Shown here piece by piece: positions 1 through 64,000 of a DNA stretch of 64,000 nucleotides. Made by a program: the position numbers and the translations under genes. The stretch is taken from the NCBI GenBank assembly GCA_030390025.1, contig CM059432.1:10044001-10108000 (forward strand). The letters run 5' to 3'. Source of the DNA: Squalus acanthias. Taxonomy: Eukaryota. The notes under the pieces were generated by a model that worked only from the letters and a program-made list of their open reading frames with translations, was not told the DNA's origin and made no database searches. The first letter of the stretch is position 1. The number at the start of each line of letters is the position of its first letter.

Positions 1-863
1 CTCCCCGATTATCAAAATCCACGACAAGGCCTTGGATAATGTGGACCACTTTCCATACCTCGGGAGCCTACTGTCAACAGGGGCAGACGTCGATCATGAA
101 GTCCAACACCGCCTTCAGTGTGCCAGTGCAGCCTTCGGTCACCTGAGGAAGAGAGTGTTTGAAGACCAGGACCTCAAACCTGGCACTAAGCTCATGGTCT
201 ACAGAGCAGTAGTGATACCCGCCCTCCTGTATGCCTCAGAGACATCGACCATGTACAGCAGGCACCTCAAAGCACTGGAGAGGTACCACCAATGCTGCCT
301 CCACAAGATCCTGCAAATCCATTGGCAGGATAGGCGCACCAACGTCAGTGTTCTCGCTCAGGCCAACATCCTCAGCTTTGAAGCTTTGACCACTCTTGAT
401 CAGCTCCGATGGACGGGCCACATCGTCCGCATACCCGATACGAGACTCCCAAAACAAGCGCTCTACTCGGAGCTCCGACACGGCAAGAGAGCCCCAGGTG
501 GGCAGAGGAAATGCTTCAAGGACACCCTCAAAGCCGCCTTGAAAAAGTGCAACATCCCCACCGACACATGGGAATCCCTGGCCCAAGACCGCACAAAGTG
601 AAGGAGAAGCATCCAGGAAGGCGCCGAACACCTCGAGTCTGTTCGCCAGGAGCAAGCGAAAGCCAAGCGCTGGCAGCGCAAGGAGCGCACGTCAACCCAA
701 GCACCCCACCCACCCGCCCCTTCAACCACCATCTGCCCCACCTGTGACAGAGACTGTAGGTCCCGCATTGGACTCATCAGTCACCTGAGAACTCATTTTT
801 AATGTGGAAGCAAGTCATCCTCGGTTCTGAGGGACTGCCTAAGAAGAAGAAGAAGAAGAAGAA
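1..863 (+). mobile_element. RTE-clade LINE, 3' end (runs off the window start)
   Basis: ORF 32-601 reads VDHFPYLGS...SAAFGHLRKRVF...YRAVVIPALLYASET...QLRWTGHIVRIPDTRLPK, typical of the RTE RT C-terminus. After one TGA (599-601) the same frame continues to a C2H2 finger CPTCDRDCRSRIGLISHLRTH (stop at 800-802). (AAG)n tail at 841-863. Confidence 0.88.
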
Positions 864-3747
864 TGGCTAGCATTTAAAGAATTAATACATAATTTACAAC
901 AAATATACATTCCTTTAAGGCACAAAAGCCCCACATGAAAAGTGGCCCAACCATGGCTAACAAGAGAAGTTAAAGATAGTATTTGATCAGAGGAAGAGGC
1001 TTATTACTTTGCCAAAAAGCATAGTAAGCCTGAGGATTGGGAGAATTTTAGAATTCAGCAAAGGAGGACCAAGAAATTGATAAGGAAAGAGAAAAAAGAA
1101 TATGAGAGTAAATTAGCAAGAGATATAAAAACATATTGTAAACGTTTCTATAGATATGTAAATAGGAAGAGGTTAGTGAAAGTAAATGTGGGCCCATTAG
1201 AGGCAGAGACAGGAGAAATTATAACGGACAATAAGGAAATGGCTGAGAAATAAAACAAATACTTTGCATCTGTCTTCATGGTAGAAGACACAAAAAAATT
1301 CCGGAAATAATGGGGAACCAAGGGTCTAGAGAGAACGAGGAACTTAAAGAAATCAGTATAAGTAAAGACATAGTACTGGAGAAATTAATGGGACTAAGTG
1401 GCAACAAATCCCCTGGACCTGATGACCTGCATCCTAGGGTTTTAAAAGAGTTTGCTGCAGAGATAGTGGATTCACTGGTATTAATATTCCAGAATTCTCT
1501 AGGTTCTAGAACAGTCCCCAAGGATTGGAAGGTAGCAAACATAACCCCGCTATTTAAGAAAGGAGGAAGAGAAAAAACGGGGAACTATAGGCCAGTTAGC
1601 CTGACACCAGTAGTAGGCAAAATGCTAGAATCTACTATTAGGGACGTGGTAACAGGGCACTTAGAAAATCATATTGGGCCAGAAATTCGGTTTTCCGGCT
1701 TCCTGCGGGTGCAAGCATCACGCGCGTACTTGCCTACCGCGCCTGCTGTTGTGCTTTGGGCCCACGAGGACTTTGACTCCTGGGCCTCCTGCAGCTGCCG
1801 GCGTGCAGTGCTTGCGTATCCCAGGGGTGCAGTTAGTTCGAGGCGTCCCCTGGGATCACGTGGGCCATGGAGAGCCAATCGGAGCAGGGCATTTTCATTC
1901 ATAGATTTGACAGGAAGACCTGTCAAATCTATGAATAGAGATCAGCCCCAAAACCACACTTAAACTTCAAATAATTTTTTTTTTAATCACATTTTTTAAA
2001 TAACTATAAGTTACATAAATTAACTACTTCAAACAAAAATTTAAATTTTTGAAAAAATTAATTATACTTTTAACGGTGCTAAAAATAAACTTACCTTTCT
2101 TTAAAGTATCTAAAAAAGATAAACCTGTTGAAAAAATGTTTAAATTGTAATTAATTAACCACTTACCTTGTTAAAAACAGGCCATGCGCCTCCTTTTTAA
2201 AAGCGCAGCTTCTCCATACTTACCCTCCCGGAGAAACCTGAAAAAAAAAACAAAGTTCACTGCGTGCACGCAGCCTCTCCTGCGCACGCGTTCGACTTCT
2301 GAACCCCTCCCTTCAGGGGAACGGAAGTTCCGGTTTCCCGCGCATGCGCAGTGCATGCAGGAAACCGACACTTCAGGTGGCCTTACGGGTGAGTACACAG
2401 CGCGTACTCAGCCGACAACAGCCGAATTTCTGGCCCAATATGATTAGGCATAGTCAACATGGTTTTATGAAAGGGAAATCGTGTTCGACAAATCTGTTAG
2501 AGTTTTTCGAAGATGTAACTAGTAGGATGGATAAAGGGGAATCAGTGGATGTAGTGTATTTGGATTTTCAAAAAGCATTTATAATGGTGCCACACAAGAG
2601 GTTATTACACAAAATTAGGACTCATGGTATTGGGGGTAATATATTAGCATGGATTGAGGATAGGTTAATAGACAGAAAACAGAGAGTGGGAATAAACAGG
2701 ACTTTTTCAGGTTGGCAGGCTGTAACTAGTGGGGTACGGCAAGGATCAGTGCTGGGGCCTCAGCTATTTATAATCTATATTCATGATTTAGATGAAGGGA
2801 CTGAGTGTAATGTATCCAAGTTTGCTGATGATACAAAGTTAGGTGGGAAAGTAAACTGTGAGGAGGATGCAAAGAGGCTGCAGAGAGACATAGACAGGTT
2901 GACTGAGTGGGCAAGAACATGGCAAATGAATTACATTGTGGGGAAGTGTGAAGTTATCCACTTTGGTAGGAAAAACAAAAGGTAAAATATTTTTTGAATT
3001 GTGAGAGACTGGGAAATGTTTGCACTCAGAGGGACCTGGGTGTCCTTGTACATGAATCACAGAAAATTAACATACAGGTACAGCAAGCAATTAGGAAAGC
3101 AAATGATATGTTAGCTTTTGTTAAAAAGGGATTGGAGTATAAAGTAAAGAAGTCCTACTACAATTATACAGGGCGTTGGTGAGACCACACCTGGAGTACT
3201 GTGTACAGTTCTGGTCTTACCGAAGGAAAGACATACTTGCCTTAGAGGAAGTGCAACGAAGGTTCACTAGACTGGTTCCTGGGATGAGGGGATTGCCCTA
3301 CGAGGAAAGATTGAGTAGACTAGGCCTATATTCCTTAGAGTTTAGAAGAATGAGAGGTGATCTAATTGAAACATATAAAATTCTTAAGGGGCTTGACAGG
3401 GTTAATGCTGGGAAAATGTTTCCCCTGGCTGGGGAATCAAGAACACAGGGTCACAGTCTCAAAATAAGGGGTCGGCCATTTAGGACTGAGATGAGGAGAA
3501 ATTCTTCACTCAAAGGGTGGAGATTCTTTGGAATTCTCTACCCCAGAGGGCTGTGGAGGCTCAGTCGTTGAGTATACTCAAGACAGAGGTCGATAGATTT
3601 TTGGATACTAAGGGAATTAAGGAGTATGGGGATAGTGCGGGAAGGTGGAGTTGAGGTAGAAGACCAGCCATGATCTTGATGAATGGTGGAGCAGGCTCAA
3701 GGGGCCAAATGGCCTACTCCTGCTCCTATTTCTTATGTTCATATGTT
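864..3747 (+). mobile_element. CR1 LINE ORF2 (RT) and 3' UTR, decayed, interrupted by a MITE at 1676-2436
   Basis: Motifs KSPGPDDLHPRVLKE, NYRPVSLT, QHGFMKGKSC, YLDFQKAF, QGSVLGP, FADDTK, RPHLEYCVQFWS. Ends in the CR1 3' UTR with a TTCTTATG-type tail. Contains stops and frameshifts. Confidence 0.95.
1676..2436. mobile_element. Non-autonomous PIF/Harbinger-type MITE (761 bp)
   Basis: 15-bp TIRs GGGCCAGAAATTCGG / CCGAATTTCTGGCCC. Flanks are ATT and AAT, an imperfect 3-bp TSD. Removing the element restores the CR1 frame HLENH-N-MIRHSQHG. Confidence 0.85.
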
Positions 3748-4059
3748 ATTACATTAACCCTGGTCACTCAGCTGAAACCTGGCGGGTGGGCAGTTAAAAT
3801 CACCCTGGCTCTTACCTGCCCGAAAGCCGCCATGATTCCAGCATCTGCAATTTTAACCTGCTCTCTTGAGCAGGCAGCAAGGACACCCGCCCGGAGCCAA
3901 CAGAGGGGTCCTTTTTTACATATGCATGTTACGGCCCGATGACATCATTGAGACCCGACTGTAATTTTTAACTCAGGCCTGAGCGGGGAATCCACCTGGA
4001 GATAAATCAAGACCAGTTTCTCGGGAAAGGCTGGTACTGAAAATAAAAAAAACGGGAAC

Positions 4060-4590
4060 CAGTGGAAATATTTTGCATTTGGATACGTAATTGGTTGGCA
4101 GATAGAACCTGGAGGATAGTGGTGCAGGGATTGTCATTTGCCTGCAAGAACGTTACCAGTGGGGTCCCAACGGGAGTCTGTTTTGGGACCTCTTGTTTAA
4201 TATCTTTATAAATTATTTGGAGCTCGGAGTCACAAGTCACACAGTGGCTAACTTGGCAGATGATACAAAAGTAATGAAGGTGGTAGATTCCAAAGCTGAA
4301 CAGGATAAGCTACAGTTGGCTTTGTATAGATTTGAGAATTGGGCAAACAGATGAAATTCAATGTAGAGAAATGCAAAGTGTGAACAAAAAATCCAGGAAG
4401 AGACTTTTACTTAAATGGAAAGAAAGTATTTGCCTCAATTTTTCTACAATATGGAGACTAATACTGTGCACAGTACTCTAAGTGTGGTCTAACCAAGGTT
4501 CTATACAAGTTTAACAGAACCTCTCTGCTTTTCAGTTCTATCCCTCTAGAAATGAAGCCAGTGCTTTATTTGCTTATTTTTGTTGCCTTA
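4060..4590. mobile_element. Old CR1 fragments (plus-strand RT piece, then minus-strand piece)
   Basis: GTTACCAGTGGGGTCCCA...TTTTGGGACC (VTSGVP..LG) and GCAGATGATACAAAA (ADDTK) on plus. The reverse of RPHLEYCAQ lies at about 4465-4495. Confidence 0.7.
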
Positions 4591-4595
4591 AAAAA

Positions 4596-5037
4596 AACTT
4601 GCATTTATATAGCGCCTTTCAGGACATCCCAAAGCATTTACAGCCAATGAAGTACTTTTTGAAGTGTAGTCACTGTTGTAATGTAGGAAAAGCAGCAGCC
4701 AATTTGCACACAGCAAGCTCCCACAAACAGCAATGTGATAATGACCAGATCATCTATTTTTTAGTCATGTTGATTGAGGGATAAATATATTGGCCAGGAC
4801 ACCGGGGAGAACTCCCCTGCTCTTCTTCGAAATAGTGCCACGGGACCATTTACATCCACCTGAGAGGGCAGACGGGGCCTCGGTTTAACACCCCATCTGA
4901 CAGACAGCACCCGCGACAGTGCAGCACTCCCTCCAGCACTGCACTGGGAGCGTCAGCCTCGATTTTTGTGCCCAGGATTGGGACTTGAACGCACAACCTT
5001 CTGACTTCAGAGTGCTACTCACTGAGCCACAGCTGAC
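4596..5037 (-). mobile_element. tRNA-derived DeuSINE (SacSINE1-like) with L2-type tail
   Basis: Minus strand shows an A box TGGCTCAGTGAG, a B box GTTCAAGTC, a Deu-like core GTGCTGTCTGTCAGATGGGGTGTTAAACCGAGGCCCC, and a tail GGCGCTATATAAATGCAAGTT that is shared with L2 ends in this window. Confidence 0.8.
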
Positions 5038-5164
5038 TTCAGGATAGGTCAATAGCAGTGAATTTACCGACAGAATTTAAACTCCACTTTTACGAGAGGA
5101 GGTAAATCTCATTCTTATGTGACTATACATAGCAAGTTCTCCAGTTGGTTAATTAGACCTGATT

Positions 5165-5422
5165 TGCAGACTGACTGAAAAATTAGCCATTTTCCATAAC
5201 AGGGGAAAATATGTCCTTTCTAATGGAACATGGGAAGCATAATTGTAATGTTGAAGAAATGTTCATAAATTGTGCTAATTGGAGCTAATTTACATACACA
5301 TTAGCTCTAATTAGCATAACTCATTGCTACATCAGTCTTATAGGGATGACAATTCCAATATCCAAGTTTCATTGAAAGAACTTATATTTCTTTATATTTC
5401 AAGAGTTACAGTCAGTTTGTTC
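5165..5422. repeat. Degenerate long palindrome (foldback element)
   Basis: Core 22-bp arms at 5268-5289 and 5300-5321 (3 mismatches) around a 10-nt loop. Arm similarity continues outward with indels. Confidence 0.65.
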
Positions 5423-5986
5423 ATAATTTTTGAGCATGATCAAAATTGTAGCAATGAACTGGTAGAAAAGAATTGCAGTTAAGTTAATTGAAGGATGAAA
5501 TTGTTACCAGCTTGATTGAGCTGAATTACTGACTATGGTGCACGCACATATATTATTCCTCAAACAGACAGTGACATGATCACTTCACCAACAAAATAAA
5601 GAGTAATCAACCTGTAATAGGCCAGTCAAATTGTGCCCATCAGTACAAATGGATATAAACGATTACAATTCTCTTAAAGGCATTTGCGACTCTGTTTAGT
5701 ATTCTGAATGGACATTGAATTTGTATGCTAATTTTTGCTGAATCCGATCTCCATTTAGGATAATAAAAATCCCACATTCTGGTTAGGATGAGTTCCACCT
5801 CTGGCTTTGGAGAGACCCATGACGCCAACAAGGATTTGCAGACACCATTCCTAAGCCCCAATTTTAACTCGAGGCGGAAATTGTGCCGGCAGGGCGGGAC
5901 AGCAAGCTCCCCATGACATTATCGTCATGAGTACCAGGCTAGTTTAACTCCCGGGCCTTATCAACATTTGAAGAGCGAACAATTGT

Positions 5987-7825
5987 CTATTTACAATCTA
6001 TATTAATGACTTGGATGAAGGGACCGAGTGTACAGTAGCCAAATTTGCTGATGATACAAAGATAGGTGGGTTAGCAAGTTGTGAGGAGGACACAAAGGGC
6101 TGGATTTTGAAACTGGGGTCGGGTTGGGGTCGTGAATCACACATTTTGGCTTGTAAACCCGCCTCCATCGAGATGTGGCCAACCCACTGTATTTTCCCTT
6201 AATTGACCTTGTTGAGCCCGCCCAGTGGCCTCAGCAGGCCAATTAAGGGCCACCCGGCAACAGGTGACGTCACAGACTGACATTTCATCTGTCAAGAGCT
6301 TTTGACAGATGAAATATCAGCGTTTGACAGCTCTGTGAAGCTGTCAAACACTGACAGTATGATTTCTAACTTCAGTCCTTCCTCTCAGGCTGAGTTAGAA
6401 ATCATTCCACCACAGAAAACAGAAGGCTGCAGTTTTTGACAGGTCCACGGCTTTTCTGCTTTCTGTGCCGGTGAGATTTCTGACTCCCGAGAACTGAAGG
6501 GCTGACACCTGCAGGAGGAAGTTAAGGTAAGTAAAACTTTTTCCAACACTTAGCACTTACCTTATACACTTACCTCTGCACACATGCACCCATCACTCAC
6601 CTGCCCACAGGACATATCGACCCCTCCAACCCCTGCAGACCCACGGTCCACCCCAATAACTTGGCGTGGTTGCCACCTGTCGGGAAGCCCACATTTCACC
6701 GTTTAAAATAGGGATTATCCAAAAAACTGCCTGTTAACTACCTGTTAACAGGCAGTTAATTGTCACTAATCCCTTCCCTCCTCGGGGAGTCGGGTCTCAG
6801 ATCAGGTCGGGTACCCGCCGCCAGAAAAACTGGCATGGAGGCGGGTTGGAGGCGGGATGGGGTCAGGACCCCCGAATCTGCAACTTTAACCCCCCACACG
6901 CCTCCAAACCTGACTCCACGGGTCATTGAAAATCCAGCCCAAAGAGTCTGCAAAGGGAAATAGATAGGTTAAGTGAGTGGGCAAAAATTTGGCAGATGGA
7001 GTATAATGTGGGAAAATGTGAGGTTATCCACTTTGGAAGGAAGAATGAAAAAGCAAATTATTATTTAAATGGAGTGAGACTACAAAATGTTGCGGTACAA
7101 AGTGATTTGGGGGTCCTAGTACATGAAACACAAAAAGTTAGCATGCAGGTACAGCAAGTAATTAGGAAGGCTAATGGAATGTTGGCCTTTATTGCAAGGA
7201 GTATGGAGTATAAAAGTAGGGAAGTTTTGATGCAACTTTACAGGGCGCTGGTGAGACCGCACCTGGAGTACTGCGTACAGTTTTGGTCTCCATATTTAAG
7301 GAAGGATATACCTGCATTGGAGGCAGTGCAGAGAAGGTTCACTAGGTTGATTCCTGGGATGAAGGGGTTGTCTTATGAAGAAAGGTTGAGCAGGTTGGGC
7401 CTATACTCATTGGAGTTTAGAAGAATGAGAGGTGATCTTATTGAAACATATAAGATTCTGAGGGGGATTGACAGGGTGGATGCTGAGAGGATGTTTCCCC
7501 TAGTGGGGGAATCTAGAACTAGGGGGCATAGTTTCAGAATAAGGGGTCGCCCATTTAAAACGGAGATGAGGAGGAATTTCTTCTCTCAGAGGGTCATGAA
7601 TCTTTGGAATTCTCTACCCTGCAGAGTTGTGGAGGCGGAGTCATTGAATATATTCAAGGCAGAGATTGACAGACATTTGAGCTACAAGGGAGTCAAGGGG
7701 TATGGGGAGTGAGCGGGAAAGTGGTGTTGAGGCCAAGATTGGATCAGCCATGATCTTATTGAATGGCGGAGCAGGCTCGAGGAGCCGATTGGCCGACTCC
7801 TGCTCCTGTTTCTTATGTTCTTATG
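5987..7825 (+). mobile_element. 5'-truncated CR1 LINE interrupted by a MITE
   Basis: INDLDEGTECTVAKFADDTK precedes the MITE. ORF 6996-7712 is the CR1 RT C-terminus, followed by a 3' UTR and TTCTTATG x2 tail. Confidence 0.95.
6097..6940. mobile_element. Non-autonomous PIF/Harbinger-type MITE (844 bp)
   Basis: 12-bp perfect TIRs GGGCTGGATTTT / AAAATCCAGCCC and a 3-bp TSD AAA. Excision restores CR1 EEDTKSLQ. Confidence 0.88.
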
Positions 7826-9249
7826 TCCCGATCGCCTGCAGGATCAGGCAGTACCGCCCACTTAGAACCGCGCAATCCCCCGCTCCTTTCTCAACTGCCT
7901 GCTGATTGACTGAGTTGTCTGGGCAGGTCCTCGTCCCGTTAGGCTGTGTACCCCCCAGAGTCCGAGGCCAAACTATAAAACGTACATCAGGCTCTCCCTC
8001 GCTAACCGGCAGCGGGCTGATGCTTGCTGGCTTGGATTCCATCGGAAGCCCACCCTGCATACGTAACCGCCCACCCGCCATCCCAGAAAATGGGTTGGGG
8101 TCGCGGCAGGGTCAGTGCACTACCACCCTCCTCCAGGGGTAAGAAGAGAACTGAGGCCAGAAACTCAAGGCGAAGTGGTCAAATCGGCAATGATCTCCAA
8201 ACTGGGAGGGGCAGTGGAATCGGAGGCAGCAACTCAGAAATTGCACACAAAGTTGGCAAAATAAGCATGTAGACAGAGGAATGGCAAATGAAATTTAACT
8301 CAAACCAGTGCAAGGCGCTGCGTTCAGGAAAGGAAAATAAGCAACACACATACTCAAAGCAATTGGGCGATTGTAGGTTGTTTCTCTTTGGATGATTTAA
8401 GATGGGCCTAAAGGCCTTCCTCGTACTTAAATATCGTGATTTTTGCAAAGATTATAGAGGAAATGACGCTGAAAATAAAGAGAAATTATCGTATAGACAA
8501 TACTTCAAATCGAGCTTGTAAATTCAATTGAAATTTGCCTTAAATGGATGTCAATTGTGCGCTGCACAGTGATAGCATTATCATTTAGTCTAATCCATAT
8601 ATTCTACTCGCTCGTCATCCAAATCAATCAGATTTGTTATAACAAGACATGTCATCGCTGGTGACTGAAGTTATATCATAGTTCTGACAAGGTTATGTGC
8701 AGCCTCGGCAACAATTTTCTTGTCACCTTTATGCTGAAAAATGTCAGTTTGAGAATAGTGAGAATAACAAAGCTGTCAGTTTGCTGCAAAATCGCAGCAG
8801 ATTCAATCCACAAGTTCATGAAGATGAATCACACAATGTTGAAATGTGCCACTTTTTTTTCAAAAACCATAAAAGCAAGATCGGAAAATATCATGCTGCA
8901 AACGAATATTTGATTGTGTGCGTGTGTGTGTGAGTGTGAGTGTGTTTTTTTTTTATTCGTTTTTATGGGATGTGGGTGTCGCTGGCAAGGCCAGCATTTA
9001 TTGCCCATCCCTAATTGCCCTCGAGAGAAGGTGGTGGTGAGCCGCCTTCTTGAACCGCTGCAGTCCGTGTGGTGAAGGTGCTCCCACAGTGCTGTTAGGG
9101 ACGGAGTTCCAGGATTTTGACCCAGCGATGATGAAGGATCGGCGATATTCTTCTAAGTCAGGATGGTGTGTGACTTGGAGGGGAACTTGGAGGTGGTGGT
9201 GTTCCCATGCGCCTGCTGCCCTTGTTCTTCTAGGTGGAAGAGGTCGTGG

Positions 9250-12200
9250 ATAACACGTTTAGCGAGTTGGTGACACCGCAGGTAAAGGGTGTACAGGCAG
9301 GAAGTGAATGGGTGACCACCAGGCAGAGTAAGAGGTGCAGGCAGGTAGTGCAGGGGTCCCCTGTGGCCATCCCCCTCTCAAACAGATATACCACTTTGGA
9401 TGCTGTTGGGGGGGATGACTTATCAGGGGAAGGCAGCAGCAGCCAACTTCCTGGCACCATGGGTGGCTCTGCTGCACAGGCTGGGAGGAAAAAGTGTGGA
9501 AGAGCTATAGTGATAGGGGATTCAATTGTAAGGGGAATAGATAGGCGTTTCTGCGGCCGCAATCGAGACTCCAGGATGGTGTGTTGCCTCCCTGGTGCAA
9601 GGGTCAAGGACGTCTTGGAGCAGCTACAGAACATTTTGGAGGGGGAGGGCGAACAGCCAGTTGTCGTGGTGCACATAGGCACCAACGATATAGGTAAAAA
9701 ATGGGATGAGGTCCTAAAAACAGAATATAGGGAGTTAGGAGGTAAATTAAAAAAGAGGACCTCAAAGGTAGTAATCTCAGGATTAATCAGGAAATAGTTG
9801 GGGCATGTAATAAGGGAACAGCTATAATTATGGGGGATTTTAACTATCATATTAACTGGACAAATCAAATTGGGCAGGGCAGCCTTGAGGAAGAGTTTAT
9901 TGAGTGTATTAGGGATGGATTTCTTGAGCAGTATGTAACTGATCCTACAAGGGGGCAAGCAACCTTGGACCTGGTACTGTGTAATGAGTCTGGATTAATT
10001 AATAATGTCCTAGTTAAGGATCCCCTTGGAATGAGTGACCATAACATGGTTGAATTCCATATCCAATTAGAGGGTGAGAAGGTTGGTTCTCAAACAAGCA
10101 TACTGAGCTTGAATAAAGGAGACTATGATGGCATGAGAGCAGAATTGATTAAAGTGGACTGGGAAAATAGATTAAAGGGTAAGACGGTACATGAGCAGTG
10201 GTGTTCATTCAAGGAGTTATTTTACAACTTTCAAAATAAATATATTCCACTGAGGAAAAAAGGGTGTAAAAGAAATGACAGCCATCCATGGCTAAGTAAA
10301 GAAATTAAAGAAAGTATCCAACTAAAAACAAGGACATATAAGGTAGCCAAAGTTAGTGGGAGGATAGAAGATTGGGAAGTCTTCAAAAGACAACAAAAAG
10401 TAACTAAAGGATTGATTAAGAAAGGGAAAATAGACTATGAAAATAAATTAGCAAAAAATATAAAAACAGATAGCAAGAGTTTCTATAGTTATATAAAAAG
10501 AAAAAGGGTGGTTAAGGCAAACGTAGGTCCCTTAGAGGATGAGACCGGAAAATTAATGGTGGGAAACATGGAGATGGCAAAAATGCTGAACAAATATTTT
10601 GTTTCAGTCTTTACGGTAGAGGACACTAAGAATATCCCAACACTGGACAAACAGGGGGCTCTAGTGGGGGAGGAGCTAAATACGATTAAAATCACTAAGG
10701 AATTGGTACTCAGTAAAATAATGGGACTCAAGGCGGATAAATCCCCTGGACCTGATGGCTTACATCCTAGGGTCTTGAGGGAAGTGGCAGTAGGAATTGT
10801 GGATGCTTTGGTAATAATTTTCCAAAACTCCCTGAACTCAGCAAAGGTCCCGGCAGATTGGAAAACTGCTAATGTAACACCCTTATTTAAAAAGGGTAGT
10901 AGGCAGAAGGCTGGAAATTATAGACCAGTTAGCCTAACATCTGTGGTGGGTAAAATTTTGGAGTCTATTATTAAGGAGACAGTAACAGAACATTTAGATA
11001 AACATAATTTAATAGGACAAAGTCAGCATGGCTTTATGAAGGGGAAGTCTTGTCTGACAAAGTTGCTCGAGTTCTTTGAGGACATAACGTACAGGGTGGA
11101 TAAAGGGGAACCAGTGGATGTAGTGTATTTAGACTTCCAGAAGGCATTCGACAAGGTGCCACATAAAAGATTATTACTCAAGATAAAAAATCACTGGATT
11201 GGGGGTAATATTCTGGCATGGGTGGAGGATTGGTTATCTAACAGGAAGTAGAGAGTTGGGATAAATGGTTCATTCTTGGACTGGCAACCAGTAGCCAGTG
11301 GTGTTCCGCAGGGGTCGGTGCTGGGTCCCCAACTCTTTACAATCTATATTAACGATTTGGAGGAGGGGACCAAGTGTAACATATCAAAGTTTGCAGATGA
11401 TACAAAGATGGGAGGGAAAGTAGAGAGTGAGGAGGACATAAAAAACCTACAAGGGGATATAGAAAGGCTGGGTGAGTGGGCAGAGATTTGGCAGATGCAA
11501 TACAATATTGGAAAATGTGAGGTTATGCACTTTGGCAGGAAAAATCAGAGAGCAAGTTATTATCTTAATGGCGAGAAACTGGAAAGTACTGCAGTACAAA
11601 GGGATCTGGGGGTCTTGGTGCAAGAAAATCAAAAAGTTAGTATGCAGGTGCAGCAGGTGATCAAGAAAGCCAATGGAATGTTGGCTTTTATTGCTAGGGG
11701 GATAGAATATAAAAACAGGGAGGTATTGCTGCAGTTGTATAGGGTATTGGTGAGACCGCACCTGGAATACTGCATACAGTTTTGGTGTCCATACTTAAGA
11801 AAAGACATACTTGCTCTCGAGGCAGTACAAAGAAGGTTCACTCGGTTAATTCCGGGGATGAGGGGGTGGACATACGAGGAGAGGTTGAGTAGATTGGGAC
11901 TCTACTCATTGGAGTTCAGAAGAATGAGAGGCGATCTTATTGAAACATATAAGATTGTGAAGGGGCTTGATCGGGTGGACGCGGTGAGGATGTTCCCAAG
12001 GATGGGTGAAACTAGAACTAGGGGGCATAATCTTAGAATAAGGGGCTCCTCTTTCAAAACTGAGATGAGGAGAAACTTCTTCACTCAGAGGGTAGTAGGT
12101 CTGTGGAATTTGCTACCCCAGGAAGCTGTGGAAGCTACTTCATTAAATAAATTTAAAACAGAAATAGACCGTTTCCTAGAAGTAAAGGGAATCAGGGGTT

Positions 12201-12655
12201 ACGGGGAGCGGGCTGGAAATTGGACATGAGTTTGAGTTCGGATCGGTCAAGGCCCTGTGGGTGGCGGAGCGGGCTCAGGGGCCGAGTGGCCTGGTCCTGC
12301 TCCTACTTCTTGTGTTCTTTAGAGTTGAGGTTGGATCAGATCAGCCATGATCTCATTGAATGGCGGAGCAGGCTCGAGGGGCCGATTGGTCTACTCCTGC
12401 TCCTATTTCTTATGTTCTTATGTTCTTATGCTACCAGTGCCACGTGCTAGTCAGAGTAGAAATAGGAGGATATTTCAAATGAATACATGGCTAGAGGAAT
12501 GGTGCAAGGGGGAGGGATTCAAATTCCTTGGACATTGGAACTGGTTCTGGGGGTGGTGGGACCAATACAAACGGGACGGTCTGCACCTGGGCAGGGCCGG
12601 GACCGATGTCCTAGGGGGAGTGTTTGCTAGTGCTGTTGGGGAGGGTTTAAACTAA
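9250..12655 (+). pseudogene. CR1 A ORF1p, SGNH esterase domain (split: 9250-9785 and 12431-12655)
   Basis: KVVISGL|LPVPRASQSRNRRIFQMNTWL...YKRDGLHL joins in frame once 9786-12430 is removed. Confidence 0.88.
9786..12430 (+). mobile_element. Young 5'-truncated CR1 LINE B nested in ORF1 of CR1 A
   Basis: ORFs 9830-11251 and 11276-12229 share one frame separated by a single TAG. EN tail MGDFN...SDHN plus full RT motifs. Doubled 3' UTR and TTCTTATG x3 tail. Confidence 0.95.
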
Positions 12656-12777
12656 AGTGGCAGGGGGTTGGGAACCTGAGCAGGGAGACAGAGGAAAGGG
12701 AAACAAGGATAAAAGCTAAAGACAGGAAGGAGAAAAACAAAAGTAGAAGGCAAAGAACTCAACGGTTTAAATCAAAC

Positions 12778-15636
12778 ATGGTCACAGTAAATAATAATTC
12801 ATATAGGTCTGAGAACATTAAAAAAACAAGCCTGAAGGCTTTGTGTCTTAATGCAAGGAGCATTCGGAACAAGGTGGATGAATTAGCTGCGCAAATAGAG
12901 GTAAATGAATACGATTTGATTGGGATTACAGAAACATGGCTCCAGGGTGGCCAAGGCTGGGAACTCAACATCCAGGGTTATTCAATATTTAGGAATGATA
13001 GGCAAAAAAGAAAGGGAGGTGGGATAGCATTGCTGGTTAAAGAGGGGATTAACACAATTGAAAGGAAGGATATTAGCTCTGATGATGCGGAATCTGTATG
13101 GGTAGAACTGAGAAATAACAAGGGGCAGAAAACGTTAGTGGGAGTGGTATATAGACCTCCAAACAGTAATACAGAGGTTGGGGACGGGATTAAAAGGGAA
13201 ATTAGAGAAGCATGCAGTAAGGGCACAGCAGTCATCATGGGTGACTTTAATTTACATATAGATTGGGCTAACCAAATTAGTAAAAATACTGTGGAGGAGG
13301 AATTCCTAGAATGTTTACGAGATGGTTTTCTGGAACAATATGTCGAGGAACCAACCAGAGATCAGGCCATCTTAGACTGGGTATTATGTAACGAGAAAGG
13401 ATTAATTAGCAATCTTGTTGTACGAGGCCCCTTGGGTCAGAGTGATCATAATATGATAGAATTCTTCATTAGGATGGAGAGTGAAGTAGTTGAATCAGAG
13501 ACTAGGGTCCTGAATTTAAATAAAGGAAACTATGATGGTATGAGGCGCGAATTGGGTAGGATTGATTGGGGAATGTCACTCAAGGGATTGACGGTGGATA
13601 GGCAATGGTAAACATTCAAAGACTGCATGGATGAACTACAGAATTTGTTCATCACAGTGTGGCATAAGAATAAAACAAAAAGTGTGACTCAACCTTGGCT
13701 AACAAGGCAAATTAGGGATAGCATAAGATCCAAGGAGAGGGCATATAAATTGGCCAGAAAAAGCGGTAGCCCTGAGGATTGGGAGCAGTTTAGGATTCAA
13801 CAAAGGAGGACAAAGGGATTAATTAAGAAGGGGAAAATAGAATATGAAAGTAAGCTTTCTGGGAACATAAAAACTGACTGTAAGAGCTTTTATAGATATG
13901 TGAAGAGAAGATTAGTGAAATCAAGTGTAGGTCCCTTGCAGTCAGAAGCGGGGGAAGTTATAATGGGGAACAAAGAAATGGCAGCCCAATTAAATGCATA
14001 TTTTGGTTCTGTCTTCACAAAGGAGGACACAAATAACCTCCCAGAGATGTTGGAGAACATATGGTCTGATGAAAGGGAGGAACTGAAAGAAATCAGTATT
14101 TGCAGGGAAATGGTGTTAGGGAAATTGACGGTATTGAAGGCCGATAAATCCCCAGGGCCTGATAATCTACGTCCTAGGGTATTTAAGGAAGTGGCCCTAG
14201 AAATAGTAGATGCATTGCTGATCATCTTCCAACATTCGATGGAATCTGAAACTGTACCCATGGATTGGAGGGTAGCTAATGTTACCCCACTATTCAAAAA
14301 GGGTGGTAGAGAGAAAGCGGAGAATTACAGACCGGTAAGCCTGACATCGGTAGTGGGGAAAATGCTAGAGTCCATTATAAAGGATGTAATAGCTGAGCAC
14401 TTGAAAAACAGTGACAGGATCGGACAAAGTCAACATGGATTTACAAAAGGTAAATCGTGCTTGACTAATCTACTGGAATTTTTTGAGGATGTAACTGGGA
14501 AAATTGATAAGGGAGAACCAGTAGATGTGGTGTATTTGGACTTTCAAAAGGCTTTCGATAAGGTCCCGCATAAGAGATTAGCGTGTAAAGTTAAGGCACA
14601 TGGGATTGGGGGCAAGGTATTGACTTGGATAGAGAACTGGTTGGCGGACAGAAAGCAGAGAGTAGGAATTAATGGGTCTTTTTCCGAGTGGCAAGCAGTG
14701 ACTAGTGGGGTACTGCAGGGATCGGTCCTTGGACCCAAGCTATTCACAATATACATTAATGATCTAGATAAGGGAATTAAATGTAATATCTCCAAGTTTG
14801 CAGATGACACAAAGCTGGGTGGGAGTGTGTGCTGCAAGGAGGATACCGAGAAACTCCAGGATGATTTGGACAGGTTGGGTGAGTGGGCAGAAGCGTGGCA
14901 GATGCAATATAACGTGGATAAGTGCGAGGTTATCCACTTTGGTGTCAAAAACAGATAGGCAGACTATTATCTGAATGGCAATAGATTGGGAGAAGGGGAA
15001 GTGCAACGAGACCTGGGTGTCCTTGTGCACCAGTCGCTGAAAGTAAGCATGCAGGTGCAGCAGGCGGTGAAAAAGGCAAATGGTATGTTGGCCTTCATAG
15101 CGAAAGGGTTTGAGTATAGGAACAGGGATGTCCTGCTGCAGTTGTACAGGGCCTTGGTGAGACCACACCTTGAGTACTGTGTGCAGTTTTGGTCACCTTA
15201 TCTGAGGAAGGATGTTCTTGCCATGGAAGGAGTTCAGCGAAGATTCACTAGGCTGATACCTGGGATGGCAGGAATGACATATGAGGAGAGATTGGGTCGA
15301 TTGGGCTTATACTCAATGGAGTATAGAAGAATGAGAGGGGATCTCATCGAAACATATAAAATTCTGACAGGTCTGGACAAACTAGATGCAGGAAGAATGT
15401 TCCCGATGGTCGGAGAGTCCAGAACCAGGGGTCATAATCTACGGATAACGGGTAAACCATTTAGGACAGAAATGAGGAAGAATTTCTTCACCCAGAGAGT
15501 GGTGAACCTGTGGAATTCTCTACCACAGAAGGTAGTTGAGGCAAAGTCATTAAATATATTCAAGGATGAGTTAGATATATTTCTTAAAGCTAAAGGTATC
15601 AAGGGATATGGGGAGAAGGCAGGTACAGGGTACTGA
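12778..15636 (+). pseudogene. CR1 A ORF2p, APE endonuclease and reverse transcriptase
   Basis: LNARSIRNK, IGITETWL, YRPP, GDFN, SDHN, then RT motifs. The three ORF-track pieces are all in one frame with two in-frame stops (13609, 14956). Confidence 0.93.
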
Positions 15637-16499
15637 GTTTAGATGATCAGCCATGATCTCATCGAATGGCAGAGCAGGCTCGAGGGGCCGAATGACCTAC
15701 TCCTGCTCCTATCTTCTATGTTTCTATGGTTGGGAGGTGCTGCCGAGGAAGCCTTGGCGAGTTGCTGCAGTGCATCTTGTAGATGGTGCACACTGCAGCC
15801 ACGGTACGCCGGTGGTGGAGGGAGTGAATATTTAAGGTGGTGGATGGGGTGCCAATCAAACGGGTTGCTTTGTCCTGGATGATGTCGAACTTCTTGAGTG
15901 TTGTTGCAGCTGCACTCATCCAGGCAAGTGGAGAGTATTCCATCACACTCCTTACTTGTGCCTTCTAAATGGTGGAATTCTTTGGGGCGTCAGGAGGTGA
16001 GACACTCACCGCAGAATACCCAGCCTCTGACCTGCTCTTTTTGCTACAGTATATATGTGGCTGGTCCAGTTAAGCTTCTGGTCAATGGTGACCCCCAGGA
16101 TGTTGATGGTGGGGGATTCGGCGATGGTAATGCCATTGAATGTCAAGGGGAGGTGGTTAGACTCTCGCTTGTTGGAGATAGTCATTGCCTGGCACTTCTG
16201 TGGTGCGAATGTTACCTGCCACTTCGCAGCCCAAGCCTGAACGTCTTCCAGGTCTTGTTGCATGCGGGCATGGACTGCTTCATTATCTGAGGAGTTGTGA
16301 ATGGCGCTGAACACTGTGCAGTCATCAGCGAACATCCCCATTTCTGACCTTATGTTGGAGGGAAGGTCATTGATGAAGCAGATGAAGATGGTTGGGCCTA
16401 GGACACTGCTCTGAGGAACTCCTGCAGCGATGTCCTGGGGCTGTGATGATTGACCTTCAATCACCACAACCATCTTACTTTGTGCTAGGTATGACTCCA

Positions 16500-18386
16500 G
16501 TGAGTGTGAGTGAGTGTGTATGTGAGAGTGTGTGTGTCTGTGAGTGTGTGAGTGTGAGTGAGTGAGTGTGTGCGTGTGTGTGAGTGAGTGTGTGAGTGAG
16601 TGTGAGTTTGTGTGTGTGAGTGTGAGTGTGTGAGTGTGTGTGAGTGTGAGTGTGTGTGTGTGAGTGTGAGTGTGTTTGAGTGTGTGTGAGTGTGTGAGTG
16701 TGAGTGAGTGTGAGTGTGAGTGAGTGTGTGAGTGAGTGTGAGTGTGTGTATGTGTGAGTGAGTGTGTGAGTGTGAGTGAGAGTGAGTGTGTGAGTGTGGG
16801 TGTGTGTGAGAGTGTGTGAGTGAGTGTGAGTGTGTGTGTGAGTGTGTGTGAGTGTGAGTGTGTGTGTGAGTGAGTCTGTGTGTGAGTAAGTGTGTGCGTG
16901 AGTGTGAGTGTGAGTGAGTGTGTGAGTGTGTGTGAGAGTGAGTGTGTGAGTGTGGGTGTGTGTGAGAGTGTGTGAGTGAGTGTGAGTGTGTGTGTGAGTG
17001 TGTGTGTGAGTGTGAGTGTGTGTGTGAGTGAGTCTGTGTGTGAGTAAGTGTGTGAGTGTGTGTGAGTGAGTGTGTGTGTGAGTGTGTGTGAGTGTGTGAG
17101 TGTGTGTGTGTGAGTGTGTGTGTGAGAGTGTGAGTGTGTGAGTGTGTGAGTGTGTGTGTGAGTGAGTGAGTGTGTGTGTGAGTGTGAGTGTGTGTGAGTG
17201 TGTGAGTGTGTTTGTGAGTGTGTGTGTGAGTGTGTGAGTGTGTGTGTGAGTGAGTGTGTGTATGATTGAGTGTGTGAGTGTGAGTGTAAGTGTGTGTGAG
17301 TGTGTGTGAGTGAGTGTGTATGTGAGTGTGTGTGTGTGTGTGAGTGAGTGTGAGTGTGTGTGTGAGTGTGTGTGTGTGTGTGTGAGTGAGTGTGAGTGTG
17401 TGTGTGTGAGTGTGCGTGAGTGAGTGTGTGTGTGTGTGTGTGTGTGAGTGTGTGTGAGTGAGTGTGTGTGTGTGTGAGTGAGTGTGTGAGTGTGTGTGAG
17501 TGAGTGTGTGTGTGTGAGTGTGTGTGTGAGTGTGTGAGTGTGAGTGTGTGAGTGTGTGTGAGTGAGTGTGTGCGTGTGTGAGTGAGTGTGTGAGTGAGTG
17601 TGTGTGTGTGTGTCTGTGAGTGTGTGTGAGTGTGTGTGTGTGAGTGTGTGAGTGTGAGTGTGAGTGAGTGTGTGAGTGAGTGTGAGTGAGTGTGTGTGTG
17701 TCTGTGAGTGTATGAGTGAGTGTGTGAGTGTGTGTGTGTGTGAGTGTGTGAGTGTGAGTGTGTGAGTGTGTGTGAGTGAGTGTGTGCGTGTGTGAGTGAG
17801 TGTGTGAGTGAGTGTGTGTGTGTGTGTCTGTGAGTGTGTGTGAGTGTGTGTGTGTGAGTGTGTGAGTGTGAGTGTGAGTGAGTGTGTGAGTGAGTGTGAG
17901 TGAGTGTGTGTGTGTCTGTGAGTGTATGAGTGAGTGTGTGTGTGTCTGTGAGTGTGAGTGTGAGTGTGAGTGTGTGTGTGTGTGTCTGTGAGTGTGTGTG
18001 TGTGTGAGTGTATGAGTGAGTGTGAGTGTGTGAGTGTGTGTGAGTGTGTGTGTGTGTCTGTGAGTGTGTGAGTGTGAGTGTGTGAGTGTGTGAGTGAGTG
18101 TGTGTGTCTGTGAGTGTATGAGTGAGTGTGAGTGTGTGAGTGTGTGTGAGTGTGTGTGTGTGTCTGTGAGTGTGTGAGTGAGTGTGAGTGTGTCTGTGAG
18201 TGTGTGAGTGTGTGTGAGTGAGTGTGTGTGTCTGTGAGTGTGTGAGTGTGTGTGAGTGAGTGTGTGTGTCTGTGAGTGTATGAGTGAGTGTGAGTGTATG
18301 AGTGAGTGTGTGTGTGTCTGTGAGTGTGTGAGTGTGTGTGAGTGAGTGTGTGTGTCTGTGAGTGTATGAGTGAGTGTGAGTGTGTG
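16500..18386. repeat. Compound (GT)n/(GAGT)n microsatellite, about 1.9 kb
   Basis: Almost pure GTGT/GAGT units with GTCT and GTAT variants. A short piece of the same repeat lies at 8915-8945. Confidence 0.98.
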
Positions 18387-18389
18387 CGC

Positions 18390-19800
18390 CTCTTGCACCC
18401 TCCTCCTGAGGTGGGGATGGAGCCTCTTCTCTCGCTTCTTCATCCTCTCCATTTCCTTCAGCTTGAGGAAGTACTAATCCTTCCTGCATGTGGATATTAT
18501 GCTGAGCACAGCAAGCGACAATGATTCTGGAGACTCTTGCTGAACTGCACTGCAGGGCATCACCCGATTTACCCAGACACCTAAAACAAGACGTCCCAAT
18601 GACTGTGGCTGCTCTATTAAAACTCTCGTAGTCCCGTGGGCTTCATTATGCTGGTTCTCTACCTCTGCCTGCAGATGCCTTACTGGAGTCATAAGCCATA
18701 ACTGCAGTGGGATGTGCCTGATCACCAGTCAACCATTGCTCCAAGTCATCTGGTATATGAGATTGTCAAATGATAAAGTGCTGTGACAGCTTCATTGCTG
18801 GGGGGTATTAACATGCACGATAAGGTAATTGGCACCACACCGTACCTGGTCGTAATTTTGAGTGAACGCCTTGCCTAGTAATGAAACTGAAGGGGCTGTC
18901 GTCTGGAGATTTCAAGCCTAAATGTGCTCTGTCAGTTGGTCCGTACACCTGTGGGAAGCCGACTCTATCTATAGAATTGGACTGCTCGCTCTCTTTGTAC
19001 TCAGCTTTCAAGGAGAAGGTAATAAACGGCGAGACCTTCAACAACAACTTGTATTTATATAGCGCCTTTAACGTAGCAAAACGTCCCAAGGTGCATCACA
19101 GGCGCGTTATCAGATAAAAATTTGACACCGAGTCACATAAAGCGATATTAGGACATGTGACCAAAAGCTTGGTCAAAGAGGTAGGTTTTAAGGAGCGTCT
19201 TAAAGGAGGAGAGAGAGGTAGCGAGGCGGAGAGGTTTAGGCAGAGAATTCCAGAGTTTAGGGCCTGGGTGGCTGAAGGCACGGCCACCAATGGTGGAGCG
19301 ATGAAAATCAGGGAGGCGCAAGAGGCCAGAATTGGAGGAGCGCAGAGATCTCGGGGGGGTAGTAGGGCTGGAGGAAATGACAGAGATAGGGAGGGGGGCG
19401 AGGCCATGGAGGGATTTGAAAACAAGGATGAGCATTTTAAAATCGAGGCGTTGCTGGACTGTGAGCCCATGTAGGTGAGCGAGCACAGGGGGAGATGGGT
19501 GAATGGGACATGGCACGAGCCGGGTTACAGGCTGCAGAGTTTTGCCTTTCTTTATCAAATGGTGTGCTGCCGCCTCTCTAATGTCGCAAAGATTACCCGA
19601 AGCTGCCTGGAAGAACTCACTGGAGATGAACAAATCAAGGCAGCGACAGACTATGTCCTTCTGCTATGTTCCTCCAGCCTCTGGCATAATTCTCCAAAAG
19701 CCTCTGGCAGGACGAGGGGAAATCGTAATCCTCCGAGGCAGTGACAGGCAGAGAAAAAGAAATAAGAACCTTCTCGGTCTGTAAACCCGTGAGCATCGAT
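18390..19800 (-). pseudogene. Decayed PIF/Harbinger (HARBI1-like DDE) transposase, interrupted by an L2
   Basis: Ordered minus-strand blocks: SYFFFSACHCLGGLRF..ELCQRLE; LFISSEFFQAASGNLCDIREAAAHH; [L2]; GFPQVYGPTDRAHLGLKSP..FITRQGVHS; PLQLWLMTPV..HNEAHGTTRVLIEQ; FRCLGKSGDALQCSSARVSRIIVACCAQHNI, then an acidic tail. Confidence 0.85.
19039..19544 (-). mobile_element. L2 LINE 3' end
   Basis: PVLAHLHGLTVQQRLDFKMLILVFKSLHGLAP..RSLRSS..GGRAFS..PKLWNSLP..FKTLLKTYLF, with tail GCGCTATATAAATACAAG(TTG)n. Confidence 0.9.
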
Positions 19801-19877
19801 GTGTAGGAACGAAAAGATCTTCACTTTATAAGCCTCCCGCCCAGCCTCTTCCATATCCCCATCCTCTTTCTCTTCAT

Positions 19878-20089
19878 GATGTGGAGATGCCGGTGTTGGA
19901 CTGGGGTGGACAAATGTGAGAAGTCGCACAACACCAGGTTATAGTCCAACAGTTTTATTTGAAATCACAAGCTTTCGGAGCGCTGCTCCTTCGTCAGGTG
20001 AAGTCACCTGACGAAGGAGCAGCGCTCTGAAAGCTTGTGATTTCAAATAAAGCTGTTGGACTATAACCTGGTGTTGTGCGACTTCTCAC
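19878..20089. mobile_element. Penelope-like element terminus with inverted pseudo-LTR
   Basis: 86-bp inverted arms (19916-20001 and 20004-20089, 2 mismatches). 12-bp TSD CTTTCTCTTCAT at 19866-19877 and 20090-20101. Each arm has a hammerhead core. Confidence 0.85.
20002..20042 (+). ncRNA. Minimal type I hammerhead ribozyme motif (mirror copy on minus strand at about 19963-20001)
   Basis: AGTCAC-CTGACGA-A-GGAGC AGC GCTCT-GAAA-GC-TT-GTGATT: stem I, catalytic core, stem II, and palindromic AAGCTT stem III. Confidence 0.75.
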
Positions 20090-20124
20090 CTTTCTCTTCA
20101 TAGCATGGGAATAACAGCATGTTA

Positions 20125-20745
20125 ACATGCAGGTACAGCAAGCAATTAGGAAGGCAAATGATATGTCAATCTTTATTGCAAGGGGGTTGAAGTATAAGAG
20201 TAGGCCTTTGGTGAGACCACACCTGGAGTACTGGGCACAGTTTTGGTCTCCTTACCTAAGGAAGGATATACTTACCTTAGAGGGAGTGCAAAGAAGGTTC
20301 ACTAGATTGGTTCCTGGGATGAGAGGGTTGTCCAATGAGGACAGATTGAGTACAATGAGCTTATATTCTCCGGAGTTTAGAAGAATGAGAGATGATCTCA
20401 TGGAAACATGAAATTTCTAAAGGGATTGACAGGGTAGATACTGAGAGGCTGTTTCCTCTGGCTGGAGTGTCTAGAACCAGGGGGCATAGTCTCAGAATAA
20501 GGGGTCGGCCATTTAAGACTGAGATGAGGAGAAATTTCTTCACTCGGAGGGTTGTGAATCTTTGGAATTCTCTACCCCAGAGGGCAGTGGATGCTCAGTC
20601 GTTGAGTGTATTCAAGACAGAGATCGATGGATTTTTGAATATTATGGGAATCAAGGGACATGGGGATAGTGCAGGAAAGTGGAGTTGTGGTCAAAGATCA
20701 GCCATGATCTTATTGAATGGGCTCGAGGGGCCGTATGGTCTTATG
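20125..20745 (+). mobile_element. CR1 3' fragment
   Basis: MQVQQAIRKAN..RPHLEY..RTRGHSLRIRG..WNSLP, followed by a partial 3' UTR. Confidence 0.92.
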
Positions 20746-21021
20746 AGAGATTCCCATTAGAAAATCCGTTGCCCAAGTAGAGAAAATTTACTTTCTCAAG
20801 TGCTCATGAAAGCTGTCATCTGAAGTCCTCTGAGAAGTTCCACAGCAGGAACCAGCCGAACATTACTGTGGGTAAAATTTCTGCAGGCTTCAGTCAGGAA
20901 ATTCAACATTGACTCCTCCGTGCAGTATCGCCTCGTTGCTCCTCATACCACCTGTTACATGGTGCCGATACTCACAGAGGGTGGGGGAAATGATGTGTGG
21001 GGAGCTAGGCCATGCAAACCA

Positions 21022-21428
21022 ACCCGTATTAAGTTCAACATATTTCAGATCATCACCACATTTTCGTGGACAGCAGGTTTATGGTGATGATTCTGCTGTT
21101 GCCATTTACACCTCCTCCAGACCCATCTTTTGTTTCTTCACTTGTCCCCTTTAGCCTCGCACCATCATCCCTTTTGTCATTTAATCACTCCTGCCTTCCG
21201 CCCTATCCCAGACCTTCCCTTTAGTTCTTTCCTCCCCTCTCCCCATTCCCCTTGCCTAAAACCTGTTTACAGCTCTAACTTTTTTCCAGTGCTGACGAAA
21301 GGTCATCGACCTGAAACGTTAACTCTGTTGCTCCCCCCTCCCACAGACGCTGCCCGACCTGCTGAGTGTTTCCAGCATTTTCTGTTTTTATTTCAGATTT
21401 CCACCCTCTGCAGTATTTTGCTTTTGTA
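21022..21428 (+). mobile_element. Penelope-like element 3' end with hammerhead motif (21287-21326)
   Basis: Colinear with 54225-54690. Contains CTGACGA-A-AGGTC ATC GACCT-GAAA-CG-TT-AACT. Confidence 0.8.
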
Positions 21429-21511
21429 ACCTGTATTTATGTCTGTCGGAATGGGCTGTGGGCAGGTGGGACTGTAGACTGGCAGGTTTCCAGGAGAAGA
21501 ACATTTTTTAA

Positions 21512-21991
21512 AATGTATTCGTTTATGGGATGTGGGTGTCGCTGGCAAGGTCAGCATTTATTGCCCATCCCTAATTGCTCTTGAGAAGGTGGTGGTGAGC
21601 TGCCTTCTTGGACCGCTGCAGTCTGTCTGGTGAAGGTACTAATACAGTGCTGACTTTGTCTTAGCAGTTTGAGTGGCTTGCTAGGCCCATTTCAGAGGGC
21701 AGTTAAGAGTCAACCACATTGCTGTGGGTTTAGAGTCACCTATAGGCCAGACCGGGTAAGGACGGCAGATTTCCTTCCCTAAAGGGCATTACTGAACCAG
21801 ATGGGTTTTTACGACAGTCCGGTAGTTTCATGGTCGCCATTACTGCTACTAGCTTTTTAATTCCAGATTTATTTAATTAACTGAATTTAAATTTCCCAGC
21901 TGCCGTGGTGGGATTTGAACTCATGTTTAAGCAGATTATTAGTCCAGGCCTCTAGATCACTAGTCCAGTAATATAACCGCAGTGCTACCGT
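21512..21991 (-). mobile_element. tRNA-derived SINE (possibly MetaSINE-like) with a LINE-derived tail
   Basis: Minus strand has an A-box-like TAGCACTGCGG, a B box GTTCAAATC, and a central AAAAACCCATCTGGTTCAGTAATGCCCTTTAGGGAAGGAAATCTGCC. The last 140 bp or so match the LINE end at 8950-9100. Confidence 0.78.
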
Positions 21992-22616
21992 AGCCCAATG
22001 TTGCCGCAACGTTTGTGGGAAATATTGTGGCGAGAAGCCGTAACACCCCATTTTACTGCTTTCAGCCTGAAAATGACAGTAAGAAGCAGGAAAATCCAGG
22101 TTAGTGCGATGCCTGCGCTTAACCAACCGTTCACTATTTTTGTTAATTGGATGGACACTACTAAAGCCATCAGAGGTCAAGTGTGTAATAAATTCTCGGC
22201 AATATGGCCCTCCATTTCTCCGTTAATGAGAGCAGTTCGGTACAACTTCCAGCAAGTGGTAAAATGGTCCTGCAGGATTCTGGTTTTCTCTATTTCGGAA
22301 CACTTTGGGAATAGAGCGCCAACACTCGGCCCTGCTGGCCGGAGACAAGGCCGTGAACTGGCATTACCAGTGCTGTGTCTCCTAACTCTAACTTGTTTAG
22401 GTAAGATAAGTTGGGATAACTTGGCGATGAGGCCATCTTCTATCTCATTTTACTACCACTACTTCTCGCAGACTCTCTTTCCTTAGGCCTCTCCCTAAAT
22501 TATTACCACGAGAATCGATCTAGACGGGACCTTAGCTGCTTTACAGTCCCCACCACTTACACCGCCCACGCTTATCATGGGGCAAATGGCGCTAACCATT
22601 TGCCATTACAACAGGA

Positions 22617-22750
22617 GAAAGAAAGAAAGAAAGAAAGAATGAAAGAAAGATTCGCATTTATATAGCGCCTTCCACGACCTCAGGACTTCCCAAAGCGCTT
22701 TACAGCCAATGAAGTACCTTTGAAGTGTTGTCACTGCTGCAATGTGGGAA
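22617..22750 (-). mobile_element. DeuSINE 3' fragment with (TTTC)n tail
   Basis: Matches 4600-4690 and is preceded on plus by (GAAA)n. Confidence 0.75.
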
Positions 22751-23143
22751 GTTGCAAAGGCGCCACTTCTAACATTAAGCATGCCGTCTGTTTCGGGCAG
22801 TTCAATCGGTTCCTCAATAAGTTTGCACCTGGTTAATCCCCCGTATTTGTGAAATCGACCCTTTGTCTTGGTAATTGGATTCATCAAGGGCTTCAAAATA
22901 GAGCCGTGAACGGGGGCAGAGGAAGGGAGGAACTTGCAGTCGAAAGTGGCCGTGAATTCACTGGCTGCCGCTTACTCTTTAGGACGTGAATATTGTTTTT
23001 GATTTCAGCCTGTCGAGAATACGTCAGTCTGTTAGAGCAACAGAATGAGGAGGCTTAACTTTAAAGGGGTTAACTGCTCATAACGGGCAAATCGCGTTAT
23101 CACCAACGCAACCGGTGGGGACTCGATAGGAATCATTTTCTTT

Positions 23144-23397
23144 CATAGAATCTTACAGCACAGAAGGAGGTCATTCGGCCCATCGTGCCTGTGCCGGCTC
23201 TTTGAAAGAATCACCCAATTAGTCCCACTCCCCCCCTGCTCTTTCCCCCATTGCCCTGCAAGTTCTCGTCCCCTCAAGGATTTATCCCATTCCCTTTTGA
23301 AAGTTACTATTCAATCTGCTTCCACCACCCTTTCAGGCAGTGCGTTTCAGATCATAACTCGCTGCGTTAAAAAAAAAAATTCTCATCTCACCTCTGG
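23144..23397 (-). mobile_element. CR1-type 3' fragment
   Basis: Reverse of FFNAAS..LPERVVEADS. Near-identical to 61520-61700. Confidence 0.75.
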
Positions 23398-23898
23398 CTG
23401 AAGCAGTTAAAAAAACGACTGGAATGGAATGGTTTGGTGCTGACAGGTGGTTGAAGCGAAAGGTTGCCACGATGCGGAAGGTACATCTACTGGGCATTAA
23501 ATATGCATGTTTTTTGGATTTATGCCACCGTGAAGAAAATTTGCATCTTGAGTGAAATTGGATTTTCTGAGCGAAATTAGAGGTTAAGAACCTGCTGCTC
23601 ACTCAGGAAAGAAACAACACTCATGGGGACATCCAGCCCCGTGGGGTAGGCCCGTGGTCACAGATGCACGTGCCCTTCATTGAGCGACGGAGATAGCCCT
23701 TCCTCCCAAGGCCATTCAATCGCAAGACTTTGTGCACACGCTCCAAACAACCACCACTGGACGACTAAACAAGCCTCCCACGCTCCACTGGTAGATTTGT
23801 AAACAATACACCTACTGCAGACTACATTAGTAATTGGAGAACAGTTTCCACCATGGCTGGTTGTCTCTGTAACTAACAATCGGCTGATGGAATCAATG

Positions 23899-26800
23899 GG
23901 TTCGATGTTAACTGGGGGAGGCACGTTGCGGAGGGGTGGGGCATGGGCGGGAGGGAAACTCTCCACGGGGAGCTGAGCGAGAGGTCTGGACCATTGTAAC
24001 TCCCGAATATTGTAACTCCCAAATACAGTAATCCCCAATATTGTAACTCAGGAATATTGTAACTCCCGAATATTGTAACTCCCGAATATTGTAACTCCCG
24101 AATATTGTAACTCCCGACCATTGTAACTCCCGAATAATGTAAATCCCGAATATTGTAACTCCCGAATATTGTAACTGCCGAATATTGTAACTCCCGACCA
24201 TTGTAACTCAGGAATATTGTAACTCCCGAATATTGTAACTCCCGAATATTGTAACACCCGACCATTGTAACTCCCGAATATTGTAACTCCCGAATATTGT
24301 AACTCCCGACCATTGTAACTCCCAAACATTGTAACTCCCGAATATTGTAACTACCGAATACTGTAATCCCCATTATTGTAACCCAGGCATATTGTAACTC
24401 CCGAATATTGTAACTACCGAATATTGAAACTCCCGAAAATTGTAACTCAGGAATATTGTAACTCCCGAATATTGTAACTCCCGAATATTGTAACTCCCAA
24501 ATATTGTAACTCAGGAATATTGTAACTCCCGAATATTGTAACTTCCGAATATTGTCACTCCCGAATATTGTAACTCAGGAATGTTGTAACTCCAGAATAT
24601 TGTAACTCCCGAATATTGTAACTCCCGACCATTGTAACTCCCGAATATTGTAACTCCCGAATATTGTAAATCCCGAATATTGTAACTCCCGAATATTGTA
24701 ACTCCCGACCATTGTAACTCCCGAATATTGTAACTCCCGAATATTGTAACTCCCGAATGTTGTAACTCCAGAATATTGTAACTCCCGAATATTGTAACTC
24801 CCGACCATTGTAACTCCCGAATATTGTAACTCCCGAATATTGTAACTCCCGAATATTGTAACTCCCGAATATGGTAACTGCCGAATATTGTAACACCGAA
24901 TATTGTAATTCCCGAATATTGTAACTCCCGAATATTGTAACTCAGGAATATTGTAACTCCCGAATATTGTAACTCCTGAATATTGTAACTCCCGACCATT
25001 GTAACTCCCGAATATTGTAACTCCCGAATATTGTAACTCCTGAATATTGTAACTCCTGAATATTGTAACTCCCGACCATTGTAACTCCCGAATATTGTAA
25101 CTCCTGAATATTGTAACTCCCGAATATTGTAAATCCCGAATATTGTAACTCCCGAATATTGTAACTCCCGAATATTGTAACTCCCGACCATTGTAACTCC
25201 CGACCATTGTAACTCCCGACCATTGTAACTCCCGAATACTGTAATTCCCATTATTGTAACTCAGGCATATTGCAACTCCCGAATATTGTTACTCCCGAAT
25301 ATTGTAACTCCCGAATATTGTAACTCAGGAATATTGTAACTCCCGAATATTGTAACTCCCGAATATTGTAACTCCCGAATATTGTAACTCAGGAATATTG
25401 TAACTCCCGAATATTGTAACTCCCGACCATTGTAACTCCCGAATATTATAACTCCCGAATATTGTAACTCCCGAATATTGTAACTCCCGAATATTGTAAC
25501 TGCCGAATATTGTAACTCCCGAATATTGTAACTCCAGAATATTGTAACTCCCGAATATTGTAACTCCCGAATATTGTAACTCCCAAATATTGCAACTCCC
25601 GAATATTGTAACTCTCGAATATTGTAACTCCCGAATATTGTAACTCTCGAATATTGTAACTCCCGAATATTGTAACTCCCGAATATTGTAACTCCCGACC
25701 ATTTTAAGTCCCGAATATTGTAACTCACGAATATTGTAACTCCCGAATATTGTACCTCCCGACCATTGTAACTCCCAAATATTGTAACTCCTGAATATTG
25801 TAACTCCCGACCAGAGTAACTCCCGAATATTGTAAATCCCGAATATTGTAACTCCTGCATATTGTAACTCCCGACCATTGTAACTCCCGAATATTGTAAC
25901 TCCCGACCATTGTAACCACCGAATATTGTAACTCCCGAATATTGTAACTCCCGAATATTGTAACTCTCGAATATTGTAACTCCCGAATATTGTAACTCCC
26001 GAATATTGTAACTCCCGACCATTGTAACCCCCGAATATTGTAACTCCCGACCATTGTAACTCCCGACCATTGTAACTCCCGAATATTGTAACTCCTGAAT
26101 ATTGTAACCCCCGAATATTGTAACTCCTGAATATTGTAACTCCCGAATATTGTAAATCCCGAATATTGTAACTCCCGAATATTGTAACTCCCGAACATTG
26201 TAACTCTCGAATATTGTAACTCCCGAATATTGTAACTCCCGATCATTGTAACTCCCGACCTTTGTAACTCCCGACCATTGTAACTCCCGAATATTGTAAC
26301 TCCCGAATACTGTAATCCCCATTATTGTAACTCAGGCATATTGTAACTCCCGAATATTGTAACTCCCGAATATTGTAACTCCTGAATATTGTAAGTCTCG
26401 AATATTGTAACTCCCGACCATTGTACCTCCCGAATATTGTAACTCTCGAATATTGTAACTCCCGAATATTGTAACTCCTGAATATTGTAACACCCGAATA
26501 TTGTAACTCCCGAATATTGTAACTCCCAACCATTGTAACTCCCGAATATTGTAACTCCCGAATATTGTAACTCCCGAATATTGTAACTCCCGACCATTGT
26601 AACTCCCGAATATTGTAACTCCCGACCATTGTAACTCCCGAATATTGTAACTCCCGAACATTGTAACTCCCGAATATTGTAACTCCTGAATATTGCAACT
26701 CCCGAATATTGTAACTCCCGAATATTGTAACTCTCGAATATTGTAAAACAGGAATATTGTAACTCCCGTCTATTGTAACTCCCGAATATTGTAACTCCTG

Positions 26801-29800
26801 AATATTGTAACTCCCGAATATTGTTACTCCCGAATATTGTAACTCCCGAATATTGTAACTCTCGAATATTGTAATTCCCGAATATTGTAACTCCCGAATA
26901 TTGTAAGTCCCGAATATTGTAACTCCCGAACATTGAAACTCCCGAATATTGTACCACCTGAATATTGTAACTCCCGAATATTGTACCTAAGGAATATTGT
27001 AACTCCCGAATATTGTAACTCCCGAATATTGTAACTCCCGAATCTTGTAACTCAGGAATATTGTAACTCCCGAATATTGTAACTCCCAAATATTGTAAAT
27101 CCCGACCATTGTAACTCCCGAATATTGTAACTCCCGACCATTGTAACTACCGAATATTGTAACTCCCGAATATTGTAACTCCCGAATAATGTATCTCCCG
27201 ACTATTGTAACTCCCGAATATTGTAACTCCCGAATATTGTAACACCCGAATATTGTAACTCCCGAATATTGTAACTCCCGAATATTGTAACTCCTGAATT
27301 TTGTAACTCCCGACCATTGTAACTCCCGAATATTGTAACTCCCGAATATTGTAACTCCAAATATTGTAACTCTCGAAAATTGTAACTCCCGAATATTGTA
27401 ACTCCCAAATATTGTAACTCCTGAATATTGTAACGCTCGAATATTGTAACTCTCGAATATTGTAACTCCCGAATATTGTAACTCCCGAATATTGTAACTC
27501 CCGAATATTGTAACTCTCAAATATTCTAACTCCCGAATGTTGTAACTCTCGAATATTGTAACTCCCGACCATTGTAACTCCCGAATATTGTAACTCACGA
27601 ATATTGTAACTCCCAACCATTGTAACTCCCGAATACTGTAACTCCCGAATATTGTAACTCCCAAATATTGTAACTCCCGAATATTGTAACTCCCGACCAT
27701 TGTAACTCCCGAATATTGTAACTCCCGACCATTGTAACTGCCGAATATTGTAACTCCCGAATATTGTAACTCCCGAATATTGTAACTCCCGAATATTGTA
27801 ACTACCGAATATTGTAACTACCGAATATTGTAACTCCCGAATATTGTAACTCCCGAATATTGTAACTCCCGACCAGAGTAACTCCCGGAGATTGTAACTC
27901 CCGAATATTGTAACTCCCGAATATTGTAACTCCTGAATATTGTAACTCCCGACCATTGTAACTCCCGAATATTGTAACTCCCGAATATTGTAACTCACGA
28001 TAATTGTAACCCCCGAATATTGTAACTCCCGAATATTGTAACTTCCGAATATTGTAACTCCTGAATATTGTAACTCCCGACCATTGTAACTCCCGAATAT
28101 TGTAACTCCCGAATATTGTAACTCCCGACCATTGTAACCCCCGAATATTGTAACTCCCGAATATTGTAACTCCCGACCATTGTAACTCCCAAATATTCTA
28201 ACTCCCGAATGTTGTAACTCTCGAATATTGTAACTCCCGACCATTGTAACTCCCGAATATTGTAACTCACGAATATTGCAACTCCCAACCATTGTAACTC
28301 CCGAATACTGTAACTCCCGAATATTGTAACTCCCAAATATTGTAACTCCCGAATATTGTAACTCCCGACCATTGTAACTCCCGAATATTGTAACTCCCGA
28401 CCATTGTAACTGCCGAATATTGTAACTCCCGAATATTGTAACTCCCGAATATTGTAACTCCCGACCATTGTAACTCCCGAATATTGTAACTCCCGACCAT
28501 TGTAACTCCCGAATATTGTAACTCCCAAATATTGTAACTCCCGAATATTGTAACTCCCGACCATTGTAACTCCCGAATATTGTAACTCCCGACCATTGTA
28601 ACTCCCGAATATTGTAACTGCCGAATATTGTAACTCCCGAATATTGTAACTCCCGAATATTGTAACTCCCGAATATTGTAACTACCGAATATTGTAACTA
28701 CCGAATATTGTAACTCCCGAATATTGTAACTCCCGAATATTGTAACTCCCGACCAGAGTAACTCCCGGAGATTGTAACTCCCGAATATTGTAACTCCCGA
28801 ATATTGTAACTCCTGAATATTGTAACTCCCGACCATTGTAACTCCCGAATATTGTAACTCCCAAATATTGCAACTCCCGATAATTGTAACCCCCGAATAT
28901 TGTAACTCCCGAATATTGTAACTTCCGAATATTGTAACTCCTGAATATTGTAACTCCCGACCATTGTAACTCCAGAATATTGTAACTCCCGAATATTGTA
29001 ACTCCCGACCATTGTAACCCCCGAATATTGTAACTCCCGAATATTGTAACGCCCGACCATTGTAACGCCCGAATATTGTAACTCCCGAATATTGTAACTC
29101 CCGAATATAGTAACTCCCGACCATTGTAACCCCCGAATATTGTAACTTCCGAATATTGTAACTCCCGAATATTGTAACTCCCGACTCTTGTAACTCAGGA
29201 ATATTGTAACTCCCGAATATTGTAACTCCCAAATATTGTAAATCCCGACCATTGTAACTCCCGAATATTGTAACTCCCGACCATTGTAACTACCGAATAT
29301 TGTAACTCCCGAATATTGTAACTCCCGAATAATGTATCTCCCGACTATTGTAACTCCCGAATATTGTAACTCCCGAATATTGTAACTCCCGAATATTGTA
29401 ACTCCCGAATATTGTAACTCCTGAATTTTGTAACTCCCGACCATTGTAACTCCCGAATATTGTAACTCCCGAATATTGTAACTCCAAATATTGTAACTCT
29501 CGAAAATTGTAACTCCCGAATATTGTAACTCCCAAATATTGTAACTCCTGAATATTGTAACGCTCGAATATTGTAACTCTCGAATATTGTAACTCCCGAA
29601 TATTGTAACTCCCGAATATTGTAACTCCCGAATATTGTAACTCTCAAATATTCTAACTCCCGAATGTTGTAACTCTCGAATATTGTAACTCCCGACCATT
29701 GTAACTCCCGAATATTGTAACTCACGAATATTGTAACTCCCAACCATTGTAACTCCCGAATACTGTAACTCCCGAATATTGTAACTCCCAAATATTGTAA

Positions 29801-32800
29801 CTCCCGAATATTGTAACTCCCGACCATTGTAACTCCCGAATATTGTAACTCCCGACCATTGTAACTGCCGAATATTGTAACTCCCGAATATTGTAACTCC
29901 CGAATATTGTAACTCCCGAATATTGTAACTACCGAATATTGTAACTACCGAATATTGTAACTCCCGAATATTGTAACTCCCGAATATTGTAACTCCCGAC
30001 CAGAGTAACTCCCGGAGATTGTAACTCCCGAATATTGTAACTCCCGAATATTGTAACTCCTTAATATTGTAACTCCCGACCATTGTAACTCCCGAATATT
30101 GTAACTCCCGAATATTGTAACTCCCGATAATTGTAACCCCCGAATATTGTAACTCCCGAATATTGTAACTTCCGAATATTGTAACTCCTGAATATTGTAA
30201 CTCCCGACCATTGTAACTCCCGAATATTGTAACTCCCGAATATTGTAACTCCCGACCATTGTAACCCCCGAATATTGTAACTCCCGAATATTGTAACTCC
30301 CGAATATTGTAACTCCCGACCATTGTAACTCCCAAATATTCTAACTCCCGAATGTTGTAACTCTCGAATATTGTAACTCCCGACCATTGTAACTCCCGAA
30401 TATTGTAACTCACGAATATTGCAACTCCCAACCATTGTAACTCCCGAATACTGTAACTCCCGAATATTGTAACTCCCAAATATTGTAACTCCCGAATATT
30501 GTAACTCCCGACCATTGTAACTCCCGAATATTGTAACTCCCGACCATTGTAACTGCCGAATATTGTAACTCCCGAATATTGTAACTCCCGAATATTGTAA
30601 CTCCCGAATAATGTAACTACCGAATATTGTAACTACCGAATATTGTAACTCCCGAATATTGTAACTCCCGAATATTGTAACTCCCGACCAGAGTAACTCC
30701 CGGAGATTGTAACTCCCGAATATTGTAACTCCCGAATATTGTAACTCCTGAATATTGTAACTCCCGAATATTGTAACTCCCGAATATTGTAACTCCCGAT
30801 AATTGTAACCCCCGAATATTGTAACTCCCGAATATTGTAACTTCCGAATATTGTAACTCCTGAATATTGTAACTCCCGACCATTGTAACTCCAGAATATT
30901 GTAACTCCCGAATATTGTAACTCCCGACCATTGTAACCCCCGAATATTGTAACTCCCGAATATTGTAACGCCCGACCATTGTAACCCCCGAATATTGTAA
31001 CTCCCGAATATTGTAACTCCCGAATATAGTAACTCCCGACCATTGTAACCCCCGAATATTGTAACTTCCGAATATTGTAACTCCCGAATATTGTAACTCC
31101 CGACCATTGTAACCCCCGAATATTGTAACTTCTGAATATTGTAACTCCCGAATATTGTAACTCCCGACCATTGTAACCCCCGAATATTGTAACTCCCGAA
31201 TATTGTAACTCCCGAATATTGTAACTCCCGACCATTGTAACTCTCGAATATTGTAACTCCCGAATATTGTAACTCCCGACCATTGTAACTCCCGACCATT
31301 GTAACTCTCGAATATTGTAACTCCCGAATATTGTAAATCCCGAATATTGTAACTCCCGAATATTGTAACTCCCGAATATTGTAACTCCCGACCATTGTAA
31401 CTCCCGACCATTGTAACTCCCGACCATTGTAACTCCCGAATACTGTAATTCCCATTATTGTAACTCAGGCATATTGCAACTCCCGAATATTGTTACTCCC
31501 GAATATTGTAACTCCCGAATATTGTAACTCAGGAATATTGTAACTCCCGAATATTGTAACTCCCGAATATTGTAACTCCCGAATATTGTAACTCAGGAAT
31601 ATTGTAACTCCCGAATATTGTAACTCCCGACCATTGTAACTCCCGAATATTATAACTCCCGAATATTGTAACTCCTGAATATTGTAACTCCCGAATATTG
31701 TAACTGCCGAATATTGTAACTCCCGAATATTGTAACTCCAGAATATTGTAACTCCCGAATATTGTAACTCCCGAATATTGTAACTCCCAAATATTGCAAC
31801 TCCCGAATATTGTAACTCTCGAATATTGTAACTCCCGAATATTGTAACTCTCGAATATTGTAACTCCCGAATATTGTAACTCCTGAATATTGTAACTCCC
31901 GACCATTTTAAGTCCCGAATATTGTAACTCACGAATATTGTAACTCCCGAATATTGTACCTCCCGACCATTGTAACTCCCAAATATTGTAACTCCCGAAT
32001 ATTGTAACTCCCGACCAGAGTAACTCCCGAATATTGTAAATCCCGAATATTGTAACTCCTGCATATTGTAACTCCCGACCATTGTAACTCCCGAATATTG
32101 TAACTCCCGACCATTGTAACCACCGAATATTGTAACTCCCGAATATTGTAACTCCTGAATATTGTAACTCCCGACCATTTTAAGTCCCGAATATTGTAAC
32201 TCACGAATATTGTAACTCCCGAATATTGTACCTCCCGACCATTGTAACTCCCGAATATTGTAACTTCCGAATATTGTAACTCCTGAATATTGTAACTCCC
32301 GACCATTGTAACTCCAGAATATTGTAACTCCCGAATATTGTAACTCCCGACCATTGTAACCCCCGAATATTGTAACTCCCGAATATTGTAACGCCCGACC
32401 ATTGTAACGCCCGAATATTGTAACTCCCGAATATTGTAACTCCCGAATATAGTAACTCCCGACCATTGTAACCCCCGAATATTGTAACTTCCGAATATTG
32501 TAACTCCCGAATATTGTAACTCCCGACTCTTGTAACTCAGGAATATTGTAACTCCCGAATATTGTAACTCCCAAATATTGTAAATCCCGACCATTGTAAC
32601 TCCCGAATATTGTAACTCCCGACCATTGTAACTACCGAATATTGTAACTCCCGAATATTGTAACTCCCGAATAATGTATCTCCCGACTATTGTAACTCCC
32701 GAATATTGTAACTCCCGAATATTGTAACTCCCGAATATTGTAACTCCCGAATATTGTAACTCCTGAATTTTGTAACTCCCGACCATTGTAACTCCCGAAT

Positions 32801-35800
32801 ATTGTAACTCCCGAATATTGTAACTCCAAATATTGTAACTCTCGAAAATTGTAACTCCCGAATATTGTAACTCCCAAATATTGTAACTCCTGAATATTGT
32901 AACGCTCGAATATTGTAACTCTCGAATATTGTAACTCCCGAATATTGTAACTCCCGAATATTGTAACTCCCGAATATTGTAACTCTCAAATATTCTAACT
33001 CCCGAATGTTGTAACTCTCGAATATTGTAACTCCCGACCATTGTAACTCCCGAATATTGTAACTCACGAATATTGTAACTCCCAACCATTGTAACTCCCG
33101 AATACTGTAACTCCCGAATATTGTAACTCCCAAATATTGTAACTCCCGAATATTGTAACTCCCGACCATTGTAACTCCCGAATATTGTAACTCCCGACCA
33201 TTGTAACTGCCGAATATTGTAACTCCCGAATATTGTAACTCCCGAATATTGTAACTCCCGAATATTGTAACTACCGAATATTGTAACTACCGAATATTGT
33301 AACTCCCGAATATTGTAACTCCCGAATATTGTAACTCCCGACCAGAGTAACTCCCGGAGATTGTAACTCCCGAATATTGTAACTCCCGAATATTGTAACT
33401 CCTTAATATTGTAACTCCCGACCATTGTAACTCCCGAATATTGTAACTCCCGAATATTGTAACTCCCGATAATTGTAACCCCCGAATATTGTAACTCCCG
33501 AATATTGTAACTTCCGAATATTGTAACTCCTGAATATTGTAACTCCCGACCATTGTAACTCCCGAATATTGTAACTCCCGAATATTGTAACTCCCGACCA
33601 TTGTAACCCCCGAATATTGTAACTCCCGAATATTGTAACTCCCGAATATTGTAACTCCCGACCATTGTAACTCCCAAATATTCTAACTCCCGAATGTTGT
33701 AACTCTCGAATATTGTAACTCCCGACCATTGTAACTCCCGAATATTGTAACTCACGAATATTGCAACTCCCAACCATTGTAACTCCCGAATACTGTAACT
33801 CCCGAATATTGTAACTCCCAAATATTGTAACTCCCGAATATTGTAACTCCCGACCATTGTAACTCCCGAATATTGTAACTCCCGACCATTGTAACTGCCG
33901 AATATTGTAACTCCCGAATATTGTAACTCCCGAATATTGTAACTCCCGAATAATGTAACTACCGAATATTGTAACAACCGAATATTGTAACTCCCGAATA
34001 TTGTAACTCCCGAATATTGTAACTCCCGACCAGAGTAACTCCCGGAGATTGTAACTCCCGAATATTGTAACTCCCGAATATTGTAACTCCTGAATATTGT
34101 AACTCCCGAATATTGTAACTCCCGAATATTGTAACTCCCGATAATTGTAACCCCCGAATATTGTAACTCCCGAATATTGTAACTTCCGAATATTGTAACT
34201 CCTGAATATTGTAACTCCCGACCATTGTAACTCCAGAATATTGTAACTCCCGAATATTGTAACTCCCGACCATTGTAACCCCCGAATATTGTAACTCCCG
34301 AATATTGTAACGCCCGACCATTGTAACCCCCGAATATTGTAACTCCCGAATATTGTAACTCCCGAATATAGTAACTCCCGACCATTGTAACCCCCGAATA
34401 TTGTAACTTCCGAATATTGTAACTCCCGAATATTGTAACTCCCGACCATTGTAACCCCCGAATATTGTAACTTCTGAATATTGTAACTCCCGAATATTGT
34501 AACTCCCGACCATTGTAACCCCCGAATATTGTAACTCCCGAATATTGTAACTCCCGAATATTGTAACTCCCGACCATTGTAACTCTCGAATATTGTAACT
34601 CCCGAATATTGTAACTCCCGACCATTGTAACTCCCGACCATTGTAACTCTCGAATATTGTAACTCCCGAATATTGTAAATCCCGAATATTGTAACTCCCG
34701 AATATTGTAACTCCCGAATATTGTAACTCCCGACCATTGTAACTCCCGACCATTGTAACTCCCGACCATTGTAACTCCCGAATACTGTAATTCCCATTAT
34801 TGTAACTCAGGCATATTGCAACTCCCGAATATTGTTACTCCCGAATATTGTAACTCCCGAATATTGTAACTCAGGAATATTGTAACTCCCGAATATTGTA
34901 ACTCCCGAATATTGTAACTCCCGAATATTGTAACTCAGGAATATTGTAACTCCCGAATATTGTAACTCCCGACCATTGTAACTCCCGAATATTATAACTC
35001 CCGAATATTGTAACTCCTGAATATTGTAACTCCCGAATATTGTAACTGCCGAATATTGTAACTCCCGAATATTGTAACTCCAGAATATTGTAACTCCCGA
35101 ATATTGTAACTCCCGAATATTGTAACTCCCAAATATTGCAACTCCCGAATATTGTAACTCTCGAATATTGTAACTCCCGAATATTGTAACTCTCGAATAT
35201 TGTAACTCCCGAATATTGTAACTCCTGAATATTGTAACTCCCGACCATTTTAAGTCCCGAATATTGTAACTCACGAATATTGTAACTCCCGAATATTGTA
35301 CCTCCCGACCATTGTAACTCCCAAATATTGTAACTCCCGAATATTGTAACTCCCGACCAGAGTAACTCCCGAATATTGTAAATCCCGAATATTGTAACTC
35401 CTGCATATTGTAACTCCCGACCATTGTAACTCCCGAATATTGTAACTCCCGACCATTGTAACCACCGAATATTGTAACTCCCGAATATTGTAACTCCCGA
35501 ATATTGTAACTCTCGAATATTGTAACTCCCGAATATTGTAACTCCCGAATATTGTAACTCCCGACCATTGTAACCCCCGAATATTGTAACTCCCGACCAT
35601 TGTAACTCCCGACCATTGTAACTCCCGAATATTGTAACTCCTGAATATTGTAACCCCCGAATATTGTAACTCCTGAATATTGTAACTCCCGAATATTGTA
35701 AATCCCGAATATTGTAACTCCCGAATATTGTAACTCCCGAACATTGTAACTCTCGAATATTGTAACTCCCGAATATTGTAACTCCCGATCATTGTAACTC

Positions 35801-38800
35801 CCGACCTTTGTAACTCCCGACCATTGTAACTCCCGAATATTGTAACTCCCGAATACTGTAATCCCCATTATTGTAACTCAGGCATATTGTAACTCCCGAA
35901 TATTGTAACTCCCGAATATTGTAACTCCTGAATATTGTAAGTCTCGAATATTGTAACTCCCGACCATTGTACCTCCCGAATATTGTAACTCTCGAATATT
36001 GTAACTCCCGAATATTGTAACTCCTGAATATTGTAACACCCGAATATTGTAACTCCCGAATATTGTAACTCCCAACCATTGTAACTCCCGAATATTGTAA
36101 CTCCCGAATATTGTAACTCCCGAATATTGTAACTCCCGACCATTGTAACTCCCGAATATTGTAACTCCCGACCATTGTAACTCCCGAATATTGTAACTCC
36201 CGAACATTGTAACTCCCGAATATTGTAACTCCTGAATATTGCAACTCCCGAATATTGTAACTCCCGAATATTGTAACTCTCGAATATTGTAACACAGGAA
36301 TATTGTAACTCCCGTCTATTGTAACTCCCGAATATTGTAACTCCTGAATATTGTAACTCCCGAATATTGTAACTCCCGAATATTGTAACTCTCAAATATT
36401 GTAATTCCCGAATATTGTAACTCCCGAATATTGTAAGTCCCGAATATTGTAACTCCCGAACATTGAAACTCCCGAATATTGTACCACCTGAATATTGTAA
36501 CTCCCGAATATTGTACCTAAGGAATATTGTAACTCCCGAATATTGTAACTCCCGAATATTGTAACTCCCGAATCTTGTAACTCAGGAATATTGTAACTCC
36601 CGAATATTGTAACTCCCAAATATTGTAACTCCCGACCATTGTAACTCCCGAATATTGTAACTCCCGACCATTGTAACTCCCGAATATTGTAACTCCCGAA
36701 TAATGTAACTCCCGAATATTGTAACTCCCGACTATTGTAACTCCCGAATATTGTAACTCCCGAATATTGTAACACCCGAATATTGTAACTCCCGAATATT
36801 GTAACTCCCGAATATTGTAACTCCTGAATTTTGTAACTCCCGACCATTGTAACTCCCGAATATTGTAACTCCCGAATATTGTAACTCCAAATATTGTAAC
36901 TCTCGAAAATTGTAACTCCCGAATATTGTAACTCCCAAATATTGTAACTCCTGAATATTGTAACGCTCGAATATTGTAACTCTCGAATATTGTAACTCCC
37001 GAATATTGTAACTCCCGAATATTGTAACTCCCGAATATTGTAACTCTCAAATATTCTAACTCCCGAATGTTGTAACTCTCGAATATTGTAACTCCCGACC
37101 ATTGTAACTCCCGAATATTGTAACTCACGAATATTGTAACTCCCAACCATTGTAACTCCCGAATACTGTAACTCCCGAATATTGTAACTCCCAAATATTG
37201 TAACTCCCGAATATTGTAACTCCCGACCATTGTAACTCCCGAATATTGTAACTCCCGACCATTGTAACTGCCGAATATTGTAACTCCCGAATATTGTAAC
37301 TCCCGAATATTGTAACTCCCGAATATTGTAACTACCGAATATTGTAACTACCGAATATTGTAACTCCCGAATATTGTAACTCCCGATTATTGTAACTCCC
37401 GACCAGAGTAACTCCCGGAGATTGTAACTCCCGAATATTGTAACTCCCGAATATTGTAACTCCTGAATATTGTAACTCCCGACCATTGTAACTCCCGAAT
37501 ATTGTAACTCCCGAATATTGTAACTCCCGATAATTGTAACCCCCGAATATTGTAACTCCCGAATATTGTAACTTCCGAATATTGTAACTCCTGAATATTG
37601 TAACTCCCGACCATTGTAACTCCCGAATATTGTAACTCCCGAATATTGTAACTCCCGACCATTGTAACCCCCGAATATTGTAACTCCCGAATATTGTAAC
37701 TCCCGACCATTGTAACTCCCAAATATTCTAACTCCCGAATGTTGTAACTCTCGAATATTGTAACTCCCGACCATTGTAACTCCCGAATATTGTAACTCAC
37801 GAATATTGCAACTCCCAACCATTGTAACTCCCGAATACTGTAACTCCCGAATATTGTAACTCCCAAATATTGTAACTCCCGAATATTGTAACTCCCGACC
37901 ATTGTAACTCCCGAATATTGTAACTCCCGACCATTGTAACTGCCGAATATTGTAACTCCCGAATATTGTAACTCCCGAATATTGTAACTCCCGACCATTG
38001 TAACTCCCGAATATTGTAACTCCCGACCATTGTAACTCCCGAATATTGTAACTCCCAAATATTGTAACTCCCGAATATTGTAACTCCCGACCATTGTAAC
38101 TCCCGAATATTGTAACTCCCGACCATTGTAACTCCCGAATATTGTAACTGCCGAATATTGTAACTCCCGAATATTGTAACTCCCGAATATTGTAACTCCC
38201 GAATATTGTAACTACCGAATATTGTAACTACCGAATATTGTAACTCCCGAATATTGTAACTCCCGAATATTGTAACTCCCGACCAGAGTAACTCCCGGAG
38301 ATTGTAACTCCCGAATATTGTAACTCCCGAATATTGTAACTCCTGAATATTGTAACTCCCGACCATTGTAACTCCCGAATATTGTAACTCCCGAATATTG
38401 CAACTCCCGATAATTGTAACCCCCGAATATTGTAACTCCCGAATATTGTAACTTCCGAATATTGTAACTCCTGAATATTGTAACTCCCGACCATTGTAAC
38501 TCCAGAATATTGTAACTCCCGAATATTGTAACTCCCGACCATTGTAACCCCCGAATATTGTAACTCCCGAATATTGTAACGCCCGACCATTGTAACGCCC
38601 GAATATTGTAACTCCCGAATATTGTAACTCCCGAATATAGTAACTCCCGACCATTGTAACCCCCGAATATTGTAACTTCCGAATATTGTAACTCCCGAAT
38701 ATTGTAACTCCCGAATCTTGTAACTCAGGAATATTGTAACTCCCGAATATTGTAACTCTCGAATATTGTAACTCAGGCATATTGTAACTCCCGAATATTG

Positions 38801-41800
38801 TAACTCCCGAATATTGTAACTCCTGAATATTGTAAGTCTCGAATATTGTAACTCCCGACCATTGTACCTCCCGAATATTGTAACTCTCGAATATTGTAAC
38901 TCCCGAATATTGTAACTCCTGAATATTGTAACACCCGAATATTGTAACTCCCGAATATTGTAACTCCCAACCATTGTAACTCCCGAATATTGTAACTCCC
39001 GAATATTGTAACTCCCGAATATTGTAACTCCCGACCATTGTAACTCCCGAATATTGTAACTCCCGACCATTGTAACTCCCGAATATTGTAACTCCCGAAC
39101 ATTGTAACTCCCGAATATTGTAACTCCTGAATATTGCAACTCCCGAATATTGTAACTCCCGAATATTGTAACTCTCGAATATTGTAACACAGGAATATTG
39201 TAACTCCCGTCTATTGTAACTCCCGAATATTGTAACTCCTGAATATTGTAACTCCCGAATATTGTTACTCCCGAATATTGTAACTCCCGAATATTGTAAC
39301 TCTCGAATATTGTAATTCCCGAATATTGTAACTCCCGAATATTGTAAGTCCCGAATATTGTAACTCCCGAACATTGAAACTCCCGAATATTGTACCTCCT
39401 GAATATTGTAACTCCCGAATATTGTACCTAAGGAATATTGTAACTCCCGAATATTGTAACTCCGAATATTGTAACTCCCGAATCTTGTAACTCAGAATAT
39501 TGTAACTCCCGAATATTGTAACTCCCGAATATTGTAAATCCCGACCATTGTAACTCCCGAATATTGTAACTCCCGACCATTGTAACTACCGAATATTGTA
39601 ACTCCCGAATATTGTAACTCCCGAATATTGTATCTCCCGACTATTGTAACTCCCGAATATTGTAACTCCCGAATATTGTAACACCCGAATATTGTAACTC
39701 CCGAATATTGTAACTCCCGAATATTGTAACTCCTGAATTTTGTAACTCCCGACCATTGTAACTCCCGAATATTGTAACTCCCGAATATTGTAACTCCAAA
39801 TATTGTAACTCTCGAAAATTGTAACTCCCGAATATTGTAACTCCCAAATATTGTAACTCCTGAATATTGTAACGCTCGAATATTGTAACTCTCGAATATT
39901 GTAACTCCCGAATATTGTAACTCCCGAATATTGTAACTCTCAAATATTCTAACTCCCGAATGTTGTAACTCTCGAATATTGTAACTCCCGACCATTGTAA
40001 CTCCCGAATATTGTAACTCACGAATATTGTAACTCCCAACCATTGTAACTCCCGAATACTGTAACTCCCGAATATTGTAACTCCCAAATATTGTAACTCC
40101 CGAATATTGTAACTCCCGACCATTGTAACTCCCGAATATTGTAACTCCCGACCATTGTAACTGCCGAATATTGTAACTCCCGAATATTGTAACTCCCGAA
40201 TATTGTAACTACCGAATATTGTAACTCCCGAATATTGTAACTCCCGAATATTGTAACTCCCGAATATTGTAACTCTCAAATATTGTAACTCCCGAATGTT
40301 GTAACTCTCGAATATTGTAACTCCCGACCATTGTAACTCCCGAATATTGTAACTCACGAATATTGTAACTCCCAACCATTGTAACTCCCGAATACTGTAA
40401 CTCCCGAATATTGTAACTCCCAAATATTGTAACTCCCGAATATTGTAACTCCCGACCATTGTAACTCCCGAATATTGTAACTCCCGACCATTGTAACTGC
40501 CGAATATTGTAACTCCCGAATATTGTAACTCCCGAATATTGTAACTCCCGAATATTGTAACTACCGAATATTGTAACTACCGAATATTGTAACTCCCGAA
40601 TATTGTAACTCCCGAATATTGTAACTCCCGACCAGAGTAACTCCCGGAGATTGTAACTCCCGAATATTGTAACTCCCGAATATTGTAACTCCTGAATATT
40701 GTAACTCCCGACCATTGTAACTCCCGAATATTGTAACTCCCGAATATTGTAACTCCCGATAATTGTAACCCCCGAATATTGTAACTCCCGAATATTGTAA
40801 CTTCCGAATATTGTAACTCCTGAATATTGTAACTCCCGACCATTGTAACTCCCGAATATTGTAACTCCCGAATATTGTAACTCCCGACCATTGTAACCCC
40901 CGAATATTGTAACTCCCGAATATTGTAACTCCCGAATATTGTAACTCCCGACCATTGTAACTCCCAAATATTCTAACTCCCGAATGTTGTAACTCTCGAA
41001 TATTGTAACTCCCGACCATTGTAACTCCCGAATATTGTAACTCATGAATATTGCAACTCCCAACCATTGTAACTCCCGAATACTGTAACTCCCGAATATT
41101 GTAACTCCCAAATATTGTAACTCCCGAATATTGTAACTCCCGACCATTGTAACTCCCGAATATTGTAACTCCCGACCATTGTAACTGCCGAATATTGTAA
41201 CTCCCGAATATTGTAACTCCCGAATATTGTAACTCCCGAATACTGTAACTACCGAATATTGTAACTACCGAATATTGTAACTCCCGAATATTGTAACTCC
41301 CGAATATTGTAACTCCCGACCAGAGTAACTCCCGGAGATTGTAACTCCCAAATATTGTAACTCCCGAATATTGTAACTCCTGAATATTGTAACTCCCGAA
41401 TATTGTAACTCCCGAATATTGTAACTCCCGATAATTGTAACCCCCGAATATTGTAACTCCCGAATATTGTAACTTCCGAATATTGTAACTCCTGAATATT
41501 GTAACTCCCGACCATTGTAACTCCAGAATATTGTAACTCCCGAATATTGTAACTCCCGACCATTGTAACCCCCGAATATTGTAACTCCCGAATATTGTAA
41601 CGCCCGACCATTGTAACCCCCGAATATTGTAACTCCCGAATATTGTAACTCCCGAATATAGTAACTCCCGACCATTGTAACCCCCGAATATTGTAACTTC
41701 CGAATATTGTAACTCCCGAATATTGTAACTCCCGACCATTGTAACCCCCGAATATTGTAACTTCTGAATATTGTAACTCCCGAATATTGTAACTCCCGAC

Positions 41801-44800
41801 CATTGTAACCCCCGAATATTGTAACTCCCGAATATTGTAACTCCCGAATATTGTAACTCCCGACCATTGTAACTCTCGAATATTGTAACTCCCGAATATT
41901 GTAACTCCCGACCATTGTAACTCCCAACCATTGTAACTCTCGAATATTGTAACTCCCGAATATTGTAACTCCTGAATATTGTAACTCCTGAATATTGTAA
42001 CTCCCAAATATTGTAACTCCTGAATATTGTAACTCCCGAATATTGTAACTCCTGAATATTGTAACTATCGAATATGGTAACTCCCGACCATTGTAACTCC
42101 TGTAAATTGTAACTCACGAATATTGTAACTCCCGACCATTGTAACTCCCGAATATTGTAACTCCTGAATATTGTAACTCCCGAATATTGTAACTCCTGAA
42201 TTTTGTAACTCCCGACCATTGTAACTCCCGAATATTGTAACTCCCGAATATTGTAACTCCAAATATTGTAACTCTCGAAAATTGTAACTCCCGAATATTG
42301 TAACTCCCAAATATTGTAACTCCTGAATATTGTAACGCTCGAATATTGTAACTCTCGAATATTGTAACTCCCGAATATTGTAACTCCCGAATATTGTAAC
42401 TCTCGAATATTGTAACTCCCGAATATTGTAACTCCCGAATATTGTAACTCCCGACCATTTTAAGTCCCGAATATTGTAACTCACGAATATTGTAACTCCC
42501 GAATATTGTACCTCCCGACCATTGTAACTCCCAAATATTGTAACTCCCGAATATTGTAACTCCCGACCAGAGTAACTCCCGAATATTGTAAATCCCGAAT
42601 ATTGTAACTCCTGCATATTGTAACTCCCGACCATTGTAACTCCCGAATATTGTAACTCCCGACCATTGTAACCACCGAATATTGTAACTCCCGAATATTG
42701 TAACTCCCGAATATTGTAACTCTCGAATATTGTAACTCCCGAATATTGTAACTCCCGAATATTGTAACTCCCGACCATTGTAACCCCCGAATATTGTAAC
42801 TCCCGACCATTGTAACTCCCGACCATTGTAACTCCCGAATATTGTAACTCCTGAATATTGTAACCCCCGAATATTGTAACTCCTGAATATTGTAACTCCC
42901 GAATATTGTAAATCCCGAATATTGTAACTCCCGAATATTGTAACTCCCGAACATTGTAACTCTCGAATATTGTAACTCCCGAATATTGTAACTCCCGACC
43001 ATTGTAACTCCCGACCTTTGTAACTCCCGACCATTGTAACTCCCGAATATTGTAACTCCCGAATACTGTAATCCCCATTATTGTAACTCAGGCATATTGT
43101 AACTCCCGAATATTGTAACTCCCGAATATTGTAACTCCTGAATATTGTAAGTCTCGAATATTGTAACTCCCGACCATTGTACCTCCCGAATATTGTAACT
43201 CTCGAATATTGTAACTCCCGAATATTGTAACTCCTGAATATTGTAACACCCGAATATTGTAACTCCCGAATATTGTAACTCCCAACCATTGTAACTCCCG
43301 AATATTGTAACTCCCGAATATTGTAACTCCCGAATATTGTAACTCCCGACCATTGTAACTCCCGAATATTGTAACTCCCGACCATTGTAACTCCCGAATA
43401 TTGTAACTCCCGAACATTGTAACTCCCGAATATTGTAACTCCTGAATATTGCAACTCCCGAATATTGTAACTCCCGAATATTGTAACTCTCGAATATTGT
43501 AACACAGGAATATTGTAACTCCCGTCTATTGTAACTCCCGAATATTGTAACTCCTGAATATTGTAACTCCCGAATATTGTTACTCCCGAATATTGTAACT
43601 CCCGAATATTGTAACTCTCGAATATTGTAATTCCCGAATATTGTAACTCCCGAATATTGTAAGTCCCGAATATTGTAACTCCCGAACATTGAAACTCCCG
43701 AATATTGTACCACCTGAATATTGTAACTCCCGAATATTGTACCTAAGGAATATTGTAACTCCCGAATATTGTAACTCCCGAATATTGTAACTCCCGAATC
43801 TTGTAACTCAGGAATATTGTAACTCCCGAATATTGTAACTCCCAAATATTGTAAATCCCGACCATTGTAACTCCCGAATATTGTAACTCCCGACCATTGT
43901 AACTACCGAATATTGTAACTCCCGAATATTGTAACTCCCGAATAATGTATCTCCCGACTATTGTAACTCCCGAATATTGTAACTCCCGAATATTGTAACA
44001 CCCGAATATTGTAACTCTCGAATATTGTAACTCCCGAATATTGTAACTCCTGAATTTTGTAACTCCCGACCATTGTAACTCCCGAATATTGTAACTCCCG
44101 AATATTGTAACTCCAAATATTGTAACTCTCGAAAATTGTAACTCCCGAATATTGTAACTCCCAAATATTGTAACTCCTGAATATTGTAACGCTCGAATAT
44201 TGTAACTCTCGAATATTGTAACTCCCGAATATTGTAACTCCCGAATATTGTAACTCCCGAATATTGTAACTCTCAAATATTCTAACTCCCGAATGTTGTA
44301 ACTCTCGAATATTGTAACTCCCGACCATTGTAACTCCCGAATATTGTAACTCACGAATATTGTAACTCCCAACCATTGTAACTCCCGAATACTGTAACTC
44401 CCGAATATTGTAACTCCCAAATATTGTAACTCCCGAATATTGTAACTCCCGACCATTGTAACTCCCGAATATTGTAACTCCCGACCATTGTAACTGCCGA
44501 ATATTGTAACTCCCGAATATTGTAACTCCCGAATATTGTAACTACCGAATATTGTAACTACCGAATATTGTAACTCCCGAATATTGTAACTCCCGAATAT
44601 TGTAACTCCCGACCAGAGTAACTCCCGGAGATTGTAACTCCCGAATATTGTAACTCCCGAATATTGTAACTCCTGAATATTGTAACTCCCGACCATTGTA
44701 ACTCCCGAATATTGTAACTCCCGAATATTGTAACTCCCGATAATTGTAACCCCCGAATATTGTAACTCCCGAATATTGTAACTTCCGAATATTGTAACTC

Positions 44801-47800
44801 CTGAATATTGTAACTCCCGACCATTGTAACTCCCGAATATTGTAACTCCCGAATATTGTAACTCCCGACCATTGTAACCCCCGAATATTGTAACTCCCGA
44901 ATATTGTAACTCCCGACCATTGTAACTCCCAAATATTCTAACTCCCGAATGTTGTAACTCTCGAATATTGTAACTCCCGACCATTGTAACTCCCGAATAT
45001 TGTAACTCACGAATATTGCAACTCCCAACCATTGTAACTCCCGAATACTGTAACTCCCGAATATTGTAACTCCCAAATATTGTAACTCCCGAATATTGTA
45101 ACTCCCGACCATTGTAACTCCCGAATATTGTAACTCCCGACCATTGTAACTGCCGAATATTGTAACTCCCGAATATTGTAACTCCCGAATATTGTAACTC
45201 CCGAATATTGTAACTACCGAATATTGTAACTACCGAATATTGTAACTCCCGAATATTGTAACTCCCGAATATTGTAACTCCCGACCAGAGTAACTCCCGG
45301 AGATTGTAACTCCCGAATATTGTAACTCCCGAATATTGTAACTCCTGAATATTGTAACTCCCGACCATTGTAACTCCCGAATATTGTAACTCCCGAATAT
45401 TGCAACTCCCGATAATTGTAACCCCCGAATATTGTAACTCCCGAATATTGTAACTTCCGAATATTGTAACTCCTGAATATTGTAACCAACGACCATTGTA
45501 ACTCCAGAATATTGTAACTCCCGAATATTGTAACTCCCGACCATTGTAACCCCCGAATATTGTAACTCCCGAATATTGTAACGCCCGACCATTGTAACCC
45601 CCGAATATTGTAACTCCCGAATATTGTAACTCCCGAATATAGTAACTCCCGACCATTGTAACCCCCGAATATTGTAACTTCCGAATATTGTAACTCCCGA
45701 ATATTGTAACTCCCGAATCTTGTAACTCAGGAATATTGTAACTCCCGAATATTGTAACTCCCAAATATTGTAAATCCCGACCATTGTAACTCCCGAATAT
45801 TGTAACTCCCGACCATTGTAACTACCGAATATTGTAACTCCCGAATATTGTAACTCCCGAATAATGTATCTCCCGACTATTGTAACTCCCGAATATTGTA
45901 ACTCCCGAATATTGTAACTCCCGAATATTGTAACTCCTGAATTTTGTAACTCCCGACCATTGTAACTCCCGAATATTGTAACTCCCGAATATTGTAACTC
46001 CAAATATTGTAACTCTCGAAAATTGTAACTCCCGAATATTGTAACTCCCAAATATTGTAACTCCTGAATATTGTAACGCTCGAATATTGTAACTCTCGAA
46101 TATTGTAACTCCCGAATATTGTAACTCCCGAATATTGTAACTCCCGAATATTGTAACTCTCAAATATTCTAACTCCCGAATGTTGTAACTCTCGAATATT
46201 GTAACTCCCGACCATTGTAACTCCCGAATATTGTAACTCACGAATATTGTAACTCCCAACCATTGTAACTCCCGAATACTGTAACTCCCGAATATTGTAA
46301 CTCCCAAATATTGTAACTCCCGAATATTGTAACTCCCGACCATTGTAACTCCCGAATATTGTAACTCCCGACCATTGTAACTGCCGAATATTGTAAATCC
46401 CGAATATTGATACTCCCGAATATTGTAACTCCCGAATATTGTAACTGCCGAATATTGTAACTACCGAATATTGTAACTCCCGAATATTGTAACTCCCGAA
46501 TATTGTAACTCCCGACCAGAGTAACTCCCGGAGATTGTAACTCCCGAATATTGTAACTCCCGAATATTGTAACTCCTGAATATTGTAACTCCCGACCATT
46601 GTAACTCCCGAATATTGTAACTCCCGAATATTGTAACTCCCGATAATTGTAACCCCCGAATATTGTAACTCCCGAATATTGTAACTTCCGAATATTGTAA
46701 CTCCTGAATATTGTAACTCCCGACCATTGTAACTCCCGAATATTGTAACTCCCGAATATTGTAACTCCCGACCATTGTAACCCCCGAATATTGTAACTCC
46801 CGAATATTGTAACTCCCGAATATTGTAACTCCCGACCATTGTAACTCCCAAATATTCTAACTCCCGAATGTTGTAACTCTCGAATATTGTAACTCCCGAC
46901 CATAGTAACTCCCGAATATTGTAACTCACGAATATTGCAACTCCCAACCATTGTAACTCCCGAATACTGTAACTCCCGAATATTGTAACTCCCAAATATT
47001 GTAACTCCCGAATATTGTAACTCCCGACCATTGTAACTCCCGAATATTGTAACTCCCGACCATTGTAACTGCCGAATATTGTAACTCCCGAATATTGTAA
47101 CTCCCGAATATTGTAACTCCCGAATACTGTAACTACCGAATATTGTAACTACCGAATATTGTAACTCCCGAATATTGTAACTCCCGAATATTGTAACTCC
47201 CGACCAGAGTAACTCCCGGAGATTGTAACTCCCGAATATTGTAACTCCCGAATATTGTAACTCCTGAATATTGTAACTCCCGAATATTGTAACTCCCGAA
47301 TATTGTAACTCCCGATAATTGTAACCCCCGAATATTGTAACTCCCGAATATTGTAACTTCCGAATATTGTAACTCCTGAATATTGTAACTCCCGACCATT
47401 GTAACTCCAGAATATTGTAACTCCCGAATATTGTAACTCCCGACCATTGTAACCCCCGAATATTGTAACTCCCGAATATTGTAACGCCCGACCATTGTAA
47501 CCCCCGAATATTGTAACTCCCGAATATTGTAACTCCCGAATATTGTAACTCCCGACCATTGTAACCCCCGAATATTGTAACTTCCGAATATTGTAACTCC
47601 CGAATATTGTAACTCCCGACCATTGTAACCCCCGAATATTGTAACTTCCGAATATTGTAACTCCCGAATATTGTAACTCCCGACCATTGTAACCCCCGAA
47701 TATTGTAACTCCCGAATATTGTAACTCCCGAATATTGTAACTCCCGACCATTGTAACTCTCGAATATTGTAACTCCCGAATATTGTAACTCCCGACCATT

Positions 47801-50800
47801 GTAACTCCCGACCATTGTAACTCTCGAATATTGTAACTCCCGAATATTGTAACTCCTGAATATTGTAACTCCTGAATATTGTAACTCCCGAATATTGTAA
47901 CTCCTGAATATTGTAACTCCCGAATATTGTAACTCCTGAATATTGTAACTATCGAATATTGTAACTCCCGACCATTGTAACTCCTGTAAATTGTAACTCA
48001 CGAATATTGTAACTCCCGACCATTGTAACTCCCGAATATTGTAACTCCTGAATATTGTAACTCCCGAATATTGTAACTCCTGAATTTTGTAACTCCCGAC
48101 CATTGTAACTCCCGAATATTGTAACTCCCGAATATTGTAACTCCAAATATTGTAACTCTCGAAAATTGTAACTCCCGAATATTGTAACTCCCAAATATTG
48201 TAACTCCTGAATATTGTAACGCTCGAATATTGTAACTCTCGAATATTGTAACTCCCGAATATTGTAACTCCCGAATATTGTAACTCCCGAATATTGTAAC
48301 TCTCAAATATTCTAACTCCCGAATGTTGTAACTCTCGAATATTATAACTCCCGACCATTGTAACTCCCGAATATTGTAACTCACGAATATTGTAACTCCC
48401 AACCATTGTAACTCCCGAATACTGTAACTCCCGAATATTGTAACTCCCAAATATTTCACTCCCGAATGTTGTAACTCCCGACCATTGTAACTCCCGAATA
48501 TTGTAACTCCCGACCATTGTAACTGCCGAATATTGTAACTCCCGAATATTGTAACTCCCGAATATTGTAACTCCCGAATATTGTAACTACCGAATATTGT
48601 AACTACCGAATATTGTAACTCCCGAATATTGTAACTCCCGAATATTGTAACTCCCGACCAGAGTAACTCCCGGAGATTGTAACTCCCGAATATTGTAACT
48701 CCCGAATATTGTAACTCCTGAATATTGTAACTCCCGACCATTGTAACTCCCGAATATTGTAACTCCCGAATATTGTAACTCCCGATAATTGTAACCCCCG
48801 ACCATTGTAACTCCCGAATATTGTAACTCCCGAATATTGTAACTCCCGACCATTGTAACCCCCGAATATTGTAACTCCCGAATATTGTAACTCCCGACCA
48901 TTGTAACTCCCAAATATTCTAACTCCCGAATGTTGTAACTCTCGAATACTGTAACTCCCGACCATTGTAACTCCCGAATATTGTAACTCACGAATATTGC
49001 AACTCCCAACCATTGTAACTCTCGAATACTGTAACTCCCGAATATTGTAACTCCCAAATATTGTAACTCCCGAATATTGTAACTCCCGACCATTGTAACT
49101 CCCGAATATTGTAACTCCCGACCATTGTAACTGCCGAATATTGTAACTCCCGAATATTGTAACTCCCGAATATTGTAACTCCCGAATATTGTAACTCCCG
49201 AATATTGTAACTCCCGAATATTGTAACTCCCGAATATTGTAACTCCCGAATATTGTAACTCCCGACCAGAGTAACTCCCGGATATTGTAACTCCCGAATA
49301 TTGTAACTCCCGAATATTGTAACTCCCGAATATTGTAACTCCCGACCATTGTAACCCCCGAATATTGTAACTCCCGAATATTGTAACTCCCGATATTGTA
49401 ACTCCCGACCATTGTAACTCCCGAATATTGTAACTTCCGAATATTGTAACTCCGAATATTGTAACTCCCGACCATTGTAACCGCCGAATATTGTAACTTC
49501 CGAATATTGTAACTCCCGAATATTGTAACTCCCGACCATTGTAACTACCGAATATTGTAACTCCCGAATATTGTAACTCCCGAATATTGTAACTCCTGAC
49601 AAGAGTAACTCCCGGAGATTGTAACTCCCGAATATTGTAACTCCTGATAATTGTAACTCCCGACCATTGTAACTCCCGAATATTGTAACTCCCGAATATT
49701 GTAACTCCCGATAATTGTAACCCCCGAATATTGTAACTCCCGAATATTGTAACTTCCGAATATTGTAACTCCTGAATATTGTAACTCCCGACCATTGTAA
49801 CTCCCGAATATTGTAACGCCCGAATATTGTAACTCCCGACCATTGTAACCCCCGAATATTGTAACTCCCGAATATTGTAGCTCCCGAATATTGTAACGCC
49901 CGACCATTGTAACCCCCGAATATTGTAACTCCCGAATATTGTAACTCCCGAATATTGTAACTCCCGACCATTGTAACCCCCGAATATTGTAACTCCCGAA
50001 TATTGTAACTCCCGAATATTGTAACTCCCGACCATTGTAACCCCCGAATATTGTAACTTCCGAATATTGTAACTCCCGAATATTGTAACTCCCGACCATT
50101 GTAAGCCCCGAATATTGTAACTCCCGAATATTGTAACTCCCGAATATTGTAACTCCCGACCATTGTAACTCTCGAATATTGTAACTCCCGAATATTGTAA
50201 CTCCCGACCATTGTAACTCCCGAATATTGTAACTCCCGAATATTGTAACTCCTGAATATTGTAACTCCTGAATATTGTAACACCCGAATATTGTAACTCC
50301 CGAATATTGTAACTCCCGAATATTGTAACTCCCAACCATTGTAACTCCCGAATATTGTAACTCCCGAATATTGTAACTCCTGAATAATGTATCTCCCGAA
50401 TATTGTAATTCCCGAATATTGTAACTCTCGAATATTGTAACTCCCGAATATTGTAACTCCCGACCATTGTAACTCCCGACCATTGTAACTCTTGAATATT
50501 GTAACTCCCGAATATTGTAACTCCCGAATATTGTAACTCCTGAATATTGTAACTCCCGAATACTGTAACACCTGAATATTGTAACTCCCGAATATTGTAA
50601 CTCCCAACCATTGTAACTCCCGAATATTGTAACTCCCGAATATTGTAACTCCCGAATATTGTAACTCCTGAATAATGTATCTCCCGAATATTGTAACTCC
50701 CGAATATTGTAACCTCCGACCATTGTAACTCCCGAATATTGTAACTCCTGAATATTGTAACTCCCGAATATTGTAACTCCCGAATATTTTAACTCCCAAA

Positions 50801-51869
50801 TATTGTAACTCCCGAATATTGTAACTCCCAAATATTGTAACCCCCGAATATTGTAACTCCCGAATATTGTAACTCCCAAATATTGTAACCCCCGAATATT
50901 GTAACTCCCGAATATTGTAACTCCCAAATATTGTAACCCCCGAATATTGTAACTCCCGAATATTGTAACTCCCAAATATTGTAACCCCCGAATATTGTAA
51001 CTCCCGACTATTGTAACTCCCGAATATTGTAACTCCCGAATATTGTAACTCCCGACCATTGTAACTCCCGAATATTGTAACTCCCGAATATTGTAACTCC
51101 CGAATAATGTATCTCCCGAATATTGTAACTCCCGAATATTGTAACTACTGACCATTGTAACTCCCGAATGTTGTAACTCCCGAATATTGTAACTCCCGAA
51201 TATTGTAACTCCCGAATATTGTAACTCCCGACCATTGTAACTCCCGAATATTGTAACTCCCGAATATTGTAACTCCCGAATAATGTATCTCCCGAATATT
51301 GTAACTCCCGAATATTGTAACTACTGACCATTGTAACTCCCGAATGTTGTAACTCCCGAATATTATAACTCCCGAATATTGTAACTCCCGAATATTGTAA
51401 CTACCGAATATTGTAACTCCTGAATATTGTAACTCCCGCATATTGTAACTCCCGAATATTGTAACTCGCGGGCCTCATTTAAATAATCCAATGCTGTTTC
51501 CCTCCTGGAGCTGGCAGGACTGACGTCAGGGCCGCTGGGCAGGAGCGGGAACAAGAATGTGGTCGGGAGCCCAAGGACCCAAATGAACGATCCTCGGCAC
51601 GAATTTTAAAATTTCACACCCGACTCAAACCGCCTCCAACCCGCCCACTTCCGGCTTTAAATGGAGCGCGAGTGACCCATTGGCTCTCAGGAGGCGGGTC
51701 GGTCGGTAACAGCTTTTAAGGAGGCTGAGTGCCTCCTTTTTAAAATCCTTTGTATATTCAACTAATGCCAGGCGGGTTTCCCGTCCATAACTCATCCTCA
51801 TCCGCCGTCCCACACACCCCCCGTCCCCCCACCCCGCTCCGAACTCACAGCCACGTAAATATCGAGGGT
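23899..51869. mobile_element. Putative MITE hosting the satellite (arms 23899-23990 and 51468-51869)
   Basis: Left GGGTTCGATGTTAAC..GCGGAGGGGTGGGG is an imperfect inverted match to right CCCCACCCCGCTCCG..GTAAATATCGAG. The junction motif TAACTC(G/C)CGGGCCT also occurs singly at 5945-5958. Confidence 0.5.
23991..51467. repeat. 16-bp satellite array, about 27.5 kb and about 1,700 monomers
   Basis: Continuous head-to-tail TAACTCCCGAATATTG. Major variant TAACTCCCGACCATTG, plus recurrent point variants and 15-bp deletion monomers. Confidence 0.99.
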
Positions 51870-51890
51870 CAAGATGTCGCTGGGCAGAAA

Positions 51891-53775
51891 CATAGAGTCA
51901 TCGAGTTATACAGCACAGAAAGAGGCCCTTCGGCCCATCGTGTCTGCGCCGGCCATCAAGCCCTGTCTATTCTAATCCCATTTTCCAGCACTTGGTCTGT
52001 AGCCTTGTATGCTATGGCGTTTCAAGTGCTCATCTAAATGCTTCTTGAATGTTGTGAGGGTTCCTGCCTCTACCACCCTTTCAGGCAGTGAGTTCCAGAT
52101 TCCAACCACCCTCTGGGTGAAAATTTTTTCCTCAAATCCCCTCTAAACCTCCTGCCCCTTAATTGAAACTATGCCCTTGGCAATTGACCCCTCTACTAAG
52201 GGGAAAAGTTCCTTTCTATCTACCCTATCTATGCCCCTCATAATTTTGTACACCTCAATCAGGTCCCCCCTCAGCCTTCTCTGCTCTAAGGAAAACAACC
52301 CCAGCCTGTCCAGTCTCTCTTCATAGCTGAAGCGCTCCAGCCCAGGTAACATCCTGGTGAATCTCCTCTGCACCCTCTCCAATGCAATCACATCCTTCCT
52401 ATAGTGTGGCGACCAGAACTGCACACAGTATTCCAGCTGTGGCCTAACTAGCGTTTTGTACAGCTCCATCATAACCTCCCTGCTCTTATATTCTATGCCT
52501 CGGCTAATGAAGGCAAGTATCCCATATGCCTTTTTAACCACCTTATTTACCTGTCCTGATGCCTTCAGGGATCTATGTACATGCACACCAAGGTCCCTCT
52601 GATCCTCTGTCCTTCCTAGGGTCCTACCATTCATTGTGTATTCCCTTGCCTTGTTAGTCCTTCCAAAAGGCATCACCTCACACTTTTCGTGCTATCCACG
52701 TAACTCTCAGCCTCGTGGATACACCACATTGCCTCCAGCTGATGCTCGAGCTCCGAAAACCGGATCTCAAGTTGGCCAAACCGTTGGCACTTACTGCACG
52801 TGTGGTCATCCTGACTGCAAGAAGTGTCTAGGAATTCCCAGATGTTGCAGGCCGTGCAACGCACGGGACTGAGATCCCCTGTCATACTTTTAATTTAAAA
52901 ACACTTACCTTGAATTTTACCTCTCAGATTCTCGCTCTCCCGAACTACCTTAACTATGAACTACCTTAAAAGAAATAGACTTAAAATTGAAGAAAAAAAA
53001 AGCACTCACCCACTACTCACCAATCAGCTTCTTCCCCTGCGCTGGCATCACTTTGGAACACGTATATCTTTTAATCTACACCAAGGCACTTAAATTTAGA
53101 CACCCAAGTTTGGAAAAAAAACGAGAAATAGAGAAATACTCACCAACCAATCACTTACCTGCTTTCTGGTGACGTCACACTTCGATTACTTTTTACTTCT
53201 TTACACTCTCCGGTCCTTTGTAGCCGCTCTCCTGGGCTCCCGCTGTTTACTGCCGCCGAGGTCTCGCTCTCTCCTGGGCTCCCGCTGCTGTTTACTGCCG
53301 CCGAAGGCTCGCGCTCTCCTGGGCTCCCGCTGTTTTACTGCCGCCGAGGTCTCGCTCTCTCCTGGGCTCCCGCTGCTGTTTACTGCCGCCGAAGGCTCGC
53401 GCTCTCCTGGGCTCCCGCTGTTTTACTGCCGCCGAAGGCTCGCGCTCTCCTGGGCTCCCGCTGCTGTTTACTGCCGCCGAAGTCTCGCGCTCTCCTGGGC
53501 TCCCGTTGTTTACTGCCGCCGAAGGCTCGCGCTCTCCTGGGCTCCCGCTGTTTACTGCCGCCGAAGGCTCGCGCTCTCCTGGGCTCCCGTTGTTTACTGC
53601 CGCCGAAGTCTCGCTCTCTCCTGGGCTCCCGCTGTTTACTGCCGCCGAAGTCTCGCGCTCTCCAGGGCTCCTGGGCTCCCGTTGTTTACTGCCGCCGAAG
53701 TCTCGCTCTCTCCTGGGCTCCCGCTGCTGTTTACTGCCACCGAGGTCTCGCTCTCTCCTGGGCCCCCCTGCTGTT
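51891..53775 (-). mobile_element. CR1 with 5' UTR and ORF1 N-terminus joined to an ORF2 3' end
   Basis: ORF 52885-52673 reads CTACNIW..HTCSKC..LEIRFSELEHQLE (zinc finger/leucine zipper). It abuts KCEVMPFG..RPQLEYCVQFWSP at about 52687, followed by a 3' UTR. Confidence 0.75.
53226..53770. repeat. CpG-rich minisatellite, 42-45 bp x about 12.5
   Basis: Unit CTCTCCTGGGCTCCCGCTG(CTG)TTTACTGCCGCCGAAGGCTCGCG. Confidence 0.95.
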
Positions 53776-54224
53776 TGAGGCCTCGGGCCGCTAAGTGGAC
53801 GCGGAAGATTTTAACCCCTTCCCACGCACCGTTTCCTCCCCCCATCCCCCACCCCCCTCCCAATTCTCAGAAATCGCACATTCCGAAGCGAGAGTTCCCG
53901 ACACTAATTAATGGTTTATTTATTACAGAGAAAAACAGGCAGGATCCCATTTTTTTTCATTAAAAGAGAAATTTTGGGCTTATGACGGTTGGAAACTTAT
54001 GGCAGGGCCTAGCAAATGGTTTGCAGGTTCAGGTGGTGTCTTGTGTTCTACCAACGGGGATTGAGAGGTCAAGTGCTCAAGTGAGTGCAATTTAGTTTAG
54101 ATTTGAATATTTATGAACAAACCTGATGCGCACAGGCAAACTAGCTACAAATTTGCATCAGAATAGAGGAAGTGCGCACATCAAATGGGCCACATCAGCA
54201 ATGCATTAATGAAGCTATTCAATC

Positions 54225-54690
54225 TAACGAAGCTCAACGTAAGCTCGAGGAACAGCACCTCACCTTTCTAGTAAGCACTTTACAGCTTTCTGTTCTTAAC
54301 ATCGAGTTCAACAATTTCAGACTATAAATTGGCCCCTGTATTTCTTTCTATTTTTTTCTCTCTTGTTTCCTCACATGGTAGCTGTTAATGTTGCTGCCGT
54401 CATCATCCACACATCATCTAGAGCCATTTTTTATTTCTTAACTTGTCCCATTACCATCTCCTTTTGCCTCGCGCCATCATCCCTTTTGTCTCTTAATCTC
54501 TCCTGCCTTCCATCCTACCACAGACCTTCCCTTTTGTTCTTTCATCCCCTCCTCCCTGCCCCTGCTTAAAAACCGCTCCTCCCTCACCTTTTCCACTTCT
54601 GACGAAGGGTCATCGACCCGAAACGTTGACCCTGTTTCTCCTCCCCTCGATGCTGCCTGACCTGCTAAGTGTTTCCAGCACTTCCTGTTG
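54225..54690 (+). mobile_element. Penelope-like element: GIY-YIG endonuclease C-terminus and pLTR with hammerhead motif (54594-54633)
   Basis: Translates as NEAQRKLEEQHLTFLVSTLQLSVLNIEFNNFRL*. Contains CTGACGA-A-GGGTC ATC GACCC-GAAA-CG-TT. Confidence 0.82.
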
Positions 54691-54967
54691 GTGTTTAATC
54701 TGCTGCTTGGTCCAATCTTTTGCAACAAAAAAAAATTCATTTAAAAAAAAATACCAGAATAACCCAATGCATCGACCTCGCTGAAAAGGAGGAAGCTGAG
54801 ACATTTCACACACAACTTGAAAAATCATCAATTAAACAAAACCGTGGATAGACCCTACGGTAGTGAGGTTAGCCTCATATATAAGCAGAACAGCAGGGAA
54901 AGATGAATGCTTAAAAGGCAGAATAAGATTCCAGAAGCAAACATATAAGCAATAAATATATATATAT

Positions 54968-55933
54968 GGATATATCAATGATTTAGACTTCAATGTAGGG
55001 CAATGTAGAGGTAAAAAGTTTGCAGATGATACAAAAATTGGCCGTGTGGTTAATAGTGAGGAAGAAAGCTGTAGACTGCAGGAAGATATCAATGGACTGG
55101 TCAGCTGGGCAGAAAAGTGGCAAATGGAATTCAATCGGGAGAAGTGTGAGGTAATGCATTTGGAAGGGCTAACAAGGCAAGGGAATACACTATAAATGGT
55201 AGGACACTGAAAAGTGCAGAAGATCAGAGGGACCTTGGAGCACATGTCCACAGATTCCTGAAGTTAGCAGGACAGGTAGATAAGGTGGTTAAGAAGGCAT
55301 ACGGGATACTTGCCTTTATTAGCCGTGGCATAGAATATAAGAGCAGGGAGGTTATGCTTGAACTGTATAAAACACTAGTTAGACCTCAGCTAGAGTACTG
55401 CCTACAGTTCTGGTCACCACACTACAGGAAGGATATGATTGCTCTAGAGAGGGTACAGAGGAGATTTACGGGGATGTTGCCAGGACTGGAGAATTTTAGC
55501 TATGAGGAAAGATTGGATAGGCTGGGGTTGGTTTCTTTGGAACAGAGGAGGCTGAGGGGAGACCTAATTGAGGTGTATAAAATTATGCGGGGCCTAGATA
55601 GAGTGGATAGGAAGGATCTATTTCCCTTAGCAGAGAGGTCAATAACTAGGTATAGATTTAAAGTAATTGGTAGAAGGATTAGAGGGGAGTTGAGAACTTT
55701 TTTCACCCAGAGGGTGGTGGGGGTCTGGAACTCACTGCCTGAAAGGGTGGTAGAGGCAGAAACCCTCAACGCATTTAAAAAGTACTTGGATATGCACTTG
55801 AAGTGCCGTAACCTCCAGGGCTACGGACCAAGAGCTGGAAAGTGGGATTAAGCTGGATTGCTCTTTGTCGCCCGGCACAGACACGATGGGCCAAATGGCC
55901 TCCTTCTGTGTTGCAAATTTCTATGATTCTATG
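54968..55933 (+). mobile_element. CR1 3' fragment
   Basis: YINDLD..KFADDTK, ORF 55285-55851, and tail TTCTATGATTCTATG. Confidence 0.93.
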
Positions 55934-56355
55934 GAACCTTATGAAAATCAGAGATTCTTTTTACCAACTATAAAGTACAGAAAATGGAGCGAAACATTCA
56001 AAATCCTCTGCCCACAAAACGCTCATGAAATCATAAATTGATACGATAGTCCAGAGTTAAAGTAAGCTCACCATTCACAACAGCACAGCCTGAAGTCAGA
56101 ATATCCTTTGATTATCAAAGGCCAAAACCTGGCAAGTGTTTATCAAATAGCTCCAATCTTCCTTTATTTCTTCCACTCCAAGGTCACATTCTTACTCCTG
56201 GTCATGAAGTTGTCCACGCAGCAGAATTTGTATCCTGAAAAATGCCATGTTCCCGAATATTTCCACTTTACATCCAACTAAAACCTCACGGTGTTTCCAT
56301 CAAGCAAAGGCTGAATGAACAGATAGAAATTGAAACTTATTCCACCCGTATTACG

Positions 56356-56980
56356 CCCCTGGAAACTGGGCGCAACGAGGCCCGATGTCGCGCACCAACA
56401 TCCTGTAAAAGGTCCGACCCGAATTTGGGTCGAGGCATTTTTCAGGCGTCCTTCTCAACCGCCTTTCGCAGATGTCACGCCCCTTTCATGTGTAAATTAT
56501 GGGCCTAACGTTGGTTTCAGGCCCCCTCTGCCAAATTGGTCAGCAATGAGCAGGGCAGGCTCAGGAACCTTCAGCAACCTCTGCGACCCAAGCAGTTCCC
56601 GTCAATATAAGGTAAGCATTGTCTGTAAATGATTTTAAAAACTGTTCCCGTGGCGAACTTCTCTGCTCCATAGCTCTCCTGAGGACCAAGATCAGCCCCC
56701 TCCCGTTCCCCTTCCATTCCCCTACCCCACCCCCCAGGGCTGCTGCTGCCTGCCCAAAATTGGCCCCCCTTCCCATTCTCCTCCCGTCCCCCCACCTCGA
56801 GCAGCAAGACAGACAGCCCGAAATTCTCTTCTCCAGTCTGGCAAGCTGCCTGTGGAGAGGCGACTCTGAAACCCGAGGATCAATTTATCGTGATCCTTGG
56901 GCCTCCGCATTCGGGCGCAGGAGTCGTTCCCTGTGGATCCCAATGCTGCCTAAAAGCTGGCCTAAACAAATTTCAAGGCC
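56356..56980. mobile_element. Possible old Harbinger-type MITE
   Basis: GC-rich block bounded by degenerate GCCCCTGGAAACT / AAATTTCAAGGCC. No clear TSD. Confidence 0.35.
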
Positions 56981-57010
56981 ACAGTACCTAAACCAGCACC
57001 AACAAAATTA

Positions 57011-57893
57011 GGGGGGAAAATTCAGTATCGCCCCGTTTGGGGCGCAATTATCGGCCGGGCGCAAAGTTTAGCGCCTGGCACTAATTATCGCCACCGACTG
57101 CAAACTTGGCTTTTATCGCCCCTGGAGGTGATTGGAGCGTTAAATCAGGCGCTACACATCTGTCTTAAGGCGCAAAGGCCGAGGAGCGAGGCGCTAACTC
57201 AGAGCGCTGGCGAAGCTCATGTGATGTCAGTCAGCAATGGAACACACACACAATGGCGCCGGCCAGTTCTTAAAGGGGAGGGTTGATCTTGCTTTCCATC
57301 CACATCCTGCTCATTGCAGCCTTGAATCTCAGCCTGGAGAGACCTGTACATCAAATCTGCTGGAAAGAACAATGGAGAGGCCCAGGGAAAGAGCTCAGAG
57401 TGCAACCCCCACAGTCTCTTCTAAATCGATGCAAGGAAGGGCAAATCAAAATGAACCTGCAAAGTGCTGCTCAGTACCCAAAACTCCTTCACACAGCGTT
57501 GAATCTCCCCAGAAGTCTCTCTCTCTCTCTCTCTCAGAATACGTGGTGCAAAAAGGTCATCAACAAAAAAAGGCAGGAAGCGGTCGCCTTTAAATAGCGC
57601 TCCCCCAGTCCCTTCCTGACTGCAAAACGCTCCCCTCAACCTGTCGTTGCTAGCGGCAGGCGGTAAGGCAGGGGGCGCCACTCAATATCTGCTCCGGGGC
57701 GCTACCGGGGCGTTGCACACTCGACTGACATAACGATCTGCCGGCGCAGGAGATTGTGGCAGTAGTGTTTAGCGCCACTGCAAAATGTCTGGTCAATTTC
57801 ACGAGAGGTGCAGATATCGCCGCGCCCGGGCGCTAGTTGCTTTGCGCCCCATTAACGCCCTCTTAAGATGCTAACCAACTGAATTTTCCCCCC
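57011..57893. mobile_element. Non-autonomous PIF/Harbinger element (883 bp)
   Basis: 16-bp perfect TIRs GGGGGGAAAATTCAGT / ACTGAATTTTCCCCCC. TTA TSD on both sides. Repeated subterminal GGCGC/AGCGC motifs. Confidence 0.92.
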
Positions 57894-57998
57894 TTAAAGT
57901 TTAAACTGTGCGTTTGTGGATAGTCCAAGTCGCTGCTATATAGCCTTTTGCTACTTTCATATCCTCCATTCTCTTTACTTCCATACATTTTATTGAAG

Positions 57999-58080
57999 CA
58001 TAGAAGTATAGAAGATAGGAGCAGGAGTAGGCCATTCGGCCCCTCGAGCCTGCTCCGCCATTTAATGAGATCATGGCTGA
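57999..58080 (-). mobile_element. CR1 3' UTR fragment
   Basis: Reverse of TCAGCCATGATCTC..GGAGCAGGCTCGAGGGGCCGAATGGCCTACTCCTGCTCC. Confidence 0.88.
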
Positions 58081-58189
58081 ATTATTATAATATCAATTAG
58101 TGTTCAGTGGCGAGTAGAGACTAAATTAATTGAGGACTTCAGATGATATCATGTCCTGCAACAGCCTCAACAAAATCACTTTTATTAAA

Positions 58190-58672
58190 CTTCGTTCCTG
58201 GGATGTGGGCGTCGCTGGCAAGGCCAGCATTTATTGCCCATCCCTAATTGCCCTCGAGAAGGTGGCGGCGAGCAGCCTTCTTGAACCACTGCAGTCCGTG
58301 TGGTGAGGGTACTCCCACAGTGCTGTTAGGGAGTTATACTTTGTCGTAGCGGTTTGGTACGGCTTGCTAGGCCATTTCAGAGGGCAGTTAGGAGTCAACC
58401 ACATTGCTGTGGGTCTGGAGTCACATATCGGCCAGACCGGGTAAGGACGGCAGATTTCCTTCCCCTAAAGGGCATTAGTGAACCAGATGGGTTTTTACGA
58501 CAATCCGGTAGTTTCATGAATCACCATTACTAATATTAGCTTTCTATTCCAGATTTATTTAATTAACTGAATTTAAATTCCCCAAGCTGCCGTGGTGGGA
58601 TTTGAACTCATGATCAGGCCTCTGTCCAGTAACATAACCACTACGTCCAGTGACATAACCACTATGCTTCCG
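58190..58672 (-). mobile_element. Second copy of the tRNA-derived SINE with LINE-derived tail
   Basis: Colinear with 21512-21991. Small tandem duplication GTCCAGT(A/G)ACATAACCACTA in the head. Confidence 0.8.
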
Positions 58673-59035
58673 TGGGGCCGGGCGGCTTGAGCAGCGGCTG
58701 CGCGTCCCGGGGGTAAAGAGCCCGGCTCACTGCTCCTGGGCAGCCTGGAGCAGCCGATGCTGGGAGAGCGCTGTCCCCGCCTGGCCCCGTCCCTGTCCCT
58801 GTCCCCAGGGCCCTGAGACACATCCCCCGCCCGGTGGCACAAGCAGATTGAATGTGAGGTCAATGGGATTACAATCCCCTCCCCACATCGGGGAGACCCA
58901 ACCCCCAAATTGGGCGGTCGCTCTGCCGGACACCTCCCTTCAGTCCGCCAGCCCGACCCCGAGCTTCTGCTCGCTTGTCCTTTGAATTCTCCATCTCACT
59001 CCCGCTCTGAACTCTCTGTCCTCGGCTTCCGACAC

Positions 59036-59180
59036 TAAGGCTAAGGGGTTCAAGGGATATGGGGAGAATGCAGGGACAGGGTACTGACTTTGGATGATCA
59101 GCCATGATCGCATCGAATGGCGGAGCAGGCTCGAGGGGCCGAATGGCCTACTCCTGCTCCTATCTTCTATGTTTCTATGT
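59036..59180 (+). mobile_element. CR1 3' end fragment
   Basis: Near-identical to the CR1 A end at 15586-15727. Confidence 0.9.
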
Positions 59181-59740
59181 TCCCGCAAGAGATCTTTTTG
59201 TGGCCTTAAAATAACAGGCCACGCCCACACAGCTGCAGTTTACCGGCAGAGCAAAGCATTATGGTGCAACACTTGTCATTATAAAACAATGTATCTTCAG
59301 CTCAACTTACTGCGAGAGACACCACAGAAGAGCTGCCAGTCTAGTATAAAAAATGGGTTACCTCTGCCTTTAATCTCTGCTCATTTTTTATTTGATGATG
59401 TTCTTTAAATATTAATACATGTCAAACGAAATTAAAGACTCTTTTTACAATGTGAATGCTTCAGAAAATTTTATACAGAGCCTAGTTTGTCCAACCACCT
59501 GTCATCACTCCATTACAAGCTCTAATTTTAGCTATTTCTGGGAAAATGACAAATTCCCTTTAGCTCCATTACCACCTCGTCTGTGAAGGTTTGTTGAAGG
59601 CAAATCTATATTTTCTCAAGATGTCCTTAATCCTTTCATTATCTTCAGCTAACAGTGACAACAACCCCGGGATCTCTCTCCAATAGTGACTTCCTTTTTT
59701 ATATATTGATCAAAAAACAGGGCAACAGGACACACTAGGA

Positions 59741-60008
59741 CAACTTGCATTTATCCAGCACCTTTAACGTAGTAAAATGTCCCAAGGCACCTCACAGGAG
59801 CGATTATCAAACAAAATTTGACACCGAGCCACTTAAGGAGATATTAGGACAGGTGACAAAGAGATAGGTTATAAGGAGCGTCTTAAAGGAGGAAAGTGAG
59901 GGGGAGAGGTTTAGGGAGGGAATTCCAGAGCTTCGGGCCTTGGCAGCTGAAGGCATGGCCACCAATGGTTCAGCGTTTAAAATCGGGAGGCTCAAGGGGG
60001 CAGAATTC
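59741..60008 (-). mobile_element. L2 3' fragment
   Basis: Colinear with 19045-19340. Confidence 0.85.
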
Positions 60009-60099
60009 AAGTACTGTACTTGGGAATGCCCGTTAAAAATGAGGACGTTTCGGATCTAAAAGGGAAGACACGGAGAATTCTTTCACCCAAAGGGCAAAA

Positions 60100-60224
60100 G
60101 TGCTTTGCAGTCAATTAAGTACTTATGTTTTCAAAGGGTCGTCACATTTGTAATGTGGGAAACGCAGCAGCCAAATTGTGCACAGCAAGCTCCCACATAC
60201 AGCAACATGATAATGACCAGAGAA
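60100..60224 (-). mobile_element. DeuSINE fragment
   Basis: Matches 4630-4752 (GCAGCCAA.TTG.CACAGCAAGCTCCCACA..GATAATGACCAGA). Confidence 0.7.
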
Positions 60225-60334
60225 TCGGAACTGGTTGAAGTGTTTAAAATAAGAGAATTATCAGGCAGTGACTCTTGCTTCTAACAGGGGATTTCCTTTA
60301 GTGTGGGAATCCAGAACAAGGGGACATACACTTA

Positions 60335-60835
60335 GGGGGAGAAATTCATTAGAGCCCCGTTTGGGGCACTAAATTTTAAAAGTTGAGAAAATTAGCGCCA
60401 GGCGCTAATGTTTCTAAACTTTTAAAAAATGTGGTTTTGCACTCCAGGAAGGAAGTGGGGCATTAAATCAAGCGCTAAATCAAGCGCTCCACTTCCTTCT
60501 TGGAACGCAATCGGCAGCAGGCGGGGCGGAGACTTCAGCAGCGCTGCACACTGGGCCGTGCAGCGCCGCCGCTTTCAAAGGCTCCTTCCCTGCAGGGGGC
60601 GGAAGTCAATTTCGGGTCAGGGGCACGACCGGGGCGATGCGCACAGTGGTGACGTCACGATCTCCGGGCGAAGGAGATCAGGGCGCAATGCCGTAGCGCC
60701 GCCGCAAAACTCCTGCCACAATATGGCGGGAGTGGATGTCAGCGCCGCGTCCGGTCACAAAGCCATTTGCGGCCCGTTAGCGCGCCCCCCCCGGGGGTGC
60801 TAACGGGAGGCGCAAAGGCACCCAATTTCACCCCC
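60335..60835. mobile_element. PIF/Harbinger MITE (501 bp) inserted in an old CR1 remnant (about 60230-61075)
   Basis: TIRs GGGGGAGAAATT / AATTTCACCCCC and TTA TSD. Subterminal GCCCCGTTTGGGGC is shared with 57011-57893. The host reads ESRTRGHTL|RI. Confidence 0.88.
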
Positions 60836-61519
60836 TTAGAATTCAAAACAAGTCAGATAATAATGTCTTCATACCAAGGGTTGTGAGAGTTTTGATTGCA
60901 CATCCCAGGACGCCATAGTTACAGAATACCTTCAGGTGTTAAGAGGGAAGTAGGTACATACTTGGCAAGCAAGAGATAAGAAGAAAGGGCATGGAACTGG
61001 GACTTTAAAAACGAACATGGCTAACAAAGTGGCGGTGTAGGCCTAATGGGCCAGATGTCCTGCTGCTATTCCTAGAGTAAGGGATGGGATGAGGAGGCAG
61101 GTAGATGGGGTTAGTCTACGAAGGAGGATGAGTTTCCTGAATCAAGTGGCCTTTCCCATCCTTTTAATAATAACACTTACATCATTATATGCAATTCTAA
61201 AATTGTGAAACTAGGAATCAAGAGAACATGGCCACTGCAAAAATGTATTCTCACCTTTAATATCTACTCATTTAAGATTCTGATGATGACTAATAGCAGT
61301 AATAATGTTAGACATCAGTTTGGCGTGTGGTGAGCATGATAAAGGTGATTTTATAATTCATCATAATCCCAATTCTGTTCTGCCGAGCTCATTTTATCCT
61401 GCACACGTTTTCATTTACCTAGAGACAGCAATCATTGTTGATCTGCAACACAGAATCAAACAAACCTAAACGTTTTTAATCTTAGTGATACCATACTGTT
61501 CTCTTATTAGACTTCATTT

Positions 61520-61702
61520 CATAGAATAATACAGACCAGAAGGAGGCCAATCAGCACATTCTGCCTGTGCCGGCTCTTTGAAAGAGCTATCCAATTAGTC
61601 CCACTCCCCCGCTCTTTCCCCATGGTCCTGCTAATTTTTCCTTTTCAAGTATTTATCCAAGTCCCTTTTGAAAGTTACTATTGAATCTGTTTCCACCGGC
61701 CT

Positions 61703-61736
<34 letters not shown>

Positions 61737-62003
61737 TAGATAGTCACTGATAAATCCAACAGGGAATTCAGAAGAAACTTCTTTACCCAGAGAGCGGTGA
61801 GAATGTGGAACTCGCTCCCACAGGGAGTGGTTGAGCGAATAGCACAGATGCATTTAAGGGGAAGCTGGATAAACACATGAGGGAGGAAGGAATAGAAGGA
61901 TCTGTTGATGGGGTTGGTGAAGTAGGGTGGGAGGAGGCTCGTGTGGAGCATAAACACCGGCATAGATCTAATGGGCCGAATGGCCTGTTTCTGTGCTGTA
62001 AAT
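61520..62003. mobile_element. Two divergent CR1 3' fragments separated by (TA)n(GA)n
   Basis: Minus fragment at 61520-61700 resembles 23144-23330. Plus fragment at 61740-62003 reads RNFFTQRAVRMWNSLP. Confidence 0.8.
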
Positions 62004-62237
62004 ACCTTGTAATACTTTTTAATGCTTTGTTAGATTTTGGCCATCAATATCTGCCATTGATTACTGCTGGGCGAAACAGGACCACACTGAATAAAACCAT
62101 CTATTAAGTTTAATGTTATATAGTTTGCCCTGAAGTGATTTTAGCTCATGATTATTACATTATGTGAACTCCTGGGTTGCGATTACCATCTTGTAATCAT
62201 TCTCAGGTATGTATTATTTTCTCCAGGAATCTGACCG

Positions 62238-62299
62238 CAAGCGCCTTGGGACGTTTTACTATGCTAAAGGCGCTATATAAATGCCAGTTGCTGTTGTTG
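62238..62299 (+). mobile_element. L2-type 3' tail
   Basis: GCGCCTTGGGACGTTTTACTATGCTAAAGGCGCTATATAAATGCCAGTTGCTGTTGTTG. Confidence 0.75.
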
Positions 62300-63199
62300 G
62301 ATTTGAGAACATAACAAAATGTACAAGGAGCAAAGCTCATCCAGCCCTTCTTATAGTGTCGTCAATTGGGAGCAACTCCTACGTTTGAAAATGAAATGTA
62401 ACGATGCCACGATCTCGCTATCATGGTGGCTCTGGCAGCTTTACTGGTATTTTTAATTATTATTTAAGTACATCATGAGAGACGGGAGCTGTGGGGAGTA
62501 GTATTTTCTGTGTAAAGTAATTACCTCAGCCATTAGATCTTCTACATCTTTATATTTAAGTGCCTTCGTTCATTTCAGGGAAAAAAAAACTGATTGAGAA
62601 GGCTCCCCTGCAAATATCTGCTAACAGGTCAAACAGCATTTCATTTTTAATACAGTTCCCTCAGCAAGCTGATACTAAATGTAAATAACATCTACAAAAT
62701 CAAATAATAGAATCATTAGTAGATTAAGTATTAAACACCTCATATTAAAAACATTTATAAGTAATTCTATCCTTACGTTCTAGGTTTTGCAAATAATTTA
62801 GAATTATTATTGATTTCTGAAATCCATTTGTTAAGTAAGATTTGTGTTTCACACTATAGTCTTCGTGTTATGCTTTGTATAATGCATTTTAAAAATGAGT
62901 TGGAATTCTGCAATTTCATCAGAAAAATAAAGCGATAAAGAATGTAGCAGCCGAGGCCTTCAGCTTCTTTGCATTCTTGGGAGTTAAAGTTTGATCTGGT
63001 TTGTGTTATCATAGCACTCATGCTTCCGCTAGCGATGGAGACCAGAACTAGGGGCCATCAATATAAGATATAGTCACCAATAAATCCAACAGGGGATTCA
63101 GGAGAGACTTCTTTCCCCAGAAAGTGGTGAGAATGTGGAACTCGCTACCACAGGGAGTGGTTGAGGTGAATAGCACAGATTCATTTAAGGGGAAGCTGT

Positions 63200-63841
63200 A
63201 TTTTTTTTATTCGTTCCTGGGATGTGGGCGTCTCTGTCAAGGCCAGCATTTATTGCCCATCGCTAATTTCCCTTGAGAAGGTGGTGGTGAGCCACCTTCT
63301 TGAACCGCTGCAGTCCGTGTGGTGAAGGTGCTCCCACAGCGCTGTTAGGGAGGGAGTTCCAGGATTTTGACCCAGCGACGATGAATGAACGGCCAATATA
63401 CTTCTAAGTCAGGATGGTGTGTGATGTGGAGGGGAACTTGGAGGTGGTGATGTTCCCATGCACCTGCTGCCCTTGTCCTTCTAGGTGGCAGAGGTCGCGG
63501 GTTTGGGAGGTGCTGCCGAAGAAGCCTTGGCGAGTTGCTGCAGTGCATCTCGTAGATGGTACACACTGCAGCCACGGTGCGCCGGTGATGGAGGGAGTGA
63601 ATGTTTAAGGTGGTGGATGGGGTGCCAATCAAGCGGGCTGCTTTGTCCTGGATGGTGTCGAGCTTCTTGAGTGTTGTTGGAGCTGCACTCATCCAGGCAA
63701 GTGGAGAGTATTCCATCACACTCCTTACTTGTGCCTTGTAGATGGTGGAAAGGCTTTGGGGAGTCAGGAGGTGAGACACTCACCGCAGAATACCTAGCCT
63801 CTGACCTGCTCTTGTTGCCACAATATTTATATGGCTGGCCC
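63200..63841 (-). mobile_element. Poly(A)-tailed CR1/L2-superclade LINE 3' end, inserted in a CR1 fragment (63035-63198, resuming 63841-63869)
   Basis: ORF 63345-63779 reads LTPQSLSTIYKAQVRSVMEYSPLAW. Same family as 8946-16499. The host matches 61740-61900. Confidence 0.88.
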
Positions 63842-63868
63842 ACATGAGGGAGAGAAGGAATAGAAGGA

Positions 63869-64000
63869 ATAAAAACAGAAAATGCTGGAAATACTCAGCA
63901 GGTCATGCAGCATCTGTGGAGAGAGAAACAGAGTTAACAGAAATCTGAAACATTAACTCTGTTTTTCTCTTCACAGATATGCTGCTTGACCTGCTGAGTA
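63869..64000. mobile_element. Inverted Penelope pLTR pair (truncated by the window end)
   Basis: TACTCAGCAGGTCA..CAGAGTTAAC and ATTAACTCTG..TGACCTGCTGAGTA. Same family as 21300-21400, with the hammerhead core lost at the centre. Confidence 0.75.

What the first reader, a model, noticed from the sequence alone, without database searches (positions are those of the whole stretch)
23899..51869. A 27.5-kb satellite apparently born from one 16-bp motif inside a MITE
Seen: the array starts cleanly after ...GAGAGGTCTG and ends in TAACTC|GCGGGCCTCATTTAAAT. The 90 bp to its left and the far end of the 400 bp to its right are imperfect inverted copies of each other (TTCGATGTTAAC..CGGAGGGGTGGGG versus the reverse of CCCCACCCCGCTCCG..GTAAATATCGAG). 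A single unexpanded TTTAACTCCCGGGCCT occurs in another GC-rich element at 5943-5958. Inference: a non-autonomous transposon of about 500 bp seeded the array, which amplified about 1,700-fold while leaving both arms in place. That would be a rare snapshot of satellite birth.
Basis: partly seen in the sequence, partly recalled or inferred. Interest (0 to 1): 0.8.

Follow-up and report, generated by a model that had tools for sequence, protein, structure and literature searches.

The report
Satellite grown inside a miniature transposon
A 27.5-kb run of about 1,700 sixteen-base repeats ends seamlessly in a scattered transposon-like repeat that carries most of the repeat unit once, so the array likely grew in place from that element, but it is old (a diverged relative has the same junction) and this origin for satellites is already known.

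Summary
The array is real: 23989-51467, 1,719 units of 16 bp. Its right flank is dispersed repeat DNA. Contigs of four public runs hold 14-19% diverged copies, and 4 of 12 listed ones reach 10-11 bases into the last unit, so the motif belongs to the family. A truncated element at 5854 carries the motif 91 bp behind a TIR-like start; the array starts 99 bp behind one. The claimed inverted likeness of the flanks is not above shuffles (293 of 2,000), no target-site duplication lies in register, and no copy spanning the joined junction was seen. That the left 91 bp belong to the same element is therefore inferred. This is not a fresh birth: a run whose flank differs by 6-9% has the same array-flank junction. 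The core was recently rebuilt by multi-kb duplications, and the edges look older. MITE-born satellites are known (Xenopus miDNA4, Xstir). The scan noted analogous transposon-born arrays in this genome, but not this repeat. Verdict: new member of a known kind; interest 0.32.

The parts
23898..23988 (+). Left arm: TIR-like start followed by GC-rich DNA; inferred 5' end of the parent element
23989..51467 (+). Tandem array, 1,719 units of 16 bp (1,695 of 16, 23 of 15, 1 of 14); two main unit types (GAAT- and GACC-starting) mixed evenly along it
23989..25105 (+). Left edge zone, 70 units outside any long duplicated block; 14 of 70 units are rare variants
25106..48272 (+). Core rebuilt by multi-kb duplications; includes the tandem pair 28911-32140 / 32253-35482 with 1 difference in 3,230 bases
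   Evidence: 1,307 of 1,719 units lie in duplicated blocks of 40 or more units
48273..51467 (+). Right edge zone, about 200 units outside long duplicated blocks; 13 of the last 130 units are rare variants
51458..51551 (+). Junction block: last 10 bases of the final unit plus 84 bp, matched by a lower-copy dispersed family
   Evidence: table 8: 12 of 32 listed records are dispersed copies here (14-19% different); 4 of the 12 start at 51457-51458
51596..51782 (+). Block matched by a very high-copy dispersed family
   Evidence: 459-957 contigs laid per run, with depth peaks at 51628-51659 and 51692-51739; loose-end consensus roughly colinear with the window
51855..51869 (-). Right TIR-like end
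   Evidence: 9 of 15 identical to the left start; outer triplet CAA
5854..5975 (+). Truncated element with a TIR-like start and one unexpanded motif (5943-5958) 91 bp inside; LINE-like DNA follows from about 5987
   Evidence: the 16 bases ending at 5952 match the unit consensus at 12 of 16 and are followed by GGGCCT, as at the array's end

Best explanation
The 27.5-kb array of 16-bp units ends inside a motif that dispersed copies of its right flank carry once, and it likely grew in place from that motif in one old copy of a roughly 500-bp non-autonomous inverted-repeat element whose 5' end is probably the 91 bp to its left. Inferred order of events: (1) the element inserted and decayed, so its ends now agree at only 9 of 15 bases; (2) a 16-bp stretch about 95 bp inside the 5' end was duplicated, probably by slippage or unequal exchange; (3) the array expanded before the window's lineage split from organism E, because E has the same junction; (4) unequal exchange has since kept replacing the middle by multi-kb duplications, while the edges, which pair poorly against unique flanks, kept older variants. 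Shown: the array, its block structure, the dispersed nature of the right flank, the overlap of family and last unit, and the shared junction in organisms A and E. Inferred: membership of the left arm, the first duplication step, and the exchange mechanism. It is most likely neutral DNA.
For:: records 9, 17, 18 and 25 (77-94 bases, 14-17 differences; about three distinct loci, since 9 and 25 look like one locus in two organisms) align from 51457-51458, inside the last unit. Records 17 and 18 go on for 141 and 113 letters that do not fit the three array units offered. In run X16 the bin 51452-51467 has half the depth of the next bin (62.7 against 124.5), as expected if most family contigs cover its last ten bases; the 5854 element has the motif at +91 from a TIR-like start (12 of 16 to the unit, then GGGCCT); the array's first unit lies at +99, and a weaker match in the complete 1676-2436 element at +98. 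Left arm plus first unit scores best against 5854 among 24,130 windows. X1 record 1 (2 differences in 235) and X15 record 10 (7 in 115) both carry array units joined to this flank. X15 record 12 and X17 record 32 run 22 bp past the right end at about 9-10% difference, which points to orthologous loci; rare variants are 14 of 70 and 13 of 130 at the edges against 33 of 1,519 in the middle.
Against: No record joining left-arm sequence to right-arm sequence was seen. The inverted likeness of the arms is not above shuffles, and no target-site duplication lies in register. The best score against 5854 (60) is barely above background (58.5, 58, 56), and without the TIR and motif the interiors align no better than 76 of 1,000 shuffles. 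The match at 1774 has 3 mismatches to the junction 14-mer, with 2.3 such expected by chance. 8 of the 12 listed dispersed records start only at 51469-51475. 6 of 12 stop at 51551 with 156-319 letters unlaid, and no listed dispersed record bridges 51551 to 51626, so the right flank may be two elements. Whether other arrays of this unit exist was not tested.
Confidence: 0.62

Rival explanations
1. The array grew in place from the right-hand element's motif, but the left 91 bp are the end of a different element brought next to the array by a deletion or a later insertion. A variant: the unit came from the TIR-adjacent copy of the motif, so the right-hand element began at the array.
For: Arm likeness at chance level and no TSD in register. 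TIR-like ends are common here, with four complete elements in 36 kb. The 5854 TIR-like start itself contains a stretch like the unit.
Against: The spacing from TIR-like start to motif (99 bp) matches that of the 5854 element (91 bp). There the internal copy, not the TIR-adjacent one, is followed by GGGCCT. Summed arm length (about 509 bp with one unit) matches the roughly 500-bp element at about 60335-60835.
Confidence: 0.2
2. The satellite was born at another copy of the family and reached this locus by recombination or repair synthesis at the matching motif, so this is one array of a dispersed family and not the birthplace.
For: The motif is in many dispersed copies, giving many landing sites. 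Earlier notes on this genome say two CR1-derived arrays proved to be genome-wide families (e1-7790172, e1-7790274; unchecked).
Against: Both junctions fall at the position where the motif is expected in the element. The edges hold private variants. The junction is shared with organism E.
Confidence: 0.14
3. The array arose independently and only happens to abut the repeat; or much of its length is an assembly over-expansion.
For: One 3.2-kb tandem duplicate differs by a single base, which a mis-assembly could produce.
Against: Dispersed copies extend into the last unit, and array-flank contigs exist in two runs. Other duplicated blocks differ by 3-12 bases in about 2 kb, a graded series. 769 of 1,719 units remain after removing exact copies of 15 or more units.
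Confidence: 0.04

Closest known systems
miDNA4 MITE and its satellite, Xenopus tropicalis (Scalvenzi & Pollet 2014; seen only as described in passages of PMC12628747 and PMC9659126)
   Same: A satellite monomer lies inside a non-autonomous TIR element, as a single unit or as an array; long arrays are proposed to lose their inverted ends by mutation.
   Different: miDNA4 is a Tc1/mariner MITE with variable arrays in many copies, and the authors propose capture of a pre-existing repeat. Here one 27.5-kb array of a 16-bp unit is seen, dispersed copies show only a single partial unit, and the superfamily is not established.
Xstir tandem repeat from the Xmix MITE, Xenopus (Hikosaka & Kawahara 2004; seen only as described in passages of PMC12628747, PMC9659126, PMC6947457)
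   Same: Tandem repeat derived from internal MITE sequence; MITE-only, array-only and composite forms exist.
   Different: The proposed mechanism joins two nearby elements through a stem-loop. Here the unit is 16 bp and best explained by local duplication.
Minisatellites born inside Alu, B1 and MaLR elements (Haber & Louis 1998 model; passages and table of PMC6947457)
   Same: A short internal motif of a dispersed element is duplicated, then amplified in place by slippage and unequal exchange.
   Different: That review puts minisatellites at up to about 100 units; this array has 1,719. A flanking 5-10-bp direct repeat at exactly 16-bp spacing was not evident by eye.
Tetris/TIR-220 of Drosophila virilis (PMC4079207) and DTC84 of Donax (PMC3879986); search listing and start of abstract only, plus a table row in PMC9659126
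   Same: Class II non-autonomous elements carrying tandem repeats that can feed satellite arrays.
   Different: By their titles and abstract starts the repeats are a regular part of the element family; here expansion is seen in one copy only.

Membership tests
MITE (the two flanks taken as one element) | Short (80-500 bp per a passage of PMC2874221) | tested here: inconclusive
   91 + 402 bp plus one unit is about 509 bp, but only if the arms belong together.
MITE (the two flanks taken as one element) | Terminal inverted repeats | tested here: inconclusive
   9 of 15 terminal bases agree; whole-arm score reached by 293 of 2,000 shuffles.
MITE (the two flanks taken as one element) | Target-site duplication | tested here: inconclusive
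   AAT against CAA in TIR register (no match); CAA/CAA with a one-base shift, which chance gives easily.
MITE (the two flanks taken as one element) | No transposase coding | tested here: met
   Six-frame translation shows only short or chance frames. Searches with two frames crossing the junctions gave nothing or chance repeat proteins.
MITE (right flank) | Many dispersed copies | tested here: met
   459-957 contigs laid per run in 4 of 4 runs, most under 95% alike.
MITE (left flank) | Many dispersed copies, colinear across the junction with the right flank | not tested
   Reads were laid on the right flank; the junction's loose ends were not among the rows shown; no genome held.
PIF/Harbinger-type element | 3-bp target duplication and G-rich TIR start (features recalled, from no call) | tested here: inconclusive
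   Neighbours 6097-6940 (AAA/AAA) and 57011-57893 (TTA/TTA) fit; the candidate's triplets do not match in register.
Satellite DNA | Long head-to-tail array with homogenised units | tested here: met
   27.5 kb, mean 6.4% from consensus, 1,307 of 1,719 units in duplicated blocks.
Satellite DNA | Genome-scale abundance or heterochromatic location | not testable with these tools
   No genome; contig depth is not a copy number.
miDNA4-type MITE-borne satellite | Many element copies carry arrays of varying unit number | tested here: inconclusive
   The 12 listed dispersed records show at most one partial unit; 3,141 records were not shown.

The most novel reading that the evidence does not exclude
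The amplified 16-mer is a functional subterminal protein-binding motif of this transposon group (it recurs beside the TIR and 91-98 bp inside). The array is then an old, single-locus bank of about 1,700 binding sites for the transposase or its DNA-binding partner, kept across species as a sink or a chromatin-nucleating site, with its parent's two ends still marking the birthplace.
Probability: 0.08. Interest if true: 0.65.

Novelty: new member of a known kind. Interest (0 to 1): 0.32.

Why it matters
If the left arm proves to be part of the same element, this locus gives a satellite with a known ancestral unit, both parental ends and orthologous arrays in several related species. One could then measure how fast a 16-bp unit drifts and how often multi-kb blocks turn over, from a fixed starting point. 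The route (MITE motif to satellite) is already described, so the value is as a well-preserved example in a lineage where three literature searches listed no paper whose title or abstract start describes such an array. It is not a new mechanism.

Tried and rejected
Pattern scans for flank motifs found 0 matches in metagenome contigs and 0 in prokaryote genomes. The 2 viral-contig matches had unrelated surroundings and were dropped as chance. Protein searches for spurious frames of dispersed copies: no candidate, 50 candidates with none at E up to 1, and 2 hits of 1.84 billion that read as an ankyrin-like and another repeat protein by eye, dropped as chance. Rfam found 0 matches in 51400-64000. 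Look-ups of earlier findings by sequence or relatives found no look-alike; only 214 windows of this genome have notes, so this says little about other arrays. Run X16 (organism F) shows depth 1-2 over the array-only bins while the flank family is present; contigs cannot show absence, so this is only a hint that F lacks the array. Summed depth over the array bins in X1, X15 and X17 (1,400-4,100) is below what this one array's commonest 31-mers (about 340 copies) would give at single-copy depth 14-38; summed depth is no copy number, so I do not count it. Rejected: the arms as long inverted copies; a coding role (minus-strand open frames of up to 955 codons follow from the stop-free unit); a mobile 28-kb element (decayed ends).

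Full report
Setting. The window is dense in LINE fragments (reverse-transcriptase and endonuclease domains at 9746-12226) and short inverted-repeat elements. Earlier scan notes call the genome shark-type (unchecked), which agrees with my recollection of such repeats; I did not test the taxon. No whole genome was held.

The array. TRF reports one array of period 16 and 1,718.6 copies at 23993-51467. Decomposition from 23989 gives 1,719 units and 116 variants; 786 units equal the consensus and the mean distance is 6.4%, flat along the array. Units starting GACC make up 304 of 1,719 and are spread evenly, and the very first unit is of this type. The middle is a mosaic of long duplications: 16 block pairs, 1,307 of 1,719 units covered. 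The six largest pairs differ by 1 base in 3,230, 4 in 2,158, 12 in 2,095, 3 in 1,983, 9 in 1,951 and 10 in 1,951. The first 70 and last 200 units lie outside such blocks. Rare variants are 14 of 70 at the left edge, 13 of the last 130 at the right, and 33 of 1,519 between. I infer repeated unequal exchange in the core; passages of PMC5615363 name unequal crossing-over as an amplifying and homogenising mechanism, while the expectation of older edges is my own knowledge. The single-difference duplicate could also be an assembly error.

The flanks as inverted arms. Among 24,148 windows the right end is only the third-best match to the left arm. The terminal 15 bases agree at 9 positions. The outer triplets are AAT and CAA, or CAA and CAA with a one-base shift. 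By contrast 6097-6940 and 57011-57893 have near-perfect ends with AAA/AAA and TTA/TTA. The two ends are therefore compatible with one old element but do not prove it.

The motif elsewhere in the window. The junction 14-mer has one match within 1 or 2 mismatches outside the array, at 5945, against 0.017 and 0.15 expected. That copy lies 91 bp behind a TIR-like start at 5854, and its 16 bases match the unit at 12 of 16. The array's first unit lies 99 bp behind the left TIR-like start. A third, weak match lies 98 bp inside the complete element 1676-2436, but at 3 mismatches, where 2.3 matches are expected by chance. Left arm plus first unit aligns best to 5854 of 24,130 windows (score 60; next 58.5, 58, 56), yet the interiors alone are not significant (76 of 1,000 shuffles), and the TIR pattern was my own. 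This shared spacing is the main support for the left arm, and it is modest.

Public runs. A search with 51468-53224 listed 24 runs, best share 0.59. I laid 4 of them (organisms A, E, F, G; 3 studies) on 51420-51895 at 80% likeness. All four hold hundreds of diverged contigs, so the right flank is dispersed repeat DNA, with a lower-copy block at 51458-51551 and a very high-copy block at about 51612-51782. Of 32 listed records (3,141 not shown), 12 are dispersed copies of the first block, 14-19% different. Four of them align from 51457-51458, that is 10-11 bases into the last unit; eight start at 51469-51475. Records 17 and 18 continue upstream for 141 and 113 letters that do not fit the array. 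In run X16 the bin holding the last unit has half the depth of the next bin. So the family carries the right-hand part of the unit once, followed by the same GGGCCTC sequence: the array ends inside a family motif without a seam. What lies further upstream in those copies was not printed (460 loose-end rows cut), so the decisive test failed for want of output. Against a single colinear element: six records (about three loci) stop at 51551 with 156-319 letters unlaid, cover is thin at 51552-51611, and only one X16 contig joins 51490 to 51561.

Age. X1 record 1 matches 51425-51659 with 2 differences and continues in array units, in a different order from the window's. X15 record 10 matches 51459-51573 with 7 differences and carries array units upstream; I tie its joint rows to it by their equal depth of 28.4. 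X15 record 12 (24 differences and 4 gaps in 258) and X17 records 27 and 32 (15 in 178; 11 and 3 gaps in 107) are much closer than dispersed copies, and records 12 and 32 run past the right end, so they are likely orthologous. The array at this junction is thus shown in A and E. In G the array sequence and the flank are both present, but no listed record bridges them. The birth predates a split that left 6-10% divergence in the flank, while parts of the core are under 0.1% diverged. It is a preserved birthplace, not a fresh birth. I give no date in years.

Mechanism. Most likely an old non-autonomous TIR element of about 500 bp suffered a local duplication of 16 bp about 95 bp inside its 5' end, and unequal exchange then lengthened and kept renewing the array (confidence 0.62). 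In-place origin from the right-hand family alone is more secure, about 0.8 when the first rival is added. Rivals: a foreign left arm (0.2), seeding from an array born at another copy (0.14), chance or artefact (0.04).

Known cases. Passages of PMC12628747 and PMC9659126 describe miDNA4 (a monomer inside a MITE, single or arrayed) and Xstir. Passages of PMC6947457 describe minisatellites born in Alu, B1 and MaLR elements. I saw the primary papers only as cited there, and no supplements. Passages of PMC11406177 mention shark satellites without a transposon origin. Searches listed no paper whose title or abstract start describes this repeat; the library lacks most subscription papers. Earlier notes of this scan report arrays born from L2 and CR1 pieces in the same genome (e1-7857509, e1-9958159, e1-7790172, e1-7790274), none checked here.

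Verdict. Observation partly confirmed, interpretation partly supported. It works like a MITE-born satellite. I do not file the joined flanks as a proven MITE, because TIR, TSD and colinearity are inconclusive or untested. New member of a known kind; interest 0.32.

Noticed in passing
window 1676-2436, 6097-6940, 57011-57893, about 60335-60835: Four complete short inverted-repeat elements with G-rich ends and 3-bp flanking triplets (ATT/AAT in palindromic flanks, AAA/AAA, TTA/TTA, TTA/TTA); 6097-6940 interrupts a LINE fragment.
   Followed up: partly
window about 18400-18990, minus strand: Decayed frames that I recognise from memory as a Harbinger-type transposase C-terminal half (no convincing Pfam hit for the 80-aa piece), running directly into a 1.9-kb GT/GA microsatellite at 16499-18386.
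   Followed up: partly
   Followed up: no
window 19909-20096: Hairpin with 93-base arms, 96% complementary, 2 bases between the arms.
   Followed up: no
window 28911-35482: Tandem duplicate of about 3.3 kb inside the array with 1 difference in 3,230 bases: a very recent event or an assembly error.
   Followed up: partly
window 51425-51467 against X1 record 1 and X15 record 10: The order of unit variants differs within three units of the right junction in organism A. Organism E has extra units there, the last preceded by letters resembling those before the 5943 motif, which may be a more ancestral end.
   Followed up: partly
window 23989-51467, minus strand: The unit has no stop codon on the minus strand, giving chance open frames up to 955 codons that gene finders could miscall.
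   Followed up: yes
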